Shown: one piece after another, positions 1 through 64,000 of the stretch
Layout of the letters: each line of letters starts with the position of its first letter
How positions within the stretch are numbered: position 1 is the first letter of the stretch
NCBI GenBank assembly: GCA_018692925.1
Contig: JABHLH010000019.1
Coordinates: forward strand, 63,322 to 127,321
Reading direction: 5' to 3'
DNA length: 64,000 nucleotides
Source of the DNA: an archaeon
GTDB lineage: Archaea; Nanobdellota; Nanobdellia; SCGC-AAA011-G17; GW2011-AR17
Translations under genes and position numbers: made by a program
The notes under the pieces: generated by a model
What the model was told of the DNA's origin: nothing
The model's input: only the letters and a program-made list of their open reading frames with translations
Database searches by the model: none

Positions 1-16
1 CATCAGTGAAATAAAA

Positions 17-469
17 ATGACAGACGAAGAACATAGTGTAACTGCAAGAGGATATAACCTTCCAATATCAAGGAAGTTTTCAGTAGAAGTAGCTAATTTT
101 ATTAGATATAAACCTCTAACTAAAGCTAAAACTATGATAGTAGGTGTTATTGCAAAAAAAGTAGCTGTACCTATTAGAATCTATAATAGAGATCAAGCAC
201 ACAAAAAAGGAAAAATTGCAGCAGGAAAATATCCAGTGAAAATTGCAGAAAATGTTTTAATGTTATTAAACTCAGCAGAAATGAATGCTGTGAACAAAGG
301 TTTAGATACTGATTCATTATTTATCAAAAATATAATTGTAAACAAAGGCTCAAGTTCTGCAAAAGCAGGAAGAATTAGAGGAAGAGTAAATAAAAGAACT
401 CATATTGAAATTACACTTGAAGAAAAAAAGAAAAGAGTAGTTAAGAAGAAAGAGGTAAAAAAGAAATGA
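17..469 (+). CDS. rpl22: 50S ribosomal protein uL22
   Basis: ATG at 17. ARGYNLPISRKFSVEVANFIR and downstream match the archaeal L22 family. Lys-rich C-terminal tail. 4-nt overlap with the S3 start. Confidence 0.9.
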   Translation: MTDEEHSVTARGYNLPISRKFSVEVANFIRYKPLTKAKTMIVGVIAKKVAVPIRIYNRDQAHKKGKIAAGKYPVKIAENVLMLLNSAEMNAVNKGLDTDSLFIKNIIVNKGSSSAKAGRIRGRVNKRTHIEITLEEKKKRVVKKKEVKKK

Positions 470-1254
470 TAGAAAGAAAATTTGTTGCAGAAAAAATGAG
501 AGAGTTTTTAGTTCATGATTATTTCCTAAAAGAAATGGGAGCTGGAAAGTTTAGTTCCTTTGAAATAAAAAGAACTCCTCTTGGTGACAAAATTGTTGTT
601 TATACTGCTAGACCTGGATTAATTGTTGGAAAGAAAGGAGAGAATATTAAAAAATTAACAAAAGTTTTGAAAAGTAAATTTAAAATGGAAAATCCGCAAA
701 TTGAAGTTGCTGAAATTTCTAATCCTAATTTAGATGCTCAAACAATGGCAGAACAAATTGTAAATGTATTAGAAAGATTTGGTCCTAAAAGATTTAAGTC
801 AGTTGGATACAAAACATTACAAAGAATTATTGATGCTGGTGCAGTTGGAGCTGAAATTGTTATCTCAGGAAGAGGATTACCAGGAAGTAGAGCAAAGACA
901 TGGAGATTCTATTCAGGTTATTTGAAAAAATCTGGAGATGTAGCAATGTCACTTATGGATTATGGTTTATGTGTAGCAAATTTAAAATCTGGATCAATTG
1001 GAATTAAAGTAAAAATATTACCTCCTGATGTAGAGTTACCAGATAAAATTGAAATATTAAAAAGAAAGAAAAAAGAAATTATTGTTGAAGTTAAAGAAGG
1101 TGCAGAAGAAGTAGCACCTGTTAAAAAAGAAGAGAAAAAAGAAGTTAAGAAAAAAGTGAAAAAGAAAGCAGTGAAAAAGAAAGTGAAAAAAGAAGTTAAG
1201 AAAGAAAGTGAAGTGAAAAAAGAAGAGAAGGTAGAAAATGAAAATAAAAAATGA
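466..1254 (+). CDS. rps3: 30S ribosomal protein uS3 (KH domain) with long K/E-rich C-terminal extension
   Basis: KH-domain motif GKKGENIKKL and the canonical position after L22. The tail KKEVKKKVKKKAVKKKVKK is low complexity. Confidence 0.9.
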   Translation: MIERKFVAEKMREFLVHDYFLKEMGAGKFSSFEIKRTPLGDKIVVYTARPGLIVGKKGENIKKLTKVLKSKFKMENPQIEVAEISNPNLDAQTMAEQIVNVLERFGPKRFKSVGYKTLQRIIDAGAVGAEIVISGRGLPGSRAKTWRFYSGYLKKSGDVAMSLMDYGLCVANLKSGSIGIKVKILPPDVELPDKIEILKRKKKEIIVEVKEGAEEVAPVKKEEKKEVKKKVKKKAVKKKVKKEVKKESEVKKEEKVENENKK

Positions 1255-1450
1255 TGAATTAAGGAAAATGAATGATAATGAATTAGATAAGAAATTATTA
1301 GAGATTCGAAAAGCCTTAATGAAAGCTAATGCTCAAATTGCAACAGGTACTGTTCCTGATAATCCAGGAGAAGTTAAAGTTTTGAAAAAAACAATTGCAA
1401 GAATTCATACAATAAGAACCGAAAAGAGGAGGCAAGTAAATAAAGTATGA
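1238..1450 (+). CDS. rpl29: 50S ribosomal protein uL29
   Basis: N-terminus ELRKMNDNELDKKLLEIRKALMKANAQIATG matches the L29 consensus. Overlaps the S3 3' end. Confidence 0.85.
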   Translation: MKIKNDELRKMNDNELDKKLLEIRKALMKANAQIATGTVPDNPGEVKVLKKTIARIHTIRTEKRRQVNKV

Positions 1451-1782
1451 GTGAGATCGACCCTATAACAGGTTTGCCCAAAGAGTTAGGCGTTTGGGAA
1501 AATATAACAAAACAAGACCAAAAAATCGAAGTGAAGGTTGTCAAAAGACGGTTCGGAAAGTTAGCGACTGTTGTTACAGGCTTCGACAAATCAATGAATG
1601 TTAAAGAATTGGCAAAAAAATTAAAGTCAAAGTTGGCTTGTGGTGGGACAAATAAAGATGGAGTTATAGAACTCCAAGGAGAACATACAGCAAAGGTTAA
1701 AAAAATACTGATTGATGAAGGATTTCAAGCAGAATCAATTAAGATTAAACCTTTTGATGCTAGACCCAGAAAGAGATGGTAA
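1447..1782 (+). CDS. translation initiation factor aIF1/SUI1
   Basis: KIEVKVVKRRFGKLATVVTGFD...GGTNKDGVIELQGEH is the SUI1 fold signature. An SD (GAGGAGG) lies upstream. Position between L29 and S17 is typical for archaea. Confidence 0.85.
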   Translation: MSEIDPITGLPKELGVWENITKQDQKIEVKVVKRRFGKLATVVTGFDKSMNVKELAKKLKSKLACGGTNKDGVIELQGEHTAKVKKILIDEGFQAESIKIKPFDARPRKRW

Positions 1783-2036
1783 CAAAAACAAACATCCTTA
1801 AACATGAGTTAATTGGACTTGATGTTGAGGTTGTTGATGCCAACAATAAAAGCCAAATTGGATTGAAAGGCAAAGTGGTTGATGAGACCCGAAATACCCT
1901 CATCATAAAAAGCCAAAAAGGCGAAAAGAAAATATTAAAAAAGGATCTGAAAATACAAATAAGTGTTTCAGGTGAAAAAATCATAATCACAGGAAAAAAA
2001 TTGGTCGGAAGGCCAGAAGATAGGATAAAAAAATGA
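1776..2036 (+). CDS. rnp1: RNase P protein component Rpp29 (Rnp1)
   Basis: 86 aa with HELIGLDVEVVDANNKSQIGLKGKVVDETRNTLII, which is Rpp29-like. Its conserved position is between L29/SUI1 and S17. Confidence 0.75.
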   Translation: MVTKTNILKHELIGLDVEVVDANNKSQIGLKGKVVDETRNTLIIKSQKGEKKILKKDLKIQISVSGEKIIITGKKLVGRPEDRIKK

Positions 2037-2365
2037 CAAATAAAAAAAGTGTAGGAATGGGTTTCGAATTACCTAAAGAGAAGTGTGAAGGAGATTTAAG
2101 TTGTCCATTTCATGGAAGTTTGAAACTTAGAGGAAGAACCTTTGCGGGAACTGTCATAAAAAGAAATCCACACAAAACAGTAACAATAGAATGGCCAAGA
2201 ACAAGTTATATTCAAAAGTATGAAAGATATGAAAAAAAGAGAACAAGAGTTAAAGCACATAATCCATCTTGTATCAACGCACAAATTGGAGACAAAGTTA
2301 CAATTGTTGAAACAAGACCAATTAGTAAAACTAAAAATTTCGTAATCGTGAAGGTGAATAAATGA
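2033..2365 (+). CDS. rps17: 30S ribosomal protein uS17
   Basis: GTVIKRNPHKTVTIEWPRTSYIQKYERYEKKRTRVKAHNP and GDKVTIVETRPISKTK match S17. Confidence 0.85.
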   Translation: MTNKKSVGMGFELPKEKCEGDLSCPFHGSLKLRGRTFAGTVIKRNPHKTVTIEWPRTSYIQKYERYEKKRTRVKAHNPSCINAQIGDKVTIVETRPISKTKNFVIVKVNK

Positions 2366-2763
2366 AAGCATTAACATCAAATAGAACAAAATCATTACCA
2401 GTAGGAGCAGAAGTTCCAACTTGTGATAATTCAGGAGCTAAGGTTGTAAAAATCATTAGTGTGAAAGGTCACAAAACAGTTAGAAGAAGAATTTGTGCTG
2501 GTGGAGTAGGAGATCTTGTTAGAGCTTCAGTTATTAAAGGTAAACCTGAAATGAGAAGACAAAAAGTTCAAGCTGTTATTGTTAGACAAAAAAAAGAGTA
2601 TAGAAGAGCAGATGGAACAAGAGTTAAATTTGAAGATAATGCAGTCGTAGTATTAAAAGATGATAAAGGAAACCCTAAAGGAACAATCTTTAAGGGTGCA
2701 ATTGCTAAAGAGGCTACAGAAAGGTGGCCCGGAATTTCAAAAGTAGCAAAGATAGTGGTATAA
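2362..2763 (+). CDS. rpl14: 50S ribosomal protein uL14
   Basis: The L14 signature CDNSGAKVVKIISVKG and the family match. Confidence 0.9.
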   Translation: MKALTSNRTKSLPVGAEVPTCDNSGAKVVKIISVKGHKTVRRRICAGGVGDLVRASVIKGKPEMRRQKVQAVIVRQKKEYRRADGTRVKFEDNAVVVLKDDKGNPKGTIFKGAIAKEATERWPGISKVAKIVV

Positions 2764-2767
2764 GAAA

Positions 2768-3220
2768 ATGAAAGCTGAATGGTCAAAAGCATGGAATGGG
2801 AGTAAACAACCTAGAAAGCAGAGAAAGTATAGGTTCAATGCACCGCTTCATATTAAGCAAAAACTTATGCATGTACATCTTAGTCCAGAGTTAAGAACAA
2901 AATATGGAAGAAGACAAATCTTAGTTAGCAAAGGTGACAAAGTAATAGTTATGAGAGGACAACATAGTAAAAAAACTGGAGAGATTAGTAAAATTAGATT
3001 GAAAATGGAAAAAATTAATATTCAAGGAATTGACAATATTAAAAAAGATGGATCAACATCTCCAATCGGATTTAAAGCAAGTAACTTAATGATTATAAAT
3101 TTAAATTTAGTAGATAAAGTTCGAAAAGCAAAATTAAAAGTAGAAGATAAAGCTAAAAAAACAAAAGTTGAAGATAAAGTTAAAAAAACAAAAGTTGAAG
3201 TGAAGAAGGAGAAAAAATAA
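2768..3220 (+). CDS. rpl24: 50S ribosomal protein uL24 (KOW) with K-rich tail
   Basis: KQPRKQRKYRFNAPLHIKQKLMHVHLS...VSKGDKVIVMRGQHSKKTGEI is the L24/KOW pattern. The tail repeats KVEDK. Confidence 0.85.
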   Translation: MKAEWSKAWNGSKQPRKQRKYRFNAPLHIKQKLMHVHLSPELRTKYGRRQILVSKGDKVIVMRGQHSKKTGEISKIRLKMEKINIQGIDNIKKDGSTSPIGFKASNLMIINLNLVDKVRKAKLKVEDKAKKTKVEDKVKKTKVEVKKEKK

Positions 3221-3221
3221 T

Positions 3222-3905
3222 ATGGTTAAGAGACACTTATCAAGATTGAATGCGCCAAAAAGTTGGCCAATAAAGAGAAAAGGGATTAAGTTTATTAGAA
3301 AACCTAGTCCAGGTGCACATACATTAAGACAATGTATCTCTCTATCTTTAGTAATTCAAAATATGTTGAAGTATGCAAAAACAAGTAAAGAAATTAAAAA
3401 GATACTTCATGAAAGAAAAATTTTAGTTAATGGTAAAGTTAAAAGAGATTCAGCATTTGCAGTTGGAATTATGGATGTTTTAAGTATTCCTACACTAAAA
3501 GAAAATTATAGAGTACTTTACAATACAAAAGGTAAATTTGTATTAATGAAAATTGAAGAAAAAGATGCAAATGAAATCTTAATGAAAATTATAAATAAAA
3601 CTTTAATAAAGAAAGGAAAGATTCAATATAATTATTCAAATGGGCACAACCATTTAATTGAAAAAGATGATTATAAAACTGGAGATTCAATCTTACTTTC
3701 ATTGAAGGATAAAAAAATTACAAAGCATTTTGAATTAAAGAAAGGTGCACAAATTTATTTGACAGGTGGAAAGTTTATTGGAAATACAGCAATCTTAGAA
3801 GAAATTAAAGAAGACAAAGTTACAATTAAAATTAAAGATGAAATTTTTGAAACTGCAAAAAGATATTTATTTGTTATTGGGGATGTTAAAATAGAAAATG
3901 AATAA
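3222..3905 (+). CDS. rps4e: 30S ribosomal protein eS4
   Basis: MVKRHLSRLNAPKSWPIKRKGIKFIRKPSPGAHTLRQ is the S4e N-terminal signature. Confidence 0.9.
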   Translation: MVKRHLSRLNAPKSWPIKRKGIKFIRKPSPGAHTLRQCISLSLVIQNMLKYAKTSKEIKKILHERKILVNGKVKRDSAFAVGIMDVLSIPTLKENYRVLYNTKGKFVLMKIEEKDANEILMKIINKTLIKKGKIQYNYSNGHNHLIEKDDYKTGDSILLSLKDKKITKHFELKKGAQIYLTGGKFIGNTAILEEIKEDKVTIKIKDEIFETAKRYLFVIGDVKIENE

Positions 3906-4425
3906 AATGAAAGAAATTAGGGTAGAGAAAATTACTTTAAATATTGGAGTGGGTAAACCAGGAAAAGATTTAGAGAAAGCAAAAATCCTATTAGAAAAAA
4001 TTAGTGGAATGAAAACATCAGAAACATTAACAAAGAAAAGAATTCCTGGTTGGAGTTTAAGACCTAATTTAGTTATCGGTTGTAAAGTTACAATTAGAGG
4101 TAAAAAAGGTGAAGAAATATTAGGAAGTTTATTAGATGCTAAAGATAAAGAACTAAAATTAAAAGCATTTGATAACCAAGGAAATTTTGCTTTTGGTATT
4201 CATGAGTATTTAGACATTCCAACATTAGATTATATTCCAGAAGTAGGGATTAGAGGATTAGAAGTTGCTGTAACTTTAGTAAGACCAGGTTATAGAATTA
4301 AGTATAGAACACTAAGAACTAAAAAGATTCCTGCTCGTCATAAGATTTCAAAAGAAGAAGCAATTAAATTCGCAAAGGAAAAGTTTAAAATTACAATAGC
4401 AGAGGAGGAAATGGAAGAAGAATGA
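3898..4425 (+). CDS. rpl5: 50S ribosomal protein uL5
   Basis: Matches [17 protein letters not shown]...[10 protein letters not shown] of L5. Confidence 0.9.
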
Positions 4426-4652
4426 CAGCAGGCAGTTATAAAAAAGTGTTTAAACAGTTAAAAAATAAACCAGTTAAATTAAAAAAGTTTATCAAACATA
4501 ATGCTCCAAAGCAAAGAGCTTTTGGTGTTGCATCAAAACCATGTAAACTTTGTGGAAGATTAGGTGGACATATTCAAAAATACAATCTAAACATATGTAG
4601 ACAATGTTTTAGAGAAAATGCAAAAAAATTAGGGTTTAAGAAATATTATTAA
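4422..4652 (+). CDS. rps14: 30S ribosomal protein uS14 (zinc type)
   Basis: [22 protein letters not shown] is the Zn-ribbon form of S14. Conserved position between L5 and S8. Confidence 0.85.
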
Positions 4653-4653
4653 A

Positions 4654-5046
4654 ATGGCAATGAACGATACATTAGCAACAGCATTATGTAACATAATGAA
4701 TGCTGAAAGAGAAGGGAAACAGGTTTGTGTAGTTACACCTGTATCAAAACTTATGAAAAAAGTTTTTGAGATTATGAAAGACAACCACTTTATTGGTGAG
4801 TATACAGAAATCAAAAATGGAAAAGGAAATTTAATTGAAGTTAATTTAATTGGTGGAATAAATAAATGTGGAGTTATTAAGCCAAGATTTTCAGTAACAA
4901 AGGATGAATATACAAAGTTTGAGAAAAGATTTTTACCAGCTCTAAATTTTGGATTAATTATTCTTTCAACCTCACAAGGAATTATGACCTTGAGTGAAGC
5001 TAAAGAAAAAGATATTGGAGGAAAATTATTAGCATTTATTTACTAA
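4654..5046 (+). CDS. rps8: 30S ribosomal protein uS8
   Basis: MAMNDTLATALCNIMNAEREGK is the S8 N-terminal signature. Confidence 0.9.
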   Translation: MAMNDTLATALCNIMNAEREGKQVCVVTPVSKLMKKVFEIMKDNHFIGEYTEIKNGKGNLIEVNLIGGINKCGVIKPRFSVTKDEYTKFEKRFLPALNFGLIILSTSQGIMTLSEAKEKDIGGKLLAFIY

Positions 5047-5047
5047 G

Positions 5048-5602
5048 ATGATAGAAGCATACAAACTAAGGAAAGTTGTAGAAGTCCCTGAAGGAGTTGA
5101 AGTTAACATAGTTGACAGAGAGATCCAAGTTAAGAAAGGGAGTCTGGAAGTAAAGAGAGTATTATATTTTCCAACAGTTGAAATTAAAAAAGAAGGAAAT
5201 AATATTGTATTAGAACCAAAGAGATTTACAAAAAAAGAAAAAAAGATTATTAATACTTACAAAGTACATATTTTGAATATGGTAATTGGTGTACAAGAAC
5301 CTTATACTTACAAAGTTAAAATTTGTGCAAGTCACTTTCCAATGACTGTAAAAGTTAAAGGAAAGAAATTAGAAATAAAGAATTTTTTAGGAGAGAAAGT
5401 TCCTAGAATAGCAGATATAGTAAATGATGTAGATGTTAAAATTGAAGGAGATGAAATTATTATTACTTCCGCAAATAAAGAAGCTGCTGGACAAACAGCA
5501 GGTAATTTTGAAAAAGCAACAAGAATCACAAATAGAGATAGAAGAATTTTTCAAGATGGTTTGTGGATAATTCAAAAAGCAGGTAAGGAGATATTAGGAT
5601 GA
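5048..5602 (+). CDS. rpl6: 50S ribosomal protein uL6
   Basis: Called from its position after S8 and a two-domain L6-like sequence (VEVPEGVEVNIVDREIQVKKGSL...). Confidence 0.85.
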   Translation: MIEAYKLRKVVEVPEGVEVNIVDREIQVKKGSLEVKRVLYFPTVEIKKEGNNIVLEPKRFTKKEKKIINTYKVHILNMVIGVQEPYTYKVKICASHFPMTVKVKGKKLEIKNFLGEKVPRIADIVNDVDVKIEGDEIIITSANKEAAGQTAGNFEKATRITNRDRRIFQDGLWIIQKAGKEILG

Positions 5603-6201
5603 CTGAAAACAATAAATTATTGGAATTAAGAAAACAAATTAAGAAGAGAAAACCTAATTTCCTTAGACAATGTTCACATAAAGTTATTAAAATTTCCGAA
5701 GCATGGAGACGGCCAAAAGGTATTCAATCAAAAATGAGATTGAAACATAGAGGTAAAAGAAGACGTCCATCTTTAGGTTATTCATCACCAAAAAAAGTTA
5801 GAGGATTAAATAGAGATGGCTTTGAAGAAGTTAGAGTATTGAGAGTTGAAGATTTAGAAGGAATTGATTCAAAAACACAAATGCCTATAATTGCAAAAAT
5901 TGGTTTAAAGAAAAAATTAATGATACTTGAAGAATGTAAAAAAAGAAATTTAAAAGTTAGTAATGTTAAAGATATTGATGAGTTCATAAAAGATTCACAA
6001 GAATGGTTAAAAGAGAAAAAGAAAGTGACAGCTGAAAGATCAAAGAAAAGATCTGCATCTAAAGAAGCTTCAATTAAGAAAGCTAAAGGTGAAGAAGTTA
6101 AGAAGAAAAAAGAAGAAGAGAAAGAAGAAGTTAAAAAAACTGATGAAACCAAAAAAGGTGAAAAGAGTGAAAAAATCAAAATACTGGAGCAAAAAGAATG
6201 A
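5599..6201 (+). CDS. rpl32e: 50S ribosomal protein eL32 with long E/K-rich C-terminal extension
   Basis: KPNFLRQCSHKVIKISEAWRRPKGIQSKMRLKHRGKRRRPSLGY is the L32e signature. About 80 aa of K/E-rich tail are appended. Confidence 0.85.
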   Translation: MTENNKLLELRKQIKKRKPNFLRQCSHKVIKISEAWRRPKGIQSKMRLKHRGKRRRPSLGYSSPKKVRGLNRDGFEEVRVLRVEDLEGIDSKTQMPIIAKIGLKKKLMILEECKKRNLKVSNVKDIDEFIKDSQEWLKEKKKVTAERSKKRSASKEASIKKAKGEEVKKKKEEEKEEVKKTDETKKGEKSEKIKILEQKE

Positions 6202-6656
6202 GATTATCAAGTCAAAAAGGGATTAGTGCAAAGATTTTGAAAGTGGGAACTGGAAAAGTTTGGTTTGATAATACAAGATTAGATGAAATTAAAGAAGCTA
6301 TTACAAGATCCGATCTTAGAGGTTTAATTGCTAAAAAAGTTATACAAAAAAAAGCAGGTAAAGGAACTTCAAGAGTTAGAGCTAGAAAAAGAATTGTTCA
6401 GAGGAGAAAAGGTAGACAAAAGGGACAAGGAACAAGAAAAGGAAAAAGCTCTGCAAGATTAAGTAAAAAAGAAAATTGGATGAATGTAATTAGAGGTCAA
6501 AGAAAGTTTATTAGAGAATTAAAAACTAAAGAACTTATTGACGTAAGTACTTACAGATTATTATATAGAAGATCAAAAGGTGGATACTTTAGAAATAAAA
6601 GACACATTAAATTATACTTAACAGAACAGAAATTATTCAAGGAAAAGAAGAAATGA
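6198..6656 (+). CDS. rpl19e: 50S ribosomal protein eL19
   Basis: [31 protein letters not shown] is the L19e N-terminal signature. Confidence 0.9.
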
Positions 6657-7156
6657 AAAGAAAAAAGTTTGTTCAATATCGAAGGAAGAGAGAAGGAAAA
6701 ACTAACTATAAAAAAAGGTTAGAATTATTAAAATCCATGAAGTTGAGATTAGTAGTAAGAAAATCATTAAGAAATGTTATTGTCCAAATTGTTGAATATA
6801 ATGTAGATGGAGATAAAACTTTAGTTAAAGTAAGCAGTAAAGAACTGAAAAAATTTGGTTGGACAGGTTATGGTAGAAATACACCTTCAGCTTATCTTGT
6901 TGGTTTGTTATGTGGAAAAAAAGCTAAAGAACTAAAAATTAATGAAGCTATTTTAGATTTAGGATTACACCCTTCAAGAAAAGGTACTATTTTATATAGT
7001 GTATTGAAAGGAGTAGTTGATTCCGGACTTAATGTTGCTCATAGTCCAGAGATATTCCCAAGTGATGATAGAATAATGGGGAAACATATTTCAGATAAAA
7101 TTCCAGTGGAATTTGAAAAAGTAAAAAATAATATCATGCAAGGTGGAAAGAAATGA
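6653..7156 (+). CDS. rpl18: 50S ribosomal protein uL18
   Basis: [19 protein letters not shown]...[15 protein letters not shown] is L18 (L5e)-like. Confidence 0.85.
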
Positions 7157-7911
7157 GAGATAAAAGACCTAAAAGAAACCAAAGAAACCAGAGAAAGGAT
7201 CCTAGTGTTTCAAGAGAGAGTATTTTAGAAAAATGGAAACCTAAAACTGAAATAGGAATAAAAGTTAAGAATGGTGAAATTACTGATATTAATGAGATTT
7301 TAGATAATGGTATTGCAATTTTAGAATCTGAAATTGTAGATGCTTTAATGCCAGACCTAGAAGTTGAACTATTAGAAGTAGGACAATCAAAAGGTAAATT
7401 TGGTGGAGGAAAAAGAAGTATCTGGAGACAAACTCAGAAAAAATCTAAAGAAGGAAATAAACCTTCGTTTTCAACAATTGCAGTTTGTGGAAATAAAAAT
7501 GGTTATGTAGGTATTGGATTAGGAAAAGCTAAAGAAACAGTTCCAGCGAGAGAAAAAGCAACAAGAAAAGCAAAATTGAATCTTATAAAAATTAAGAGAG
7601 GATGTGGATCTTGGGAATGTGGTTGTGGAGAAGCTCATTCAATTCCGTTCGAAGTTGAAGGTAAATGTAGTTCAGTTATAATTAAATTAAAATCAGCACC
7701 TAAAGGAACAAGATTATGTGTTGAAACAGAATGTCAAAAGATTTTAAAATTAGCTGGATTCAAAGATGTATATTCAAAAGCAAGAGGACAAACAAAAACT
7801 AAATTAAATTTAATCTTTGCTTGTTTCGATGCATTAAAAAAGTTAGGTGAACAAAAAGTTAAACCAGGTTTCGTAGAAAAAGCAGGAGTTATTGGAGGAA
7901 GAAATGAATAA
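7153..7911 (+). CDS. rps5: 30S ribosomal protein uS5 with N-terminal extension
   Basis: [40 protein letters not shown] is the S5 dsRBD/C-terminal domain. Confidence 0.9.
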
Positions 7912-8380
7912 TAAACCAATTGCAGTTATTAGGATCAGAGGAAGATCTGGTGTAACTAAAAAGATAAATGATACTCTTGATATGTTGAGACTGTATAAAC
8001 AAAATGGTTGTGTTATAGTTCCTAATAGTCCAACTTTTGTAGGTATGATCAAAAAGTCTAAAGATTATATTACTTGGGGAGAAATTGATGAAGAGACTCT
8101 AGCATTATTATTAGAAAAGAGAGGAAAAATTGTAGGAAACAATCCTCTAACTGAAGATTATTTGAAAAGTAAAATAAATTTAGATTTCAAAGCTTTTGTA
8201 AAAGAAGTATTTGAAGGTAAACAAAATGTTAAAGATATTCCAGGGATAAAGGCATACTTTAGATTAATGCCTCCTGTAAAAGGATTTGCAAGACAAGGAA
8301 TAAAGAAACCATTTAGTATGGGTGGTGCTTTAGGATATAGAAAAGATAAAATTAATGATTTAATCAAGAGAATGATTTAA
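7892..8380 (+). CDS. rpl30: 50S ribosomal protein uL30
   Basis: IAVIRIRGRSGVTKKINDTLDMLRL matches L30. Confidence 0.85.
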   Translation: MEEEMNNKPIAVIRIRGRSGVTKKINDTLDMLRLYKQNGCVIVPNSPTFVGMIKKSKDYITWGEIDEETLALLLEKRGKIVGNNPLTEDYLKSKINLDFKAFVKEVFEGKQNVKDIPGIKAYFRLMPPVKGFARQGIKKPFSMGGALGYRKDKINDLIKRMI

Positions 8381-8381
8381 G

Positions 8382-8804
8382 ATGAAAAAAACAACAGGCC
8401 AAAGAAAGAATAAAAAGCAAAGAGGTTTTAGTAGCCACGGCTGGGGTTCTAAGAAAAAACATCGAGGAGCAGGTAACAGAGGTGGAAAAGGTAATGCAGG
8501 TAGTGGAAAGAGAGCAGATACTAAAAGACCTACAATAATCAATCTACATGGTACTGTTGATTTAGCAAAGAGAGGGTTTGTAAGACCTGATGCTAAAAAA
8601 ATAATTGCAATTAATTTAAGAGACTTAAGTTTAATTGTTGAAAAAAAGAATGTTAATGAACTAGATCTTAACAAAATAGGATATTCAAAATTACTTGGTA
8701 CAGGAAATTTATCAAAAGCAGTTAAAATAACTGTAAAGATGGCTTCCAAAAAAGCAGTAGAAAAGGTTAAAAATGCTGGTGGCGAAGTAATACTTACAAA
8801 ATAA
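8382..8804 (+). CDS. rpl15: 50S ribosomal protein uL15
   Basis: Gly/Lys-rich N-terminus GWGSKKKHRGAGNRGGKGNAGSGKR is typical of L15. Confidence 0.85.
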   Translation: MKKTTGQRKNKKQRGFSSHGWGSKKKHRGAGNRGGKGNAGSGKRADTKRPTIINLHGTVDLAKRGFVRPDAKKIIAINLRDLSLIVEKKNVNELDLNKIGYSKLLGTGNLSKAVKITVKMASKKAVEKVKNAGGEVILTK

Positions 8805-8813
8805 ACTTAGGGA

Positions 8814-10226
8814 TTGCTAAAAATGTCTTTCATAGATATAATATTAAACAACTTACCGGAAATTAAAGCTCCTTTACAGAAGAAGCTATCTTTTAAGCAG
8901 AAGTTAAAATGGACTTTAGTTATTCTTGTTGCATTTTTTATTTTAGGTTTAGTTCCCTTATTTGGTTTAGGTGAAAATTCCTTACAACAATTCGAATTTC
9001 TTTCAATGATTTTAGGAGCAAGTTTTGGTTCTGTAATTTCTTTAGGTATTGGACCTCTTGTAACAGCATCGATTGTATTGCAGTTGTTAAATGGTTCGGG
9101 TATTGTAGATTTTGATTTAACTAGTCCTGAAGGTAAAAAAAGATTTCAAGGATTTCAGAAAATTTTAGCAGTTTTCTTTATAGTGTTTGAAGCAGGAATT
9201 TATGTTTTTATGGGTGGTTTGTCGCCCTCATCTTCGTTAGCAGCAGCTGATTTTAGAGTTATGCAATTTATTTTAGTTGGACAATTGATTATAGGTGGAT
9301 TGTTAATTATGTTTATGGATGAGATTATTAGTAAATGGGGCTTTGGTTCAGGTATCTCATTATTCATTGCAGCAGGAGTATCTTCACAGATTGTGATTAG
9401 AGCATTTAGTCCATTGTCAACAGTAGGTACTTGGGCTTTAGGAACAGGACAAGCAGCAGTAGGTAAAGTTTGGGTATTAATATATTCCTTAGCTAGTCAA
9501 AATCCAACTGGTGCTGTATTAGCATTGTCTTCAATACTTGCAACAATAATTATCTTTGGTATAGTTGTTTATGTGCAAGCTATGAAAGTAGAGATTCCAT
9601 TATCCTTTGGTAGAATTAGAGGACACGGAATTAGATGGCCTTTACATTTTTTATATACTTCAAACATTCCAGTTATTTTAATTGCAGCACTTTTAGCTAA
9701 TGTGCAATTGTGGGCACAGTTATTAGAAAATTGGGGATATCCATTATTAGGAACATTTTCAAATGGTGCTCCAGCGACTGGGTTTGTTTCATGGATTTAT
9801 GCTAGAAATTTAGTTGAATTAATTATTACAGGTGGTTTTACTTGGATACATATTGCACAGTCAGCAGTATATGCAAGTTTTATGATTATTGGATCAGTTA
9901 TATTTGGATTTTTTTGGGTACAAACTTCAGGAATGGATGCTAAAGCACAAGCAAAAAATATTATTGCATCAGGTTTACAAATTCCAGGATTTAGAAGAGA
10001 CCCAAGAGTTATGGAAACAATTTTACAAAGATATATAGGACCTTTAACAATTATGGGTGGAATTGCAGTTGGTTTCTTAGCAGCAGGTGCTGATTTAATG
10101 GGAGCATTATCTAATGGAACAGGTATTCTTTTAGCAGTTATGATTGTTTATAGGTTGTATGAAGAAATTGCTCAACAACACATGATGGACATGTATCCAG
10201 GTTTAAGAAAAATAATGGGTAAGTAA
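8814..10226 (+). CDS. secY: preprotein translocase subunit SecY
   Basis: 470-aa polytopic membrane protein with SecY-type TM2/plug region (ASIVLQLLNGSGI). Canonical position after L15. Confidence 0.9.
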   Translation: MLKMSFIDIILNNLPEIKAPLQKKLSFKQKLKWTLVILVAFFILGLVPLFGLGENSLQQFEFLSMILGASFGSVISLGIGPLVTASIVLQLLNGSGIVDFDLTSPEGKKRFQGFQKILAVFFIVFEAGIYVFMGGLSPSSSLAAADFRVMQFILVGQLIIGGLLIMFMDEIISKWGFGSGISLFIAAGVSSQIVIRAFSPLSTVGTWALGTGQAAVGKVWVLIYSLASQNPTGAVLALSSILATIIIFGIVVYVQAMKVEIPLSFGRIRGHGIRWPLHFLYTSNIPVILIAALLANVQLWAQLLENWGYPLLGTFSNGAPATGFVSWIYARNLVELIITGGFTWIHIAQSAVYASFMIIGSVIFGFFWVQTSGMDAKAQAKNIIASGLQIPGFRRDPRVMETILQRYIGPLTIMGGIAVGFLAAGADLMGALSNGTGILLAVMIVYRLYEEIAQQHMMDMYPGLRKIMGK

Positions 10227-10259
10227 GATTTATAAAGTATAGAGGAGTATTAAAAATAT

Positions 10260-10703
10260 ATGAGTTTTTCAGCAATGTTAGATCCGGTTTTGAATCCTGT
10301 AATGAGTATTCCATCACCTTGGAATTTAATTCTTATTTCATTTATTATCACGTCGATAGTAACTCTAGCTTACAAATTTTTTACTGATCAGAAATTAATG
10401 AAAGAATTAAAAGGTGAGATGAAAAGTTTGCAGAAAGAGATGAAAGAATTTAAAAATCATCCTGAAAAAATGATGGCTGCACAAAAGAAAGTCATGGAAA
10501 AAAATATGAAGTACATGATGCAAAGTTTTAAGCCAACTATAATTACAATGATTCCAATTATCTTTATCTTTACATGGTTGAGAGCATATTATGTTGATGC
10601 TGGTGATCCTGCAGTATTATTTGGGCTTAGTTGGTTCTGGAGTTATTTGATAGTTACATTAGTTCTTAGTATGAGTATGAGAAAATTATTGAAGTTACAT
10701 TAA
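10260..10703 (+). CDS. DUF106 family membrane protein (archaeal Oxa1/YidC/EMC3-like insertase candidate)
   Basis: 147 aa with TM1, a coiled-coil (KELKGEMKSLQKEMKEF) and two further TMs. Follows secY, as DUF106 genes commonly do. No adenylate kinase lies between. Confidence 0.45.
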   Translation: MSFSAMLDPVLNPVMSIPSPWNLILISFIITSIVTLAYKFFTDQKLMKELKGEMKSLQKEMKEFKNHPEKMMAAQKKVMEKNMKYMMQSFKPTIITMIPIIFIFTWLRAYYVDAGDPAVLFGLSWFWSYLIVTLVLSMSMRKLLKLH

Positions 10704-11272
10704 AGAAAAGGATTTTTTTCAAAAGTTATTATAGGAGTAGCATTAGAAATAATATCTTCATCAACACCATATTTAATATTGTAAAGAGTTGCAACAGAAC
10801 AGAATAGAGCTTTTGTATAATCAAAACCTAATTTTTCCGAAACTAGTTTTACAAGTTCTTCAGATTTGCCTTCGACTTCTACAAAAGGTTCTAAAAAAGG
10901 CCATTCATCAATACAAACTTCAACTTCATCAAGAATCCAAAGTTCTCTTTTAGTTTCTTGATATGCCTTTTTTTTACAACCTAAAGTTGTTAAGAATAAT
11001 TCAGCATCAGAAAAATGATCAATATTAAGACATACTTCTTTTTGATTATGGATTTGGTTTCCATCAATAACCTTTAAACTCATTGTAATCCTATCTGATT
11101 CATCTCTAACTCTTAACCAGGCATTATCAATTTCATTGTTTTTAGGTAAAGTAAATACGGATCTCTTCATTAAGAATTCTTTTTTAATCAATTTTGCCCC
11201 AAGTTCTATTAGTTTATTCCTAATTTCATCTTTGATAATATTGGGAAAAGTAGCTTCATATTCAATTTCCAT
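10700..11272 (-). CDS. CYTH-domain protein (triphosphate tunnel metalloenzyme / class IV adenylyl cyclase-like)
   Basis: N-terminal EIEYEATF strand with alternating acidic residues is typical of the CYTH tunnel. Size is about 190 aa. Confidence 0.5.
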   Translation of the reverse strand: MEIEYEATFPNIIKDEIRNKLIELGAKLIKKEFLMKRSVFTLPKNNEIDNAWLRVRDESDRITMSLKVIDGNQIHNQKEVCLNIDHFSDAELFLTTLGCKKKAYQETKRELWILDEVEVCIDEWPFLEPFVEVEGKSEELVKLVSEKLGFDYTKALFCSVATLYNIKYGVDEDIISNATPIITFEKNPFL

Positions 11273-11315
11273 GAATAGATGGATAAATTAATGATTTATA
11301 AAATTTGTTAGTTGT

Positions 11316-11345
11316 CGAAAGCTTTATAAATCCCCATTTTTTCAG
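11316..11345 (+). promoter_or_regulatory. archaeal BRE/TATA promoter (GAAAGCTTTATAAATCCCCATTTTT) driving leaderless rpl34e
   Basis: A 25-nt element near-identical to the one upstream of the 5S rRNA. The ATG at 11353 lies about 25 nt past the TATA centre. Confidence 0.6.
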
Positions 11346-11352
11346 TTCTTTC

Positions 11353-11616
11353 ATGCAATTAAAACATAAAAATAGGTCTTTTAGAAGAGTAATTGTAAAG
11401 TTAGCAAATAGATTAACTGTACATTACAAAAGGAATAAGCCAAAGAAAGCACACTGTTCAAACTGTGGTGGTAAATTGGCTGGAGTACCTAGAGAAAGAC
11501 CATACAAAATGAGAAATATGCCTAAGACAGCAAAGAGGCCAGAGCGACCATTTGGTGGTAAGCTTTGTTCAAAATGTTTAAGAGCTGAAATGAAGTCAAA
11601 GGCAAGATCTTTGTAA
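11353..11616 (+). CDS. rpl34e: 50S ribosomal protein eL34
   Basis: RSFRRVIVKLANRLTVHYKRNKP...CSNCGGKLAGVPR...KRPERPFGGKLCSKC is the L34e zinc-ribbon. The track ORF starts at 11305; the ATG at 11353 sits about 25 nt downstream of a strong BRE/TATA (GAAAGCTTTATAAA at 11318-11330), so a leaderless start at 11353 is preferred. Confidence 0.8.
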   Translation: MQLKHKNRSFRRVIVKLANRLTVHYKRNKPKKAHCSNCGGKLAGVPRERPYKMRNMPKTAKRPERPFGGKLCSKCLRAEMKSKARSL

Positions 11617-11690
11617 AAGATCTCTTTATGTGGCAGAAGAAGTTTTCATGGTAACATGGAAATGGATAAAACAATAATGAGGCAAAAAAA

Positions 11691-12047
11691 ATGATTGAAG
11701 TAGGAAGAGTTTGTATAAAAATTGCTGGTAGAGATGCTGGTAAGTTAGGCGTAATTGTTGAAATTCTTGATGATAAAACTGTTATTATTGATGGTGAAGT
11801 AAGAAGAAGAAAAGTTAGTATCAAACATATTGAACCAGTTAACAGAACAGTAGAAATTAAAGCAAAGGCTACACATGCTGATGTTTTGAAAGTTCTTGAT
11901 ATTAAAGAGAAGAAAAAAAGGTCCGAAAAGAAAGAAAAAACTGTAAGACCAAGAAAAGTTAGAAAACAAAAAGTGAAAGAAGTTGTGAAGCCAAAGAAAG
12001 CTAAGAAAAAAGTTGAGAAGAAAAAGGCTGAAAAGAAAAATGGATGA
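11691..12047 (+). CDS. rpl14e: 50S ribosomal protein eL14 (KOW) with K-rich tail
   Basis: IEVGRVCIKIAGRDAGKLGVIVEILDDKTVIIDG is the L14e KOW pattern. Confidence 0.75.
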   Translation: MIEVGRVCIKIAGRDAGKLGVIVEILDDKTVIIDGEVRRRKVSIKHIEPVNRTVEIKAKATHADVLKVLDIKEKKKRSEKKEKTVRPRKVRKQKVKEVVKPKKAKKKVEKKKAEKKNG

Positions 12048-12405
12048 ACAATTACAAGAGTTAGGAATGAGAATGAAGTTTTTAGAACAGCAAATGATGC
12101 AGCTGGATCAACAACTACAAGAACTAACTAGTGTAAGAGATAGTATTGAAGAAATTTCTAAAGGTGCTGAAGGGCAGGAAATGTTAATCCCTCTTGGTGC
12201 TGGAGTTTTTGTTAAAGGTGTATTGAAAGATTGTAAAACTGTAAAAATGAATGTTGGTGCTGGAGCTGTTGTTGAAAAAAGTTTTCTAGATGCAAAAAGA
12301 TTAGTTGAAGAACAAATTGAAGCATTAGAAAATGTTAGAGAACAAATGACAGATGAAGGTAGTAAGCTTTCTCAAAATATGCAAGTTATGCAAACTGAGG
12401 AATAA
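12040..12405 (+). CDS. pfdA: prefoldin alpha subunit
   Basis: Coiled-coil, then beta hairpin IPLGAGVFVKGVL...VKMNVGAGAVVEKSF, then coiled-coil. The ATG at 12040 gives the ATGGATGA overlap with the L14e stop; an alternative in-frame start is at 12013. Confidence 0.7.
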   Translation: MDEQLQELGMRMKFLEQQMMQLDQQLQELTSVRDSIEEISKGAEGQEMLIPLGAGVFVKGVLKDCKTVKMNVGAGAVVEKSFLDAKRLVEEQIEALENVREQMTDEGSKLSQNMQVMQTEE

Positions 12406-12416
12406 TTTTATTTTTT

Positions 12417-13238
12417 TTATATATTAAAAAATTGTTTAGTTAGTTCTATGTTTACAGGTCTTTGTCTAATAGCTTTTATTAGTCTAGGATTAAGATTTTT
12501 AATTTGTATTTGTTCTTTTGCCCATTCTGTTTGTTCATCAATTTCGTCGTCAGTTTCTGCTTCTATTTTTATGTCTGTTTTTGCTAATGAGTCTACTAAA
12601 TATAAGATTCCTAGTTCGTAGCTAAAGTTTTTGAAAGTTCTTGCTTTCCTTTCTATGCTTGCTTTTGTAATTTGGCTTCTAACAGTTTCAAGGTTATATC
12701 CTTCTTCAAATATTTTAAGTTCTCTTCTAAGATAACCAAAGGCAAAGTGGTTAGCTGCACAAAAAGCTACATAATGAATTTGGTGATCTGTAAGACCTTC
12801 TTCTCTTAAGAAATAAGTTATATTGTTTAGAATTATTCTTCCAGATTCTTCTTCGTGTTTATCAAAATTAGTTTTTCCTTTTTTTAGGAATTTTCCTAAG
12901 TCGTGTATAGGTAAAGAAAGTCTTAGTAGTTTTTCTTTAGAGATGCCATCAATTTGATCCCCTAAGTATTTGTCAACTTTTTCGATTATACTCCATTGAG
13001 TTAAGTAATCTCTTAGTTCAGTATCATAAGCTTCTCTTGTTTTTATGGAGTGTGTTTGAATACCCCATTGGTGCCAGGAAGGATTATGTTCTTCAATTGC
13101 GTCTGGGTTGCTTAAGAACCTTTGTCTTTCTTCTTCAGAAAGATGATAGTTGCTTTCAATAAGTCCTCTTGCAAATTCAGGTAGTTTTTCTTCCAATGTC
13201 CTTATTTCCATTTTAGTATCCCATTGCTTGTCTTGCAA
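12417..13238 (-). CDS. HD-domain phosphohydrolase-like protein
   Basis: H...H (WHQWGIQTH), then HD (LPIHDLGKF), then downstream H/D residues, in HD superfamily spacing. The track start at 13238 is a TTG; the first ATG is at 13211. Confidence 0.45.
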   Translation of the reverse strand: MQDKQWDTKMEIRTLEEKLPEFARGLIESNYHLSEEERQRFLSNPDAIEEHNPSWHQWGIQTHSIKTREAYDTELRDYLTQWSIIEKVDKYLGDQIDGISKEKLLRLSLPIHDLGKFLKKGKTNFDKHEEESGRIILNNITYFLREEGLTDHQIHYVAFCAANHFAFGYLRRELKIFEEGYNLETVRSQITKASIERKARTFKNFSYELGILYLVDSLAKTDIKIEAETDDEIDEQTEWAKEQIQIKNLNPRLIKAIRQRPVNIELTKQFFNI

Positions 13239-13455
13239 GCCATTTTGCTTTAGTCTGTGTCCAATTTGGATGTTTTTCTAAAAGGATTCTCTCAATCCTT
13301 TTCAGTTGGAGTTGGGTTTCTTCTTTCATTTTATATTTAGAGTTGAGGATTATTAGTTAAATCTTTGTTGAAGAAATATCTACAACAGAACTAAGTGAAA
13401 ATCTTTCGATTTATCTTACTAAATGCTTATATATTTCAAATCCAAAGGTATGTGT

Positions 13456-14823
13456 ATGCGAGATAAGTTCCTAAAATATTATTTGAGGAAGGAAATTCAA
13501 CAGAAAATGCTAGAGATAGCTGAAGATAGAGAGATCGCTCCTAGGTATGGAGATGGTTTTGGTCGAAGACCGGATGTATTAAATTTTTTAGGAGATATTA
13601 AAGATATGGCAAAAAAAGGTGCTACCTCTTTTCATGTTTCTGAAGAAAGATGGACTAACCCTTTACAATTAAAAGCAGGAATGACAAAAAGAGAATTAGA
13701 TGCAAATAGAAAAGGTTGGGATTTAATTTTAGATATTGATACAGTACATTGGGATTATGCAAAACTAACTGCATATTTTCTTATTGAAGCAATAAAATTT
13801 CATGATGTGAAAAATGTTTCTATAAAATTTTCAGGAAATAAAGGATTTCATATTGGAATCCCATTTGAATCTTTTCCAGACGAAGTTAATGGAGTAAATA
13901 TTAAAGACTGGTTTCCAGAAGGACCGAGAATAATTACAGAGTATTTAGAAAATATGATTTGGGATATGTTAGCAAATAAAATTTTAGAAAAAGAAAATGT
14001 AACAGACATTGCAAAGAAAATAGAAAAACCAAAAGAAGAATTAATGAAAGATGGAAAGTTTAATCCTTTTGTTCTCGTCGATATTGATACAATATTAATT
14101 TCAAATAGACATTTGTTTAGATGTGTTTATTCCTTACATGAAAAAAGTATGTTAGCTTCAGTACCAATACCTATCGATAAAGTTATGGATTTTGAAAAAG
14201 TTGATGCAGATCCAGAGAAAATTCAAACAACAATGAGTTTTTTAGATAGAAGTAAAAGTGAAAATAATGATGCAAAACAATTATTGATTCAAGCTTTTGA
14301 TTGGCACGGGAAAAAAAATGCTATAAGAGGAAGTGAAGGATTAGTTGAAGTTGAAAGAAAAATGATTAATGTTCCTAAGAATGCAATTGCTGAAAACCAT
14401 TTTCCAAAGTGTATAGAAAAAATATTAGAAGGGAAATTAGAAGATGGAAAGAAAAGAGCTTTGTTTGTTTTAATTAATTTTTTGAAATCTATGAATTGGA
14501 GACATGATGATATGGTTGAAAGATTAAAGCAATGGAATAAAAGTAATAAACAGCCTCTGAGTCCAAGTTATTTTATTGGACAAATGAATTGGCATAAAAA
14601 ACAAAAAGAAAGTATTCTTCCACCTAACTGTAGTAATAATGCTTATTATAGAGATCTTGGAATTGCTTGTGAAAAACATATTTGTGAGAAATTTAAGAAC
14701 CCTGTGAATTGTGCAAAGAGATCTCAATGGATTGAACAAGAGAATAAAAAAAAGTCTGCAAGAAAAGTGAAAAAAGTAAAGAAAGTAAAAAAAGTAAAAA
14801 AGAAAGTTAAACCAGAGAGTTGA
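13456..14823 (+). CDS. priS: DNA primase small (catalytic) subunit PriS with C-terminal helical/Zn extension and K-rich tail
   Basis: AEP motifs LILDIDTV (motif I) and SGNKGFHIGIPF (motif II), plus VLVDIDTIL...R..YSLHEKS (motif III). A TATA (TTATATAT, 13428-13435) predicts a leaderless start at ATG 13456 (MRDKF); in-frame ATGs also exist at 13423 and 13450. The C-terminal 130 aa look PriCT/PriL-like (GKKRALFVLINFL...WNKSNKQPLSPS) and carry a 4-Cys cluster. Confidence 0.8.
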   Translation: MRDKFLKYYLRKEIQQKMLEIAEDREIAPRYGDGFGRRPDVLNFLGDIKDMAKKGATSFHVSEERWTNPLQLKAGMTKRELDANRKGWDLILDIDTVHWDYAKLTAYFLIEAIKFHDVKNVSIKFSGNKGFHIGIPFESFPDEVNGVNIKDWFPEGPRIITEYLENMIWDMLANKILEKENVTDIAKKIEKPKEELMKDGKFNPFVLVDIDTILISNRHLFRCVYSLHEKSMLASVPIPIDKVMDFEKVDADPEKIQTTMSFLDRSKSENNDAKQLLIQAFDWHGKKNAIRGSEGLVEVERKMINVPKNAIAENHFPKCIEKILEGKLEDGKKRALFVLINFLKSMNWRHDDMVERLKQWNKSNKQPLSPSYFIGQMNWHKKQKESILPPNCSNNAYYRDLGIACEKHICEKFKNPVNCAKRSQWIEQENKKKSARKVKKVKKVKKVKKKVKPES

Positions 14824-14875
14824 ATAATTCTTTAACGGGGGCTTTAAATAACAGCCTCGGTGAATAAATTAAGTT

Positions 14876-15238
14876 ATGAGTGTAGCAGAATTAATAGAAA
14901 GAGAATATTCCTTTTTAGATCAATTTAGAAAGAGTACAATTGGACAATTGTTTAATGAAGATACTACTGGAGGTTTTATTAGTGATAATGGAGTTAGACA
15001 TTTTTGTAATAGATATGAAAATCCAACAGAATCATATATTCAAGCAATCCAATATTTACAAAGTATGGGAGCAGTTATGGAAAATACTGTAGGTAGAGAC
15101 TATTGGATTTTAAGAAATGAAATAAACCTTGTTGATAGAAGTTTTGATCCTGAATTATATTCTAAAGCAGAAAAAGCTATGAATGGGATTAGAAAGGAAG
15201 TTGAAGAAAGAGAACAAAGATTAAGAGTAGTAGAATAA
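14876..15238 (+). CDS. hypothetical protein
   Basis: 120-aa ORF with its own spacing after priS. No recognisable motif. Confidence 0.35.
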   Translation: MSVAELIEREYSFLDQFRKSTIGQLFNEDTTGGFISDNGVRHFCNRYENPTESYIQAIQYLQSMGAVMENTVGRDYWILRNEINLVDRSFDPELYSKAEKAMNGIRKEVEEREQRLRVVE

Positions 15239-15270
15239 TTCTTTTATAGTATAAGTTTAATCTAATTAAT

Positions 15271-16077
15271 ATGATAGCAGTTACTGATTTAACATCTTTT
15301 ATGTATTGTCCTAGAAAGTTATATTTTAGAAAAGTTTTGAAAATTAAAGAAGATATACAAGAATTGCCAGTAAAAGGAATAATAAAACATAAAGTCTATG
15401 AGTTAGTTGTAAGAAAAGATAGAGAAATAATTGCTTCTTTAACTGAGAAAGAAAGCTTAGAAGATTTTGAAATGAAATTTAGAAGAAATTACTATCAAAC
15501 AATATTGTTAGTTCTAAGAATGTATAAAAAAAATTTGAAAGAATTAGAATTGAAAGGTTTAGAAGTTTATCAAGAAATTTGGCCGTTCTTTTTAGATGAA
15601 GCAAAAGCAAGAAGTAAAGAAATTTATGATTTTGCAAAAGAAAATAATATTTATGGTGAAGCATTGTGGATGAAATTACCAAAAGGTTTACCAGAGATTA
15701 GAGTTAGTTCAGAAGCATTAGGAATGAGAGGAATTGTGGACCAAGTAAATGTTGATGAAGGATTTATTCCAATTGAAATCAAAACAGGGAAGGCACCAAA
15801 AGATGGAGTCTGGAAAGAACATAAAATTCAAGTTGGAGCCTATATGATGTTACTAAGTGAACATTATGGAACTGAAATTAAAGAAGGTTATGTTGAGTAT
15901 AGGATGGCAAATGAAAAGAGAAAAGTTGTTATGAATGAATTTCTTAGAGAAGATATTTTAGATTTAATAGAGAGAGTTAATGAATTATTAAAAAGTGATT
16001 CAAAACCTGAAAGAGTAAAAGTAGAATGGAAATGTGAAAATTGTGGAATTAGAGAAAAATGTTATTCTGCTGAGTAA
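15271..16077 (+). CDS. Cas4-like PD-(D/E)XK nuclease with 4-Cys Fe-S cluster (DUF83 family), stand-alone
   Basis: N-terminal ITDLTSFMYCPRKLYF is the Cas4 Cys1 motif. GIVDQV...IPIEIKTGK is the D..EIK nuclease motif. QVGAYMMLL is QxxxY. C-terminal CENCGIREKC supplies the other three Cys. A TATA 25 nt upstream implies a leaderless transcript. No cas genes or array nearby. Confidence 0.7.
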   Translation: MIAVTDLTSFMYCPRKLYFRKVLKIKEDIQELPVKGIIKHKVYELVVRKDREIIASLTEKESLEDFEMKFRRNYYQTILLVLRMYKKNLKELELKGLEVYQEIWPFFLDEAKARSKEIYDFAKENNIYGEALWMKLPKGLPEIRVSSEALGMRGIVDQVNVDEGFIPIEIKTGKAPKDGVWKEHKIQVGAYMMLLSEHYGTEIKEGYVEYRMANEKRKVVMNEFLREDILDLIERVNELLKSDSKPERVKVEWKCENCGIREKCYSAE

Positions 16078-16110
16078 GTTTTATAAAAGTTTGATTTAAT
16101 TATAGTTCTC

Positions 16111-16905
16111 ATGAAAATTGGTTTTATAGGTTCGGGAAATATGGCGAAAGCTTTAATGAAAGGTATTTTAGATAAAGGTATAAGTTCAAATGAAGAAATT
16201 ATAAGTTCAGATATTTTTCCAGAAGCTTTAGAATTTGTAAAAAAAGAATATTCAATTAAAACTACTGAGGACAATAAAGAAGTGGTTAGAAATTCAGAGA
16301 TTATATTTTTAGCTGTGAAACCACAAATTATGAATGAGGTTTTGGAAGGAATAAAAGAAGAGATTAATGAACAATTAATTGTTTCAATTGCAGCTGGAGT
16401 TACTTTAAAACAAATTGAAAAGGTTTTAGAAGGAAAGAAAATAATTAGAGTTATGCCAAACACACCTTGTTTAGTTGGAGAGATGGCTGCAGGATTTAGT
16501 GTTAATGAATTTGTTAATGAAGAAGAATTAAAAAAAATTGAAACTGTTTTGAGATGTTCTGGAGTTGCATATAATTTAGAAGAAAAAGATTTGGATGCAG
16601 TTACAGGATTAAGTGGTTCTGGACCAGCATTTGTTGCAAGGTTAATTGAAGCATTTACTGAAGCTGGAATTGAAAATGGTTTGGATAAAGATGTAGCTTA
16701 TTCTTTGAGCTTGAAGACTTTTTTAGGAACAGCGAAATTGTTGGAAGAAAAAGGATTGGAAGCTGGGAAATTAGTAGAAATGGTGAGCTCTCCGAATGGA
16801 ACAACAGTTGCAGGAAGAGAAATTTTAGAAAGTTCCGACTATAAAGAGATCATTAAGAAAACAATAAATAGAGCTAAAGAAAGAAGTATAGAATTGGGAG
16901 AATAG
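16111..16905 (+). CDS. proC: pyrroline-5-carboxylate reductase
   Basis: IGFIGSGNMAKAL (Rossmann), LAVKPQ, RVMPNTP, GSGPAF, SSPNGTT are all ProC signature blocks. Confidence 0.85.
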   Translation: MKIGFIGSGNMAKALMKGILDKGISSNEEIISSDIFPEALEFVKKEYSIKTTEDNKEVVRNSEIIFLAVKPQIMNEVLEGIKEEINEQLIVSIAAGVTLKQIEKVLEGKKIIRVMPNTPCLVGEMAAGFSVNEFVNEEELKKIETVLRCSGVAYNLEEKDLDAVTGLSGSGPAFVARLIEAFTEAGIENGLDKDVAYSLSLKTFLGTAKLLEEKGLEAGKLVEMVSSPNGTTVAGREILESSDYKEIIKKTINRAKERSIELGE

Positions 16906-16906
16906 A

Positions 16907-16935
16907 AAGCTTTATAAATTCCCCATTTTTCTGTA
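16907..16935 (+). promoter_or_regulatory. archaeal BRE/TATA promoter of 5S rRNA
   Basis: GAAAGCTTTATAAATTCCCCATTTTT directly upstream of the 5S 5' end. Confidence 0.6.
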
Positions 16936-16938
16936 CTT

Positions 16939-17057
16939 ACGAGCGGCCATAGTGGCCTGGTCCCACCTGTTCCCGTTTCGAACACAGAAGTGAAATAGGC
17001 CGACGTTCCGTTGCTGTACTGCATTTAATGCGGGAAACTCGGTGCGCTGCTCACCCT
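16939..17057 (+). rRNA. rrf: 5S ribosomal RNA
   Basis: GAGCGGCCATAGTGGCCTGGTCCCACCTGTTCCCGTTTCGAACACAGAAGTGAAAT aligns with the universal 5S loop B/helix III region. The terminal helix pairs 5' GAGCGGC with 3' GCTGCTC. A BRE/TATA lies 25 nt upstream. Confidence 0.8.
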
Positions 17058-17108
17058 TTATTTTTCTACATAAATCTTATATATTAGAAGTAAAAGTGAA
17101 ATCTTAAG

Positions 17109-18125
17109 ATGGTAAGTACATTATTAGCAAAATATGAGAATAATCCTAGATTAGATATTATTATTAATTCTTCTTTTAATCAAATTCCAGATTGGGATAC
17201 TCTTAGATCTATATTTGGAGAAGGAGTTTATATTAATCCTGGAGTTCCAGAATTAGAATGGAGAGAACTTTCTTTAGCAACACCTTATGATTTAGGAAAG
17301 GATTTAGGAGAAAGAACAATTCTAGGTAAAGGTAGAGTAATTAGATTTGAAGGAAGAATGATTGATTCTTTTACAATACAAGCACAAAGAAGAGGAGTTA
17401 TAACAGATCTTTCTTGGATGGAAACAGGCCAATATTGTTTTACTTTAACAAAAGATGGAAATAATATAATTGTAGGTACAAGAGGAGGAAGTGAGAGTGT
17501 AGGACAAGTTATTGCTTTGCCTGTAGGTAGTGTTGGATATCCAAGTGAAGAAGATGAATATGTAAAAAGATTATTTTTTGGCAATTCAGAAATGGAAATT
17601 GATCCTTGTAAGTTAGCAACTATGAAGGAAGGCTGGGAAGAAGGAGCAATTCATCCTAAAGAAGATTTAGAATATTTAGATTTAATTGGTGTTTATAGAC
17701 AGGATAAAGGAAGTGCTGCCCCTTCAAATATTTTTATGTATCTTAGTAGATTAAATATCGATGGAAAAGAAATCATTGAAAGACATAGAAGATCAATGAG
17801 AGAATATAATGCTATTAAAGATAAATTTAAAACAAATGCAGACTCTTCTCAAGTAGAAATAATGGCAAGAACCCATTTACAAATCTTGGCTTTTCATTTA
17901 CCTGAAAACGGTTGGGCAAAAGATGCTTGGGAAAATGAAAGTTTAAGTTTGTGGCCAGCAGATCCAAGAGATTTGGTAAAGATGTTTGAAGCAAAACCAA
18001 ATGAAAATTTAAAACATGGAATGTATGGTGCAATTGCTCTTTATGTTTTAGATACAAATGAGAATTTATTTGGTAGATTAATGAGCCTTCCACAATTTAA
18101 AGAACAATTAAAAGAAGATTTTTAA
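17109..18125 (+). CDS. hypothetical protein (338 aa)
   Basis: Long ORF with a leaderless-type promoter (CTTATATATT at 17077-17086). No known motif recognised. Confidence 0.4.
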   Translation: MVSTLLAKYENNPRLDIIINSSFNQIPDWDTLRSIFGEGVYINPGVPELEWRELSLATPYDLGKDLGERTILGKGRVIRFEGRMIDSFTIQAQRRGVITDLSWMETGQYCFTLTKDGNNIIVGTRGGSESVGQVIALPVGSVGYPSEEDEYVKRLFFGNSEMEIDPCKLATMKEGWEEGAIHPKEDLEYLDLIGVYRQDKGSAAPSNIFMYLSRLNIDGKEIIERHRRSMREYNAIKDKFKTNADSSQVEIMARTHLQILAFHLPENGWAKDAWENESLSLWPADPRDLVKMFEAKPNENLKHGMYGAIALYVLDTNENLFGRLMSLPQFKEQLKEDF

Positions 18126-18133
18126 TTTTTATT

Positions 18134-18160
18134 TTCTTTATCTTAGAAAGATATATAAAT
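18134..18160 (+). promoter_or_regulatory. promoter with conserved TTCTTTATCTTAGA element plus TATA box
   Basis: The same 14-mer plus TATAAAT recurs at 19257-19284 upstream of the next gene. Confidence 0.5.
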
Positions 18161-18175
18161 AAAATTATCCTTTAA

Positions 18176-19255
18176 ATGAATGTGATATCTAGAGCAGAAG
18201 AAAAAAGAGTTAATAAAAAAATTCAAGATGAAGTTCTATTAACAGAATTATCAAGTTATATTGAGAAAGTTCTAAAAAGAGAGATATTAGAAAATAATAG
18301 TGGACCTGATAAAAGATTATTTGTAAATTATATAAATTTAAGAAATATATCCAAAAATTTAAGAGTGGAATTATCAAGTTCTTTTGTAAGTTTAATCCCT
18401 AATAAAATCTGGGGAAGAGATTTTTTAATGTTATCTATAAGTCTTGATGTATATCATCATAATTTTGATAGAAAGGACCACTCTAATTGGGAAGAGATTT
18501 CTCAAAGCGCTATAAAAGAAGTGAAAAATATAAGAGTCAGAAATGATGAGGATTTAGGAACTAGTTTTAATTTTTTAGTTCCAATAAAAATAGGTAGAAA
18601 TAATATTGTTAATATAGAAGATGCAAAAAAAAGAGTAAGAAAGGAAGTTAGAAAAAAATTAATTAAAGTTTTTCAAATAATAAAATGTCACTTTAATGGA
18701 GGAGCTATCTCTATTGACGATATAAATAATAAGTTAGGTTTAAAATTAGAAGAGATATATAGTGATACAGTAAAAAGTAATATTTCCCCAAAAAGAAAAA
18801 TATCCAAAGTTATTGAAAGATTTGATCGTAGAGAAATTCATATAATTAATGGAGAATATGAGGGAGTTAAAGTTGCAATACAATTTAATCCAAAGGAATC
18901 ATTCCCAAAAATTAGAACAAAAAGATTCCCAAAAAGAGTTATGATAATGTGGGATATTGAATTCCATATGTTTATTGATCAAAATTTTAGAAGCTTACCT
19001 GAAAAATATAAAAGCCTTAATACTTGGTCAAGATTTGCTGATAGAATTAGAAAAAGCAAATTATTAAGCCTCTCACAGGTTGGAGACGGTGATTTAGTTG
19101 TGTACTGGAATTATCCTTTAGTAATTACTGTAAAAAATGAGTATGATCTAGGAATAAACTTGAAAATTTCAAAGCAAATGGATAACATGAGAAAGGATAC
19201 TTCAAAAAGACTTAAAGTAATAACTAAAACAATTAATACTATTTTTGGAAATTAA
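18176..19255 (+). CDS. hypothetical protein (359 aa)
   Basis: Long ORF. Own promoter with TTCTTTATCTTAGA plus a TATA box (18134-18160). No known motif. Confidence 0.4.
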   Translation: MNVISRAEEKRVNKKIQDEVLLTELSSYIEKVLKREILENNSGPDKRLFVNYINLRNISKNLRVELSSSFVSLIPNKIWGRDFLMLSISLDVYHHNFDRKDHSNWEEISQSAIKEVKNIRVRNDEDLGTSFNFLVPIKIGRNNIVNIEDAKKRVRKEVRKKLIKVFQIIKCHFNGGAISIDDINNKLGLKLEEIYSDTVKSNISPKRKISKVIERFDRREIHIINGEYEGVKVAIQFNPKESFPKIRTKRFPKRVMIMWDIEFHMFIDQNFRSLPEKYKSLNTWSRFADRIRKSKLLSLSQVGDGDLVVYWNYPLVITVKNEYDLGINLKISKQMDNMRKDTSKRLKVITKTINTIFGN

Positions 19256-19256
19256 T

Positions 19257-19284
19257 TTCTTTATCTTAGATAATTTTATAAATA
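19257..19284 (+). promoter_or_regulatory. promoter with conserved TTCTTTATCTTAGA element plus TATA box
   Basis: Second copy of the 14-mer, followed by TTTTATAAAT and then the ATG at 19306. Confidence 0.5.
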
Positions 19285-19305
19285 TGTTAAGTATCATAAT
19301 CAATA

Positions 19306-19995
19306 ATGGAAAAAAAGAGTGAGAAACAGAGATTTGGTACTCCACACCAAAGAGTTGAAAAAAAAGTGAAAAAAAGAAAATTAAACTTTCTAAATAAAAA
19401 TAAAGACCATAAGAAAGATCCTAAAAAAGATTCTAAAATAAAGGAGCATGGAAGTAATTTAAAAGTTCTTTTAACAAAATCAGCTATTCCAGTTATTGTT
19501 TTAATTGTATTAATTTTAGTACCAAATATTATTGGATTTGCAACTTATCAAAAAGTTAGTGATGAAGAAGTACAAACTGTAAATTATGCAGCTGAAGTTG
19601 AAACTCTTGAAGAAGAATTAGGAATCTTAAATACAAATATGACTACAGTTTCTGGAATAAATGGAGAATTAATAGATTTAGTTCAAAGTAGTACTGAAGA
19701 ATATACGACCTGTGTGCAAGATAAAAGTAGTTTACAAGTTAGTTATGATAATGTATATTCTGATTATCAAAGTTGTTTAAATGAACAAGCTAGTTTAAGT
19801 TCTGTTAGTGATGAAGTTGAAAGTTTAGAAGAAGATATGGAAGAATTACAAGAGAGTTTTGATAGTTTAGCTGAGAGTTCAGCAAATAATATTTGTTGTA
19901 AAAAGAAAGTAGATGATTCTAGTATTAGATATTATAATGTTGCAGGAAATGAAGTTGTTTGTTCTTCAAGCTCAGGAGAGAGCTTATCCTGTTAA
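19306..19995 (+). CDS. hypothetical membrane-anchored protein with coiled-coil and Cys-rich C-terminus
   Basis: Basic N-terminus, one TM (IPVIVLIVLILVPNIIGF), acidic coiled-coil, C-terminal Cys cluster. Same promoter motif as the gene at 18176. Confidence 0.4.
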   Translation: MEKKSEKQRFGTPHQRVEKKVKKRKLNFLNKNKDHKKDPKKDSKIKEHGSNLKVLLTKSAIPVIVLIVLILVPNIIGFATYQKVSDEEVQTVNYAAEVETLEEELGILNTNMTTVSGINGELIDLVQSSTEEYTTCVQDKSSLQVSYDNVYSDYQSCLNEQASLSSVSDEVESLEEDMEELQESFDSLAESSANNICCKKKVDDSSIRYYNVAGNEVVCSSSSGESLSC

Positions 19996-20073
19996 TTCAG
20001 ATTTTCCAGTGACATAAACTTTATATATTATGAACATTTTGTTGTGATTAACAAGTAGTTAAGGAGAATAAAA

Positions 20074-20892
20074 ATGACACAATACGATGAACATACATTA
20101 TATTTAACACAATTATTAAGACTAAGTTTACCATTAGATGTAGCAAAAAGAGTTTCTAGAGCTAAAAATAATATTGCAAACCTTGTTGGTGTAAATGCAG
20201 ATAATGGAGTAACAATTGTACAATACCATATGGATGACCAATCAGAAGTTTTAGGGACAACAGAATATGCAACAGATAAAACAAATGCAGCACTAACAGC
20301 TTGGAGAGAACAAGTACATAATTTTGCAAAAGGATTATCTTTAGATGCACCACAGTTTTTACCTTTAGCAGTTGGTTTAGACGAAAGAAAACTTTTAGAC
20401 TTAGAAGAAGCTTTAAAACTTAATATTGAATTAGTGGCTTTAGAAGACCCAAGAGATTTTGCAGACGCTTATCAAGAAGATTTAGATGAAGGGATTATTG
20501 GTGTTCCAGGAACAATTGCAATGATGGCTGTTGATTTGAAATATTTAAATGCAGCTGGAAGAGCAGGAGTTAGTGGAGAAAGTTTTGTTAGTCAAATTAG
20601 TAGAGATATGAGATTAGGTAAATATGAACATGTTAAAGCTTTATCACCAACTAGTACCTTGAGAACAGTTTTACCAGGAGAGGCAAGAAAAAATCAAGAG
20701 TTTGTTCTTTTTGGACCGAATGCTTATTGTACACCTTTAAGTAAAGGATATGGACCAAGAGGAGATGATGATAGACCTATAGGTGCAAAAGTAATTGGAC
20801 ATAGTATTGATATTACAGCTGGATTTGTAACTCCTGTTAATCTAGGTCAAGGTTATAACAAGGCACCAATGTTTCCTTTTGATAGAAGGTAA
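20074..20892 (+). CDS. hypothetical protein (272 aa), Lys-poor compared with neighbours
   Basis: SD AAGGAG 8 nt upstream. Composition is A/G/L-rich with about 5% Lys. No motif recognised. Confidence 0.4.
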   Translation: MTQYDEHTLYLTQLLRLSLPLDVAKRVSRAKNNIANLVGVNADNGVTIVQYHMDDQSEVLGTTEYATDKTNAALTAWREQVHNFAKGLSLDAPQFLPLAVGLDERKLLDLEEALKLNIELVALEDPRDFADAYQEDLDEGIIGVPGTIAMMAVDLKYLNAAGRAGVSGESFVSQISRDMRLGKYEHVKALSPTSTLRTVLPGEARKNQEFVLFGPNAYCTPLSKGYGPRGDDDRPIGAKVIGHSIDITAGFVTPVNLGQGYNKAPMFPFDRR

Positions 20893-20908
20893 ATAAATTT
20901 TTATTTTT

Positions 20909-22945
20909 TTATTCAAATTTAACTAAAGTTTTTTCTGGAAAATTAAGAATAGCTTCAAGATTATTTTCACCCTTTGGCACATAATTTATAGTTCCACCAT
21001 GATCACCAATAACTCTTCTAATAATAATCTTTCCGCCTCTTTCAGTTTCAGCATCAGAATTTAAATCGTCAATTACTGTTTGTGGAGGAAGATCACAAGT
21101 ATTACCTAAAACAACTTTAAATCCTTCATCCATTTTTTCAGCCTGAACATAAATTTTTGGTGAACTATAATCAAGTGTTGCTTTTAATCCATTACCTAAT
21201 AAGTTTGCAAATAATAATCCAATATTTTCTCTATGTCCTCTCATAGTTAAATCTGAAGAGATAGCTAATTCCAAATTAATTTGAGAAGCTTGACCAGGGA
21301 AGTTAGTTCTAAATTCATCTAAAACAAGATCTCTTAAAGAAAATTCAGCCCAAGATTCAGTAGCATATTCTTTCATCCATCTTCTCATAATCTTGTCATA
21401 ATCTTTACAAGTTCCAAGCAATAAATTTAAACCAGTTTGAAAATCGGAAATAATTGTTTTTGTTTCATCAGTTAAAATCGGAAGAGTTGATAATTCTCCA
21501 TTAAGGAAGTTGATACCATCTTCTACATCTAAATAAGAATAAGAAGGAGGTCCACCTCTTCGTCTTCTTCTAACTCTTTTCTTTTTTTCTCCAGGATTAA
21601 ATCCTTTCCTTAATTCTTCATAAGATGGAGCTCTACCAAAGAGCCTAGTTAGATCTAATTGAATTTTTTCTGGATGTTCTAAATTGTAATTAGTAATTGC
21701 AGCTTCAGCAGAATTATGAATTAATCCTAATACAGGTAATGCAAGAGAATAACCTTGAGCAACAAGTTCAATTCCAAAATAGTTTGCAGCATGATGAAAC
21801 CTTGCATGAAGTTCTTTTTCTATTGAATCCATTTGTCGAATAGTATTTGCAGCTTCAACTGTTTTATTTTTGAAAGCCTGTTCTGCAGCTTCTTTTCCAA
21901 GCTCTGCTTCTTTAATTCCTTCTGAAACAACATCTAAAGATTTTTTATCTGCACCAAATAAACCAACTATTTGAATAATACCCTGCCTCCACCATTTTCT
22001 TGCAGCACTTGGTTCTTCCCAAGTAAAATCATAAACACTTGTAAAAGAAGGTGTATCTAAACCAAAAATAGTTCCTTCTCTAAAAATGGATAAGTTTTGA
22101 GTTAAAGCGACATAAGATAAATCCCTTTTTGTTAAAGATTCAAGTGAAGCAATAGGAAGTTGTCTTTTATTAAATCTATTAGGGTTCCCTTGAACAATTT
22201 CACCTTCAGGAATAATTAATCTTGGTCGTTCTTTTGTTTCTTCTAATTGAATTTCTTTTATAACTCTAAACATAGGGTGTTGAATTTCAAGATAAGATAA
22301 ATTAGTTTCATCAATACCAACTCTTGTTGCTAATAATTCATCAGTCTCGCTTCTATAAAAATCATCTCCTCTTCTCTCAAAATCAATTCCTAATTCTCTA
22401 AAAACATTTTCAACTTTTTGATCAAGCATTCTAATGTTTGAGAAAATATCTGTATTACAAACAACACCAACACCATGGTAATATCCAACAGAAGTTAATG
22501 GAGCTAAAAGATATTTATTTGAAGCTAAACCAATATTGTAATGTAAAATTCTTGCTTCTCCTCCTTCTTTAGGTAAGTGATTAACAATTATTCTAGAATC
22601 AATATTTAATTTTGGATTCATACCTGTTTCAGATTGATCAAAGATAAAATAAGGAGATTGTAAAAGTCTTGAAGCCATAGCTGCTTGATCATATTTATCT
22701 TTTCCAATGTATGAACCAATTTGTAAAAAATCTCCAGGTGTTGCCTCTGTGTGTTGCATAACAAAATGAGACATATCTAAAAAATCTTGATGAGAAATTA
22801 AATTTACTTTGTATAATTCTTCTAAAGTTTGACCACCTTGTTCAAGATAGGTTTGATAAACTTCAGGATAGTTTTCCATTAAATAGTGAACTTGTATTCT
22901 TTTTGAAATAGATCCTAATTCTTTCCCTTCTAATCTAAACGCCAT
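20909..22945 (-). CDS. large protein with C-terminal degenerate GHKL/HATPase_c-like domain
   Basis: The C-terminal 120 aa read as HATPase_c: N-box LLFANLLGNGLKAT, a G1-like VVLGNTCD, and a G2-like ERGGKIIIRRVIGDHGGTINY...NFP. The 550-aa N-terminal region is unrecognised. An R-rich stretch KKKRVRRRRRGG is present. Confidence 0.4.
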   Translation of the reverse strand: MAFRLEGKELGSISKRIQVHYLMENYPEVYQTYLEQGGQTLEELYKVNLISHQDFLDMSHFVMQHTEATPGDFLQIGSYIGKDKYDQAAMASRLLQSPYFIFDQSETGMNPKLNIDSRIIVNHLPKEGGEARILHYNIGLASNKYLLAPLTSVGYYHGVGVVCNTDIFSNIRMLDQKVENVFRELGIDFERRGDDFYRSETDELLATRVGIDETNLSYLEIQHPMFRVIKEIQLEETKERPRLIIPEGEIVQGNPNRFNKRQLPIASLESLTKRDLSYVALTQNLSIFREGTIFGLDTPSFTSVYDFTWEEPSAARKWWRQGIIQIVGLFGADKKSLDVVSEGIKEAELGKEAAEQAFKNKTVEAANTIRQMDSIEKELHARFHHAANYFGIELVAQGYSLALPVLGLIHNSAEAAITNYNLEHPEKIQLDLTRLFGRAPSYEELRKGFNPGEKKKRVRRRRRGGPPSYSYLDVEDGINFLNGELSTLPILTDETKTIISDFQTGLNLLLGTCKDYDKIMRRWMKEYATESWAEFSLRDLVLDEFRTNFPGQASQINLELAISSDLTMRGHRENIGLLFANLLGNGLKATLDYSSPKIYVQAEKMDEGFKVVLGNTCDLPPQTVIDDLNSDAETERGGKIIIRRVIGDHGGTINYVPKGENNLEAILNFPEKTLVKFE

Positions 22946-23081
22946 AACTAATCAGTAACAACAAATGAATATATAAGCTTTTTGTCACTAAAAACATAGA
23001 ATTGGAGAATACACTTAGAATTTTAAAGAATTAAAAAGAATAAAAGAAAAGTTTATAATATTAAGTTCTTTAAAAACAAAT

Positions 23082-24584
23082 ATGTTAAAAGAGACTTTGT
23101 TTCCCTTCAAAATAATAAATGGAGTTGGAAAAAGATTATTAGATAACTATTGGTTGTCAAAAAAAGTTATTGAAAATGGTTCTCCGGCATTATTAGAAGA
23201 AATTTCTAAGCAAAAAGCATTCTATATTCATAAAAAAGCATTGAAAAATGTTTCTGCATATCAAAAATTTATAAGAGGAAAAAAATATAGTTTAATTGAA
23301 GATGTTCCTTTAACAGATAAAAAAAATTATGTTAAAAAATATTCTTATGAGTCAAGATGTGTAAATAATAAATTTCCAAAGAAAGGAATTATAGAAGAAT
23401 CATCTGGTTCTAGTGGAAAACCTACAAATTGGATAAGAGAAGTAGGAGAAGCAGAGTTATTATACAAAGCAGCAAAGTTTGAATTTTATTATACTTTTAA
23501 TGCAGATAAAAAAGATTATATTGTTTTGAGTGGATGGTCATCAGGACCATGGGCAACTGGATTAAAATTTTGTGAATTAATGGAACAGTATATGCTTGTA
23601 AAAAATACAACTGCAGATATTGATAACAATATTAGAACTTTAAAACAATTAGGAAAGAAATATAATTATTTGATTGCAGGATATCCTCCATTCTTGAAAA
23701 ATTTGTTTGATAGTAAAGAAATTAACTGGAAACAATATAAAATTGATATAATTACAGGTGGAGAATCAACTACATTAGAATGGAAAAAATATATTAGAAA
23801 ACAATTAGGAAACAAAAATGCAAAGATTATTTCTTCATATGGTGCTTCAGATATTGATATTGGGATTGGTTTTGAAACTCCATTTTCAGAATTTATTAGA
23901 GAATTAACAAATAAGAATCAAGTTTTGAATAAAAAATTATTTGGAACCGATCAAAACCCCATTTTATTCCAGTATAATCCCTTAATGCATTATATTGAAA
24001 ATAATAAAGTTGGAGACTTTTCAGTTACTTTGTTAGATCCTGAAGTAGCTTCACCGAAAGTAAAATATAATTTACATGATAGAGGAGGAGCAATATCTTA
24101 TAAAGATATCATTAAAGATTTAAATAAGTATGAAAGAAATAAATTGAAAACCTTTTTGAAGAAAAATAAAACTTTGAAATTACCTTTCTTGTATGTTTGT
24201 GGACGAGTAGATGGAACTATTTCAATTGGAGGGAATAATATTTATCCTCAACAAGTTGAAGAAGCAATCCATGCCTCAAAATTAGCTTCAAAAGTAAATA
24301 GGTTTATGATTGGAACTAGCCAAGATAAACATTTTAATGTTAAATTTGATGTACATGTAGAATTAAAGAAAGGAGTTAAAAAAACAAATCTTAAACCTTT
24401 CCTTGAAAAGATTATTTTGAAAAAATTATTAGAAGAGAATTTAGAGTTTAAAGAATATTATAGAAACCATAAAACTAATCAAGTTTATTTGAAACCAAAA
24501 GTTAGTTTGTATGATTTTAATAAAGAGCATATTTTTAAGAAACAAAATAAAAGTATAAAACAGAATTATATTCTTAAATCTTAA
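23082..24584 (+). CDS. adenylate-forming enzyme, PaaK/coenzyme F390 synthetase/GH3-like family
   Basis: P-loop-like ESSGSSGKPT matches the TSGTTGKP adenylation motif of PaaK-like ANL enzymes. Size is 500 aa. Confidence 0.55.
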   Translation: MLKETLFPFKIINGVGKRLLDNYWLSKKVIENGSPALLEEISKQKAFYIHKKALKNVSAYQKFIRGKKYSLIEDVPLTDKKNYVKKYSYESRCVNNKFPKKGIIEESSGSSGKPTNWIREVGEAELLYKAAKFEFYYTFNADKKDYIVLSGWSSGPWATGLKFCELMEQYMLVKNTTADIDNNIRTLKQLGKKYNYLIAGYPPFLKNLFDSKEINWKQYKIDIITGGESTTLEWKKYIRKQLGNKNAKIISSYGASDIDIGIGFETPFSEFIRELTNKNQVLNKKLFGTDQNPILFQYNPLMHYIENNKVGDFSVTLLDPEVASPKVKYNLHDRGGAISYKDIIKDLNKYERNKLKTFLKKNKTLKLPFLYVCGRVDGTISIGGNNIYPQQVEEAIHASKLASKVNRFMIGTSQDKHFNVKFDVHVELKKGVKKTNLKPFLEKIILKKLLEENLEFKEYYRNHKTNQVYLKPKVSLYDFNKEHIFKKQNKSIKQNYILKS

Positions 24585-25431
24585 GTGAAGTTTTTAAGAA
24601 AGAAAATATTTCTAAGCTTAAATCTCTAGGATTTTCTAAAGGTAATTGATGACCAGCATTAGCAAAGATCTTTAGTTTAGATTGAGGAATTAGTTTGTGT
24701 AAATCTTCAGACCATTTAATATCAATAATAAGGTCTTTTGCACCACCAATAATTAAAGTAGGAGTTTTTACAGATTTTAAAGAAGATAATATTTCATCAT
24801 GATTAAATTCAGAGAATTCTCTTGCACCATCTAAACAATAAAAAATAGTTTTTATTGAAGTATGATAAAATTCGTCAAATATTTGGAATAAGATATTTTC
24901 TTTTGGAAAAAACTTTAGTTGCATTTCATGAGGCCTAGGATAATTTTTATTATTAAGAAGGCCCCAATCTACAAGTTTTCTTAAAGGATAACATAACAAA
25001 GGAGATCTGTTCATTTCCCTATATTTTTTATAAGGATACTTATATGTTGATTCAACAAAAACTAAAGCTTTAGGTAATATATTCTTAAACAAAGAACAAT
25101 AAACAACCATTACACTGCCACCAAAACTGTGACCTACTAAAACATAATTATTAATTTTTTCTTTTTTTACAATCTCTCTAATATCTTTTGCAAAATTTTC
25201 TAATTTATAATAAGTAGAATCTTCAGGAACAGAAGATAAACCATGACCCCTCATATCTAAAACTAAAGATCCATAACCTTCCTTTCTAGCAAGATTTAAA
25301 CAATCTTCCCATTCACTCCAATTTCCACCTAAACCATGTAAATAAAGTAAAGTAGGTTTCTTTTTTTCTTTAGGAGTATGATAGTTATAAAGTAAAGTAA
25401 GACCATCCTTTGTCTTGATCTTTCGTTTCAT
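24574..25431 (-). CDS. alpha/beta-fold hydrolase
   Basis: HGLGGN oxyanion region and nucleophile elbow GHSFGG. Downstream Asp/His candidates (GGAKD, AGHQLP) are present. Confidence 0.7.
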   Translation of the reverse strand: MKRKIKTKDGLTLLYNYHTPKEKKKPTLLYLHGLGGNWSEWEDCLNLARKEGYGSLVLDMRGHGLSSVPEDSTYYKLENFAKDIREIVKKEKINNYVLVGHSFGGSVMVVYCSLFKNILPKALVFVESTYKYPYKKYREMNRSPLLCYPLRKLVDWGLLNNKNYPRPHEMQLKFFPKENILFQIFDEFYHTSIKTIFYCLDGAREFSEFNHDEILSSLKSVKTPTLIIGGAKDLIIDIKWSEDLHKLIPQSKLKIFANAGHQLPLENPRDLSLEIFSFLKTSLKI

Positions 25432-25494
25432 AATTCTGATAATAGAGGACTAAGTTTATAAAAGTTTTTAAGTGTTGGACCTTAGATTCTCTAA

Positions 25495-26688
25495 ATGTTA
25501 TTTGCACATTTGGCTGATTGCCATATCGGAGGTTGGAGAGAAGATAAATTAAAAGAGTTGAACATGCAATGTTTTAGAGAAGCTGTTAAATTAATTATTT
25601 TAAGGAATACAGATTTTGTTGCACTCTCAGGAGATTTATTTAATAGCGCTCTACCACAGATTGATTATATTAAAGAAGTTACTCAAGAATTAAAAAAGTT
25701 AAAAGATCAAAATATTCCTGTGTATATTGTTGCTGGTTCTCATGATTATTCTCCAAGTGGAAAAACTATGTTGGATGTTTTAGAGAAAGCTGGATTAATT
25801 GTGAATGCTATGCAGTTTGAAAATGAAAAATTAAAATTTGTTGTTGATGAAAAAACAGGTGTGAAGATTTCTGGTTATTTAGGTAAGAGAGGAGGATTAG
25901 AAATTAAGGATTATGATAATTTAGCATTTGAACATTTAGAAAATGAAGAAGGATATAAAATATTTTTATTTCATTCACTTATTGAAGAATTTAAGCCAAA
26001 AGGATTAGAAGGTGTGCAAGGTTTGAATTCAAATAAATTGCCAAAGAATTTTAATTATTATGCAGGAGGACACGTACATTATATTTTTCAGAAAGAAATG
26101 GAAAAAGGAGTTTTAACTTTTCCAGGAGCTTTGTTTCCAAATAATTTTAAAGAATTAGAAGAATGGAAATGTGGTGGAGTTTATTTTGTTGATGAGAATG
26201 TAAAGTGGGAATATGTTCCAATTAAATTAAAAGAAGTTGAATGTATAAGTGTTGAAGTTTCTGGTTTGAGTCCTGAAGAAGCAATTGTTAAAATTAAAAA
26301 TGAAGCGAAATTAAGGGAAGTTAGAGATAAAATTGTTACTTTGAGAATAAAAGGTGAAATTTTAGGTAAAGTTGGAGATATTGATTTTAAAGAAATTCTT
26401 GAAGAATTAAGTTCTGCTTACTTTGTTTTGAGGAATACTGCAAAATTAAGATCAAAAGTTCAAGAAGATATTAGTATGAAAGCAGGGAATGTTGAGGAGA
26501 TTGAAGAAGAAATAATCAATGAAGTTGAAAGTTCTGTGAAAATAAGTGAAAATGATATTGAGTTTACTAAACAATTGATGAAAGTTTTAGATAAGAATAA
26601 AGAAGAAGGTGAAAAAGTCTTAGATTATGAAAAGAGAGTTGTTGCTGATGCAGAAAAGGTGTTGAACATTGAAATTAAAGAAAATTAA
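25495..26688 (+). CDS. mre11: DNA double-strand break repair nuclease Mre11
   Basis: Phosphoesterase motifs FAHLADCHIG (I), SGDLFN (II), GSHD (III), GGHVH. Immediately upstream of rad50. Confidence 0.8.
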   Translation: MLFAHLADCHIGGWREDKLKELNMQCFREAVKLIILRNTDFVALSGDLFNSALPQIDYIKEVTQELKKLKDQNIPVYIVAGSHDYSPSGKTMLDVLEKAGLIVNAMQFENEKLKFVVDEKTGVKISGYLGKRGGLEIKDYDNLAFEHLENEEGYKIFLFHSLIEEFKPKGLEGVQGLNSNKLPKNFNYYAGGHVHYIFQKEMEKGVLTFPGALFPNNFKELEEWKCGGVYFVDENVKWEYVPIKLKEVECISVEVSGLSPEEAIVKIKNEAKLREVRDKIVTLRIKGEILGKVGDIDFKEILEELSSAYFVLRNTAKLRSKVQEDISMKAGNVEEIEEEIINEVESSVKISENDIEFTKQLMKVLDKNKEEGEKVLDYEKRVVADAEKVLNIEIKEN

Positions 26689-28714
26689 GTTGTATAATAT
26701 AAGAAGTTATGTTAATGAAGAATTTGAATTCCCTAGTGGAAGCACTTTGTTGTGGGGGAACATTGGTTCAGGGAAGAGTAGTATACTATTAGGAATTGAT
26801 TTTGCTTTATTTGGTTTACAAAGAGGGAATCTTACTGGAGCCTCGTTATTAAGAAATGGTGCCGAACAAGGATTTGTAGAGCTTAGTTTTTCTATTGAAA
26901 ATAAAGATTATGTTATTATGAGAGCACTGAAGAGAAGTAAGACTAGTGTTGTACAAGATTTTGGTTATATTATTAAAGATGATATTAAAGAAGAGAAAAC
27001 AGCTATTGAATTAAAATCTGATATACTTAATTTATTAAGTTATCCAAAAGAATTATTGACAAAGAATAAAGCTTTGATTTTTAGATATACAGTTTATACC
27101 CCACAAGAGGAAATGAAAAATATCCTTTTAGGAAGTCAAGAAGATAGATTGGATACTTTGAGGAAAGTTTTTGCAGTTGATAAATATAAGAAAATAAAAG
27201 ATAATGCTAAGCTGATTTCTTCAAAAATAAAAGAAAAAAGAAAATACTATGAAGGTTTTGTTTCAGATTTTAGTGAGAAAGAATTGGAAAAAGAAGGATT
27301 GGTTCAAAATATTAAAAATGAAGATTTGAAGTTTAAAGAGTTAATTCCTAAAGTTGAGCTGTTTAAACAAGAAATTGAAAAGAAGAAATTAGAAGTTAAG
27401 ATAGTTGAAGAGAAAATTAGTGAAGAGAAAAAAAAGAAAAAAGAAATTGAATTGAAACAATTAGAATTGAAACATTTAGTAGTAGAAAAAAATAAAGATG
27501 GAGAAAAATTAGAATTTTTGATTAAAGAGATTGAAGAGCTGACATTAGAAAAGTTAGAATTAGATGAAAATATCCTTGAAAAGATAGATCAAAGAAATAT
27601 TTTACTAAAAGATAAAGAGAGAGAATTAAGATTAGTATTAAATAAAATTCAAGAATTAAAGACTAGGAAAATTCATTCTGAACATATTGGAAATAAAGTT
27701 TTGAAATTAAATAATTGTCCGACTTGTTTCCAAGAAGTTTCTCAAGAGTATAAACAAAAAGTAATTGATAAAAGTAACAAAGAAGTTGAGGAATATGATA
27801 AAGAACAGAATTTATTTGAAAGTAAACAAAAAAACTTTGATGAAGATATTTCTAAATTGAAAATGGAATTGGAAGAATTGAAAAAAAATGAAAGAGATTT
27901 GAAAATTATTAAAATGAAAATTCTAGAGAGAGATAAAAAAAATAAAGAATATACTGAGATAAAAGTTAGACTAGAAGGTGTAAAGGGTAAAATCGGAGAG
28001 ATTAATGTACATATTATGAGTTTACAAGAGAAAATTGGAGAAGATATAGAAGAGATTTATAATAAATTAAAACAAGATTTAGAAAACTTTGAGAAAAGTT
28101 ATAGAGAAGTAGATATAGAAAAACATAAAATAGAATCAATTTTACAACATTTGAACAAAAGATTAGAAGAAATAAGTCTAGAAATTGAAAAGAAAAAAGG
28201 AATTAAAGAGAAATTAGAAGATTTGAATAAAAAATTATTTTGGTTGAGTGACCACTTTATACCTTTAATGGATAAGATGGAAAAGAATATTTTGTTTAAA
28301 GTGCATTATGAATTTAATTCTTATTTTGAAAAATGGTTTAAGATTTTGATTGATAATGAAAATTTACAGATGAGATTAGATGAGAGTTATTCTCCTAAGA
28401 TTTTACAGAATGGATATGATATTGATTACATCTTTTTGTCTGGAGGTGAAAAAACTGCAGGAGCTCTAGCTTATAGATTAGCATTGAACCAAGTAGTAAA
28501 TAGTTTAAACTCTGGAATTAAGACTAGAGACTTGTTAATTTTAGATGAACCAACAGATGGTTTTAGTCAAGAACAGTTAGATAGATTGAAAATATTGATG
28601 GAAGAAATAAAAATCCCCCAAGTAATTATTGTTAGTCATGAGCCACAAATTGAATCTTTTGTTGATAATATAATAAGATTAGAAAAATCTGGACATGAGA
28701 CCAAGATTAGTTAA
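26669..28714 (+). CDS. rad50: DNA double-strand break repair ATPase Rad50 (short coiled-coil form)
   Basis: Walker A GNIGSGKSS, Zn-hook CPTC, signature LSGGEKTAGALAYRLAL, Walker B LLILDEPTDGF, H-loop VIIVSHE. Confidence 0.85.
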   Translation: MKLKKIKLYNIRSYVNEEFEFPSGSTLLWGNIGSGKSSILLGIDFALFGLQRGNLTGASLLRNGAEQGFVELSFSIENKDYVIMRALKRSKTSVVQDFGYIIKDDIKEEKTAIELKSDILNLLSYPKELLTKNKALIFRYTVYTPQEEMKNILLGSQEDRLDTLRKVFAVDKYKKIKDNAKLISSKIKEKRKYYEGFVSDFSEKELEKEGLVQNIKNEDLKFKELIPKVELFKQEIEKKKLEVKIVEEKISEEKKKKKEIELKQLELKHLVVEKNKDGEKLEFLIKEIEELTLEKLELDENILEKIDQRNILLKDKERELRLVLNKIQELKTRKIHSEHIGNKVLKLNNCPTCFQEVSQEYKQKVIDKSNKEVEEYDKEQNLFESKQKNFDEDISKLKMELEELKKNERDLKIIKMKILERDKKNKEYTEIKVRLEGVKGKIGEINVHIMSLQEKIGEDIEEIYNKLKQDLENFEKSYREVDIEKHKIESILQHLNKRLEEISLEIEKKKGIKEKLEDLNKKLFWLSDHFIPLMDKMEKNILFKVHYEFNSYFEKWFKILIDNENLQMRLDESYSPKILQNGYDIDYIFLSGGEKTAGALAYRLALNQVVNSLNSGIKTRDLLILDEPTDGFSQEQLDRLKILMEEIKIPQVIIVSHEPQIESFVDNIIRLEKSGHETKIS

Positions 28715-28756
28715 TTTAAGGTAAACCTTAAATATAGATAATAAAAAAGATATCTT

Positions 28757-29284
28757 ATGTTTGTAGAAATAAAGGACCAAAGAATTCCCCAATGGATAAA
28801 AGAAGGAAAAGTCTTCATATATCCAACTGATACAATTTATGGAATTGGTTGTAATGCTGATAATGAAATTTCAGTTAAAAGGATTAGAGAAATTAAAAAT
28901 AGTGAAAAACCGTTTTCAGTAATTGGTCCAAATAAAATATGGATTAAAGAGAATTGTGAATGTGGAAAAGAATTATTGAAATTACCTGGACCATATACAT
29001 TCATCTATAAAAGTAAATATCAATCTGAAGTGAATAAAGGATTTGAAACCTTAGGTGTTAGAATACCAGATCATAAGTTTAGTTCTTTGATAGAAAAAGC
29101 TAAGGTTCCTTTTGTAACAACAAGTGTAAATAAAACTGGAGAAGAACATATATATTCTATTAAAGATATTCCAAAATCTATTTTGAGTAAAGTGGATATT
29201 ATTATTGATGTAGGAAAAATAAAAGGTAAACCTTCAAAAATAATAGATTATAGTAAAAGTGAAAAAAAAGTAATAAGAGAGTAA
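28757..29284 (+). CDS. tsaC: L-threonylcarbamoyladenylate synthase TsaC/YrdC-domain protein
   Basis: IYPTDTIYGIGCNA...VKRIREIKNSEKPFSVI matches the YrdC/Sua5 N-terminal domain. Confidence 0.65.
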   Translation: MFVEIKDQRIPQWIKEGKVFIYPTDTIYGIGCNADNEISVKRIREIKNSEKPFSVIGPNKIWIKENCECGKELLKLPGPYTFIYKSKYQSEVNKGFETLGVRIPDHKFSSLIEKAKVPFVTTSVNKTGEEHIYSIKDIPKSILSKVDIIIDVGKIKGKPSKIIDYSKSEKKVIRE

Positions 29285-29340
29285 TATATATATCTAAACT
29301 TACAATAAATTATATAAAGAAAGTTACTATTTCTTATTTT

Positions 29341-30780
29341 ATGAAGAAAGGAATAGTTTTATTGGTGTTTTTTTTGCTGTCAATAGGAATTGTATCAGCA
29401 TATGGTGGTATTGGGATTGAAGAGATTAGTTCTACAACAATGATAGAACCAGGGCAAATTGCAGAGTATACTTTAACTATTGATAATTTAGGATCAAAAT
29501 ATTATCAATTGCAAGTTAGTGGAGATCAATACGCAGGATTACCTTCTTCATACTTTGAATATGTTTTTGTAGATCCAAATTATGTTGAGTTAAATGGACA
29601 AGAATCAGTTCAAGTTAATGTTACTATGTTACTGAAAGATGATGTAACAGTGAAAAAAAGGTATGAAACTTTTATTACAGTTACAGGAATAAATGAGGAG
29701 AGTATTTCTGAAAAATATTATATGCAAATTTTTGCAAAAGAACCTACAGAACCAATTAGTTTGTATATTGCAGAAGCAGCAGAGAGTGTTGCACCAAATA
29801 ATGATTTTGTTTTGAAATTAGGATTATTAAATAATATGAATGAAGATCTGAATAATATTGATGTTTTAGTTTCAAGTGAATTATTTGAAGATCAACAAAC
29901 AGTACAATTGTTTGATGAACAAGAGAGAGAAGTAGAATTTACTTTCCCTATTGACTCAAGTACAAGCCCAGGAAATTACACTTATAGTGTTAGAATATAT
30001 TATGATGATGAATTAAAAGCAACCACAACAGGAGAAATTGTTGTTGAAGAAAGTTTAGATGTTAGTGAAACTGTAAAAATTAGTGAAGACTTTTTGTATA
30101 AAGAGATTGTAATTACAATTGAAAATACTGGTAACCTGGAAGTTTCAAGTTCTTATGAATATCCTATGCCTTGGTATGAGAGATGGTTTGCAAGTTATAG
30201 TGTTGATGCAAATGTAGAAGATGGAGCAGCACAATGGACATTTAATATTGCACCTGAAGAAGATGTTGTAGTAGTTATTGATGTAGATTATAGACCTTTA
30301 ATAATTGGAATCATTGCTTTAATTTTAGCAGGAATAATTGCTTACTTTATGTTTACAAGAAGAGTTACAATAAATAAAAAAGTGTTTAAGATGAAATATA
30401 GTACAGATGGATTAACAGAATTTAAAGTTAAATTAAATGTTAGAAATCGAACAAGTAAAAAAATTAAAGATATTACTGTAGTTGATAGGTTGCCAAGAAT
30501 AATAAAACCAAACATGCAATTTGGAACTTTACATCCTTCTGGAGTTGAAAGAGCTGCAAAAGGTGTGAGGATGATGTGGAAGATTAATGAGTTAGTTCCT
30601 GGAGAAGAAAGGATAATTTCATATGATGTACAACCAAGAATGGGAGTAATTGGAAGATTAACTTTACCTGCTGCTATGGGTAAATTTAAGAATATAAGGA
30701 ACAGAGTAACCAAAATTAGATCAAATAGTCCATTTGTTTATTCAGGTGTACCTGATGATAGAAAGAAAAAGAAAAGGTAA
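29341..30780 (+). CDS. secreted/surface protein with N-terminal signal peptide and C-terminal TM anchor
   Basis: Signal peptide MKKGIVLLVFFLLSIGIVSA. C-terminal TM (IIGIIALILAGIIAYFMF) followed by a basic tail ending RKKKKR. Confidence 0.45.
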   Translation: MKKGIVLLVFFLLSIGIVSAYGGIGIEEISSTTMIEPGQIAEYTLTIDNLGSKYYQLQVSGDQYAGLPSSYFEYVFVDPNYVELNGQESVQVNVTMLLKDDVTVKKRYETFITVTGINEESISEKYYMQIFAKEPTEPISLYIAEAAESVAPNNDFVLKLGLLNNMNEDLNNIDVLVSSELFEDQQTVQLFDEQEREVEFTFPIDSSTSPGNYTYSVRIYYDDELKATTTGEIVVEESLDVSETVKISEDFLYKEIVITIENTGNLEVSSSYEYPMPWYERWFASYSVDANVEDGAAQWTFNIAPEEDVVVVIDVDYRPLIIGIIALILAGIIAYFMFTRRVTINKKVFKMKYSTDGLTEFKVKLNVRNRTSKKIKDITVVDRLPRIIKPNMQFGTLHPSGVERAAKGVRMMWKINELVPGEERIISYDVQPRMGVIGRLTLPAAMGKFKNIRNRVTKIRSNSPFVYSGVPDDRKKKKR

Positions 30781-30815
30781 ACCTTATAAAGAAATTCTTT
30801 TTTTAACAGCATATA

Positions 30816-30941
30816 CCCTGTCTGGCTCAACGGTAGAGCACTCGGCTGTAGATCAATTCGCCCTTTGACGGTGCAAATGCACAGAATGAAAATGGGAGAG
30901 CCGTACCCGAGCGGTTCCTGGTTCAAATCCGGGGGCAGGGA
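30816..30941 (+). tRNA. tRNA-Tyr (GUA) with a 54-nt canonical-position intron
   Basis: Acceptor CCCTGTC/GGCAGGG with C1:G72, the archaeal/eukaryal Tyr identity pair. D-arm GCTC/GAGC. Anticodon stem CTCGG, loop CUGUAG, intron, then CCGAG. T-arm CCTGG-TTCAAAT-CCGGG. Discriminator A. Intron is about 30852-30905. Confidence 0.7.
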
Positions 30942-30951
30942 TTTTATATTT

Positions 30952-31290
30952 CTAAAGCATTTTCAAATTCCCTGTAAGAGAATCTATTTTTTCTTCATCA
31001 TCAGGACCAATACCTAAACAAGTAATTGTTGGCCTTTTGAAAAAAGTTTTTCCTGCATCTCTAATTAGACCAGTAACTAAACCTAAAGATTTTGCATCAA
31101 TAAGAAATTTTTTTAGTTCTTTTAAATCTGAAACTTTCAAAACAACTTTCTTCATTCCTTCTTCTTTCCAATCATGAATTGTTTTTTTTGAAGAATTTAA
31201 AGTAGCTTCAACAGAAGCATGTGCAACTTGAACTGACAATTTTCCTTTGTCCATTTTCAAATCTTGTCGAACTAAAATAACTTGTTTCAT
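30952..31290 (-). CDS. pth2: peptidyl-tRNA hydrolase Pth2
   Basis: MKQVILVRQDLKMDKGKLSVQVAHASV...DAGKT...TCLGIGP matches Pth2. The track ORF extends to 31353 but that start is a TTG and adds a hydrophobic 21 aa; the ATG at 31288-31290 is preceded by a TATA at the right distance. Confidence 0.8.
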   Translation of the reverse strand: MKQVILVRQDLKMDKGKLSVQVAHASVEATLNSSKKTIHDWKEEGMKKVVLKVSDLKELKKFLIDAKSLGLVTGLIRDAGKTFFKRPTITCLGIGPDDEEKIDSLTGNLKML

Positions 31291-31380
31291 AAAAGTTAAG
31301 AAGAATATCGAATATATAAGTTTTTGCAAAACCTTTATATTATATATAATCAATGTAATATATAATTTTAAAAAGGAGAA

Positions 31381-33525
31381 GTGAAAAAAATGAAAAAAAT
31401 TTTTGTTCTTACTATGTTTATAGTATTATTAACAGCAACAGCCGCAAGCGCAAATGTCTGGGATTCATTGACAGATGGATTTGAATTTATGACAGGAGCA
31501 TCTATAGGAGTTATGGAAGGAGAGGAAGAACCTGCACCTGAGCCAGAGCCAGAACCAGAACCAGAGCCTGTTCAAGAGCCAGAACCTGAGCAAGAACCTG
31601 AACCAGACCAAAGTGGAGATGATGGAAATCAAGAACCTACAGATAATGGAAATCAAGAACCTACAGATGATGGAAATCAGCAACCTGGAGATGAAGGAAC
31701 AAGTGGTGGATCTGATGATGGAAATCAACAACCTGGAGATAGTGGATCAAGTGGTGGATCTAATGATGGTGGAAATGAAGAACCTTATTATCCCTCTTAT
31801 GTTTGTGGAGATGGAATCTGTGAATCTGGAGAATCTGATTGTCATGATGACTGTGGTGGAGGAGGCTACGATGATGGCGGAAACTACCCAAATGATGGTG
31901 GACAAGAAGGAGATTATTGTGGAGATGGATATTGTAAAGAACACGAAAAAGGCTGGTGTCAAGAAGATTGTAGTGGTCAACAAGGTGGAGAATCTTATGG
32001 TCAATGTGGTGATGGATTTTGTGATAAAAATGAAAAAGAATCAGGACAATGTCATGATGACTGTGATCCAAATAAAGGAAGACCACGAAGAGAAGCTGGA
32101 GCACAAATTAGAGGACCAAGTTATGCACCAGATGTATTCACTGAAGATTTATTAGAACAATATGGAGAAGGTTGGTGTAAGGATGGTCAATGTTGTCCAG
32201 ATAATATTTGTGATGAATTCGAACAAAGAACAAATGGTTGCCCTTATGATTGTGGCCAAGAAGAATATGGAGATGATTATGGATCTGTTTGTTTAGATGA
32301 AAGTTCTTTAGAAACAAAAAAAGATGAATGTTTTGCAAATGGTGGAGATCCAAGAACTGATCAAGCAGGAGATTGTTATTATGTTAAGTGTAGTTTTGGT
32401 GGACCAGGTGGAAATGGAGGACCAGGACATGGATATGCTTATGGTGATGATATTCGAGGACAAAAAGATCAATGTGCAAGTATGGGATTAGAAGCAGATG
32501 TTAGACCTGGAATGAATGGACCTGTAGTTGAATGTGTACCTTATGGTCAAGCTAGAAATGGAATGATCGATCAAGAAATTGATGCAGCAGAAGCTTTAAA
32601 ATTAGTTCTTAAGTTAGAAGAGATTTCTATAAAGATTAGTGAAGATGGACCTTTGTACACAAAAATATCTGATTTGAAAAATTACTATGAATCAAATGGT
32701 GAAGAAGGAGATTCAGATAGATTTGCAAATGCTTTAGAATATATGACTGAAGGACAACAAGCAATTGAAACTTTAAAAGAAAATATGAAAGAATCAATTG
32801 AAAGTGATGGTAAACTTACAGTTGAATCACTTTATTCATTTAAGTCAATGGCTAGAGATATTGTTGAAGGAGTATTCAATAAAATAACTTATGCAATGCT
32901 TGGAGTGGATATCGATGCAGTAACAGTTGAAGTTACAGCAGAAGATTGTGGAGATGATGATTTTTGTTTTGAAGAAAAATATCATACATGTACTGTAGGT
33001 TCAAGTTTTAGTCCAGACGAATTCATAACAATAAGTATTGTAGATCAAAATGATGCAGGACAATGTACAATAGATTTAGACTTTGAAACAGGTGATCAAA
33101 TATCTTGTCTTTTTGAAATTACTGACTACAAATATAGACCTTTATCAAAAGAAACATTTGATAGTGTATGTGGTGAAGAGTTTAGAAATTTAATGGAGAA
33201 ATTTGATTCAGAGAGAACAGAGGGACCAAATGGACCTGGAGGACCAGGAGAACATAGTCAATGTGGTGATGGAATCTGTGATGACGATGAACTTGGATAC
33301 TGTTATGAAGACTGTGATTCAGCATACAATGAGTATGATGAATATGAAGAGTATGATAACTACGAAGAATACGATAACTACGAAGTTGATTATGATGTAG
33401 AATATAGTGATGATGTAGTTGTAGATGATACAGTAGAAGAAACAACAGAAGAAGTTGTTGAGGAAACTGTAGAAGAGACAGAAGAAGTTGTTGAGGAAAC
33501 TGTAGAAGAAGAGGTGGTAGTATAA
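31381..33525 (+). CDS. secreted acidic cysteine-repeat protein (CGDG-x-C...C-x2-DC repeats)
   Basis: Signal peptide, an (EP)n linker, DGNQEPTD repeats, and at least 6 copies of C-G-D-G-x-C-x3-E-x2-4-C-x2-D-C (e.g. VCGDGICESGESDCHDDC). Acidic tail YDEYEEYDNYEEYDNYE. SD GGAGA upstream. Confidence 0.5.
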   Translation: MKKMKKIFVLTMFIVLLTATAASANVWDSLTDGFEFMTGASIGVMEGEEEPAPEPEPEPEPEPVQEPEPEQEPEPDQSGDDGNQEPTDNGNQEPTDDGNQQPGDEGTSGGSDDGNQQPGDSGSSGGSNDGGNEEPYYPSYVCGDGICESGESDCHDDCGGGGYDDGGNYPNDGGQEGDYCGDGYCKEHEKGWCQEDCSGQQGGESYGQCGDGFCDKNEKESGQCHDDCDPNKGRPRREAGAQIRGPSYAPDVFTEDLLEQYGEGWCKDGQCCPDNICDEFEQRTNGCPYDCGQEEYGDDYGSVCLDESSLETKKDECFANGGDPRTDQAGDCYYVKCSFGGPGGNGGPGHGYAYGDDIRGQKDQCASMGLEADVRPGMNGPVVECVPYGQARNGMIDQEIDAAEALKLVLKLEEISIKISEDGPLYTKISDLKNYYESNGEEGDSDRFANALEYMTEGQQAIETLKENMKESIESDGKLTVESLYSFKSMARDIVEGVFNKITYAMLGVDIDAVTVEVTAEDCGDDDFCFEEKYHTCTVGSSFSPDEFITISIVDQNDAGQCTIDLDFETGDQISCLFEITDYKYRPLSKETFDSVCGEEFRNLMEKFDSERTEGPNGPGGPGEHSQCGDGICDDDELGYCYEDCDSAYNEYDEYEEYDNYEEYDNYEVDYDVEYSDDVVVDDTVEETTEEVVEETVEETEEVVEETVEEEVVV
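31522..31611 (+). repeat. hexanucleotide (GARCCA)n tandem repeat encoding an (EP)n linker
   Basis: gagccagagccagaaccagaaccagagcct... inside the 31381 CDS. Confidence 0.7.
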
Positions 33526-33526
33526 A

Positions 33527-33721
33527 ATGAATAAAAAAATTATGGCAATAGTTTGTATCTTATGTCTGTTATTAGTATTAACAGGTTGTAGTACAACAAG
33601 TATAGAGTCAGATGAAGAAGCTGTAGAAGATATAAGTGATATTAATGATGAGATTGCAGAGATTACAGATGATCTAAATGAGCTAAGTGATGATTTAGGT
33701 TCTGAAGAAAACGCAGCATAA
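33527..33721 (+). CDS. small acidic lipoprotein-like protein
   Basis: Lipobox-like LTGC after a signal peptide. Very acidic mature part. Confidence 0.4.
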   Translation: MNKKIMAIVCILCLLLVLTGCSTTSIESDEEAVEDISDINDEIAEITDDLNELSDDLGSEENAA

Positions 33722-33730
33722 ATTTTTTCT

Positions 33731-33759
33731 TTTTTTTATTTTAAATGAAATTCTACAAT
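33731..33759 (+). repeat. 29-nt direct repeat copy 1 (TTTTTTTATTTTAAATGAAATTCTACAAT)
   Basis: Identical to 34295-34323, which covers the 3' end of the DRG GTPase gene. Flanks the duplicated lipoprotein gene. Confidence 0.7.
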
Positions 33760-33825
33760 AGGTGTTTTTATAAAATCCTTTTACTCCTAAAATATTAAAT
33801 ATTATTTAAAAAAGGAGGAAAAAAT

Positions 33826-34281
33826 ATGAAAAGAATATTATTAGTAATAATGGTTCTAAGTTTGTTAGTTGTAGTAGGATGTGCAACTGAAGAAGGAACT
33901 GTTTGTTTTACAGAAGAAGAATTAGAAGAAATGAATACAGCATTAACTGAAGTTACTGGTGAAGAAGATTCTGAAATACAATATGCTCCAGGAGCAACTG
34001 AAGATAGAAAAGGAATCATTATGAATCGTGTTAGGTCTGTAAATACTTTTTTTGCTACATATGAAGGAGATTTAGAAGAAATTAGAGTACATACTATTAG
34101 AGTCATAACAAGAGAAGAAGGTAGTGAACAATTAGAGACCATAGAAGATGGAGTAGATCCAGATACTGAAGAATCTCAATCAGAAAGTGAAACAGATAGT
34201 GAATCAGATGATGGAGAAGAAGAAGAAGAAGAAGAAGAAGAAGAGGATGATGATGAAGGTGAAGAAGGGGGTACAGGTTAA
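33826..34281 (+). CDS. acidic lipoprotein-like protein, paralog of 33527 gene
   Basis: Signal peptide plus VVGCA lipobox. Poly-Glu tail. SD AGGAGG upstream. Flanked by 29-nt direct repeats. Confidence 0.45.
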   Translation: MKRILLVIMVLSLLVVVGCATEEGTVCFTEEELEEMNTALTEVTGEEDSEIQYAPGATEDRKGIIMNRVRSVNTFFATYEGDLEEIRVHTIRVITREEGSEQLETIEDGVDPDTEESQSESETDSESDDGEEEEEEEEEEDDDEGEEGGTG

Positions 34282-34294
34282 ATCTTTTTCTTTA

Positions 34295-34323
34295 TTTTTT
34301 TATTTTAAATGAAATTCTACAAT
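34295..34323 (+). repeat. 29-nt direct repeat copy 2
   Basis: Exact match to 33731-33759. Its reverse complement encodes IVEFHLK-stop of the DRG GTPase. Confidence 0.7.
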
Positions 34324-35406
34324 GTCATCATCTTCTAAACTATGTTCAAGCCCAACTTTTTGTCCATCATGTTTAGCACCCTTACCCCAAACTCTTGCAT
34401 ATCTAAATTTTAAATAGAAATCCTTGTGAATAGTAATAGCTAATACTTTTATATTGTCGCCTTTATGTAAAGCAACAGGAGGCCAATCTTTTTCTTTACC
34501 AGGAGTTTTTGTAAATACTTTTATCAAACCTAAGCTATCAAAAAGTAGCTTCTTTAAGTCCTCAATACCTTCTCCAGTTTTAGCAGAAAAACCTTTTCCT
34601 TTAAGATCTGATTTATTATGAATAATAAGTAAAGGTAAGAAAACTAAAGATTCGTTAAGAACATCAGCAAGATCTTCAAGAGTAACTTTTTCATAAGCTG
34701 TAATAACTGCATTATGATAGCCATGAGATTGTAACATCTTTGTAGCAGCTCTTACAGGAAATTTAAAATATTTTTTACCTAAAAATTCAATACCACCTTG
34801 ACCTTGTTTTTTAATTTTGATTTTAGGTTTGGCAGCATTTAATCTTATTTGTGCTTTTTCAAATTCATCATATAAAAGAGCTAATTGTTCTTTTTCATCT
34901 TGAGTATTATCAATTACGAAAACAATAAGTTCGGCACTTCGCATTGCACTAAAATATGCAGGACCATCTCCTTTGTAAGCATAGCCTTCAAAAATTGCAG
35001 GCATCTCAACAATTTGAATTCCAACACCTTTGTAATCCATAATCCCAAATTCTGGTTTTACAGTTGTATATTTATAATCAGCAACAGTAGGTTTTGCATT
35101 TGTTAAAGCATTAATTATAGAAGATTTTCCAGCATTAGTTACAGAAGCTAAAATAACTTGAGCAGCTCCTTCTTTTTTTATTGTTAAATGTTTACCTCTC
35201 CCTTTAGAAGTTTGTCTATTTTTTTCAATTTGTGATCTTAATTTAGAAAGTTTTTGTTTAATTTGTGCTCTTAAATTTTCAGAACCTTTATGATTTGGAG
35301 CAGTTTTAAGCATTTCTTCTAAACCAGCTATTTTTTCAGGAATAGTACTAGCTTCATGATATTGTTTTTCTGCTTTGAAAAATTCTGGTTTTGCATTAAT
35401 TGGCAT
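34300..35406 (-). CDS. DRG/Rbg1-family (Obg-like) GTPase with C-terminal TGS domain
   Basis: G1 SVTNAGKSS, TVKPEFG (G2/T), DRG-type N-terminal helix (AGLEEMLK...LRAQIKQKLSKLR), TGS-like C-terminus. Confidence 0.75.
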   Translation of the reverse strand: MPINAKPEFFKAEKQYHEASTIPEKIAGLEEMLKTAPNHKGSENLRAQIKQKLSKLRSQIEKNRQTSKGRGKHLTIKKEGAAQVILASVTNAGKSSIINALTNAKPTVADYKYTTVKPEFGIMDYKGVGIQIVEMPAIFEGYAYKGDGPAYFSAMRSAELIVFVIDNTQDEKEQLALLYDEFEKAQIRLNAAKPKIKIKKQGQGGIEFLGKKYFKFPVRAATKMLQSHGYHNAVITAYEKVTLEDLADVLNESLVFLPLLIIHNKSDLKGKGFSAKTGEGIEDLKKLLFDSLGLIKVFTKTPGKEKDWPPVALHKGDNIKVLAITIHKDFYLKFRYARVWGKGAKHDGQKVGLEHSLEDDDIVEFHLK

Positions 35407-35480
35407 AGATATTGTTAAAATTTTAAGCTTTTTAAAGATTTACCAAAGATTTTTAAAGAAATTACATATATTATAAGATA

Positions 35481-36008
35481 ATGATAAGTTTAGAATATCC
35501 TGATTTACTTACAAATATTGTTGCAAGCTTATTAGTAATTGCATTTAGTATAGTTATTGGAAATATTCTTTCTATTCTAAGCAAAAAATTATTGGAAAGT
35601 TTTGAAGTTGAAAGATTGTTAAAAAAGATAAATTTTCAATTTCCAGTAGAAGAAACTCTAAGTTTAATTGTAAGATATTTAATCTATCTTGGAGGATTAG
35701 TTTTAGGTTTAGCATTCTTAGGATTAGGAGAAATTGTATTAATTGGAATTCTAATTGGATTGATTGTAATACTAGTTATATTCATCTTGGCATCATTTAA
35801 AGATTTAATACCTAATCTTGTAGCAGGATTATTAATTTATTTTAAGAAGAAAATAAGAAAAAATGAATATATTAGCTTTGAACAAGCAGAAGGGAAAGTT
35901 ACAAAGATTAATTTACTAGATACAAGATTGAAAATGAAAGATGGAGATGTTGTAATCGTTCCAAATACACTTATTCAAAAAAGCAAAATAGTTAAAAAGA
36001 AGAAATAA
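35481..36008 (+). CDS. mini MscS-like mechanosensitive channel protein
   Basis: TM helices, then an MscS beta-domain hallmark: EGKVTKINLLDTRLKMKDGDVVIVPNTLIQKSKIV (G.V..I.L..T.L...DG..V.IPN..L....I.N). Confidence 0.5.
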   Translation: MISLEYPDLLTNIVASLLVIAFSIVIGNILSILSKKLLESFEVERLLKKINFQFPVEETLSLIVRYLIYLGGLVLGLAFLGLGEIVLIGILIGLIVILVIFILASFKDLIPNLVAGLLIYFKKKIRKNEYISFEQAEGKVTKINLLDTRLKMKDGDVVIVPNTLIQKSKIVKKKK

Positions 36009-36020
36009 GTTTTAGTTCTT

Positions 36021-36767
36021 ATGAAATATACTATAGTAATTTGTAATGATGATGCTGGACAAAATATCAAAGGTTTTCTAGATGAATTTAAAATGAGTTA
36101 CTATGAAGTAGATAAGAGCTGTTTAGATTGTGAAAATATTGATGAAGAAGTTGAAGGAGATGTATATATTTTTGCAACTACACATAAATCAGAAAAAGGA
36201 GATGTAAGTTTAACTGTGCATGCTCCAGGGAATTTTGGAAAAGCTGAGTTAGGTGGAAAAGATAAAGAGCTATGTGTTGCTCCTGCTTCTTTGATTAAAA
36301 AAATGTATTTAGAGTTGAAGAAAAGATTTGAAGGAGTAGTTAGCTTAGAAGTAACTCACCATGGACCCTTTATGAAAAAACCAGCCTGTTTTCTAGAAAT
36401 TGGATCTTCTGAAAAAGAATGGAATGATAAAGAACTAGGGAAAATAATTGCTGAAGTTCTTAGAGATAGTTTAGGTAAAGAAGAAAAGTGTAAAACATTA
36501 ATAGGAATTGGTGGAAATCATTATCCTCATGACTTTAATAAAATTCTAGATAGAACTGAATATGCAATAGGTCATATTTGTCCAAAGTATAATTTAGAGA
36601 ATTTAGATGAGAATATGTTGAAACAAATGTTAGAAAGAAATTTAGAAGAAGTAGATTTAGTTGCAGTAGATTGGAAAGGTTTAGGACAAAATAAAGCTAA
36701 AGTAAAAGAACTATTAGAAAAGTTAAATATAAAATATAAAAAAACAAAAGAATTGAGGTCAGTCTAA
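36021..36767 (+). CDS. dtdA: D-aminoacyl-tRNA deacylase, archaeal type (DtdA/DTD2)
   Basis: Blocks ATHHGP-like EVTHHGP, EIGSSEKEW, GIGGNHY, GHICPKY, VDWKG all match archaeal DtdA. Confidence 0.85.
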   Translation: MKYTIVICNDDAGQNIKGFLDEFKMSYYEVDKSCLDCENIDEEVEGDVYIFATTHKSEKGDVSLTVHAPGNFGKAELGGKDKELCVAPASLIKKMYLELKKRFEGVVSLEVTHHGPFMKKPACFLEIGSSEKEWNDKELGKIIAEVLRDSLGKEEKCKTLIGIGGNHYPHDFNKILDRTEYAIGHICPKYNLENLDENMLKQMLERNLEEVDLVAVDWKGLGQNKAKVKELLEKLNIKYKKTKELRSV

Positions 36768-36974
36768 TTTCTTTTTAATTAAGAAATAGTATACAGCAGC
36801 ACCGATAACTCCAGCTAATAAAACTACAATTATCCAAAGTACTTTGTCATTCTCGCCTTCAAAATTTTCTCTTTTAACTACATCAATGATCATCCATATC
36901 CAAAAAACTAAGAATGCAATAGGGATTAACATTAATACAATTGTAAGAAGTATCATTAATATTTCCATTATCAT
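36759..36974 (-). CDS. small membrane protein, PLDc_N (phospholipase-D-nuclease N-terminal) domain-like
   Basis: 71 aa with FWIWMIIDVVKR...KVLWIIVVLLAGVIGAAVYYF, the PLDc_N pattern (W.i.D....f....K.lW...I.....lG...Y). Confidence 0.45.
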   Translation of the reverse strand: MIMEILMILLTIVLMLIPIAFLVFWIWMIIDVVKRENFEGENDKVLWIIVVLLAGVIGAAVYYFLIKKKLD

Positions 36975-36999
36975 TTTAATTAATTAAAGGGGAGAGAGT

Positions 37000-37965
37000 T
37001 TAAAAAGTTTTCTTGTGCCATTCCCAGGCAGAACTAATGATACTATTAAGATCTTCTTGAGATTCCCAATTAAAAATATCTTTTATTTTTTCTGCAGAAG
37101 CAACTAAAGTTGTTGGATCACCATCTCTTCTTGAAGATTCTATTGCAGGAATAGGATGTCCAGTAACCTCTCTACATTTGTCAATTATTTCTTTAACAGA
37201 AAATCCCTTACCAGTACCAACATTTAATTTTAAACTAGTATTTTTTTCTTCTAAATGTTTTAATGCTAATACATGAGCCTTTGCTAAATCTAAAACATGA
37301 ATATAATCTCTAATACAAGTACCATCCAGTGTTTGATAATCTGTACCAAATATTTTAATGTGTTCTCTTTTTCCTAAAGCTACATCTAATACTAAAGGGA
37401 TTAAATGTGTTTCAGGTTTATGCTCTTCACCTAAACCAAAAGCTGCACCACAAGCATTGAAATATCTTAAACAAATATTTTTCATCCCATAAACTTCAAA
37501 AGAATCTAAAATGTTCTCAAACATTAATTTACTTGAGCCATAAAAGTTAGTAGGAATTTTTTTAGAATTTTCAGTTATAGGATTTTCTTCAGGTTCTCCA
37601 TAAACTGCAGCAGTAGAAGAAAAAACTATCTTTTTTACATTATGTTCAATCATAACTTTTAATAAATTTAAACCAGCAAAAGTATTGTTATTATAAAATT
37701 TATAAGGGTCAGCCATAGATTCACCAGCTTCGATATAACCTGAAAAATGAACAACAGCATCAATCTGATTCTCAGAAAATACTTTTCTAATATCAGAAAT
37801 ATTTCTTAAATCAATTTGGTAAAATTTAACATTTTCAGGAATATTTTTTTGAACGCCATTATCAAAGTTGTCTATAATAAGCACATTATAATTATTTTCT
37901 AAAAGAAGATGAACAGTATGACTACCAATATAACCAGCACCACCAGTTACTAAGATTGTCTTCAT
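37000..37965 (-). CDS. galE: UDP-glucose 4-epimerase
   Basis: N-terminal VTGGAGYIGSH, NAD-binding Rossmann, YxxxK-type SDR extended family, GalE length. Confidence 0.85.
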   Translation of the reverse strand: MKTILVTGGAGYIGSHTVHLLLENNYNVLIIDNFDNGVQKNIPENVKFYQIDLRNISDIRKVFSENQIDAVVHFSGYIEAGESMADPYKFYNNNTFAGLNLLKVMIEHNVKKIVFSSTAAVYGEPEENPITENSKKIPTNFYGSSKLMFENILDSFEVYGMKNICLRYFNACGAAFGLGEEHKPETHLIPLVLDVALGKREHIKIFGTDYQTLDGTCIRDYIHVLDLAKAHVLALKHLEEKNTSLKLNVGTGKGFSVKEIIDKCREVTGHPIPAIESSRRDGDPTTLVASAEKIKDIFNWESQEDLNSIISSAWEWHKKTF

Positions 37966-39329
37966 TTTATTATGTTTGGTCTCCCAATTGCATGATATGA
38001 AAAGTTTGTATCTTGTATTTGAGTATAATTTAATAAGTCCTTACCATCAAAAATAACTTTTGCTTTCATTTTTTCTTCTAAAGCATGAAAATCAGGTAGA
38101 CGATAAGTTTTCCAATCATTTAAAATAATTAAAGCATCAGAATTATTAACTGCTTCATATTTATCTTTGAATAATTTAAAATTAGTTAAATCTATTTTTT
38201 TATGTTGCATCTCTCTTAAAAATTCTTCATTAGCCTCAGGATCGTGAGCATGAACAATAGCACCTTGTTCTAATAATTTTGGAATTACTTCAACAGAAGC
38301 AGCATCTCTAGTATCATTAGTTTCTTTTTTGAAAGATAAACCCCAAATAGTAAATTGTTTTCCTGTAAGATCAGTATTATAAATTTTATCTAAAGTTCTA
38401 TTTATTTCTAACCTTTGGTGCCTGTTTTGAGTTAATATTTGATCTAAAACAATAAAATCTTGTTCGTTACCACCCATATCTTTTATTGTGTGATATAACT
38501 GTGAAACATCTTTATCAAAACAACTTCCACCAAAACCTAAACCAGGATGAACAAATTTTCCAATTCTAATGTCGTCTAGAATTGCTGGAATCATGTCTCT
38601 CCAATTTGCACCAGACTTTTTTGCAATGTTAGCAAAGATATTAGTTAGTACAACTTGAGAAGCTAAATAAGCATTACAAACATATTTTGTTAACTCGGAA
38701 CTTTCAGGAGACATAAAATAAATTTTTTCTTGTTGTGTTAAAAAGAATGGAGCATATAAGTCTCTCATTATTTTTTTTGCTCTCTCAGAATTTACACCTA
38801 CAATAATTCTTTTAGGCATTGTTGAATCTCTTACAGCTCTACCTTCAGCTAAAGTTTCAGGATTAGAAACAACATCAAAATCTCCAGAATAATATCCTTG
38901 GATTATATTTTCAACTTTTTTTGCAGTGCCAACAGGAACAGTACTTTTGTTTACTAAAATTTTGTAAGAAGCATTTAATTGTAAAGATTTTCCAAGCATG
39001 TGAGCTACACTTTCAACGTATTTTAAATCCGCTTTACCATCTGCATCAGGAGGAGTTCCTACACAAGAAAAAATAACAGTAGATGCATTTATTGCAGCTT
39101 CAGCATTTGTTGTGAATTTTAAAAAAGATTTTTCATAAGCTCTTCTTAAAAGTTCTGGAAGGCCAGGTTCATGAATATGTAACTTTGATGATCTTCCTTC
39201 ACAAAAATCTATCAAAGATTGAATCCTTTCAGCATTTACATCAAAAAGTATTACATTATTGTCTTGACTAGACATTGTAGCAGCATGTACTACACCAACA
39301 AATCCCGCCCCTGCGATTGCAATGTTCAT
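37962..39329 (-). CDS. UDP-glucose/UDP-sugar 6-dehydrogenase family protein
   Basis: IAIAGAGFVGVV Rossmann and catalytic GFGGSCFDKD motif. 455 aa. Confidence 0.8.
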   Translation of the reverse strand: MNIAIAGAGFVGVVHAATMSSQDNNVILFDVNAERIQSLIDFCEGRSSKLHIHEPGLPELLRRAYEKSFLKFTTNAEAAINASTVIFSCVGTPPDADGKADLKYVESVAHMLGKSLQLNASYKILVNKSTVPVGTAKKVENIIQGYYSGDFDVVSNPETLAEGRAVRDSTMPKRIIVGVNSERAKKIMRDLYAPFFLTQQEKIYFMSPESSELTKYVCNAYLASQVVLTNIFANIAKKSGANWRDMIPAILDDIRIGKFVHPGLGFGGSCFDKDVSQLYHTIKDMGGNEQDFIVLDQILTQNRHQRLEINRTLDKIYNTDLTGKQFTIWGLSFKKETNDTRDAASVEVIPKLLEQGAIVHAHDPEANEEFLREMQHKKIDLTNFKLFKDKYEAVNNSDALIILNDWKTYRLPDFHALEEKMKAKVIFDGKDLLNYTQIQDTNFSYHAIGRPNIIK

Positions 39330-39375
39330 ATTGAAGAATCTGAGATTTGGCTTTATAAGTTTTATGTAGATCTGA

Positions 39376-40161
39376 TTAGATTATAGAATTATTTATGTCA
39401 GTCCTACAAGAACATTCTGTAAAAACTAATCGAGGTAAGACAGTTTTTATTAAAGATTTTACTTTATCTGAATTTTCTTTCATTACTCTTAAAACTTCTT
39501 CAAAGGTTACTGCTGCTGTGCTTTCTCTCCAACAGTCATAATCTGTACTCATAGCAATAGAAGCGTAACAAATGCCAGCTTCCCTAGCTAAAACTACTTC
39601 TGGAACTGTTGACATGTTAATTATGTCTGCATTCCAAGATCTAAACATATGAGATTCTGCTTTTGTAGAAAATCTTGGACCTTCAATTGTAATAACTGTC
39701 CCTTTATTATGAATATCAAAATTTAATTCTGTTGCTGTAGCAATTAACATTGTTCTTAACTTATTACAAAAAGGTTCAGCCATAGGAATATGACAAACTT
39801 GGTTTTTATCATAAAAAGTTGATGCTCTCTTTGTTGTTCTGTCAATGAATTGATCTGGGAAAACTAAATGACCTGGTTTGATCTCTTCTCTTAATGATCC
39901 AACTGCAGTTGTTGCAATAATGTGTGTGCAGCCAAGTTCTTTTAGTGCCCAAATGTTTGCTCTGGAATTTACATTGGAAGGCATGATCTGATGTTTGGAT
40001 CCATGCCTTGCTAAAATAGCTACCTCAATCCCTTGTAAAAATCCTAGTGTGATTGAAGAAGAAGGTTGACCATATGGAGTCTGTATATCTAATTTTTTGT
40101 AACTCTCTAAAAGATTAGGGTCATCTAAACCAGATCCACCAATTATGCCAACTTTTATCAT
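39376..40161 (-). CDS. mtnP: 5'-methylthioadenosine/purine nucleoside phosphorylase
   Basis: [28 protein letters not shown] match the MTAP/PNP family. Confidence 0.85.
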
Positions 40162-40257
40162 GGAAATAGAAAGAATCTTTGAGTTTTAAAAGAATATTTG
40201 TGTTGGAACATACATAGAAATCCTTATAAAGAATATTAAAGTTTTATTGGATAACTG

Positions 40258-40362
40258 GGATAGTAGTTTAACTTGGCTAGAGCAGTCGGCTCCAACCCGA
40301 CAGATCGGGGAAACAATCTACGTTAAGGAGAATGTTCCGAAATTCAAATCCCTGCTATCCCA
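40258..40362 (+). tRNA. tRNA-Trp (CCA) with a putative ~32-nt non-canonical intron in the T-arm
   Basis: Acceptor GGGATAG/CTATCCC plus A73. Anticodon arm GTCGG-CUCCAAC-CCGAC. T-stem CGGGG/CCCTG with loop TTCAAAT. About 32 extra nt (AAACAATCTACG...CCGAAA) sit between T-stem 5' and the T-loop. D-stem is weak (GUUU/GAGC). Minus-strand reading rejected for lack of a T-arm. Confidence 0.5.
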
Positions 40363-41032
40363 TGTTTTTTTTTAAAGTTTTATATTTTTTTAACTTTCTT
40401 TCATTTTTAGGCTCGATATACTTAAAGAAATTTTTTACACTTGAATTTTTTCGAATTACTACTTGATGAACATTACCTCTGCAAATATAGGAAGATATAT
40501 TAAATTTTTTTAATCCCTCATGAATATCTTGTGCAAATACATAAGATTTCATTGAATATTTTATCAGAATATAATTATAACCTTTATCTTTTTGTAAAGT
40601 TACACAACCATCAGTATCAAATAAACCTCTAAGAAATGCAGCAAGATGAGAATTTTTGGAAAGTATAGAAAGTGGCAATCTTAGATCCTTTTTAGGACCA
40701 ATTGGACATTGAAGAAAAATTGAAAGAAAATTAAAGATTGTTTTTGATCTCCCCCTTAAAGTATAACAATTAGCAAAAATTTCGTGTTTTAAATAAATTC
40801 CAAATAATTCTTTAAATAATTGATCTATTCTTGCCATATATTTAGTATCGAACCTAGAGTCACCAGAATATGTAAAACAATAATCTGATTTTTTAGAATC
40901 ACACCTTAAACATCCATCACCATAATGAATACCTAAGAACTCAGAAAGTTTTATATCCATTTTTTTAGGAAGAATAATCTCTCTAGAAAAATCATTTCTG
41001 CCTCTTTTTATAATTGTTGTATCAAAATTCAT
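40355..41032 (-). CDS. LAGLIDADG-family homing endonuclease (double-motif, free-standing)
   Basis: Two LAGLIDADG motifs: LGIHYGDGC and LRGLFDTDGCV. The stop codon overlaps the 3' end of the tRNA-Trp gene. Confidence 0.75.
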   Translation of the reverse strand: MNFDTTIIKRGRNDFSREIILPKKMDIKLSEFLGIHYGDGCLRCDSKKSDYCFTYSGDSRFDTKYMARIDQLFKELFGIYLKHEIFANCYTLRGRSKTIFNFLSIFLQCPIGPKKDLRLPLSILSKNSHLAAFLRGLFDTDGCVTLQKDKGYNYILIKYSMKSYVFAQDIHEGLKKFNISSYICRGNVHQVVIRKNSSVKNFFKYIEPKNERKLKKYKTLKKNMG

Positions 41033-41116
41033 TAATTATATTTGAAGAATAAGAGTTAATAAAAATTTATTAGAAAAAATTGAAAATCTTTCGAAGTTTT
41101 TGAAAAATTTCCAGAA

Positions 41117-41566
41117 TTAGAATTGATTAGGAGTTGTTTGTGTACTAATTGGTCTAATTTCTATTCTTATATTAGGTTGAGTTCTATAAACATAATTATC
41201 TCCATTATATTCTAATTCTTCAGAAGCATATCCAGTAATAACTGTTTTAGAAGATTGGAAATCATAAATAAAAGTATAATCTGGATCTTGATCTAACTCT
41301 TCTAAATAAATATTAAAGTAATTTTCAAAATTTATTACAAAATTAGAATCAGATGCTTCCTTTGCAGCAATTTTAGCAGAAAGTTCTATATAATAAATAT
41401 CTTTTTCAGCTTCAAAATAAGTATTGAACACCTCAATTTGTTTTTCACCTAAATATAAATCTGAACCACCAGGAGAATTTTTTCCAGTATTACCATAGAA
41501 CATAAAAATTGCTATTATAAAACCTAAACAAACAATGTACATAAAAACGGCAGCTTTTTTATTCAT
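41117..41566 (-). CDS. hypothetical N-terminally anchored protein (pilus-locus member)
   Basis: N-terminal MNKKAAVFMYIVCLGFIIAIFMF with one TM, in an operon with pilin-like genes. Confidence 0.4.
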   Translation of the reverse strand: MNKKAAVFMYIVCLGFIIAIFMFYGNTGKNSPGGSDLYLGEKQIEVFNTYFEAEKDIYYIELSAKIAAKEASDSNFVINFENYFNIYLEELDQDPDYTFIYDFQSSKTVITGYASEELEYNGDNYVYRTQPNIRIEIRPISTQTTPNQF

Positions 41567-42159
41567 TCTCTAACCTCCAATACAACTTTTAATTTTTTAT
41601 TACCATCAACATCAGGAATAAATATTTCAGCACTTTGAGGCTGTGATAACAAATAAGGATTTGTAGCTCCAGAAAGAGCATAAGCAGTTGCTTCTAGAGT
41701 ATCAATACCAGAACAAAAAAAAACATATTCATTATTTTCATTAATCAAATAAAATTCCCAATAACCCGAAATAGGTTCTAAATTTTCACTTAGTTTAGAT
41801 TTTAAATTAGCATCACAATTTAAACTTTTAGTAAATGCTAAACTTAAGAAATCTTTGAATAAAAAGTCATCTTGGGGGTCGGGATGATTCCTATCCATGT
41901 AAGAGAGTATTTCACCAAAAGTATAATCTTCATTTACTTGTACTTTTAAAACATTAATTAGATCAGTTTCTAAAAATTCTGTATCATAAGCACTAATTTC
42001 ATCATTGTTTGGAAGAACAGTATCTAAAATTGCTCCAATACTAAACTTTGAAATTACATTGAAAGCTATTAATATTAAAACTATAACAGCAATAAGAACT
42101 AAAGAAGTTCCAAACTCAGTCCAATCATCCATCATTGCAAAACCTTTTTTCTTTAACAT
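41563..42159 (-). CDS. pilin-like protein (class III signal peptide candidate)
   Basis: MLKKKGFAMMDDWTEFGTSLVLIAVIVLILIA: basic residues, G, then a hydrophobic segment. Confidence 0.4.
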   Translation of the reverse strand: MLKKKGFAMMDDWTEFGTSLVLIAVIVLILIAFNVISKFSIGAILDTVLPNNDEISAYDTEFLETDLINVLKVQVNEDYTFGEILSYMDRNHPDPQDDFLFKDFLSLAFTKSLNCDANLKSKLSENLEPISGYWEFYLINENNEYVFFCSGIDTLEATAYALSGATNPYLLSQPQSAEIFIPDVDGNKKLKVVLEVRE

Positions 42160-42635
42160 TCTGTAATTTCAAAATGGAATTCTAAAATGGAACTCTCAAT
42201 CTCCCCTTTATTGTAAACTTGAACTAATTTGTTTATTGTTTGTTTATTATTAAATTCGTTTGAACCAATTGAATTGGAGTTTAAAGTTAATCCTATTTTT
42301 GTATCAATAAATCTTCGCATAATTTCAAATTCAATATGATCAGGATCTAAATAAGTAAAGCAAGAACTTAAAGATTCATTTGTATATTTATCCATATCAA
42401 TTGTACCTACGACAGTTCTTTCTGTATCTTCGTCATAATAAGTCATACAACTTGAATCAGTTAATACTTTTGCCATCATAATTTCATGATAAAACGGATC
42501 TACACATTCCACCTTAATTTTTTGACTCTCAGTAGTTATATTTATGAAAGCAAGAAATAACATAGAAATTACAACAATAGCAACAATAAAATAAAGCATT
42601 TTTCCTCCAAGCATCTGACCTTTATTGGTTTTCAT
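42153..42635 (-). CDS. pilin-like protein (class III signal peptide candidate)
   Basis: MKTNKGQMLGGKMLYFIVAIVVISMLF. Confidence 0.4.
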   Translation of the reverse strand: MKTNKGQMLGGKMLYFIVAIVVISMLFLAFINITTESQKIKVECVDPFYHEIMMAKVLTDSSCMTYYDEDTERTVVGTIDMDKYTNESLSSCFTYLDPDHIEFEIMRRFIDTKIGLTLNSNSIGSNEFNNKQTINKLVQVYNKGEIESSILEFHFEITEC

Positions 42636-42969
42636 AAGTTAAGTCTCCATTTTTAGATTCAAAATGTAAAGTATAATTATTAAAATAATTCTTTAACTTA
42701 GGATTTTTTATTACAGAAACTGTAGAGTCGTCTATTTCAACTTCATAAGTAGATTTGATTTTATAGTCATATTCAATATAACCTGGTGAAGCTGATAGAG
42801 TTTCAGAAAGTAAAGATAAATCTTCTTGTAAATAAAAATGATTAATATTTGAATAAGAATCAGGGTTCATTGCTAAAGAGAGCAAAATACCAACAATTAA
42901 AATTCCCAAAACTAATTCTATAATGTAATAAGACTGAAGTTCAACACCAGCCTGCCCTCTTTTATTCAT
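42622..42969 (-). CDS. pilin-like protein (class III signal peptide, E at +5)
   Basis: MNKRGQAGVELQSYYIIELVLGILIVGILL: KRG, then Glu at +5, then a hydrophobic helix. Confidence 0.45.
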   Translation of the reverse strand: MNKRGQAGVELQSYYIIELVLGILIVGILLSLAMNPDSYSNINHFYLQEDLSLLSETLSASPGYIEYDYKIKSTYEVEIDDSTVSVIKNPKLKNYFNNYTLHFESKNGDLTYENQ

Positions 42970-43041
42970 AAGATTTTATTAGCCTTTTTTATTTATATAA
43001 TTATAGGAAGATTTAAAATGTTTTAAACTAAAGAAATTAAT

Positions 43042-43245
43042 ATGAAAGATGGTCATAGAAGAAGTTTTGTAAAAACAATTAGCTATAGATTTTCTTCAAC
43101 AATTCTTACAGCAGTTATTGTATTTATTTTTACAAGAGATTTTACTCTTTCCTTAGGTGTAGGTGCAGCTGAGTGGATATTCAAATCATTATGGTATTAT
43201 TTCCATGAAAGAATGTGGAATTGGTATAAATGGGGTAAACATTAA
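43042..43245 (+). CDS. DUF2061-like small membrane protein
   Basis: 67 aa with RRSFVKTISYRFSSTIL...FHERMW, resembling DUF2061. The only + strand gene inside the minus-strand pilus operon. Confidence 0.4.
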   Translation: MKDGHRRSFVKTISYRFSSTILTAVIVFIFTRDFTLSLGVGAAEWIFKSLWYYFHERMWNWYKWGKH

Positions 43246-44267
43246 ACAAAAGCTTCATCTTCTTGAACATTAGAAAAATCATAATCATAAGGAACAATTA
43301 CCATTTGAGAATCTTTTACTAATAAAGTTGGTGAGACTCTAATTTGAACATTTTTATTTAGGTCACCATTAATAAAAGGAGATAAGTAAGTGTAAGTATT
43401 TGTTTCTGTGTCTATTACATCCCCAACTCCAACAACTTCTGTAATCTCTACACTGTATAAAGTAAAAGCTTCAGCACCAGCTAACTCATTTGAAAATTCT
43501 GCTACATGAGTGATTTTTGTTTCAATAGAATGAGAACTCAAAATACTTTTTGTAGATAAATCAATAAGTTCAATCTTACTAGGATATATATTAAATCCGC
43601 TTTCTTCACCTAAGAAATCTAAATCTAACTCACATTTTGAGTCTCCAGTATTTTGTAAACAAGATTCATAAGTTTCAATTTCTTCTTCAAAATTAGAAGC
43701 AAGTAATTGTTCTTTTACTGTTACACAAGCATTATCTTCACAAAAATAAATAGTGTTATCTAACCTTTCATAAGAAACAAACACAACTGCATCTTCTTCC
43801 CCCTCTCTAAGAACACCATTTGAAGGACAAGTTTTATCCAGAAAACTTAATACACTATCACTAAATTTATTACAAGCAATAGGATCATCTATACAAATAT
43901 CTTCTAAGTCAGAAATAATTGAAAAAAATGGACCCTTACATAAACATAAACAAGGAGAATTCTCACACAAATCTTGAGGAACTGTAATCTCTTCTTTACA
44001 AGGTTTTTCTGTACCTTCAAAATCTCCGCCATTATTAAAAGAAACTAAATAATAACCTTCATGTAAATTAAATAAAGTTGTATTAGAAATACCAGATTCT
44101 AAATTTTCAAGATTAAAAACTAATGATTCGAAACTCTGAGAAGTTTCAGAAGAGTCTAAAAGTTCTGTTCCGATAATTACAGAAGTTGCAATACCAACTA
44201 CAGCAATAATCATTGTTACAGTTACTAAAATTAAGTAGTCTGTTGTACCCCTTTTTGTAGATATCAT
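43242..44267 (-). CDS. pilin-like/minor pilin protein with Cys-rich ectodomain
   Basis: MISTKRGTTDYLILVTVTMIIAVVG, then a 300-aa Cys-rich domain. Confidence 0.4.
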   Translation of the reverse strand: MISTKRGTTDYLILVTVTMIIAVVGIATSVIIGTELLDSSETSQSFESLVFNLENLESGISNTTLFNLHEGYYLVSFNNGGDFEGTEKPCKEEITVPQDLCENSPCLCLCKGPFFSIISDLEDICIDDPIACNKFSDSVLSFLDKTCPSNGVLREGEEDAVVFVSYERLDNTIYFCEDNACVTVKEQLLASNFEEEIETYESCLQNTGDSKCELDLDFLGEESGFNIYPSKIELIDLSTKSILSSHSIETKITHVAEFSNELAGAEAFTLYSVEITEVVGVGDVIDTETNTYTYLSPFINGDLNKNVQIRVSPTLLVKDSQMVIVPYDYDFSNVQEDEAFV

Positions 44268-44449
44268 TCTAAAGCTAATCCTTCAGTTGCTTGTCCTAAC
44301 TCTGATCCTAAAGTAGAAGATGTTCCACTTAGAGTATCAACAAAACCAGCAATTTGATCTTGGAAGATAATAGCAACAACAATTAAAACCATTAAAGCTA
44401 GAATCAGTAAGATCATAAACCTTAGAGTTAGTTCACCTTTTTTTGTCAT
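44264..44449 (-). CDS. small pilin-like protein
   Basis: MTKKGELTLRFMILLILALMVLIVVAIIF. Confidence 0.45.
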   Translation of the reverse strand: MTKKGELTLRFMILLILALMVLIVVAIIFQDQIAGFVDTLSGTSSTLGSELGQATEGLALE

Positions 44450-44485
44450 AATTAAAATAAAAAGAATAAAAGTATTTAAAAGTTA

Positions 44486-44827
44486 CTAGGTAGAGCTTTT
44501 ACTTTTACACTCATTATCACTATTCCAAACTTTATTTAATTCTTCGAAATAATCACAATTTTTAACTGATTTACCTTGAGTGTCTTCTAAATCATCTGGG
44601 AAACCTGGGTTATCCCAACCACCTATATTATCCGTTGAACAGTATAAACTACATTTTGATTTGTATAAAGCCAATTGTTCTGCTGATGTTGAACCAACTT
44701 CTTCTGTCTGTTTAAATAAGTTACTTAATCCTCCTGTGAAGAATAAAGCAACAAGGATCAAAGCAATTAAAGCAAGTACTGCTAAAATTACAAAGTTTAA
44801 AGAAATATCCATACCTTTTTTATTCAT
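44486..44827 (-). CDS. pilin-like protein
   Basis: MNKKGMDISLNFVILAVLALIALILV, then a Cys-containing ectodomain. Confidence 0.45.
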   Translation of the reverse strand: MNKKGMDISLNFVILAVLALIALILVALFFTGGLSNLFKQTEEVGSTSAEQLALYKSKCSLYCSTDNIGGWDNPGFPDDLEDTQGKSVKNCDYFEELNKVWNSDNECKSKSST

Positions 44828-44876
44828 TGTGTTACACCTCTGAGTATATTTATATGAGAGAGATATTTAAAGTTTT

Positions 44877-45734
44877 CTATCTGACACTTTCAATATTATG
44901 ACAATAAGTTACATCTGATCCTCTAAAGAAGTTTGTAACTTCGGTACGATCCCCTACACTTATTCCAAAACCATGAAAATTATCTGAAGAATAAATTTCA
45001 ATTGGTCGCTCAATCATTTCTGTTAAAATACAAATTTTAGTATCATCTATTTTGTAAAAGATTGGTGCAGACTTTAGTGTATAAGAATAACTAGAAGTAT
45101 CATCACAAGCAGGAGGCCAACCTAAACAAACATTTGTTTCAATTTTTTTATCTTCATAAAATTCAAAAGTATAATCTGCACCTTGTTCATTAGGCCATTT
45201 ATCTGTCCTTTCATCTTGCCAATAAAGATATAGATGATTTATAGAGGCTTGATAATTACCCAAGATCTGAAAATTATCCGGAAAGATACAACCTAACTCA
45301 TTATTTGAACCAGTATTTTTATTACTTACAAAAAGACCTAAAGTATAAGGTTTTGTTTCTCTAGCTTCGTAGGTATTATCTAAAGCATTTAATACTGAAA
45401 CTGCAGAAGCTCCTTGAGAGTAAGAGTTTTGAATTAAATAAAATGAAGATTCTGAAACAGTACCCAAAGTTTGAGAATAGCAAAGACAATCCGTTCCGGC
45501 AATCGTGTTAAAACCCCCATAACAATAATCCTCAATGTTTGAAAATAATTTTTCAAAAGATGCTACAGTTTGAGATGTTGCTTCAGCTTCATCATCAACT
45601 ACAAAAACTTTATCAAAAGAATCTATAATAATACTGAAGATTTCACTAGATTGTTCATTAAATACAACCCCCATTACAAAAATGATTATAAGAATTATAA
45701 GTGCCGCAATAATAGTGTTACTCATTTCTGCCAT
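44877..45734 (-). CDS. N-terminally anchored pilus-locus protein
   Basis: MAEMSNTIIAALIILIIIFVMGVVF, then a 250-aa ectodomain. Confidence 0.4.
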   Translation of the reverse strand: MAEMSNTIIAALIILIIIFVMGVVFNEQSSEIFSIIIDSFDKVFVVDDEAEATSQTVASFEKLFSNIEDYCYGGFNTIAGTDCLCYSQTLGTVSESSFYLIQNSYSQGASAVSVLNALDNTYEARETKPYTLGLFVSNKNTGSNNELGCIFPDNFQILGNYQASINHLYLYWQDERTDKWPNEQGADYTFEFYEDKKIETNVCLGWPPACDDTSSYSYTLKSAPIFYKIDDTKICILTEMIERPIEIYSSDNFHGFGISVGDRTEVTNFFRGSDVTYCHNIESVR

Positions 45735-45735
45735 T

Positions 45736-45951
45736 TTATTTCCCTAGCGCTCCTGTAATAAGATGTTTGATTGCTTCAATTGCTTTTTCTTTTAATGTTG
45801 AAGAAAAAAACACAATTGCAATTAAGACAATAATTATTAATATGAATGCAGCGATATATTCCCAAGCAAGTTCTCCCTTTTTACTAGGCAATATTTCCTT
45901 CATCCAATGGTGGACCATAAGATAAACACCCCCTATCATCTGGGTCTTCAC
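45736..45951 (-). CDS. small Flp-like pilin candidate
   Basis: SKKGELAWEYIAAFILIIIVLIAIVFF matches the G-x4-EY Flp/Tad prepilin motif plus a hydrophobic helix. The true start may be the internal MKEIL. Confidence 0.45.
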   Translation of the reverse strand: MKTQMIGGVYLMVHHWMKEILPSKKGELAWEYIAAFILIIIVLIAIVFFSSTLKEKAIEAIKHLITGALGK

Positions 45952-46765
45952 CCACTAAGTTTTCTACAAGAATTCCGGAAGTGACTTGATTCCCAGTATC
46001 ACTAAATAAAAATGCAACAGCACCTCCAGCAATAATAAGTGCACTAGGTCCAACTACAAAAGAAAATATTGCACCATAAGCAAGTATTGTACCTGAGGCT
46101 CCTAGTTTTGCCATAGTTACAAAAATATTATCTGCAGATTGTGAATCAAAATTTCTATCTGTTGTAATTAATATCCTATCACCTTCACTAGTTCCAATTA
46201 AATCTTGATCATCATAAAAAATAATATAATAATATTCATCAGTACTTAATTTAATATCTTTAATTCCTTCAGACTCTGTATCAAAACAAAGAGTTTGGTA
46301 ATTTGTATTTTGTTCTAAATAATTATAAGCAGAATGGATAGCATCCGTTTCTGAAGCATCTTTATGTGAAATGGAATAATCAAAATATTCTACCAAACTG
46401 ATATCTTCTTTTGGACTAAAAGCATAAGCAAAATAAGTTTCATCAATTGCAGCACCAAAATCACAAGAGCCTTCTTTATACATCCACCAAGTGTCAGTTA
46501 ATACTGTCGAAAATTCTTCCATAGAGATTGGATCTTCAACTACATTAAATCTACATGCTGTTGGAAAATATGAAAAAAATCCACCACCACATTTAGCTGT
46601 GTTTGTCATCCAACAAGCTGTTTGAGCAAAAAAATCTGAAGTGAAAGTACCTTGCATAAATAAAACAAGACTAACTATTGATAAAATTACAATTACTGCG
46701 ATAATTAATTTAGCAGTTTGCTCTGGAGCTAACTTACCTCTTTTGTTTTTAGCCAAGGATTGCAT
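45884..46765 (-). CDS. pilin-like protein
   Basis: KNKRGKLAPEQTAKLIIAVIVILSIVSLVLF has E at +5 after the G. Confidence 0.45.
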   Translation of the reverse strand: MQSLAKNKRGKLAPEQTAKLIIAVIVILSIVSLVLFMQGTFTSDFFAQTACWMTNTAKCGGGFFSYFPTACRFNVVEDPISMEEFSTVLTDTWWMYKEGSCDFGAAIDETYFAYAFSPKEDISLVEYFDYSISHKDASETDAIHSAYNYLEQNTNYQTLCFDTESEGIKDIKLSTDEYYYIIFYDDQDLIGTSEGDRILITTDRNFDSQSADNIFVTMAKLGASGTILAYGAIFSFVVGPSALIIAGGAVAFLFSDTGNQVTSGILVENLVGEDPDDRGCLSYGPPLDEGNIA

Positions 46766-46848
46766 TTTTTACACCTAATAATATAACTGTAACAGCGAGG
46801 AATAATACAACAATTGCAATTAAGATTACTAATGTTCTCCCTGTCATT

Positions 46849-49008
46849 TTATATTTGTCCTACTGAAAGTGCCAATAAGTTGAAAGCAAATATTGTTACA
46901 CCTGCAATTAATATGTATAAGAGTGTGCCTCTATATAAATTTTTACCTAAAGTATATTCTTCATTTAATTTGTCTACACCATTCTCAATACCGTTTGCAA
47001 GTACTGTTAATACTATAATCATCTGTACAACATAAATACCCACAATCATTTGTAAATAAAATGGAGGAATGATTTTATCAATTGGAAAAATGTTTGCAAT
47101 ATTACTAGCACCAGATAAAACACTTGCATCTGAACCAGAAGTTGCAGATTGTAAGGATGTTCCTAAACTAGAAATAATAGCAGTAATCATTGTACCAATA
47201 CCAACTACAATACCAGCAATTAATGGAGTTAGAAAACTAACTTGTGATTTCATTGAAGATGTAATTTCAGATAATAAATCTTTTAACCTTTCAGAAACTT
47301 TGTAAATTTTATCTAAATAATCAGCAATACTAAGTAAAGCTCTTGATACAACCATAGGACCTTTCCTAGAAGATTCTACTAAAACTTTCATTGTACTTTC
47401 AATTAAGGATGAAGGGTAAGTTAAGATTGCACCATTCTTTTCATTGAAAATTGCATCTTGTAAATTCATACCAATGCTTCGAATATTTTTGTCAACAATA
47501 CCTAAGAATACTCCAGTAGGAGTTCCAGCCAAACCTCTTGCAACTTCACCAAAAGCCATTTCCGAAGGCATACCTCCACCAATCCTGTTACCAAGTTGGA
47601 AGATTGCTCCTCTGAATTCAGTTTCAAGTTTTTTTGTTTCTTCTCTAATTTTTATTAATTTGTTTGATCTAATAGAAAAATAAGATCCAATTCCAAAAGC
47701 TAAACCAATAGGAATGAATAAACTTAACATAGTAGCACCAAGACCAAATGGACCAATAGACTCACCAGTGTCTAAAACTCTGTAATCTAAAAGCATAATA
47801 TTATCTGTAATAAATAATTCTGTTGCAGGATCTATAAAATGCAAAATAACTGGAGCAAATCCAATCATTAATAAGACGAATAATAAAAATATTGCTACAT
47901 GTTTGGGTTCAATTAATACTTCTTTATCTTTAGATAATTTAAGAGAGAATTTTCTAAGTTTTTCAAATTGAGGTAAACTAGTAATGTCGGATTGAGCATA
48001 ACCTATTGGCCTCTTTGCTAACATAGTATAACCAAAATAAAATACTGCGAAAGGTAAAATTAAGTTGTAAAGCATTGCAATGTGATACCATTTGATCCCC
48101 ATGAAACTTCCAATTAAAGGTAAAATGATTAAACCTAAAATAGGTAAGATAACTCCAAGCATGTGAAGCATTGTCATAGGAGACTTTACTTCTTGAGCAT
48201 AATGAAGCATACTATCATAAGTTCCCTCTAAAATAACTGAAAGAGATTTTTCTAAAAGTTCTATCCTTCTTTTTTCTTGTCCTTCAAATAATGAAGATTC
48301 AATTAAATGAAATGATTCTACAAAAGCTAAATTGTGATCTTTCCAACCAACTAAATAACTTTCTAAAGATTCTTGAACTGTTGGATATTTTTTAGTTTCA
48401 GCATCCCATAAAATTTTTCTTAAGTCTAAAGATAAAGGTTCTGCAACATGTTCACCTGCAAATTTAATTGCATGTTCTAAATTAGAAGTGTGACGCATGT
48501 AAATTACAGTATACAAAATACAAAGAACCATTTGATTAGAAGCTTGTAATCTTCTCTTTTGTGCTAAGTGTTGAGGAAATTTTGATAAAGGTAAGAAAAG
48601 TAAAACTCCACAAATAACCAACATAAAAGGAACTAAAAGTTGTGTGAAACCAAAAAAGAAAGTGACCATAAAAACAAATAAACCTAAAAGAATAAATGAA
48701 AACATTGTTAAGATTGCAAAAGTATAAGCTGCAGCAGGAGTTATGTTTAAATGAATTTGATCAATTGCATCTTGCATTTCTTTTTTTACTTCTTCCTTTG
48801 CAGGAGCTAAGTCAATTAAAGAATGTGCAAAATTACAAGCTCTTTCGTAAAGAGTGTCTTGTATATGTAAAGCTTCTTGTCTAAAAGTTTCGTAATCTTG
48901 AGTAAATTTATCAGAAGAAGGTTGGTCCATTAAAGAGCCTGTATTCGCACCTAACTTAGTACCATACTTGTTCATAATATTTTGAAACCTAGGATCTATC
49001 TTCACCAT
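46849..49008 (-). CDS. type IV pilus/archaellum assembly platform membrane protein (FlaJ/TadC/PilC-like, T2SS-F domains)
   Basis: 719 aa. Two repeated cytoplasmic helical T2SS-F-like domains alternate with TM blocks. Located in the same operon as the FlaI-like ATPase and the pilins. Confidence 0.6.
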   Translation of the reverse strand: MVKIDPRFQNIMNKYGTKLGANTGSLMDQPSSDKFTQDYETFRQEALHIQDTLYERACNFAHSLIDLAPAKEEVKKEMQDAIDQIHLNITPAAAYTFAILTMFSFILLGLFVFMVTFFFGFTQLLVPFMLVICGVLLFLPLSKFPQHLAQKRRLQASNQMVLCILYTVIYMRHTSNLEHAIKFAGEHVAEPLSLDLRKILWDAETKKYPTVQESLESYLVGWKDHNLAFVESFHLIESSLFEGQEKRRIELLEKSLSVILEGTYDSMLHYAQEVKSPMTMLHMLGVILPILGLIILPLIGSFMGIKWYHIAMLYNLILPFAVFYFGYTMLAKRPIGYAQSDITSLPQFEKLRKFSLKLSKDKEVLIEPKHVAIFLLFVLLMIGFAPVILHFIDPATELFITDNIMLLDYRVLDTGESIGPFGLGATMLSLFIPIGLAFGIGSYFSIRSNKLIKIREETKKLETEFRGAIFQLGNRIGGGMPSEMAFGEVARGLAGTPTGVFLGIVDKNIRSIGMNLQDAIFNEKNGAILTYPSSLIESTMKVLVESSRKGPMVVSRALLSIADYLDKIYKVSERLKDLLSEITSSMKSQVSFLTPLIAGIVVGIGTMITAIISSLGTSLQSATSGSDASVLSGASNIANIFPIDKIIPPFYLQMIVGIYVVQMIIVLTVLANGIENGVDKLNEEYTLGKNLYRGTLLYILIAGVTIFAFNLLALSVGQI

Positions 49009-49032
49009 CTTTTATTAAATAATATAAGAATT

Positions 49033-49593
49033 TTATTTATATAGTTGTTGGATTTCTTCAAAAAGTTCTGGGAGTTCTTTGTATATCTCGAAATGTGCCC
49101 TGTTTTCTAAAACTATAGATTTTGTATTTAATCTTTCTTCAAATAATTTTGCATCAGTTACAGGAACATATTCATCATCTGTAGAAAATAAAGCTATAAT
49201 CTTATCACAGTTTGTTTTTACTTTTTCTAAATCAATTGGTGTTTCTAACCAAGGTTTTGCAATTTCTTTATCTTCTTTAGATGCATCTTCTAAATCTAAA
49301 TTAAAAAAAGGAGCAACTAAAAATGAAGCTTTTATTTTTGTATTTATTTTTTCTAAAAATCTAAGTATAGTTTGGCAACCAATACTGTGGCCAATAAAAA
49401 TAGATTCTTCATCAGCATCTTTTGCAATCTCTTGTAAGTGTGGAACCCAAGTTTCTATTTTAGGTTCTCCGGGATTTGGCATTTGTGGGATAATAACTTC
49501 AAAATTTAATTCTTCTAATTTTTCTTTTAAGCAAGGAAACCAACAATTATTTGGATTACCCATCCAACCATGAACAAGATATGCTTTTTTCAT
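49033..49593 (-). CDS. YdeN/RBBP9-family serine hydrolase
   Basis: LVHGWMGNP, nucleophile elbow GHSIGC, 186 aa. Typical of the PF06821-like esterases. Confidence 0.55.
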   Translation of the reverse strand: MKKAYLVHGWMGNPNNCWFPCLKEKLEELNFEVIIPQMPNPGEPKIETWVPHLQEIAKDADEESIFIGHSIGCQTILRFLEKINTKIKASFLVAPFFNLDLEDASKEDKEIAKPWLETPIDLEKVKTNCDKIIALFSTDDEYVPVTDAKLFEERLNTKSIVLENRAHFEIYKELPELFEEIQQLYK

Positions 49594-49631
49594 AAGATAA
49601 AAAAGAAAATAAGAATTAAAAAAGGTTTTGA

Positions 49632-51812
49632 TTAAAGTTTCTTAAATTTTAACAACAAAGAGTTTGTTACAACACTAACACTACTCATAGCCATAGCTCC
49701 TCCAGCAATTATTGGAGAGAGTAACCAACCAGTGTAAGGATATAAAACTCCAGCAGCAATAGGTATCCCTAGAACATTGTAAAATAAAGCCCAAAATAAA
49801 TTCCCTCTAATCTTAGACATTGTTAACTTACTAAGCTTAATTGCTTTTGCAACATCAACAGGATTGTCCCTCATCAAAACTATGTTTCCAGTTTCCATAG
49901 CAACATCAGTTCCAGAACCCATTGCAATTCCAATCTCAGCTTGAGCTAAAGCAGGTGCATCATTTATTCCATCACCAACCATTGCAACTTTTCCTTTTCT
50001 TTGTAATTTTTTAACATAGTTTGCTTTATCCTTAGGTAAAACTTCAGCAAAAACATTTTTGATGCCAACACTTTTTGCAATAGCTTTTGCAGTTCTTTTA
50101 TTGTCTCCAGTGATCATGTAAACTTTTATGCCCATCTTTTTTAATTTTGAAACAGCTTTTCCAGAAGATTCTCTCAATTTATCAGCAACAGCAATAATAC
50201 CTAATAACTCTTTACCTGAAGCTAAGAACATTACAGTCTTTCCTTCTTCTTCTAACTTGTTAATATTATCTAATTCTTTTTTTAAGCTTACTTTATTATC
50301 TTTCATTAATTTAGTATTACCAAAGAAATATTCTTTTCTTCCGACCTTAGCTTTTATACCATGACCAAGTATAGCTTTGAAAGCAGTTACTTTAGGAATT
50401 GAAACTTTTTCTTTCATAGCATGATTAATTATTGCTTCAGCTAAAGGATGTTCAGATTGTTTTTCTAAACCTGCTACAATTTTTAAAATATCCTTTTCTT
50501 TATTTTTACCAAAAGTAATCAAATCAGTTAGTTCAGGTTTACCTTTTGTAATTGTTCCAGTTTTATCGAAAATAACATATTTAATTTGGTGTGCAGTTTC
50601 TAAAGCTTCTCCACCCTTGATTAAAATCCCCTTGTTTGCACCCTTACCAGTACCAACCATAATTGCAGTTGGTGTAGCTAAACCTAAAGCACAAGGACAA
50701 GCAATTACTAATACAGCAACAGAAGCAATTAATGCAAATGAAATTCCAGCACCAAAAGTTACCCAAGTTATGAAAGTTATCAAAGAAATTGCAATAACAG
50801 TAGGAACAAAGTAAGCTGAAACAAGATCAGCAAACCTTTGAATAGGTGCTTTTGTTTCTTGAGCTTCTTCAACTAATTTAATAATTTGTGCTAAAGTTGT
50901 ATCTGCTCCAATCTTTGTAGCTTTAAATTGGAATGCTCCTAATTTGTTTATTGTTCCACCAATAACTAAGTCGCCAATATTTTTTTCGATAGGAATACTT
51001 TCACCTGTGATCATACTTTCATCAATAGAAGAGTGACCACTAGTTAGTTTACCATCAACAGGAATTTTTTCTCCAGGTTTTACAAGAATAATATCTCCTA
51101 CAATAACTTCTTCAATAGGAATTCTAATCTCTTTTTTATTTCTAATTACTAAAGCAGTCTTTGGACTTAAGCCCATTAATTTTTTTATTGCATCAGAAGT
51201 TTTGCCTTTAGCAATTGCTTCTAACCATTTACCCATAACAACTAAAGTGATTAAAATTGCTGAAGTTTCGAAATACTGTCCTAAACTAGGATTAAATAAT
51301 ACAGCATATACACTAAAGAAATATGCAGCACTTGTACCAAGAGCAATTAAAGAGTCCATGTTTGCAGTTTTGTTCTTTAAAGCTGCCCATGCACCTAAAT
51401 AAAATCTTTTTCCAATATAAAATTGAATAGGTGTAGCTAATGCCCATAATATATAATCATTAAAAGGGATATGAATTTTCATCCACATAAAAATCATTCC
51501 AATAACAAAAGCTGGAATAGCAAAAATAAGACTAAGAAGAAACATTTTTTTGTAGTAATTTATTTCTTTCTTTAAAAAATCGGCATGTTTATCCCCAGCT
51601 TTCAAAAATGATGCATTATAACCTTTGCTTTTTATGGTTTTAATAATTTCTTTTTCTGAAATAATCTTCTCATCAAAAATTATCCTAGCCTTAGAAGTAG
51701 CAAAATTAATTGTTGCTTCATGGACACCTTTAGTCTTTTTTAAAGACTTATCAATAACTGTAGCACAACTAGAACAAGTCATACCACTGATTTGTAATTT
51801 TGTTTTCTTCAT
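49632..51812 (-). CDS. copA: copper-translocating P1B-type ATPase
   Basis: N-terminal [16 protein letters not shown] motif ([11 protein letters not shown]), [17 protein letters not shown]. Confidence 0.9.
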
Positions 51813-51833
51813 TTCTTATTTTTCCTTAATATG

Positions 51834-52265
51834 TTAAAACATATAAGCTTTACTTTCTAGATCAGCTTCTGAAATAACAATATAATCTCCTTCAATTACA
51901 AAATCTAAATTAGATGGCCAACATCCTCCGCCAGTATTAGTAGATCCTAAATCATCAATACTAAAAACTCTACCACACTTAATACATTCAACATCAGTTC
52001 CTCTTTGAGCATAACCTTGGTATCCTCCACAAACATCACATGCATCAAAAGCAGTTCGTACTTCTCCATCAGAACCTAAGACTGCGAAGTAAGTTATAGT
52101 TTTACCATTATAATCATGAGTGTATTTTGTTAGTTCAGAAGAAATTTCTGAAATAGGAATTTTAATAAGTCCTTCTTCTAAAACTGCGTCTCCAGTAATT
52201 GTACTACTACAGCCTGTTACAATTAATGTAAACAAAGCTAATAAAATTATTATTGTTTTTTTCAT
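51834..52265 (-). CDS. lipoprotein-like Cys-motif protein (CxxC...CxxC), metal-module member
   Basis: Signal peptide with VTGCSS lipobox. DACDVCGG...CIKCG...GGGCWP. Possibly DUF2318-like. Confidence 0.4.
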   Translation of the reverse strand: MKKTIIILLALFTLIVTGCSSTITGDAVLEEGLIKIPISEISSELTKYTHDYNGKTITYFAVLGSDGEVRTAFDACDVCGGYQGYAQRGTDVECIKCGRVFSIDDLGSTNTGGGCWPSNLDFVIEGDYIVISEADLESKAYMF

Positions 52266-52269
52266 TTAT

Positions 52270-52335
52270 TTAACCTCCACAGCCTCCGCCGCAACCTCCG
52301 CCACAGCCTCCACCGCAGCCTCCACCACAAGAAGT
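52270..52335 (-). repeat. 12-nt tandem repeat encoding (CGGG)n
   Basis: The plus strand reads cctccgcc(g/a)ca(a/g)cctcc with about 5 units. Confidence 0.7.
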
Positions 52336-53718
52336 TCCACTTGGAACAGCTGCAGCTTCATTTATACTTTCTTCAAGATCTGCACTTGAATAATCATCAA
52401 GATCATCAACTACAATAAAGGTTCCAGGAATCATTCCCATCCAACAACTCCAAGAAACTATTCCTTCTTCTGTAGCTGTGAACTCAATTGTTTGTTCACC
52501 ATACTCAAGATCAAAAGCTAAACCTAACTTTGGAACTTGTATTGCATTGTTACAACCATTTAATTCTTCAGCATTAATAATCCAATGGACGGGCACATCT
52601 TTTTCAATAACAAATAAATCTGTTTGCCAACCATATCTATCAACAGTTAAATAAATTTCTTGATAACCAGATTTCATAACTGCTAAACTATCTGATTCTA
52701 CAGAATCAATATTATTTGCAGAAACTAAACCAGCTAAAGAATTAAAATCATAACCAGTACCAGTTAAAGCTAATGCATTGTTAACCATTAATAGACCTAA
52801 GATAATTACTATGGCACCAGATGCTTTCAAAATTTTGTGAGTCATTTTGCTTGAAACTAAACTTGCAAAAAAACCAAAACCAAGCATAACAGGTAAAGTA
52901 CCTAAGGCGAAAACAAAAAGGAGAGTTGCGCCTTCAATAATACTTCCAGTTCCTGCTGCCATAATATAGATTGCTTGCAAAGGGCCGCAAGCAATCATTA
53001 GTCCATTTAGTAGGCCAATAATTAAAGGACTAGAACTTCTGTTTTTCCCAACAAACTTGTTAAGGAATTTGGGAGTCTTAAAAGAAAGTTTTCTTAAGAC
53101 AGGGAAAATATTTAACATTTTTAATCCGAAGATTATTAAAAATAAACCAGCTATTAATCCAGCAATACCTCTCATCATAGGAGTGAAAGCAATTATTGAA
53201 CCTAGTAAACCAAAAAATGCTCCTATTAAAGTATAAGAAACAGTTTTACCTAAACCATACATGAAATGAGATTTGTAAGGTTTTCTTCCAGCTTCGACAT
53301 CTTTTGCAGTGTAAGAAACAACGAAACCACCACACATACTAATACAATGAAAACCTGTTAGTAAACCTACAACAAATAATAAACCATAACCCATCCCTGA
53401 ACTTATTTCAGGTAATTGAATTGCATTAGTTAAATTAATTAAAAAATATAAAGCGATAACTATTCCAAGAATTGCAAATGCCCAAGCCCAATATTTTCTT
53501 TTTGAATTATTTTGATCACAAGAATAACCTTTCTCTGAAATTTTAGATTGTATTTCTTTTAAGCTAATTAAATCTTCATCATATGTTACTTCAGCTTTTT
53601 GAGTTGCATAGTTTACTTTAATTTTTTGAATACCATCTAAATCAGAAACTTGTTTTTTTATAATAGTTTCACAAGAACCACAAACCATACCATCTATTTT
53701 AAAATTTGTTTTTTTCAT
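52270..53718 (-). CDS. HMA-domain membrane protein (DsbD-like/TauE-like TM core) with C-terminal (CGGG)n tail
   Basis: N-terminal HMA GMVCGSCE. Six to eight TM helices with an internal CISMCGG. C-terminal soluble domain ending SCGGGCGGGCGGGCGGGCGG. Confidence 0.55.
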   Translation of the reverse strand: MKKTNFKIDGMVCGSCETIIKKQVSDLDGIQKIKVNYATQKAEVTYDEDLISLKEIQSKISEKGYSCDQNNSKRKYWAWAFAILGIVIALYFLINLTNAIQLPEISSGMGYGLLFVVGLLTGFHCISMCGGFVVSYTAKDVEAGRKPYKSHFMYGLGKTVSYTLIGAFFGLLGSIIAFTPMMRGIAGLIAGLFLIIFGLKMLNIFPVLRKLSFKTPKFLNKFVGKNRSSSPLIIGLLNGLMIACGPLQAIYIMAAGTGSIIEGATLLFVFALGTLPVMLGFGFFASLVSSKMTHKILKASGAIVIILGLLMVNNALALTGTGYDFNSLAGLVSANNIDSVESDSLAVMKSGYQEIYLTVDRYGWQTDLFVIEKDVPVHWIINAEELNGCNNAIQVPKLGLAFDLEYGEQTIEFTATEEGIVSWSCWMGMIPGTFIVVDDLDDYSSADLEESINEAAAVPSGTSCGGGCGGGCGGGCGGGCGG

Positions 53719-53912
53719 TCTGCTTTGTAACCTTCCTTCCCAATTACTTTTTTAATATCCTCAAGAGAAATTTTAGTTTCATCAAAGGTGATTGTGATTA
53801 TTTCTTTTTCAAAAGAAATATCTTTAACACCTAATTCTTCTAATGAGTCTTTTATTAGCATCTCACAACTTTTACAATGCATGCCACCTACTTTGAATTT
53901 TTCTGTTTTCAT
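53715..53912 (-). CDS. copZ: copper chaperone CopZ (HMA domain)
   Basis: 65 aa with GMHCKSCE and a ferredoxin-like fold. Confidence 0.8.
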   Translation of the reverse strand: MKTEKFKVGGMHCKSCEMLIKDSLEELGVKDISFEKEIITITFDETKISLEDIKKVIGKEGYKAE

Positions 53913-53965
53913 GAAGAAAATATTGTTGTAGTCCTTTTAATACCATTCGAGAGAAATTAAAGAAC

Positions 53966-54011
53966 GTTATCGTTTATATCTTAAGAATTCTTTAGAGTTA
54001 TCGTTTATATC
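53966..54011 (-). promoter_or_regulatory. two exact 15-nt direct repeats (GTTATCGTTTATATC) upstream of copZ: candidate operator/TATA elements
   Basis: Copies at 53966-53980 and 53997-54011, spaced 31 nt. On the coding strand they read GATATAAACGATAAC, which contains TATA-like cores. Confidence 0.5.
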
Positions 54012-54018
54012 GTAAATA

Positions 54019-54549
54019 TCAAAATTTCTTTTTTAGGTAGATTTCTTTGGTCTTTCCAGCCTCTTTTCGGTAAATAATGTCCCTTTCTTCCAACTTTTTT
54101 AATACTAAAGAAAGCAAAGTTTTGGATATACCAGTCTTGTATCTCAAAGTAGATTGTTTGATTCCTTCTTTATCATGAACTGCCTTTAAGATCTTTTGTT
54201 CTTGATCGTTAAATCCTGAAACAAATGCTTTGAATTCATCCTTTTCTTTTGCAGTTTGTAATGCAGATGAAACTTCTTTATGTTGTTCCACTAATATTTT
54301 TTGAGTTTTATCAAAGTAGATGAGATAAATTCCAAGTATTAAAATTGCTAAAGTTATAATCCCCCCAAGATAAAATAAAGTATAATCTCGATCTTCATGT
54401 AAACAAGAACCATCATCTAAATAACATGAACCTTGCTCGTCAATGATTGTAGAAATATATTGATCTTCTTGTGCTTTAAAGTAGAATAAAAATACTAGTA
54501 GTAATACTGCGATAATGATTAGTATGGTACCAATTTTATTCTGATTCAT
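54019..54549 (-). CDS. membrane-tethered winged-helix transcription regulator
   Basis: Two TM helices flank a CYLDDGSC loop. C-terminal wHTH (EQKILKAVHDKEGIKQSTLRYKTGISKTLLSLVLKKLEERDIIYRK). Sits directly upstream of the cop genes. Confidence 0.5.
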   Translation of the reverse strand: MNQNKIGTILIIIAVLLLVFLFYFKAQEDQYISTIIDEQGSCYLDDGSCLHEDRDYTLFYLGGIITLAILILGIYLIYFDKTQKILVEQHKEVSSALQTAKEKDEFKAFVSGFNDQEQKILKAVHDKEGIKQSTLRYKTGISKTLLSLVLKKLEERDIIYRKEAGKTKEIYLKKKF

Positions 54550-54580
54550 ATGTTGAAAAATATATTTGTAGTATATATAG

Positions 54581-56857
54581 TTACTGATTTTTCAATTCTT
54601 CTTTTAGCCATTCTTCCCATCTTTCTTTAATGAGTTTTGTATCTTGAGAGCCTACATCATTTTTTACTTCTTCAGAAATTCTATAAAACTTTTCATTTGA
54701 TTTCAAAGAAAACTCTGCTTCTAAAATATTTTTATCATTAATTTTTTTAGAATAATCAACTAATAAAGATTTAATTTCAGCTCTTAATTTAATATTGTCC
54801 CAAATTGCATCCCAGTTTCCAACCCATTCTTTAACTCCACCACCAATTGCTTTCAAAACTTCAGAGTCACCATTGATTAAATCAGGAGTAGGTTCTAACA
54901 TATCAGTTTTAGCATTGTATTTCATTAAGTCAACAAAACCATTTTCTTGTAAAGGATCATCTTCCCAGGTTTTTCTAACTTCAGTAATAGAAGTAACTCT
55001 TCTCATTTTGCTCATACCAGAAGCAGATTGAATTGGAGAACACATAACAATAATATCAGTTGCCTTGAAAGAAGTTTTTGGTACACCTAAATCATTTACA
55101 ACTCTGTCAAAAATACCATAAGGAGAATCTCCGTGAATAGTTCCTGCAACAACATTAGCAGATGCACCAATTCTCATTGCTTCATAAAGTGCAAGAGCTT
55201 CAGTACTTCTAACTTCCCCTACAATAAGTGCAGAATCACCAAGTCTTAAAGAAGTTCTAATTCCTTCATCAGCTGGAACCTCTGCTCCACCTTTTACTAA
55301 AGCAGATCTAACTTTTAAGGGTTGAATGTTATAACCAAGTTTTCTCATTGCTTCACTTGGAAGTTCTAAAGTATCCTCAACAGTTAATACTCTATACTTT
55401 CTCATAATTTCTAACAACATAGAACCTAAGAAAGATGATTTACCAGAGGACCTAGTTCCTGCAACTAAATGTGTTCTTGCTCCGTGAATTGTAAAACTTA
55501 AAAGACCTGCTCCTAATGGAGAAATCATTTTGTTCTCAATAAATAAAGGTAAAGTCCAAGGTTTATCTCTGTGTCTTCTAAAAGACATACCATAACCATA
55601 AGGATTTAATGGTTTACCAATAATTGAAAGTCTTGATCTTGCTTTAGGTAAAATTACTTCTGTATCTAAAATAGGGTTTGCTTCGTCTAAAGGCCTTCCA
55701 GAAAGTAATCTTAACTTTGTTGCCCAACTTTCAAAATCATTTACTGTTGGAGTAATATTTGTTGTACATTCATTGTGATCATTGTGTAAAAGAAAAATTG
55801 GAACTTGGCCCATAGGAGAATTTATTGTTAAGTCTTGAACATTAGGATCTTCTAATAATAATTCAATAACACCAAAACCAATTGTGTGCCTCACTAAAAT
55901 CTCTGTAAGATTTTCTATTTCTTCAGGAGAAAGAAACATCCCTTTTTGTTCAGCAAGTTCTTGAATCATACCTTTACCTATATTGGTAAAAGTTCTACGC
56001 ATTTTATGAGGGTCTAAAAATTCTTCATTTCTGGGTTGATGTTCAGAAAGAACTTTTCTTGCTAACTCAATTAACTCATATTGGTCCTCTGTAAGATTAA
56101 ATTCTGGAGGATTAATTTGATATAATTTTTTAATGTCATCTTTTAATTCATAAACTGTTACATCTGTTGTAGGATTTATTTTGTAAATTGCTAATTGTTT
56201 TCCATCAAGAGGAGGAGAAGTTACTAACTTAGTATACATAAAATCTGGAGTTATTGAAGGTTTGAAAAATAATTTGTAAATTTCTCTATTGTTTAAAGTA
56301 TAACCTGGAAGATATTCTCTTGCCAAATCAATAAGTTTAGTTTTATCTAATTGTATAAAAATTTGATTTAACATATCTAAATATATTTGTAAAGATTGTT
56401 TTTGTGTAATGTCAGTTGTAGATTTTAAAATAATATTATTCTGCCTAAGCAATCTTTTTAACTCTACATAAGCACCAAGAGGATCTGTTTTTAATAAAGT
56501 GAAAAGAATAAATCTTAATGGATCAAACCTTTGACCTAAAACTTGTGGAGGATCAGAAGCTAAACCAAAATTTTCTAACCTTGTAGCTTTTTTACTCTTT
56601 ACAAAATAATTGTAAATATTTGCAATTTCTATTAAAAGTTGAGTTTGATCATAACTATAATTATAATTTCTCCTTTGTGAAAAAATTAAACGAGAAATAG
56701 AAGGATTTTCAATTAATTTTTCAATAGCATCAAGCATAACTAAATGATTATCTTCAATTGAAGGTATGTGAGAAATGGATTCATAATTAATTTTAAGAAT
56801 CTCATCCTCTCCCTCTTTTAAGATTTCAGTATTATTTGGTGTTTGTGTGTAAACCAT
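54581..56857 (-). CDS. type IV pilus/archaellum assembly ATPase (FlaI/TadA/VirB11 family) with long N-terminal extension
   Basis: Walker A GTRSSGKSS, Asp-box VLTVEDTLEL, Walker B DSALIVGEVRS, His-box GTIHGDSPYG. 758 aa. Confidence 0.8.
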   Translation of the reverse strand: MVYTQTPNNTEILKEGEDEILKINYESISHIPSIEDNHLVMLDAIEKLIENPSISRLIFSQRRNYNYSYDQTQLLIEIANIYNYFVKSKKATRLENFGLASDPPQVLGQRFDPLRFILFTLLKTDPLGAYVELKRLLRQNNIILKSTTDITQKQSLQIYLDMLNQIFIQLDKTKLIDLAREYLPGYTLNNREIYKLFFKPSITPDFMYTKLVTSPPLDGKQLAIYKINPTTDVTVYELKDDIKKLYQINPPEFNLTEDQYELIELARKVLSEHQPRNEEFLDPHKMRRTFTNIGKGMIQELAEQKGMFLSPEEIENLTEILVRHTIGFGVIELLLEDPNVQDLTINSPMGQVPIFLLHNDHNECTTNITPTVNDFESWATKLRLLSGRPLDEANPILDTEVILPKARSRLSIIGKPLNPYGYGMSFRRHRDKPWTLPLFIENKMISPLGAGLLSFTIHGARTHLVAGTRSSGKSSFLGSMLLEIMRKYRVLTVEDTLELPSEAMRKLGYNIQPLKVRSALVKGGAEVPADEGIRTSLRLGDSALIVGEVRSTEALALYEAMRIGASANVVAGTIHGDSPYGIFDRVVNDLGVPKTSFKATDIIVMCSPIQSASGMSKMRRVTSITEVRKTWEDDPLQENGFVDLMKYNAKTDMLEPTPDLINGDSEVLKAIGGGVKEWVGNWDAIWDNIKLRAEIKSLLVDYSKKINDKNILEAEFSLKSNEKFYRISEEVKNDVGSQDTKLIKERWEEWLKEELKNQ

Positions 56858-56973
56858 ATCCTTGAGAAAATTAATAGGAAGAGAGTTAAAATAAGTTTCT
56901 ATTGTGGAAATATAGTTTATATGTTATAAAAAGGTTTATTAATTAGTAAAGGATAAATTTAAGTTAGGAGAGG

Positions 56974-57468
56974 TTGAGTGATTCCTCGTTATTTTATACC
57001 ATGGGACAAGAACAAGGACAAGTGGATTTTACACAAGCTATGAATGAATTAGCTAATAGACTAAGAGTTTTGGAAAGTAAACATGGAACTTATGCTGAAA
57101 AATTATTAGTTATGAATCAAAATATGATTGAAGAACATAAAAAAACAATAAGTGAAATTAAATCTGTTCGACAAGATTTAGTGAATATAAATAAAGATAT
57201 TGAAACTGTGAAAAATGTTGTAAAACATTTAAGTGATGAAGCAGGAAAATTTGCTAAAAATCAAGATGTGAAAGTTCTTCAGAAGTATATAGATTATTGG
57301 AACCCTATGAATTTTATGACAGAGAAAGATGTTTTGAAATTAGTTGATAAAATTTTAGGAGAAAAAGGAGTTATCCATAAAAGAGTTGAGAAAATGGAGA
57401 AAGAAATTGATGATAGTCTTGAAACTAAATTTGGATTAAATCCAGAGGGAGAAAAAGATGGCGAATGA
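56974..57468 (+). CDS. coiled-coil protein, unknown function
   Basis: The track start at 56974 is GTG, 4 nt after an AGGAGAGG SD; an alternative ATG is at 57001. Heptad-rich. Divergent from the FlaI-like gene. Confidence 0.4.
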   Translation: MSDSSLFYTMGQEQGQVDFTQAMNELANRLRVLESKHGTYAEKLLVMNQNMIEEHKKTISEIKSVRQDLVNINKDIETVKNVVKHLSDEAGKFAKNQDVKVLQKYIDYWNPMNFMTEKDVLKLVDKILGEKGVIHKRVEKMEKEIDDSLETKFGLNPEGEKDGE

Positions 57469-58141
57469 AACACCAGTAGGTGAAGTTTTAGAATTTATTA
57501 AGAAAGGTTTAAGTAATGAAGAGATAACTAAACAATTAGAAGTAAAAGGTTTTAATTTGCAACAAATTTCAGATGCTATTAATCAAGCTAAAATAAAAGA
57601 AGGAGTTGAAGGAAATATGCCAGAACAAAATATGCAAGAACAACAACAAAGTATGGAACAAGATATCCCCTTGCCACAAGGTCAACCAGAAGGTCAAGTT
57701 CAAAGCCCTGGAGTCACAGAAGTTCAAGGTGGAATGCAGGAACAGTATCAACAACAAGAACAGTATCCTCCACAGCAAGCTTACCCACAACAAAGTCAAA
57801 GTTATGGAGATATGCAAGCATTAGTTGAACAAATTATTGAAGAGAAGTGGCAAGCAGCAATGAAAGATATGGGTGATGTTAGAGTTTTCAAAGCAAGAGT
57901 TAGCGATGATATGGAAGCTGTAAAACAAGAATTAGTGAGAACTCAAAAGAGATTAGAAGATTTACAAGTTGCTGTAATGGGTAAAGTAAAAGACTATAGT
58001 GATGGTGTTGTAAAGATTGGAAGTGATATGAAAGCTTTAGAAAAAGTATTTACAAAAATAATGGAACCTTTAACATTAAATGTAAAAGAATTAGGTAGAA
58101 TTTCTGAAGAATTTAAAGGACACCATAAAAGGAAAAAATAA
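57458..58141 (+). CDS. Gln-rich low-complexity/coiled-coil protein
   Basis: ATGGCGAATGA overlap with the upstream gene. Central Q/P-rich region and a C-terminal coiled-coil. Confidence 0.4.
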   Translation: MANETPVGEVLEFIKKGLSNEEITKQLEVKGFNLQQISDAINQAKIKEGVEGNMPEQNMQEQQQSMEQDIPLPQGQPEGQVQSPGVTEVQGGMQEQYQQQEQYPPQQAYPQQSQSYGDMQALVEQIIEEKWQAAMKDMGDVRVFKARVSDDMEAVKQELVRTQKRLEDLQVAVMGKVKDYSDGVVKIGSDMKALEKVFTKIMEPLTLNVKELGRISEEFKGHHKRKK

Positions 58142-58160
58142 TTTCTTTTTTTTTATATTA

Positions 58161-58700
58161 TTAACTCGTGTTGGCAGATATAAATCTAACACCGAAACCA
58201 GCAATAACAATCAAAAGTAAAAAACCTAAAATCTTAGGAGTGAATAAAATTTGACCAATATTCTGAACTAAATCACCATCTTCAGTCGTAGTATCAGTAG
58301 AAGTAATATCATGAATTTGTTCTCCATAAACCTGTGTGAATGCAAAACCGAATATACCTAAACTAATAATTAATATTGCCCAAAAAACAACTATATTTGA
58401 TCCAAATACACCAGAGACTACGTCTGGATTTACACCCATGAATAGGAAAGTTAAGATTAGGAATAATAAAAAGATAAATAATACAATAAACCAAGGTAAT
58501 GATAAAGTAATTACTTCTGAAATTCCAGGTACTATAATAAATAAAGCAGCTAAACAAAATGAAAGTAATAAATTAACCCAAGGTTGTTTGGAAAAAAATC
58601 CAGTCTTTTCAAGTAATGCCCAAAGTACAACCATTACAAAGAGAAAAACAATTATTGGAATAAAATATTCAACTAGTCCTAAGTCAAGTACACTAGCCAT
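58161..58700 (-). CDS. polytopic membrane protein, paralog 3 of tandem triplet
   Basis: Shares N-terminal architecture (MAS...LG..., then four TM helices) with the two following genes. Confidence 0.4.
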   Translation of the reverse strand: MASVLDLGLVEYFIPIIVFLFVMVVLWALLEKTGFFSKQPWVNLLLSFCLAALFIIVPGISEVITLSLPWFIVLFIFLLFLILTFLFMGVNPDVVSGVFGSNIVVFWAILIISLGIFGFAFTQVYGEQIHDITSTDTTTEDGDLVQNIGQILFTPKILGFLLLIVIAGFGVRFISANTS

Positions 58701-59260
58701 TATCTATTTTTCCTCCCTAATTGATCTGATAAACTTCCTAGGCCTTTGAATAAATCAACCATACCTTTGTCTGATTTACCAGGTTCACTTGTAATAAAGA
58801 ATAGGAAGACGAAAAATAAACCTATACCAATTATTAAATACCAATCAGATTGTGAAAATTCTAACCATGAAGGAATGCTTAATGAAGCTGAAGCAAATAA
58901 AGCCCAAGATACTGCACCAAGAGTAAGTAAAACACCTAAACCTAAAGGAAGACCAGACCAGCCTTCAGATGGACCAAGTAAAATTCCAATTAATAATAAG
59001 ATTACAACAAATACTAAAGCAATTAATGAAACTTGAGGTAAAAATTGATTCATAATTTCTACAATAGAAACTTGTCTCACAACAAGAAGAGCCATAGATA
59101 ATGCAATAATTGCATTAAAGTTTTTACTGTTCTCTCCAAAGATTTTTATCTTTTGTAAGATTGCAAAAATTAAAGTAAAGATTAGAATGAAAGGTAAAGC
59201 TACATCATAAAAGCCTAAACTTTCAAGATTATTCATAAATTGTGTTAGTTCAGATGCCAT
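58700..59260 (-). CDS. polytopic membrane protein, paralog 2 of tandem triplet
   Basis: MASELTQFMNNLESLGFYDVALPFILIFTLIFAILQKIKIFG aligns with the paralog at 59260. Confidence 0.45.
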   Translation of the reverse strand: MASELTQFMNNLESLGFYDVALPFILIFTLIFAILQKIKIFGENSKNFNAIIALSMALLVVRQVSIVEIMNQFLPQVSLIALVFVVILLLIGILLGPSEGWSGLPLGLGVLLTLGAVSWALFASASLSIPSWLEFSQSDWYLIIGIGLFFVFLFFITSEPGKSDKGMVDLFKGLGSLSDQLGRKNR

Positions 59261-59823
59261 TATTCATCATCACCCCCACCTGAATCACTGCTACCAGAGT
59301 CAAATACAAATTTCATAACTCCGAAAGTTAATAGTAAGAAAACTACAATAATAAATACATCATTTCCAATTCCTCCAACATAATCATAAATTATATCTAA
59401 CCATCCAAAGGAATGGAAGAATACAGCTACAATAGCTACAATGAAAACACCTGCAAAGTATTTGTTCCATCCTGCAAACATTTTGTAGAAATCAAATTCT
59501 TCTTTTCCGGAAGCAAATGATCCAACTAACATTAGGAATGAAACTACTGCAATCAAAATTAATGCGATTAAAGGTAAAGATTCTTGTAAGGATGCTACAA
59601 TCTCTTTTGCAGCTACAACAAAGAAAGCAATACTAAAAGCAACCATTGCATTTAGATTTTTTTTAGGAATATCATTCCCTTTAAATTTTTCAGTACCAAA
59701 GATTTTTGTTTTTTCAAGGATACCAAAAACAATTGTGAAAACTAATAAGAAAGGTAAAACCACATCAAAAAATCCAAAGTCTTGTAATAAGTCTATCGCC
59801 TCTCCTAAAACAGTAGTCGCCAT
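59260..59823 (-). CDS. polytopic membrane protein, paralog 1 of tandem triplet, acidic Ser/Gly tail
   Basis: MATTVLGEAIDLLQDFGFFDVVLPFLLVFTIVFGILEKTKIFG. C-terminal DSGSSDSGGGDDE. Confidence 0.45.
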   Translation of the reverse strand: MATTVLGEAIDLLQDFGFFDVVLPFLLVFTIVFGILEKTKIFGTEKFKGNDIPKKNLNAMVAFSIAFFVVAAKEIVASLQESLPLIALILIAVVSFLMLVGSFASGKEEFDFYKMFAGWNKYFAGVFIVAIVAVFFHSFGWLDIIYDYVGGIGNDVFIIVVFLLLTFGVMKFVFDSGSSDSGGGDDE

Positions 59824-59881
59824 AAGTGGATATTAGACAAAGAGAATTTATAAAACTATCGTTAATTATTAAAGAAAAAAA

Positions 59882-60178
59882 TTAAAAGTCTGCATCCATA
59901 GATGCATCTTCATCAAGTTGTTCTTCATAACTAGGTACTGCATTTTTTGAGATTATCATAATGTCACCAACAGCTTTAACTAATTGATGAGGAACTATAA
60001 CACCTCTTGCACCACTTAAAATTCTAGTTAAGAAAGAATTTTTGGTTGCTTTAATTCTCCATCCAGCAACTTTGTTACCTTGAAGAACTGCTTCATCTAT
60101 ATCTCCGAAATAATCACCAGAATCTGTGAATACCTGCATATTATAAACTTCGTTTACGTTTTTGATTTTTAGAGCCAT
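59882..60178 (-). CDS. PRC-barrel domain protein
   Basis: 98 aa. VFTDSGDYFGDIDEAVLQGNKVAGWRI...GVIVPHQLVKAVGDIMIISKNAV fits the PRC-barrel pattern. Confidence 0.6.
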   Translation of the reverse strand: MALKIKNVNEVYNMQVFTDSGDYFGDIDEAVLQGNKVAGWRIKATKNSFLTRILSGARGVIVPHQLVKAVGDIMIISKNAVPSYEEQLDEDASMDADF

Positions 60179-60239
60179 TTTATTCCTCCTGTGTTATAAG
60201 AGATAATCTTTTAAGTGTTTAAATATTTTTCTTTACTAT

Positions 60240-60911
60240 ATGCATAAAATAGGCAATTTATGGTTGATTGGGACCTCACACATTTCTCCAGAGAGTGTGA
60301 AAGAGGTTAGAAAAGTTATTTTGGAAAATGAAGTTGATATAGTAGCTATTGAATTAGATAAAGGAAGATTTTTATCTTTGATGGGGAAAAAATCTAAGAT
60401 TAGAATTAGAGAGATTAGAAGAATTGGTGTGAAAGGATTTCTATTTATGTTGTTAGGAGCTTGGGTTGAAGAACAATTAGGGAAAGTTGTGAAAACAAAA
60501 CCAGGAGCTGAAATGAAAAGTGCAGTGAAAGCTGCAGCCAAAATAAAAGCTAGGATTGCATTGATTGATCAAAATATTAATATTACATTGAAAAGATTGT
60601 TTAAAGAAATTACTTGGAAAGAAAAGTTTAGATTTGTTTGGGATATTATTAAGGGAGTTGTATTAAGAAAACAAGAAATTGAAGGTTTTGATTTGAGAAA
60701 AGTACCAAGCGAAAATATGATTGCTAAACTAGTTGATAAAGTAAAAGATAGGTATCCTTCTATTTACAAAACTTTGATCCATGAAAGAAATATTGTTATG
60801 GCTAATAGATTAGTTAAAATGATGCAAAGAGAAGAAGATAAAAAAATTGTTGCAGTTGTTGGTGCTGGTCATGTTAGAGGTATGATGGAAATAATAAAAA
60901 AGAAAATATGA
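60240..60911 (+). CDS. TraB/PrgY-family protein
   Basis: LIGTSHISPESVKEVRKVILENEVDIVAIELDKGR and C-terminal VVGAGHVRG match the TraB family. Confidence 0.6.
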   Translation: MHKIGNLWLIGTSHISPESVKEVRKVILENEVDIVAIELDKGRFLSLMGKKSKIRIREIRRIGVKGFLFMLLGAWVEEQLGKVVKTKPGAEMKSAVKAAAKIKARIALIDQNINITLKRLFKEITWKEKFRFVWDIIKGVVLRKQEIEGFDLRKVPSENMIAKLVDKVKDRYPSIYKTLIHERNIVMANRLVKMMQREEDKKIVAVVGAGHVRGMMEIIKKKI

Positions 60912-61429
60912 AAATATATATAATTGGCACTATGGGTTCAGGGAAGACAACTCTTGCTAATAAACTTTCTAAAAAATTAAATATTAATCATTATGAACTC
61001 GATGATATATATTGGAAAAGAAAATATGATCTTAAAAGAACTAATCTAGAATGTGAAAAAAGATTAGAAAAGATATCAAAAAAGAAAAAATGGATCATAG
61101 AAGGAGTTTACTCAAAGTGGATTGAACCTGGAATAAAAGAAAGCGATATGGTAGTTTGGTTGGACCCACCTTTTTTTAAATTAGTTTATAGAATAATTTT
61201 TAGAAAATTAAAGCGAAGAAAAAGAAAAGGATTTGTCGATAAATGGGATGATGTTTTTCTAATGATCAAAAATAATTATGGATATGTTAATGCTAAACAT
61301 GATAAGGCAGAAGATAACTGGGGATCAAAAACTAGAACACAACAAAGGGAATTAATTCATAAACATAAAATTAAACATGTTTTTTTGAAGAATAATAAAG
61401 AAATAAAAGATTTTTTGAAAGCAATTTAA
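60908..61429 (+). CDS. P-loop NTPase, adenylate-kinase-like (topology modulation/FlaR-like)
   Basis: IIGTMGSGKTTLANKL Walker A. 173 aa. Small AAA/NMP-kinase-like architecture. Confidence 0.55.
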   Translation: MKIYIIGTMGSGKTTLANKLSKKLNINHYELDDIYWKRKYDLKRTNLECEKRLEKISKKKKWIIEGVYSKWIEPGIKESDMVVWLDPPFFKLVYRIIFRKLKRRKRKGFVDKWDDVFLMIKNNYGYVNAKHDKAEDNWGSKTRTQQRELIHKHKIKHVFLKNNKEIKDFLKAI

Positions 61430-61912
61430 TTAAGATACTTTCTCACCCATAGACTCTAAAATTCTTTCAATAGTAGCTGTATGTTCGTAAGCAGGTAAAT
61501 ACCATTTTGCTGCTGTCCAAGTAAATTCAGGTGTTTCCAAATATCTAGTAAGATCTTCAATACCTTCTGCTTTTAATTTAAGACCAAAATCTTTCAAAAC
61601 ATCCATAAAATCTCCATTTACAAGAATAGTTTGAAGACCATATAATTCTTTTTCCTCTTGACAAGGAATCATACTTTCGTTAGTACCTCTCACTAATTCT
61701 ACCCACATATAATCAAAAGGATTTCTGTCAGGTAAAAATTTTAATTTTTTATCAACATAATTATGTTTTATCCAACCTTTTCCACTCCAAACAGGAAAAC
61801 CTTGGAATCTATTTTTAAATTGGCTTTGGATTTGATCGTATCTTTTAGAATTCATTTCTGTATAAAAAATAAAGTTAGTTCCCATTGTAAATTTTAGAAA
61901 TGTAAAGTTCAT
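61430..61912 (-). CDS. hypothetical protein
   Basis: 160-aa ORF, no motif recognised. Confidence 0.35.
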   Translation of the reverse strand: MNFTFLKFTMGTNFIFYTEMNSKRYDQIQSQFKNRFQGFPVWSGKGWIKHNYVDKKLKFLPDRNPFDYMWVELVRGTNESMIPCQEEKELYGLQTILVNGDFMDVLKDFGLKLKAEGIEDLTRYLETPEFTWTAAKWYLPAYEHTATIERILESMGEKVS

Positions 61913-61952
61913 TTAAATGAATATATAGAATAAAAAATAGGGAAAGAAAGGA

Positions 61953-62558
61953 TTATTTTTTCTTCTTCTTAACTTTTTTCTTAGAAGTTTTCTTTTTCAC
62001 TTTCTTCTTTACTGTTTTTTTCTTAACTTTCTTTTTAACTTTTCTTTTAGAAGGCTTTTTGTAAACTTTAATTTCTTTTCTTTTTTTAGGCATAAGTGTT
62101 AAATATGCTAATACTAAGAATACCATAACTAAGATTGCACCAATTATCCAAAAAATAATTGAAACCCCTCTTTCAACTTCTGCTGCTTGGAATCTAACTT
62201 CAACACTCTCTCTATAAGCAACTCTTTTTGAAAAATCTTGTCCATCTAATTTACCAGTTAAAGTAAGATATTTTATTTCTTCTTTACTGTAATCTTCTAA
62301 AATTTCTGTAAGATCTGCAATTAAAAAAATGGTATTATCTGAGACTTCGATACTTGTATCTGCTAAATAAGTATCTGAAAGAGAATTGGTTTCTACTTTT
62401 ACAGTCAAATCTGTGAATTTAAGATCTAAAGTATTTAATCCTGAAAAAGATAAAGTTAATTCGTTTGATTCTAAAGAATCTACATCAACAGTTAATGCAG
62501 AGACAGAAAACAAACTAAGACTTAAAATAATAAGTAAAAGTATTGATATCTTTTTCAT
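61953..62558 (-). CDS. secreted protein with C-terminal TM anchor and poly-Lys tail
   Basis: Signal peptide MKKISILLLIILSLSLFSVSA. C-terminal TM. Tail KKKVKKKTVKKKVKKKTSKKKVKKKKK. Confidence 0.45.
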   Translation of the reverse strand: MKKISILLLIILSLSLFSVSALTVDVDSLESNELTLSFSGLNTLDLKFTDLTVKVETNSLSDTYLADTSIEVSDNTIFLIADLTEILEDYSKEEIKYLTLTGKLDGQDFSKRVAYRESVEVRFQAAEVERGVSIIFWIIGAILVMVFLVLAYLTLMPKKRKEIKVYKKPSKRKVKKKVKKKTVKKKVKKKTSKKKVKKKKK

Positions 62559-62633
62559 ATGCCTAAAAGAGCCTTATTAGTATATAAATGTTTGTTCAAA
62601 AAGTTTATAAATAAGGAGTTAGAAAAATATTTT

Positions 62634-63383
62634 ATGGTAGAAGCAGATTATGGAAAAATTAGTCAGATTTATGATTATCTAAGAGCAGTTGAAACACAAG
62701 GTTTAACAAAAGCAGATGGAGCATTTGTTTTTGGAAGAGCGGATCCAAGAATAGCTGATAGAACTTATACATTATTTAGAAATGAATTAATTGATTATGC
62801 AATGATTAGTGGTGGAATTGGAAAAGATTCTGGTGCTCTTGAAAGATTAGAATTGCCTGAAGCAGAATACTTAGCTGCAAGATTAAGATGGACTCATGGA
62901 GTTCAAGATGATAAATTATTAGTTGAGAGCTTTGCTAGTAATGGTGGAGAAAATTCAAGATTTGGAATTCAAAATATTTTAAATTCTGGAAGAGCTCATG
63001 ATAATTTAATAATGGTCGCACATAGTACTTCATTGAGAAGATTATGGGCAAGTCATTTAGTTGAAGCAGAGAAAATGGGTTTTGAAGCAAATTATCAATT
63101 AAGAGGTTCAGAATATGATTTTGATCCAAGAAATCTAAATGATAGAAATGAAGCAGTTACAGAATTAATAAGATTAGCAGTTTGGCCTGAAAAAAAATGG
63201 AGTAAAGAACAAGAAGATCTTCCTTTAGATTTAGTTGAATATGCAAAAGATTACCTTAAAGACCAATTAGAAGAAGTAGCACAAATAAAAATGAATTTTG
63301 AAGAACTATTATCAGGTGGATCATATAGAATTAAAGAAAGTCCTGGAAGATTAGATATTTATATTGATCTTATCTCTAGATAA
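62634..63383 (+). CDS. DUF218 (YdcF/ElyC-like) domain protein
   Basis: AFVFGRADPRIADRT...MISGGIGK...EAEYLA...ESFASNGGENSRF fits the DUF218 pattern. The track ORF begins at 62559 but abuts the divergent gene's start codon; the ATG at 62634 has a TATA and an SD upstream. Confidence 0.5.
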   Translation: MVEADYGKISQIYDYLRAVETQGLTKADGAFVFGRADPRIADRTYTLFRNELIDYAMISGGIGKDSGALERLELPEAEYLAARLRWTHGVQDDKLLVESFASNGGENSRFGIQNILNSGRAHDNLIMVAHSTSLRRLWASHLVEAEKMGFEANYQLRGSEYDFDPRNLNDRNEAVTELIRLAVWPEKKWSKEQEDLPLDLVEYAKDYLKDQLEEVAQIKMNFEELLSGGSYRIKESPGRLDIYIDLISR

Positions 63384-63422
63384 TAAAAAACTATAAATAC
63401 TTCTTTGTATTATTTTATTAAT

Positions 63423-64000
63423 ATGTTTAGCAAGAAAGAGATTTTTCCATTAATTATTTCAATTTTAGTTCTAGCATTAGCTCTTGGATTAGATGATGGA
63501 ACAGAAGTGTTTGAATTGTCATATTGGTTAAGTAATTTAGTTATGGTTACTTTGATGGTTGCAGTTTCTTTCTTAATACATCAACTTGCTCACAAATGGA
63601 TTGCTAAAAGACAAGGATTTATTGCAGAATATAAATTGTGGGGGATTAAATCATTTAGATGGATGCCTCAATCTATTATTAGAAGAACAAACCATTTCTT
63701 TCCGAGAAAAATAAACTTTTTGGGAAAAAGGTATGAAATTAAATCTTTTCCAATTGGAGTTGTTATCTCATTAATTATTACATTGATAAGTAACGGTAAA
63801 CTTTTCTTCTTAGCTTTAGGAGAATATAATCTTTTATTGAAAAGAGGATCTAGAGTTGGAAAAAAATATGTTCACGTTACAGATTATGAAGATGCAAAGA
63901 TTGCTTTGGCAGGACCTATGTCTCATATTGTATTATTATTAATTGCAGGATTTTTTAATTCCTATGGAACTTTAGATAATTTTATTTTCATTAACGCTGC
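63423..64000 (+). CDS. polytopic membrane protein, 3' partial (runs off window)
   Basis: ATG at 63423, open to the window end. Several TM helices and an HQLAHKW motif. Confidence 0.35.
   Translation, partial: MFSKKEIFPLIISILVLALALGLDDGTEVFELSYWLSNLVMVTLMVAVSFLIHQLAHKWIAKRQGFIAEYKLWGIKSFRWMPQSIIRRTNHFFPRKINFLGKRYEIKSFPIGVVISLIITLISNGKLFFLALGEYNLLLKRGSRVGKKYVHVTDYEDAKIALAGPMSHIVLLLIAGFFNSYGTLDNFIFINA

Follow-up and report, generated by a model that had tools for sequence, protein, structure and literature searches.

Five hypothetical genes between the 5S rRNA gene and a PaaK-like gene

A run of unannotated genes beside an rRNA gene could be a mobile island, a single accessory system, or an ordinary stretch of lineage-specific genes. 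We addressed this question for a block of five open reading frames (g1 to g5) which, in a DPANN archaeon (Nanoarchaeota-type) of marine origin, lies directly 3' of the 5S rRNA gene and extends up to a PaaK-like gene. The window is the whole stretch of DNA that was analyzed, 64,000 nucleotides in length. The coordinates, lengths, and strands of the five genes, listed below, agree exactly with those given in a preliminary description of this DNA.

16939-17055, + strand: 5S rRNA gene (Rfam RF00001, 62.4 bits against a gathering score of 38, E 1e-10)
17109-18125, + strand: g1, 338 aa
18176-19255, + strand: g2, 359 aa
19306-19995, + strand: g3, 229 aa
20074-20892, + strand: g4, 272 aa
20909-22945, - strand: g5, 678 aa

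NCBI annotates all five products as 'hypothetical protein', and none of them has a significant family match in Pfam, NCBIfam, PHROGs, or PADLOC. A Pfam match is absent in 11 of the 22 genes called in the surrounding 22 kb, and because about half of the neighboring genes lack one, a run of five unannotated genes is unexceptional here. The preliminary description had reported no recognizable family motifs; this held for significant matches to curated families but not for g1, in which a Nudix fold and a divergent form of the Nudix box are present, or for g5, whose C terminus matches a histidine-kinase-type ATPase domain. We conclude that g1 to g5 are real, native-looking genes that are neither one mobile island nor one system, and we give a probability of roughly 0.6 to the region being a mosaic of native clade-restricted genes, in which a conserved core (g3 to g5) adjoins a small two-event insertion spot (g1 and g2).

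A conserved core adjoins a spot that varies between lineages

In three related lineages (L007, L008-L010, and L017), g3, g4, and g5 follow one another in the same order, flanked by the 5S gene on one side and the PaaK-like gene on the other, and these three genes are under purifying selection (dN/dS 0.16-0.27), with weaker constraint on g1. The first of two layers of the locus would be a core of g3, g4, and g5, held between the 5S and PaaK-like genes in all close relatives. At the site after the 5S gene, three configurations were found: the window species carries g1 and g2, L017 carries only g1, and both are missing from the sister species. Thus, the window species and L017 are the only ones in which g1 follows the 5S gene, and g2 is missing from L017 and L008-L010, the closest relative included. 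The 5S gene, kept in L009 and L017, forms the left edge of the variable spot. Within the species there was no variation, as all 24 contigs read for it were identical at the locus. These comparisons bear out the preliminary description insofar as related lineages differ in gene content at the site next to the 5S gene; they do not support the whole block as an accessory island or a single system. That description had also raised the case of orthologs of all five genes in the same order with housekeeping annotations; the shared order was found for g3 to g5, not for g1 or g2, and no housekeeping annotations were found.

The entire 6-kb block could in principle be a degraded integrated element or provirus beside the 5S rRNA gene which has lost its integrase, as its position adjoining an rRNA gene, its five hypothetical proteins, and the repeats in its spacers might suggest. 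Synteny of g3 to g5 in three related lineages at low dN/dS argues against such an origin, as does composition: a comparison of k-mer or codon usage had been suggested as a check, and codon usage, GC, and GC3 of all five genes fall within ±1.6 sd of 72 gene-length ORFs of the window and are thus native. PHROGs and PADLOC gave no matches, IMG/VR held no relatives of g1, g2, g4, or g5, and g2 has no phage or plasmid relatives. No integrase, transposase, or recombinase was found among the five proteins (Pfam, NCBIfam, and PHROGs), the neighboring genes are housekeeping genes, and no defense system was matched by the five proteins in PADLOC at E ≤ 0.1. Furthermore, the repeats bound g2, and more loosely g1, rather than the ends of the whole block. 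We regard a mobile origin of the block as extremely improbable.

A perfect 15-bp direct repeat bounds g2

The spacers around g1 and g2 contain the following elements, identified from sequence reads and spacer alignment.

17057-17081, + strand: R1, T-rich spacer element TTTATTTTTCTACATAAATCTTATA
18126-18147, + strand: R2, spacer repeat whose core 15-mer TTTCTTTATCTTAGA, at 18133-18147, is the left flank of the g2 indel
19256-19270, + strand: R3, second perfect copy of TTTCTTTATCTTAGA, directly after the g2 stop codon and forming the right flank of the g2 indel

The preliminary description had seen no direct-repeat boundary, which is wrong for g2. The perfect 15-bp repeat TTTCTTTATCTTAGA occurs only twice in 64 kb, at a spacing of 1123 bp, and its two copies bound an indel of exactly this size (1123 bp) that contains g2. 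The g1-g3 junction of L017 holds a single copy of the 15-mer. The two window copies are identical to each other, with a single-base difference from that of L017; therefore, gain of g2 in the window lineage is favored. The boundaries of g1 are less sharp: its junctions fall at the same point in the spacer after the 5S gene and coincide with repeats only loosely. R1 is collinear with the spacer between the 5S gene and g3 in the sister species as far as CTTA(G/T)ATA, where the g1 insertion starts, and is probably the 5S terminator. R1 may also be a third copy of the repeat, but this case is weak because, by our own count on the spacer alignment, it is only ~68% identical to R2 in T-rich DNA.

These features suggest a second layer, consisting of an insertion spot exactly where the 5S terminator meets the g3 promoter, at which two units of one gene apiece, both bringing a TATA box of their own, would have been added in succession. 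In this scheme, g1 would have been gained first, in common with L017, and its flanking repeat copies would since have diverged; g2 would have been gained later, in the window species only, and the 15-bp repeats on either side of it have remained identical. Mechanistically, recombination or integration at the short spacer sequence, leading to its duplication on both sides of the insert, seems most likely. No recombinase was identified. Other single-gene indels in the window, such as that of a 264-aa gene at 12417-13211, have no flanking repeat, so that gene flux also occurs away from the 5S-adjacent site.

The same arrangement can be read as loss. An ancestor with g1 and g2 between repeated terminator-promoter modules could have lost g2 (in L017) or both genes (in the sister species) by direct-repeat recombination, and such a deletion would leave exactly one repeat copy, as observed in L017. 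DPANN genomes are streamlined, gain and loss each require two events, and the data comprise only two insertion events in three lineages. On the other hand, the window 15-mers match each other yet not the L017 copy, the diverged flanks of g1 and the perfect flanks of g2 follow the order expected for successive gains, g2 has no homolog in any other lineage, and the g1 copy of the sister species sits at a different locus which is typical of its family. Loss is the most serious of the alternatives, although we consider it clearly less probable than successive gains.

A bolder interpretation makes the junction of 5S terminator and g3 promoter a dedicated, reusable attachment site for serial cassette capture and, separately, g4 and g5 a new signaling module; we consider this unlikely. 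It could involve single promoter-bearing cassettes and a recombinase supplied by a visiting element or from another locus, making the locus integron-like without a linked integrase, and g2 could then be an orphan gene that was recently captured or has newly arisen.

The g2 gene encodes a basic protein of 359 aa (pI 9.9) that is rich in Lys, Ile, and Asn, with a GC content of 25.5%. It found no homolog but itself among 5.8 billion proteins, it has no relatives in PDB, phage, plasmid, or viral collections, and no domain was detectable. Such an orphan of low GC and biased composition might be a nonfunctional reading frame left from inserted junk DNA. The chance of an open frame of 359 codons at ~25% GC is, however, ~1e-15 by our own estimate from base composition, and the codon usage of g2 is typical of the genome (z -0.45). 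The gene has its own TATA-like box (at ~18152-18162) and a clean stop followed by the terminator-like repeat, and it is present and identical in all 24 contigs of the species. We consider the junk reading very unlikely.

g1 resembles the Nudix protein NUDT22

The g1 protein has a two-domain Nudix fold (an alpha/beta/alpha sandwich) and is closest to human NUDT22, a UDP-glucose/UDP-galactose hydrolase (PDB 5lor, 5lou) of the Nudix hydrolase superfamily. Sequence identity is only 9-13%, and g1 differs in having a helical C-terminal extension of ~115 residues (219-333). [quoted passage not shown] In g1, the half-box xE[AG]xEExG[ILV], corresponding to the C-terminal part of the Nudix box GX5EX7REUXEEXGU, is present, and the position of the Arg is not conserved. 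The Nudix-helix glutamates E174, E177, and E178 are invariant in 12 sequences, and the loop that leads from the PxGxV part to the catalytic helix exceeds the canonical length by 6-20 residues. The Pfam NUDIX family (PF00293) was not matched even at E ≤ 1, and a profile search of PDB sequences was also empty.

The family comprises 13 members, found only in DPANN-type archaea. In all seven contexts examined (L011, L013/14, L015/16, L018, L022, and L023), the homologs of g1 lie with sugar, lipid-head-group, or phosphonate genes, their neighbors including nucleotidyl- and cytidylyltransferases, methyltransferases, glycosyltransferases, CDP-alcohol phosphatidyltransferases, inositol phosphatases, DUF711, and PEP mutase. 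A neighbor-joining tree places the window g1 as sister to the copy of the sister species, and that copy is surrounded by clustered genes for nucleotide-activated sugars or head groups. We conclude that g1 is probably a NUDT22-like Nudix protein, predicted to hydrolyze nucleoside-diphosphate-X compounds. Because its closest relative lies in such a cluster, an NDP-sugar or a CDP-linked intermediate is its most likely predicted substrate.

g3, g4, and g5 form a clade-restricted core

The architecture of g3, as judged by hydropathy and composition, comprises a Lys-rich N-terminal tail, one transmembrane segment within hydrophobic residues 50-84, an acidic coiled-coil ectodomain, and a Cys-rich C terminus. 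Hence, g3 is predicted to be a single-pass, membrane-anchored coiled-coil surface protein. Pfam and NCBIfam returned only coiled-coil-type noise. Its orthologs in L008-L010, L007, and L017 are 79-90% identical (dN/dS 0.17-0.21).

The g4 product is a soluble acidic protein of 272 aa which is kept in related lineages (dN/dS 0.27). An exhaustive HMMER search of 1.84 billion representatives recovered g4 itself and one true distant homolog, P0021 (E 8e-6), which stands in an unrelated context with no g5-like gene; a profile search of PDB was empty. In the P0004 lineage, a 316-aa gene that the g4 search did not detect adjoins the g5 homolog.

The g5 product is a cytoplasmic protein of 678 aa (dN/dS 0.16) with homologs in only four clusters. 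Its N-terminal domain (residues 1-345) is novel and strongly conserved, and is followed by a long region predicted to be helical in which H384 and H385 are invariant in the alignment. In a profile search of PDB, residues 536-675 matched the catalytic domain of ThkA (3a0t_A, residues 3-147 of 152, E 3.5e-4). Of the expected motifs, the N box retains two invariant asparagines, N581 and N585, and degeneracy is seen in the G1 box, the G2 box, and the ATP lid. NCBIfam gave weak histidine-kinase matches, and Pfam HATPase_c and HisKA were not matched (HATPase_c not even at E ≤ 1). The AF2 model is of low confidence (pLDDT 35). From its sequence, g5 thus appears to combine a novel N-terminal domain with a histidine-kinase-like dimerization and ATPase region. 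It appears to resemble two-component sensor histidine kinases such as Thermotoga maritima ThkA (PDB 3a0t) in the catalytic ATP-binding domain, which aligns over its whole length, and the long helix with H384/H385 preceding the ATPase may correspond to a DHp domain with an H-box. In contrast to typical sensor kinases, in which the reverse holds, its N-terminal domain of 345 residues shows stronger conservation than the half with the kinase region; it further differs from two-component kinases in its degenerate boxes and lid and in having no visible receiver-domain partner. In a weak test for such a partner, phmmer with CheY and Spo0F found no match at E ≤ 10 among the ORFs of the 64-kb window and the fetched loci.

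The two convergent genes g4 and g5 share a promoter motif.

20007-20027, + strand: promoter motif CAGTGACATAAACTTTATATA upstream of g4 (inverted repeat I1), in common with g5
22970-22990, - strand: promoter motif TAGTGACAAAAAGCTTATATA upstream of g5, in common with g4

This motif has two matches in 64 kb, against 0.13 expected, both of them at g4 and g5; it is conserved in L007, L009, and L017 and absent elsewhere. Because they have the same private promoter element, g4 and g5 are probably co-regulated. The link between the two genes is based on this motif and their adjacency, and g5 would most likely be a cytoplasmic ATP-dependent sensor or kinase working with g4. On the bolder interpretation considered unlikely above, they would together constitute a new two-gene signaling module which pairs a histidine-kinase-like ATPase with a highly conserved sensor or enzyme domain.

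Extending such a partnership to all five genes, as one accessory system (e.g., a novel signaling or surface module) transcribed and used together, would fit their tight packing, with four genes co-directional and the fifth convergent, and the motif common to g4 and g5. We nevertheless think it very unlikely. The motif is limited to these two genes, each of the five has a TATA-like box of its own and a trailing T-rich stretch, and close relatives that retain g3 to g5 can do without g1 and g2. Moreover, homologs of g1 elsewhere accompany nucleotide-sugar or head-group clusters and, in the contexts examined, never homologs of g3 to g5.

Implications and comparison with known systems

Our verdict is that this locus is an ordinary lineage-specific neighborhood with a small two-event insertion site, and 'hypothetical' genes in a row beside a DPANN rRNA gene do not by themselves indicate a mobile island. 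Its components are of interest separately. The g1 protein points to a previously undetected archaeal Nudix family which resembles NUDT22 and is tied to nucleotide-activated-sugar, lipid-head-group, or phosphonate clusters, and g4 and g5, the latter with its histidine-kinase-like ATPase, appear to be a co-regulated pair found in a narrow clade only. The g2 insertion offers a clean, dated case of probable orphan-gene gain at a 15-bp repeat and may aid the study of continued gene acquisition in very small symbiont genomes.

Aquatic prokaryotes carry additive flexible genomic islets beside tRNA and rRNA genes, and Pelagibacter has a hypervariable region, HVR2, between its 23S and 5S rRNA genes. 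The locus resembles such islets in that gene content varies at a fixed rRNA-adjacent spot in a streamlined marine microbe, with inserts bounded by short repeats (loosely so for g1). It differs in its tiny scale (one to two genes, 1-2 kb), in varying between species and not between strains, and in showing neither an integrase nor any turnover of cassettes. Compared with integron gene-cassette arrays, there are only two units, each with its own promoter, no integrase gene lies nearby, and the repeats, which are 15-25 bp long, T-rich, and terminator-like, are unlike structured attC sites. The likeness to these arrays lies in the serial single-gene units at one site, with a copy of the short repeat (R1, R2, R3) behind each.

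Conservation of the genes downstream of the 5S rRNA gene

We re-examined the five ORFs (g1 to g5) which lie 3' of the 5S rRNA gene, as far as a PaaK-like gene, and their positions agreed exactly with those of the preliminary description.

16939-17055, 5S rRNA gene (62 bits)
17109-18125, + strand, g1, 338 aa
18176-19255, + strand, g2, 359 aa
19306-19995, + strand, g3, 229 aa
20074-20892, + strand, g4, 272 aa
20909-22945, - strand, g5, 678 aa

None of the five gave a significant match in Pfam, NCBIfam, PHROGs, or PADLOC. The family scans held sub-significant hints, namely coiled-coil noise in g3 and weak histidine-kinase matches at residues 540-630 of g5, and the NCBI annotation in four MAG assemblies is hypothetical protein for all five. 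Within the 22 kb around the block, 11 of the 22 called genes have no Pfam match, so a run of five is unremarkable for this genome. Screening the block for hidden RNA genes revealed none beyond the 5S gene, and there are no paralogs of g1 to g5 within the window. We conclude that these ORFs are real, if poorly annotated. The family assignment of the PaaK-like neighbor (23082-24584, + strand) is itself weak, its sole support being a sub-threshold AMP-binding_C_2 match (E 0.006); this gene and g5 are divergently transcribed in all lineages. Elsewhere in the window, two tRNA genes (30816-30941 and 40257-40362; 126 and 106 nt) are detected by Rfam and missed by ARAGORN run in bacterial mode, and they probably contain introns; intron-bearing tRNA genes are usual in archaea.

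Many marine metagenome contigs encode the exact g5 protein, as does GCA_018659445.1, and a sister species (L008-L010) carries a g5 that is 84% identical. Other related lineages are represented by a Black Sea Nanoarchaeota MAG (L007) and a TARA scaffold (L017), and a more distant relative by a JGI contig (3300072015) carrying the homologous protein P0004. A scan of genome contigs yielded a single relative, whose contig breaks inside g3, and a 20-mer from the 5S gene, scanned against metagenomes for more variants of the site, gave zero matches. The window species is near-clonal, with 0-1 nt differences over 8.5 kb (window 16111-24584 compared with L001-L006, from six metagenomes or assemblies), and the gene order was the same in all 24 contigs read for it. 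One scaffold (L025), which carries the g1 variant P0007, opens with 319 nt that have no relation to the window or any compared locus; this probably reflects chimeric assembly and not a real rearrangement.

Locus configurations, derived from tblastn and gene tables, were proC-5S-g1-g2-g3-g4-g5 in the window, proC-5S-g1-g3-g4 in L017 (where the contig ends after g4), and proC-5S-g3-g4-g5 in the sister species. The shared configurations thus define g3 to g5 as a conserved local core and g1 and g2 as variable. The core genes are 78-90% identical between lineages, with dN/dS of 0.16-0.27, compared with 0.06-0.11 for proC and a Cas4-like gene. The reading of the block as one accessory or mobile unit finds no support here because g3 to g5 are conserved in place and only g1 and g2 vary. 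Nor did composition or codon usage deviate: each of g1 to g5 lies within ±1.6 sd of the 72 gene-length ORFs of the window in GC, GC3, and codon usage. Searches of IMG/VR with g1, g2, g4, and g5, and of phage and plasmid collections with g2, returned no relatives, and no integrase was found. The arrangement is that of a clade-specific conserved trio, g3 to g5, adjoining a variable site 3' of the 5S gene.

Probable serial gene gain at a repeat-bounded site

A perfect 15-mer, TTTCTTTATCTTAGA, flanks g2 at 18133-18147 and 19256-19270 (spacing 1123 bp), and its right-hand copy starts directly 3' of the g2 stop codon. The 64 kb contain no further exact copy; all other matches have 2-3 mismatches and are at chance level, which rules out a general genome motif. 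L017 holds a single copy of the repeat, TTTCTTAATCTTAGA, and its g1-g3 spacer consists of the left part of the window g1-g2 spacer followed by the right part of the g2-g3 spacer. The sister 5S-g3 spacer is collinear with the window 5S-g1 spacer as far as CTTA(G/T)ATA, and with the L017 g1-g3 spacer starting at CTTAGATAATTTTATAAATA. The g1 and g2 junctions coincide in position, and both units come with a TATA-like box of their own, 20-30 nt 5' of the ATG, as well as with a T-rich tail 3' of the stop codon.

With three lineages to compare, the distribution of g1 and g2 could also have arisen by loss of genes that were once present in all of them. We consider this less favored because the flanks of g1 have diverged (the T-rich spacer elements R1, 3' of the 5S gene, and R2, 3' of g1, are ∼68% identical by manual count on the spacer alignment A3), whereas those of g2 are identical, matching the phyletic order in which g1 is common to the window and L017 and g2 is found in the window only. 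Loss also fits poorly with the two window 15-mers, which are identical to each other yet differ from the L017 copy. Spacer comparison across these three lineages leads us to favor serial gain of g1 and g2 over loss, and with it a small repeat-bounded site 3' of the 5S gene where two single genes would have been gained.

Single-gene differences are also seen elsewhere in the window. The sister species lacks a 264-aa gene (12417-13211, - strand) that in the window separates the prefoldin and primase genes; the difference is a clean indel of ∼980 bp at which no flanking repeat was found, so gene flux extends beyond the site 3' of the 5S gene. This gene has the most deviant codon usage among ORFs >200 aa (z 2.98) and no Pfam match, and an HDLGK motif hints that it may encode an HD-type phosphohydrolase. 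A CYTH-domain gene (10700-11272, - strand), between the L34e and EMC3-like genes, is a further presence/absence difference, being found in the window and the P0004 lineage and not in the sister species.

Predicted properties of the variable genes g1 and g2

The g1 family comprises 13 proteins in related archaea (32-78% identical), whose alignment shows PxGxV, a variable loop, and xE[AG]xEExG[ILV], with E174, E177, and E178 invariant; the last stretch is recognizable as the predicted catalytic half of a Nudix box. At other loci, homologs of g1 neighbor genes for NTP transferases, cytidylyltransferases, DUF711 proteins, inositol monophosphatase, CDP-alcohol phosphatidyltransferase, methyltransferases, GT4 glycosyltransferases, and UDP-glucose dehydrogenase, as well as a cytidylyltransferase-PEP mutase fusion with an Fe-dependent alcohol dehydrogenase. 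The homolog is a lone opposite-strand gene in all five DPANN-type contexts, and in two other loci (L022 and L023) it shares the strand of its upstream neighbors. Our best reading is that g1 encodes a predicted hydrolase of NDP-sugars or CDP-X compounds.

A neighbor-joining tree pairs window g1 with the copy that the sister species carries at another locus (52% identical), and this pairing suggests that g1 was relocated or duplicated within the genus and then diverged fast; its dN/dS is 0.39. That sister homolog (L015 and L016, 8001-8990, in an NTP-transferase/DUF711 locus) has an in-frame TAG at codon 216, and the 112 codons 3' of it are still well conserved. At least 24 contigs, drawn from many samples, carry the TAG, and this rules out an assembly error; the TAG could reflect a recent pseudogene or stop-codon read-through.

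For g2, there were no homologs among 5.8 billion proteins, nor in PDB and viral sets. The predicted protein is basic (pI 9.9), rich in Ile, Lys, and Asn, and without a transmembrane segment. Three features speak for a real gene: a long open frame at ∼25% GC, codon usage native to the genome, and a separate promoter.

Predicted properties of the conserved trio

The g3 product has a Lys-rich N-terminal tail, one transmembrane segment within the hydrophobic stretch 50-84, and an acidic coiled-coil region; most of its six cysteines are near the C terminus. It is likely a membrane-anchored, surface-exposed protein.

An exhaustive HMMER search with g4 gave three extra matches. Two of these, P0020 and P0022, were repetitive and discarded as spurious; the third, P0021, is a true distant homolog and lies in an unrelated context. 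The neighbors of P0021 are a membrane H+-pyrophosphatase (an ORF judged from its translation) and an RNA cyclase gene, and this neighborhood says nothing on g4 function. A single-sequence PDB match of g4 to ribosomal protein uS2 (E 0.069) was gone with a 4-sequence profile and is ascribed to chance; the PDB profile search gave no match.

Homologs of g5 fall in four clusters only, and their N-terminal 345 residues are far more conserved than the C-terminal half. A PDB profile search matched the complete catalytic domain of the ThkA kinase (E 3.5e-4); the asparagines of the N box are invariant, as is a His-His pair (H384 and H385), and the G boxes are degenerate. A search for receiver domains over the 64 kb of the window and the compared loci found none. 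An AF2 model from the 4-sequence alignment had a pLDDT of 35, too low for a fold search.

The upstream regions of g4 and g5 have in common a motif of ∼60 nt, consisting of CAGTGACA(A/T)AAA, two variable bases, TTATATA, and then TTTGTTGT, which was first noticed as an inverted repeat (I1).

20007-20027, + strand, promoter motif of g4
22970-22990, - strand, promoter motif of g5

The motif is conserved in L007, L009, and L017; these two matches are the only ones in 64 kb, against 0.13 expected, and none occurs elsewhere in the compared loci. Such a private shared upstream motif argues for co-regulation of the convergent pair.

What is new here is modest: a Nudix subfamily (g1), an odd histidine-kinase-like protein (g5), and one orphan gene (g2).

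Follow-up and report, generated by a model that had tools for sequence, protein, structure and literature searches.

In the 64-kb stretch of DNA analysed here (the window), a gene for a soluble protein of 678 aa (positions 20909..22945, minus strand; stop codon at 20909-20911) faces a gene for a soluble acidic protein of 272 aa (20074..20892, plus strand), and the two ORFs are separated by a T-rich gap of 16 nt. The coordinates and the convergent orientation are exactly those of the original prediction, and all of the motifs that it quoted are present in the 678-aa protein: LLFANLLGNGLKAT at aa 577-590, LGNTCD at aa 613-618, ERGGKI at aa 635-640, GGKIIIRRVIGDHGGTINY at aa 637-655, and the poly-basic KKKRVRRRRRGG at aa 454-465. 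The 678-aa protein has no transmembrane segment and a pI of 5.4. Its gene is transcribed divergently from that of a 500-aa PaaK/ANL-like adenylate-forming enzyme (23082..24584, plus strand), which has weak PaaK/AMP-binding_C_2 matches.

Homologs of the 678-aa protein occur in MAGs of Woesearchaeota/Nanoarchaeota (with 84 per cent identity), and as far as databases show the family is restricted to these archaea. Every source that names a family member calls it a 'hypothetical protein'. The 678-aa gene evolves under purifying selection (dN/dS = 0.16 for the whole gene), and dN/dS of the 272-aa gene is 0.21-0.27. The neighborhood of the pair is constant in close and distant relatives, with ribosomal proteins/SecY, primase, a Cas4-like protein, and P5CR on one side, and the ANL-like enzyme, an alpha/beta hydrolase, Mre11, and Rad50 on the other. 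The 500-aa enzyme is the most conserved neighbor (65-66 per cent identity in L007/L008, compared to 22-26 per cent for the kinase-like protein there), and its gene also adjoins the pair in L010 and L012.

Compositionally, both proteins had been described as Lys-poor and Arg-rich, which was taken as a hint of foreign origin or of a distinct functional class, such as one in defence or signalling. The ratio K/(K+R) is indeed low in both (0.46 and 0.49, compared to 0.71 with an SD of 0.14), placing them among the lowest six of the 66 ORFs, but their Lys content alone is less distinctive (4.8 and 5.6 per cent, compared to a window mean of 10.6 per cent with an SD of 5.2 per cent), as about 15 of the 66 ORFs are equally Lys-poor. 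Foreign origin is contradicted by the synteny of the pair within a core neighborhood in every relative and by its GC3 (0.10-0.11; window mean 0.15), which is typical of the window; the codon usage of the pair is therefore native. A role as a defence module finds no backing either, since PADLOC returned nothing for six proteins of the locus, there were no PADLOC or PHROGs matches and no relatives in viral contigs, and the core neighborhood is conserved. The 678-aa gene is native and conserved, and it is no foreign defence module. Separately, a 338-aa ORF of similar composition (17109-18125) was considered as a relative of either gene of the pair, and this kinship was ruled out by BLASTP.

Several family members, the window protein among them, are invisible to Pfam: searched alone, the 678-aa protein falls below threshold in Pfam and NCBIfam, and no Pfam kinase model matches it. 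A profile of the family, in contrast to the single sequence, matches the histidine kinase ThkA (E-value of 3.5e-4 with four sequences and 6.6e-13 with 14 sequences), and all 47 of its 47 sequence matches in PDB are histidine kinases. Distant members with the same N-terminal domain pass the cut-off of HATPase_c_5 (P0010, P0015, P0017, and P0024) and, in the case of P0017 and P0024, also that of HATPase_c. A library-wide search with the family profile additionally recovered ordinary HisKA+HATPase_c kinases, and none of the 14 members matched HisKA-type Pfam models. The AF2 model of the protein is a monomer derived from a 14-sequence alignment (with only four close sequences, the pLDDT was 35). 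Histidine kinases make up nearly all of the structural matches listed for it, the rest being a few related protein kinases and H-NOX proteins; RetS and DivL are among the close ones, and MutL, GyrB, Hsp90, and MORC proteins are absent from the list. These matches corroborate the GHKL fold that the original prediction had assigned to the C-terminal module.

The attachment of this module to a large N-terminal region was correctly noted, and the region has no Pfam match in any of the 14 members. Its first 185 residues (22391..22945, minus strand) are predicted to form an H-NOX/V4R-like ligand-binding domain. Specifically, this part has the H-NOX fold in a single AF2 model built from 14 sequences, without support at the sequence level: the HNOB and V4R Pfam models do not match any of the 14 members at E-values up to 5, and a profile of the domain retrieved no H-NOX chains from PDB. 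H-NOX, V4R, and TRAPPC3 share a common fold, in which the ligand is held in an internal cavity (PMC10933270). Invariant residues of the domain in the family are H52, P70, S97, D116, S117, G139, Y145, G154, Y155, and M173. None of the members has a His within aa 98-106, the counterpart of the heme-binding helix alphaF as judged from the order of secondary-structure elements, and the YxSxR heme-propionate motif is absent from the family alignment, in which G139 and Y145 are conserved after strand 2 instead. A beta-rich subdomain follows (aa 186-320; 21986..22390, minus strand; pLDDT 76-93), delimited by AF2 secondary structure and conservation, and sequence conservation across the family peaks here (REGTxFGGxxPAPTSVYxFxWEE, and W309).

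Between this subdomain and the catalytic module, the AF2 monomer has two helices (aa 335-348 and 354-423; 21677..21943, minus strand) that are a candidate for a signalling coiled coil and DHp helix 1, with a pLDDT that is below 50 as far as aa 388 and ~58-66 thereafter. On the longer helix lies ELHARFHHAANYF (aa 378-390; 21776..21814, minus strand), in which H384 (codon at 21794-21796) is near-invariant across the 14 family sequences as part of the motif hH[D/H]xx[H/N]xF. With a conserved His thus placed N-terminal to the CA domain on a long predicted helix, a candidate H-box exists, contrary to the earlier claim that the protein has no H-box or DHp histidine. In a Foldseek comparison, the model aligns with the DHp+CA of HK853 over ~210 columns, in which the residue register to the HK853 His is not readable and the H384 helix has low pLDDT. 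We infer that H384 would be the phospho-acceptor. In place of the form hHDxxHxF of distant members, HH is found in the window clade and in P0004: the acidic residue after H384, which is Asp in nine of the nine distant members that cover the region, is replaced by H385. The distance from H384 to the N-box is ~200 residues, compared to ~120 in canonical kinases, and the DHp is therefore atypical. The DHp-like helices are separated by a variable insert (aa 424-470; 21536..21676, minus strand) of low pLDDT, which in the window clade includes the poly-basic tract already mentioned (nt 21551-21586, minus strand; AGA/AAG-rich DNA). The tract is missing in P0004 and in all distant members, and its run of Arg comprises five residues in the window and seven in P0002. 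The helices before the catalytic domain (aa 471-485, 493-514, and 516-528 in AF2; 21362..21535, minus strand) are a candidate for DHp helix 2, as the family profile aligns the stretch at aa 471-528 with DHp helix 2 of ThkA, HK853, and ZraS.

The CA domain (aa 531-678; 20912..21355, minus strand) is of the HATPase_c type and has the alpha/beta sandwich ATP-binding (Bergerat) fold. Its N-box is kept, with N581 and N585 in NLLGNG aligned with NLLxNA of relatives and canonical kinases. The G1 and G2 boxes are degenerate, as had been proposed, and comparison with distant family members and canonical kinases shows to what extent. The G1 box DxGxG is not matched: the window protein reads N615-T-C-D-L, against a consensus of N(S/T)(G/A) across the family, which, like ThkA, substitutes Asn for Asp. 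Since ThkA binds ADP with this substitution, the family-wide Asn is compatible with nucleotide binding. The window clade has lost the glycine of G1, its NTC corresponding to N(S/T)G in relatives, and the G1 Asn is independently missing in P0004. Additionally, a deletion of ~18 residues has removed the FSTK/F-box together with most of the ATP lid from the window clade, in which SDAETERGGK corresponds to RFSTK...GGxG of the relatives and G2 is reduced to RGGK, not matching GxGxG. The domain retains the two Asn residues of the N-box and the one of G1, a pair of glycines where the G2 helix begins, and the DHGG motif. Within the protein, dN/dS is lowest in the CA domain (0.13), and because this domain is under purifying selection, it does something. 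With the F-box, the lid, and the G1 glycine lost and the acidic residue after H384 replaced by His, the autokinase activity of the window-clade protein is, judging by sequence, probably weak or altered; lacking a lid, an F-box, and the acidic residue, the protein may even be devoid of kinase activity.

The 272-aa protein has only three clusters of homologs, and its gene adjoins the kinase-like gene in L001-L006. It has no match in Pfam, NCBIfam, PADLOC, PHROGs, or PDB, and no detectable similarity either to receiver domains or to the downstream proteins of distant relatives. A peroxiredoxin-like stretch, FVLFGPNAYCTP, has an E-value of 0.7 and was judged to be a chance match. In the window clade, in L007, L008, L010, and L012, and around P0004 (where its product has 316 aa), a convergent gene is retained downstream of the kinase-like gene, and the two remain together also where the pair has been inverted with respect to the 500-aa gene. 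The proposal that the two genes belong together has support from their position only. No receiver domain was detected within the 64-kb window; L007 has a canonical receiver protein at 13538-13924. Motifs seen by eye had suggested that the 272-aa protein itself is a receiver domain, which was supported by neither Pfam, a home-made receiver HMM compared with shuffles, hhalign, nor jackhmmer, and such a reading of the small downstream proteins of L007/L008 has marginal support only.

Taken together, the 678-aa protein is, we think, fairly probably an unannotated, native, conserved, and cytoplasmic histidine-kinase-type signalling protein of Woesearchaeota/Nanoarchaeota (DPANN). The original prediction had instead suggested a foreign, non-kinase GHKL ATPase or pseudo-ATPase, paired with the 272-aa protein in a module for defence or signalling, in line with the GHKL fold, the degenerate boxes, and a K/(K+R) among the lowest tenth of the window. 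That reading is now highly improbable, as the architecture looks like that of a histidine kinase, with a conserved His on a DHp-like helix and an alignment to the DHp+CA of HK853; histidine kinases account for nearly all structural matches listed and for every sequence match in PDB. It is also opposed by core-genome synteny across relatives with only 22-26 per cent identity, by the native GC3, and by the lack of PADLOC/PHROGs matches and of viral relatives. Possible, if doubtful, is that the protein is a pseudokinase or scaffold: a descendant of histidine kinases that does not autophosphorylate in the window clade and serves ligand-dependent protein-protein interaction. The contacts would be made by the DHp-like helices together with the CA surface that is still present, and the role could be that of a phosphatase, inhibitor, or adaptor, for instance. 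The ~18-residue loss, the changes of G1 from NxG to NTC, of G2 to RGGK, and of the residue after H384 from Asp to His, the independent absence of the G1 Asn in P0004, and the lack of a receiver in the 64-kb window all point in this direction, and RetS and DivL, both structurally close to the model, set a precedent for kinase-like proteins with atypical catalysis. Against it stand the retained N-box Asn pair, G1 Asn, G2-helix glycines, and DHGG. The CA dN/dS of 0.13 is likewise unexpected if the surface alone were maintained, although it is compatible with a pseudokinase. Active kinases with short lids are also known (HWE/HisKA_2 types).

A further alternative is that the locus encodes a complete, extremely divergent two-component system, in which the convergent protein would be a receiver-like phospho-acceptor with a large insertion, invisible to profiles. 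We consider it quite unlikely. All lineages examined have a convergent gene after the kinase-like one, and the downstream proteins of L007/L008 (146 and 170 aa) begin with VVDDDQ and LIIDNDQ, respectively, and have an hhhD motif later; with a home-made receiver profile, they rank second and third of 466 ORFs, with scores reached by one in 1000 shuffles. DDQ and hhhVD patterns can be seen in the 272-aa protein by eye. Such motifs are short, however, and could be due to chance. Moreover, Pfam Response_reg is found in none of the downstream proteins, the receiver profile gives a null result for the 272-aa family, L010_261, and L012_284 (13-50 per cent of shuffles score equally), hhalign probabilities are ~0.1 per cent, jackhmmer does not link the downstream proteins to each other, and the pairwise BLAST matches are marginal (E-values of 9e-4 and 6e-3, from single comparisons).

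If the 678-aa protein is a histidine-kinase-type signalling protein, its N-terminal domain would bind a small ligand, probably hydrophobic or gaseous, and the helix would relay the signal to the DHp/CA module of the dimeric protein. The outcome would be a change either in the phosphorylation of His384 or in partner binding. The likeliest downstream partner would be the product of the convergent gene (272 aa here), which is kept in every lineage examined. Extended to both genes, this would yield a cryptic signalling system specific to Woesearchaeota/Nanoarchaeota: an H-NOX-fold sensor without heme-ligating residues would perceive a hydrophobic or gaseous molecule, possibly host-derived, and a lid-less kinase module would pass the signal to the 272-aa protein as a new acceptor or effector, perhaps a diverged receiver. 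We offer this scheme tentatively and regard it, as a whole, as unlikely. A census found no two-component systems in two finished Nanoarchaeota genomes, one system among four finished DPANN genomes, and some systems in unfinished DPANN assemblies (PMC5847659). If the scheme were true, genome-reduced archaea that are nearly devoid of two-component systems in domain censuses would have a conserved, previously invisible one. In several Woesearchaeota/Nanoarchaeota lineages, the family occupies a constant position within the core genome; it is subject to purifying selection and is a candidate environmental or host sensor in organisms whose genomes are very small. Its members also form a natural series from a canonical ATP lid (P0010, P0017, and L007) to the lid-less window clade, which could show how far a histidine kinase needs its lid.

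Among known systems, class I sensor histidine kinases (Thermotoga ThkA and HK853; HATPase_c PF02518 and HATPase_c_5 PF14501) have the closest core, consisting of DHp and CA. The window protein differs from them in its long His-to-N-box distance and in the variable insert between the helices, and the window clade additionally in the deleted F-box/ATP lid, the lost G1 Gly, and a His rather than Asp/Glu after the conserved His. RetS and DivL resemble the 678-aa protein in combining DHp and CA with departures from canonical catalytic motifs, but have no specific sequence relationship to it. To H-NOX and V4R/TRAPPC3, the N-terminal domain has only 7-9 per cent identity, and Pfam HNOB and V4R do not match it. 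In contrast to H-NOX, in which a His ligates the heme and YxSxR is present, it conserves another invariant set (H52, D116-S117, and Y145), and it is fused directly to a kinase, with the extra beta-rich subdomain following it. The predicted H-NOX/V4R-like domain, with its different set of conserved residues, is found in an archaeal host.

The two convergent genes lie exactly where the original prediction placed them, the 272-aa ORF at 20074–20892 (+ strand) and the 678-aa ORF at 20909–22945 (− strand), with a T-rich spacer of 16 nt between them, and each peptide motif that it quoted is found in the 678-aa protein (at aa 454–465, 577–590, 613–618, 635–640, and 637–655). Both genes are real and under constraint, with dN/dS estimates of 0.21–0.27 (272 aa) and 0.16 (678 aa). 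The archaeal window, with a G+C content of approximately 30 per cent, includes a 5S rRNA, a pair of long tRNA matches, and an Mre11/Rad50-like pair; among public sequences, its nearest relatives are MAGs carrying the labels Woesearchaeota and Nanoarchaeota. The tRNA matches (Rfam; 30816–30941, 126 nt, and 40257–40362, 106 nt, both on the + strand) are probably intron-bearing; ARAGORN reported no tRNA in the window.

Gene order around the pair is common to the window, to six loci of close relatives (L001–L006), and to the surroundings of a more distant homolog, P0004. On one flank, genes for ribosomal proteins, SecY, primase, a Cas4-like nuclease, and P5CR are followed by a 227–229-aa membrane protein gene and then by the pair, 272-aa gene first; the opposite flank holds genes for a 500-aa enzyme, an alpha/beta hydrolase, Mre11, Rad50, and Sua5. 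The 500-aa enzyme (window 23082–24584, + strand) is the most conserved neighbor, with 65–66 per cent identity at two loci of distant Woesearchaeota relatives (L007, 2686–4194; L008, 2943–4454) where the kinase-like protein retains only 22–26 per cent. Together with the alpha/beta hydrolase gene, which adjoins it in every case seen, its gene is also found beside the pair at two other distant loci (L010, 8904–10406; L012, 890–2395). It is a highly conserved, uncharacterized adenylate-forming enzyme with an SSGSSGKPT motif and only faint PaaK/ANL similarity (PDB 2y4o, E = 0.018). The 229-aa protein (19306–19995, + strand) has a Lys-rich N-terminus, one transmembrane helix, a coiled-coil region, and a Cys-rich C-terminus, and yields only weak IcmG/DotF-like and coiled-coil matches; in close relatives, its gene is also directly upstream of the 272-aa gene (78–82 per cent identity). 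Between the P5CR and 229-aa genes of the window are a lone 5S rRNA (16939–17055) and two ORFan genes (338 aa, 17109–18125; 359 aa, 18176–19255). Because the P5CR and 229-aa genes are directly adjacent in L001–L004, the segment at 16939–19255 looks like a local insertion.

The pair had been described as conspicuously Lys-poor and Arg-rich and, on that basis, as possibly foreign or part of a defense module. A composition count bears this out only in part: K/(K+R) is 0.46 and 0.49 in the pair versus 0.71 (SD 0.14), placing both proteins within the lowest 6 of 66 ORFs, but the low Lys content (4.8 and 5.6 per cent versus a window mean of 10.6 per cent, SD 5.2 per cent) is equaled by about 15 of the 66. 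The 338-aa ORFan has a similarly low K/(K+R) of 0.49, with no detected similarity to either pair protein, and two very acidic ORFs at 31381–34281 (+ strand; 714 aa, 25 per cent Asp+Glu, and 151 aa, 33 per cent Asp+Glu with only 1.3 per cent Lys) deviate more strongly in composition than the pair does. With a GC3 of 0.10–0.11 versus a mean of 0.15, the pair does not look foreign. Given this, the gene order shared with relatives, the lack of a match to either protein among PADLOC and PHROGs models, and the lack of a relative in the viral contig collection, we reject both the foreign and the defense reading.

By descent, the 678-aa protein is a histidine-kinase family member. On its own, it has no Pfam match and only sub-threshold NCBIfam kinase matches, but a profile of four close sequences matches the entire catalytic domain of Thermotoga ThkA (E = 3.5e-4). 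A HMMER search of the whole library (1.84 billion representatives) found 26 proteins, about a dozen of which (window protein excluded) have the same N-terminal domain and are 600–680 aa long if complete. Four of these pass Pfam thresholds, P0017 and P0024 for HATPase_c and P0010, P0015, P0017, and P0024 for HATPase_c_5; of the weaker matches, those checked with Pfam proved to be mainly ordinary HisKA+HATPase_c kinases. We assign the fold and sequence homology of the catalytic (CA) domain to histidine kinases with high confidence.

An alignment of the window clade (the window protein and its close relatives), distant relatives, and canonical kinases upholds the claim of degenerate boxes. The N-box, NLLxNA in distant relatives and canonical kinases, is NLLGNG in the window clade, with both Asn retained; G1, N(S/T)(G/A) in distant relatives, is NTC, without the glycine; and of the F-box and lid, RFSTK...GGxG in relatives including P0004, approximately 18 residues are deleted, leaving SDAETERGGK. 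The G3 box (HGG in relatives and kinases) is retained as DHGG. This degeneration is derived within the small window clade. The lid-less CA domain of this clade may no longer phosphorylate; we consider a pseudokinase or scaffold role plausible but less likely than not. Degenerate boxes notwithstanding, dN/dS within the protein is lowest in the CA region (0.13). ThkA, which was crystallized with ADP, likewise has Asn in place of Asp in G1.

The original prediction had also found no H-box. In a 14-sequence alignment of the family, however, His384 is nearly invariant (hHDxxHxF in distant members, FHHAANYF in the window) and is borne on a predicted helix (aa 354–423) that follows a coiled segment, and Foldseek aligned the model to the HK853 DHp+CA core over approximately 210 columns. 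We make the DHp and His assignment with moderate confidence. Because the pLDDT of this helix is low in the monomer model, we only infer that H384 is the phospho-acceptor. Its setting is atypical: it lies approximately 200 residues ahead of the N-box, a variable insert splits two helical segments, and in the window clade and P0004 a His replaces the acidic residue after H384. Within the insert is a poly-basic tract, KKKRVRRRRRGG (21551–21586, − strand; aa 454–465), encoded by AAG/AGA-rich DNA, which is confined to the window clade, being found neither in P0004 nor in any distant member. Its Arg run is 5 residues long in the window versus 7 in the homolog P0002, a difference that repeat slippage within a disordered insert could explain.

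The N-terminal domain is a predicted, previously unrecognized H-NOX/V4R-like ligand-binding domain, so labeled because H-NOX, V4R, and TRAPPC3 reportedly have this fold in common and hold ligands in an internal cavity (PMC10933270). A sequence-level tie to H-NOX was looked for and not found. In the 14-sequence alignment, the counterpart of helix alphaF (aa 98–106) lacks His in every member, and the YxSxR motif is not present, so the heme ligands appear to be missing. Invariant residues are H52, P70, S97, D116, S117, G139, Y145, G154, Y155, and M173, as well as A206 just past the domain. The most conserved sequence block of the family is in a beta-rich subdomain (aa 186–320).

In all lineages examined, the kinase-like gene is followed by a convergent gene, whose product is the best candidate partner of the 678-aa protein. 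The product is 272 aa long in the window, 273 and 274 aa in L001 and L006, 316 aa on the P0004 contig, 261 aa in L010, 284 aa in L012, 146 aa in L007 (6263–6703, − strand), and 170 aa in L008 (6584–7096, − strand). Compared with the window, L010 has both genes (6001–8775) flipped together with respect to the 500-aa gene, which suggests that they travel as a unit. A soluble, acidic protein, the 272-aa product matches nothing in the databases searched. Its last 163 residues recur at 100 per cent identity after a TPR-repeat N-terminus in P0007, a 378-aa predicted protein on a 3.1-kb JGI contig; this protein reflects either chimeric assembly or a genuine gene fusion. Searches did not establish homology among the downstream proteins: jackhmmer found no links, hhalign gave a probability of 0.07 per cent, and pairwise BLAST links were marginal. 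By eye, receiver-like hhhhDDQ and hhhD motifs can be seen in these proteins, the small ones of L007 and L008 starting with VVDDDQ and LIIDNDQ, respectively. These two are marginal against a receiver profile (second and third best among 466 ORFs, with scores matched by only 1 in 1000 shuffles) and were not detected by Pfam; receiver tests gave nothing for the 272-aa family or the L010 and L012 proteins, and no receiver domain is detectable across the 64-kb window. L007 encodes a stand-alone divergent receiver (13538–13924, − strand; 128 aa; Pfam Response_reg, 25.2 bits, under the gathering score) 7 kb away from its kinase-like gene, flanked by genes for ribonucleotide reductase and deoxyhypusine synthase; nothing equivalent was detected in the window.

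Most likely, a ligand would act on the N-terminal domain, and within a dimer the helical stalk would relay the signal to His384 and the CA domain. A published census detected no two-component systems in the finished genomes of Nanoarchaeota and just some among metagenome assemblies of DPANN (PMC5847659), which lends moderate interest to a conserved family of kinase-like proteins overlooked by standard models.

Follow-up and report, generated by a model that had tools for sequence, protein, structure and literature searches.

We find that the minus-strand genes between 41117 and 56857 of the 64-kb stretch of archaeal DNA analysed here (the window) probably encode an assembly system for a type IV filament (an archaeal type IV pilus) specific to the Woesearchaeota, a reading to which we give a probability of roughly 0.78. 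Woesearchaeota are tiny DPANN archaea. The kind of locus is ordinary for archaeal type IV pili, yet unusually divergent, and it is kept across Woesearchaeota. Its product is most likely a thin adhesive filament of very short, helix-only pilins, with a likely role in attachment, since these archaea lead a reduced life that probably depends on a host or a surface. The usual layout appears to be a single operon running from the ATPase to the platform and on through about eleven small genes, which in this genome would have been broken by a 5.5-kb insertion of copper-resistance and hydrolase genes. The first-pass annotation had described one 15.7-kb locus; the genes are real, but they lie in two pieces around unrelated cargo at 49033–54549.

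Assembly ATPase and platform protein

The assembly ATPase (54581–56857, minus strand; 758 aa) belongs to the FlaI/CpaF/archaeal-GspE branch of secretion ATPases and carries an N-terminal extension of ~295 aa and a C-terminal helical extension of ~100 aa. A Pfam T2SSE match at 3e-11 and intact Walker A, Asp box, Walker B and His box motifs bear out the secretion ATPase annotated at this position. Among PDB sequences searched with phmmer, afGspE (6e-25), CpaF (2e-24) and FlaI (5e-12) match well and VirB11 only at 3e-4, and the protein groups with FlaI, CpaF and afGspE by sequence, motifs and fold. Clustering with VirB11, together with a lack of class III signals in the small proteins, had been named in advance as the outcome that would speak against a pilus locus; the VirB11 match is the weakest of these four, and class III signals are present. 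In a trimmed alignment the window ATPase lies at distances of 0.76 from CpaF, 0.82 from afGspE and 0.84 from FlaI, while these three are nearer each other (0.55–0.73) than to it. On these sequence distances the enzyme appears to form a separate, divergent archaeal branch without special affinity for CpaF, and the Tad-like identity suggested earlier is not supported. Among named proteins, its nearest relatives come from Micrarchaeota and Thermoplasmata. Of the NCBIfam models FlaI scores best, at 116.5 bits (equivalog cut-off 550); TIGR03819 of the TadA family scores 109 bits (cut-off 373) and the bindosome BasE model 57.5 bits, far under its cut-off. The protein is named 'CpaF family' by NCBI, and some orthologues carry the JGI label 'archaeal flagellar protein FlaI'.

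The platform protein (46849–49008, minus strand) is a polytopic 719-aa product of a single fused gene with about seven hydrophobic segments. It has no sequence match in Pfam, NCBIfam or PDB, even with a 28-sequence profile, and an hhalign test for internal duplication was negative. Because no sequence profile recognises the protein, its identity rests on fold: the predicted structure (pLDDT 75.5, moderate confidence) contains a GspF/PilC-type cytoplasmic helical-bundle domain, and the model thus identifies a putative GspF/PilC-type platform. The 719-aa protein annotated earlier as a FlaJ/TadC-type platform is indeed there. Starting 2 nt past the platform stop codon is a conserved micro-ORF (46749–46847, minus strand; 32 aa, MTGRTLVILIAIVVLFLAVTVILLGVKNAILG) with a single hydrophobic helix, which the earlier, incomplete gene list had missed. 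At 50 of 80 loci an orthologous ORF of 30–43 aa begins −3 to +42 nt from that stop codon, and distant orthologues bear MNKKA or MKKG leaders.

Small genes and their class III leaders

Ten ORFs run in one direction from 41117 to 46765, as first annotated, and the N-terminal motifs quoted for them are present in the sequence. A class III rule that asks for [KR][GA] within 14 residues and then a hydrophobic stretch of 16 aa is satisfied by 8 of the 11 ORFs between 41000 and 46800, compared with 1 of 74 in the rest of the window (Fisher p=3e-8). A ninth leader gene, S1, fits when read from the internal start MKEILPSKKG. Class III leaders had been assigned to all ten genes; they hold for these nine and fail for the 285-aa protein. 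Across 48 loci (47 related loci plus the window), 274 class III-type ORFs follow the platform gene; the 37 loci with at least 7 kb of downstream sequence have a median of 7 each. The leaders are mostly MNKKG, MNKKA or MNKRG and tightly 4–8 residues long. Among 288 downstream ORFs of the 47 related loci with a basic residue ahead of an N-terminal hydrophobic stretch, G or A directly follows the last K/R in 214 (74%). Glu at +5 occurs in 3 of the 9 window leaders, as annotated, and is no general feature: it is found in 28 of 274 leaders across related loci, no more often than Glu at +1 to +3. Nor is it uncommon among archaeal pilins, as had been supposed, since the EppA-dependent DUF361 class has E+5 in its motif QXSXEXXXL, with Q at +1 (PMC2910488). 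The commonest +1 residue after the cleavage site is likewise Q in our set (50/274).

All ten genes lie on the minus strand. Closest to the platform is a Cys-containing 293-aa protein (45884–46765; NKRG|KLAPEQTAK, then a hydrophobic helix) whose C-terminal region is G/A-rich and hydrophobic; it is the best conserved accessory (family 1), found in 42 of 47 loci and usually at position 1 after the platform. S1 (45736–45903) has 55 aa from its internal start, the mechanical ORF reaching to 45951, and its mature form of ~45 aa (ELAWEYIAAF...) would be helix-only with a Flp-like G|xxxx[E/D]Y motif. An alignment of 16 orthologues (A2) gives the consensus MxKKGxLAWEY. The Flp-type GxxxxEY motif reported earlier is real and conserved in one ~50-aa family, as G|xLAW[E/D]Y; S1 matches neither Flp_Fap nor Class_IIIsignal in Pfam, and the likeness is one of motif only. 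S2 (44264–44449; 61 aa, MTKKG|ELTLRFMILLILALMVLIVVAIIF...) is also helix-only and scores 25.8 bits (E 7e-6) against Pfam Flp1_like PF16982, under the 33.5 cut-off; 4 of 11 S2 orthologues (alignment A3) match this model, at best at 5e-7. Flp1_like is an archaeal model, and of the short pilin families only that of S2 matches it, below threshold. Paralogous to S1 and S2 is a 113-aa pilin-like protein (44486–44827; MNKKG|MDISLNFVILAVLALIALILVALFFTGG), which adds a small C-terminal domain with four invariant Cys; G32, C59, C63, C91 and C107 are invariant among 21 orthologues (A4).

The 285-aa protein (44877–45734; starting MAEMSNTIIAAL) has an N-terminal hydrophobic anchor without a K/R-G cleavage motif, as do most of its orthologues (N-termini MERE..., MTDAP... 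or MAEMSN... in 15 of 18; family 6), and its C-terminal domain varies in size, orthologues spanning 239–672 aa. It is thus a candidate membrane-anchored accessory protein or adhesin, and no class III pilin as had been annotated. The 341-aa protein (43242–44267; MISTKRG|TTDYLILVTV...), whose extracellular part is large and Cys-rich, is a candidate minor pilin or adhesin of variable length, present at 24 loci (family 4). The remaining class III signal proteins are of 115 aa (42622–42969; MNKRG|QAGVELQ..., with Q at +1 and E at +5; family 3, 25 loci), 160 aa (42153–42635; MKTNKG|QMLGGKMLYFIVAIVV...; family 2, 27 loci), 198 aa (41563–42159; MLKKKG|FAMMDDWTEFGTSLVLIAV...; family 8, 9 loci) and 149 aa (41117–41566; MNKKA|AVFMYIVCLGF...; family 5, 23 loci, usually position 10), the last ending the conserved ten-gene series. 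None of the larger small proteins matches a pilin family among Pfam and NCBIfam profiles. Frames overlap or abut at 41563/41566, 42153/42159, 42622/42635, 44264/44267 and 45734/45736, suggesting co-translation.

Gene order in relatives, inserted genes and the peptidase

In species-representative genomes, relatives of the platform were confirmed at 227 places; the 80 loci retained all come from Woesearchaeota/Nanoarchaeota. ATPase and platform occur together in 75 of 82 loci and are directly adjacent, with no insertion, in 58 of those 75; the remaining loci carry different cargo. The ATPase–platform–ten-gene order recurs across Woesearchaeota: it is the same from the window to the AR20 genome (CP010426), and the ten families keep their order between genomes that share only ~50% identity in their platform proteins.

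The Pfam matches of six minus-strand genes between ATPase and platform (49033–54549) mark them as inserted cargo outside the pilus system: a Ser hydrolase (PF06821), a CopA-type P-type ATPase, an FtrD-like lipoprotein, an HMA-DsbD_2 membrane protein, an HMA (CopZ-like) chaperone and a membrane-anchored MarR/wHTH regulator. Only the closest relatives also have the copper genes (2/82 loci). The plus-strand DUF2061 gene (43042–43245; Pfam 1e-14), annotated as nested between two pilin-like genes, is indeed there; present at only 1 of 82 related loci, it is not part of the system either. The 5.5-kb gap and this opposite-strand gene break the operon, and co-expression might be affected. Two overlapping plus-strand genes for coiled-coil proteins of 164 and 227 aa (56974–58141) diverge from the ATPase across a 116-nt spacer. 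The pair stands next to the ATPase in 61–63 of 82 loci, at a spacing of mostly 78–290 nt, and at two loci (L026 and L027) ATPase and pair are inverted together as one unit. Family searches gave no assignment for these proteins, which are possibly associated with the pilus system.

An A24 prepilin peptidase was found in the 64-kb window neither by motif scan nor by tblastn with 121 Woesearchaeal A24 queries (nothing at E<0.01), in agreement with the first reading. Two related loci (L073 and L077) have an A24 peptidase gene at a distance of about 10 kb from the cluster (PF01478, 38.8 bits, above cut-off); its ~290-aa family occurs widely in Woesearchaeota.

Proposed filament, alternatives and known systems

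By analogy with the family, we infer the following course of assembly. Precursors bearing very short MNKKG/MNKKA leaders would insert into the membrane, and the leader would be cut after Gly or Ala by an A24 class III signal peptidase whose gene would lie elsewhere in the genome. The hexameric ATPase would dock onto the cytoplasmic GspF-like domains of the 719-aa protein, and ATP hydrolysis would lift processed subunits from the bilayer into a helical filament. Its body most likely consists of S1 and/or S2 (mature ~56 aa), helix-only as in Flp/Tad and Epd pili, which would make the filament thin. Naming these candidates as the major subunit is a guess, against which it counts that the four-Cys 113-aa protein is conserved to the same degree as the short pilins. 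Larger class III proteins (113–341 aa) could serve as minor pilins, a priming/tip complex or adhesins, alongside the leader-less 285-aa protein in the accessory or adhesive role suggested above.

It is improbable that type IV filament machinery here builds, in place of a long adhesive pilus, a short pseudopilus or surface scaffold for secretion, bindosome-like substrate capture or exchange of DNA or material with a host. Such a scaffold would suit the unusually many different class III proteins (9–10 plus the micro-ORF), several of them large and Cys-rich, and the ATPase's score with BasE, though that is far under cut-off; the abstract of a preprint also proposes that archaeal TFF machineries are functionalised with non-pilin class III proteins. 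Yet none of the class III proteins matches a family of substrate-binding proteins or of enzymes at E<=0.1, the neighbourhood has no Ced-type or conjugation gene, and the two conserved helix-only subunits look exactly like filament-forming Flp and Epd pilins. That the small genes are unrelated membrane proteins with positive-inside N-termini, clustered by the ATPase incidentally, is very unlikely, the least credible of the readings: K/R before a hydrophobic helix is also a generic signal-anchor design, and the larger proteins lack pilin matches, but the preference for G/A after the last basic residue, the tight leader length, the leader enrichment and a gene order that outlasts platform divergence all argue against it.

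An archaellum locus for motility, to which the FlaI model and the JGI labels point, is effectively refuted: the FlaI score is far under the equivalog cut-off, neither FlaH, FlaF/G, FlaC/D/E nor FlaX was identified, archaellin families gave no match, and the subunits are 45–56-aa helix-only peptides, as against ~200-aa archaellins. It is highly improbable that the locus is Tad/Flp of the bacterial type or directly sister to Tad. In favour, S1 mirrors the Flp motif, its pilins are short, the ATPase has CpaF among its best PDB sequence matches and NCBI's protein name agrees; set against these are the single fused platform gene in place of a TadB+TadC pair, the lack of a TadZ/MinD-like gene and of a secretin, an unlinked peptidase, no Flp_Fap match for S1 or S2, a TIGR03819 score below cut-off, ATPase distances without special CpaF affinity and close relatives that are all archaeal. 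The Tad-like identity first proposed, and its fit with an archaeal ancestry of bacterial Tad pili, are not supported. Further differences from bacterial Tad/Flp (CpaF/TadA, TadB, TadC, Flp, TadV) are the absence of TadE/F/G families and leaders of 4–8 residues where the Flp leader is long; named relatives are all archaeal save occasional records mislabelled 'bacterium'.

The preferred reading, a Woesearchaeota-specific type IV filament system, can be compared with two further archaeal systems. Epd of Methanococcus maripaludis (archaeal 'system 1') likewise has a large cluster rich in minor pilins, and the lack of a globular domain in the major pilin is a hallmark of Epd and Tad pili (PMC6668835; Sivabalasarma & Albers 2026, preprint). 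Leaders of the window type share with Epd the favoured Q at +1 and, in some, E+5, while no window protein matches the Pfam Class_IIIsignal/DUF361 model. [quoted passage not shown] Archaeal 'system 2' loci are described as having an ATPase enlarged at its N- and C-terminal ends, one platform gene, and proteins of which some carry a class III motif and others do not (Makarova et al. 2016, PMC4858521; Sivabalasarma & Albers 2026, preprint), and the window resembles them in all three respects. Set against archaeal type IV pili in general, the platform has diverged so far that neither Pfam T2SSF nor NCBIfam recognises it, and the ATPase forms a branch apart from afGspE and FlaI. The run of about eleven small genes, among them ones for helix-only products of 45 aa and ~30 aa, was matched to no numbered archaeal type IV pilus clade or subsystem and is specific to Woesearchaeota and their relatives.

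Assembly ATPase, platform protein and the junction between them

In the 758-aa assembly ATPase (54581-56857, minus strand), the match to Pfam T2SSE (3e-11) is limited to the core. The protein carries, intact, the four motifs of the hexameric PilB/GspE/FlaI/TadA-family ATPase of the TFF superfamily: Walker A (G467TRSSGKS), Asp box (VEDTLE), Walker B (ALIVGEVR) and His box (TIH). Single-sequence searches of solved structures returned afGspE, the archaeal GspE of Archaeoglobus (E = 6e-25), CpaF (2e-24), FlaI (5e-12) and VirB11 (3e-4), and a 40-sequence ATPase profile scored afGspE at 113.8 bits, CpaF at 104, FlaI at 68, VirB11 at 39 and PilT at 26. The protein is identical to an NCBI entry named 'CpaF family protein [archaeon]'. 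All NCBIfam equivalogs scored far under their cut-offs, including FlaI (NF058587, 116.5 versus 550) and the TadA family (TIGR03819, 109 bits versus 373). A VirB11/T4SS reading of the locus was ruled out by scores and gene content.

The first-pass annotation had called the locus Tad-like and named an ATPase phylogeny against TadA/CpaF and FlaI as a check. We built a neighbour-joining tree from 339 trimmed columns, combining the window ATPase core and 23 representatives of its nearest clusters with those portions of afGspE, CpaF and FlaI that could be aligned to them. All three references fell outside a large clade that holds the window ATPase and also includes clusters named Micrarchaeota and Thermoplasmata. 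Distances from the window ATPase were 0.76 to CpaF, 0.82 to afGspE and 0.84 to FlaI; among the references, afGspE and FlaI were separated by 0.55 and CpaF and FlaI by 0.71. This clade and these distances indicate that the ATPase is a divergent archaeal branch without specific CpaF affinity, as placed by a crude method whose reference set consists of afGspE, CpaF and FlaI. Orthologous ATPases are often about 1275 aa long, with an intein of about 515 aa and its LAGLIDADG domain lying inside the Asp box (VED|T; relatives P0122, P0129, P0134 and P0180 among them); the window allele is intein-free.

The platform protein is encoded by one fused gene (46849-49008, minus strand, 719 aa) and was assigned by its fold, which is predicted to be that of a polytopic GspF/PilC/TadC/FlaJ-family platform of the TFF superfamily. 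Searches of Pfam, NCBIfam and, by phmmer, the PDB gave no match, nor did a 28-sequence profile against the PDB, so the platform identity first proposed, although correct, is visible from fold alone. [quoted passage not shown] The platform has more than 3600 homologues, about 710-750 aa long among those listed, and nearly all are named hypothetical, with a few JGI records reading 'Flp pilus assembly protein TadB'. This escape from Pfam and NCBIfam models constitutes an annotation blind spot, and archaeal TFF censuses that require a platform match may therefore miss the system.

Two relatives with called genes have a compact layout, in which the ATPase is followed directly by a single membrane protein of 716-725 aa, beyond which lie about ten small genes. 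Across 82 loci (80 from species-representative genomes and two others), the ATPase occurs together with the platform in 75, separated by less than 300 nt in 58 of these. The other 17 of the 75 carry 0.4-5.4 kb of varied cargo, comprising in relatives a GNAT acetyltransferase, nucleotidyltransferase/HEPN-like pairs, rubrerythrin or a hydrolase, and two of the 17 have an inverted ATPase. The ATPase-platform junction is a recurrent insertion site (17/75 loci); besides the window, loci of other archaeal genomes with insertions here include L005, L008, L009, L014, L018, L019, L025-L027 and L030. In the window, Pfam identifies six unrelated minus-strand genes at this point (49033-54549), encoding a PF06821 serine hydrolase, a CopA-type P-type ATPase, an FtrD-like lipoprotein, an HMA-DsbD_2 membrane protein, a CopZ-like HMA protein and a membrane-anchored MarR-type regulator. 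They split the ATPase from the platform, and what had been described as one 15.7 kb locus is therefore interrupted.

The copper genes are confined, among the 82 loci, to the window and its closest relatives. We looked on either side of the copper island for repeats that an insertion might have left behind and found only chance-level matches. Between the genes for the MarR-like regulator and the CopZ-like protein, the spacer holds a 19-nt direct repeat (GTTATCGTTTATATC[T/G]TAA) in two copies 31 nt apart (53966-54015) and a palindrome (53979-53996), together a possible operator. A 12-nt tandem repeat (52274-52333) codes for the (CGGG)x5 tail at the end of the HMA-DsbD_2 protein, and this tail presumably binds metal.

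Small proteins with class III-type leaders

We scored an ORF as class III-type when [KR][GA] occurred in its first 14 residues and, no more than 8 residues further on, came a 16-residue window averaging at least 2 on the Kyte-Doolittle hydropathy scale. Eight of the 11 ORFs in 41000-46800 satisfied this rule, whereas only one of the 74 in the rest of the window did (Fisher p=3e-8), and a ninth, the 55-aa short pilin S1 (45736-45903, minus strand), was added through a conserved internal start, MKEILPSKKG. The class III-type N-termini reported from sequence reading are thus borne out, and nine window genes have the predicted class III signal peptides that mark TFF-superfamily subunits, a feature conserved in related loci. 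One exception is the 285-aa third gene, which had been counted with the class III-type proteins and lacks the K/R-G motif here and in 15 of 18 orthologues. The sole match outside the cluster, a 479-aa plus-strand ORF (29341-30780) beginning MKKG|IVLLVFFLL and weakly matching DUF11, could be a further target of the peptidase, or else simply a secreted protein of the usual kind.

Downstream of the platform, 48 loci (47 related loci and the window) contain 274 class III-type ORFs; in the 37 loci whose downstream sequence extends for 7 kb or more, the median count is 7. Their leaders are 4-8 residues long and overwhelmingly MNKKG, MNKKA or MNKRG. In 288 downstream ORFs the N-terminal hydrophobic stretch is preceded by a basic residue, and in 214 of these the position next to the last K/R is G or A; the motif is therefore specific, beyond a 'positive-inside' signal. 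Clustering recovered a gene order of a ~280-aa protein, S1 (~50 aa), a variable large protein, a protein of ~113-149 aa with four invariant Cys, a second short pilin, S2 (~60 aa; 61 aa at 44264-44449, minus strand, in the window), and five more families. The earlier gene list also missed a 32-aa micro-ORF with one hydrophobic helix (46749-46847, minus strand), which starts 2 nt past the platform stop codon. It is kept in 50 of 80 loci, with MNKKA or MKKG leaders in distant versions, and may be the system's smallest pilin-like subunit.

S1 orthologues share G|[E/K/D]LAW[E/D]Y ahead of the hydrophobic helix, with the spacing of the Flp motif G|xxxxEY, and S2 orthologues share G|[D/E]Lx[L/I][R/N]Y. 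None of 27 S1 and S2 sequences matched Class_IIIsignal or, at E<=0.01, Flp_Fap, a comparison in which short hydrophobic queries have little power; four of 11 S2 sequences matched the Flp1_like model under threshold. The proposed Flp-type motif therefore does exist and is conserved in S1. Glutamate at +5, proposed for several proteins of the locus and as uncommon for archaeal pilins, fared less well: it occurs in 28 of 274 leaders, not above its frequency at +1 to +3, and the commonest +1 residue is Q. Nor is it foreign to archaea, since Glu+5 with Q+1 is a known signature of the EppA-dependent DUF361 class of methanogens (PMC2910488).

A motif scan and Woesearchaeal queries for the prepilin peptidase family A24 found no such gene in the 64-kb window, in agreement with the first-pass annotation. 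Two related loci (L073 and L077) have, some 10 kb past the cluster, an ORF that contains a GGGDAK motif and matches Peptidase_A24 (PF01478) above threshold at 38.8 bits; it belongs to a ~290-aa family widespread in Woesearchaeota. Because the A24 family is present in these relatives, a trans-encoded peptidase is plausible for the window genome.

Genomic setting

The window has a G+C content of about 30%, and its minus strand holds nearly all genes from 56857 down to 41117. A DUF2061 gene on the opposite strand (Pfam 1e-14) is common to just one other locus. Homologues with a lineage name are all labelled Woesearchaeota, Nanoarchaeota or Nanoarchaeia; in many records the name is simply 'archaeon', and a few wrongly read 'bacterium'. 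Upstream of the ATPase, a block at 56974-60911 is conserved in at least 41 related loci and comprises a divergent coiled-coil pair, a PRC-barrel protein, a TraB-family protein and three paralogous membrane proteins of ~185 aa with the N-terminal motif LGF(F/Y)DV.LPF.L.FT. Family searches on these flanking proteins named only PRC and TraB, with no assignment for the coiled-coil and membrane proteins. At L026 and L027, the ATPase and the coiled-coil pair are inverted as one.

Rfam matches in the window comprise a 5S rRNA (16939-17055) and two over-long tRNAs of 126 nt (30816-30941) and 106 nt (40257-40362), which presumably contain introns; ARAGORN reported no tRNA over the 64 kb. The 106-nt intron-type tRNA (plus strand) abuts a free-standing LAGLIDADG-type ORF (40355-41032, minus strand), and the pair (40257-41032) comes directly after the last pilin-like gene.

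A probable filament machine and its relation to known systems

With an intact assembly ATPase, a platform predicted from fold and a conserved series of leader-bearing proteins, we read the locus as a type IV filament assembly machine that polymerizes peptidase-processed subunits, at a probability of about 0.78. The body of the filament would consist of the helix-only S1, S2 or both, with the larger class III proteins serving as minor pilins or adhesins. Chance clustering of small genes is very unlikely given the contrast between 8/11 and 1/74 ORFs; we consider it unlikely, though less so, that the same machinery has a non-pilus use. An archaellum, suggested by FlaI as the best-scoring NCBIfam model, is also very unlikely: the reading was ruled out by the NF058587 score (116.5 versus 550) and by gene content, Pfam searches having found no FlaH, FlaF/G or other accessory and archaellin families.

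A bacterial-type Tad locus, suggested by the Flp-like motif of S1, is also unlikely. The ATPase does not group with TadA/CpaF, by TIGR03819 score or by tree; TadZ (MinD/ParA-like) and RcpA, the secretin of diderm Tad loci, are absent from Pfam matches to ORFs between 40355 and 62558; and there is a single platform gene. The label 'Tad-like' is accordingly not supported, and the evidence here does not place the system on the lineage that would tie it to an archaeal ancestry of Tad pili. A further reading, which we regard as unlikely, would make the locus a deep unclassified archaeal filament branch, a pre-fission relative of Epd/Tad with helix-only subunits and an unfissioned, extremely divergent platform, the subunits including a G|xLAW[E/D]Y pilin and a micro-pilin of ~30 aa, the smallest known. 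If true, it would bear on the origin of Tad pili from archaeal ancestors and on DPANN cell attachment to hosts.

Woesearchaeota are abundant, uncultured and genome-reduced, and are thought to depend on other cells. We know of no Woesearchaeal surface filament that has been studied experimentally. As a means of attachment, the most obvious candidate is a conserved machine that makes surface filaments. The kind of system is known, as are type IV filament genes from DPANN genomes. The literature searched does not describe the specific Woesearchaeal architecture, which combines a profile-invisible platform, a fixed series of about eleven small genes, a micro-ORF and two helix-only pilins, one of which (S1) bears the Flp-like motif.

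At the level of architecture alone, the locus resembles 'system 2' (Makarova clade 2; Halo pilus PilB/PilC type), whose ATPases fall in arCOG clade 2. According to a 2026 census, such loci have one platform gene, an ATPase extended at both termini, and pilins of which some carry a class III motif and some do not, and these architectural features recur here. The ATPase is not close to afGspE on the distance tree, and for this reason we do not file the locus under 'system 2'. The Epd and Tad clade is defined by two split platform genes with one T2SSF domain each, together with short pilins (Denise et al., PMC6668835). Whereas Tad and Epd have adjacent TadB and TadC (EpdJ/K) genes, the window has one fused 719-aa platform gene; its pilins, like those of Epd/Tad, are short, and with their Flp-like processing motif they offer a concrete and testable comparison for the proposal that Tad pili descend from archaeal ancestors.
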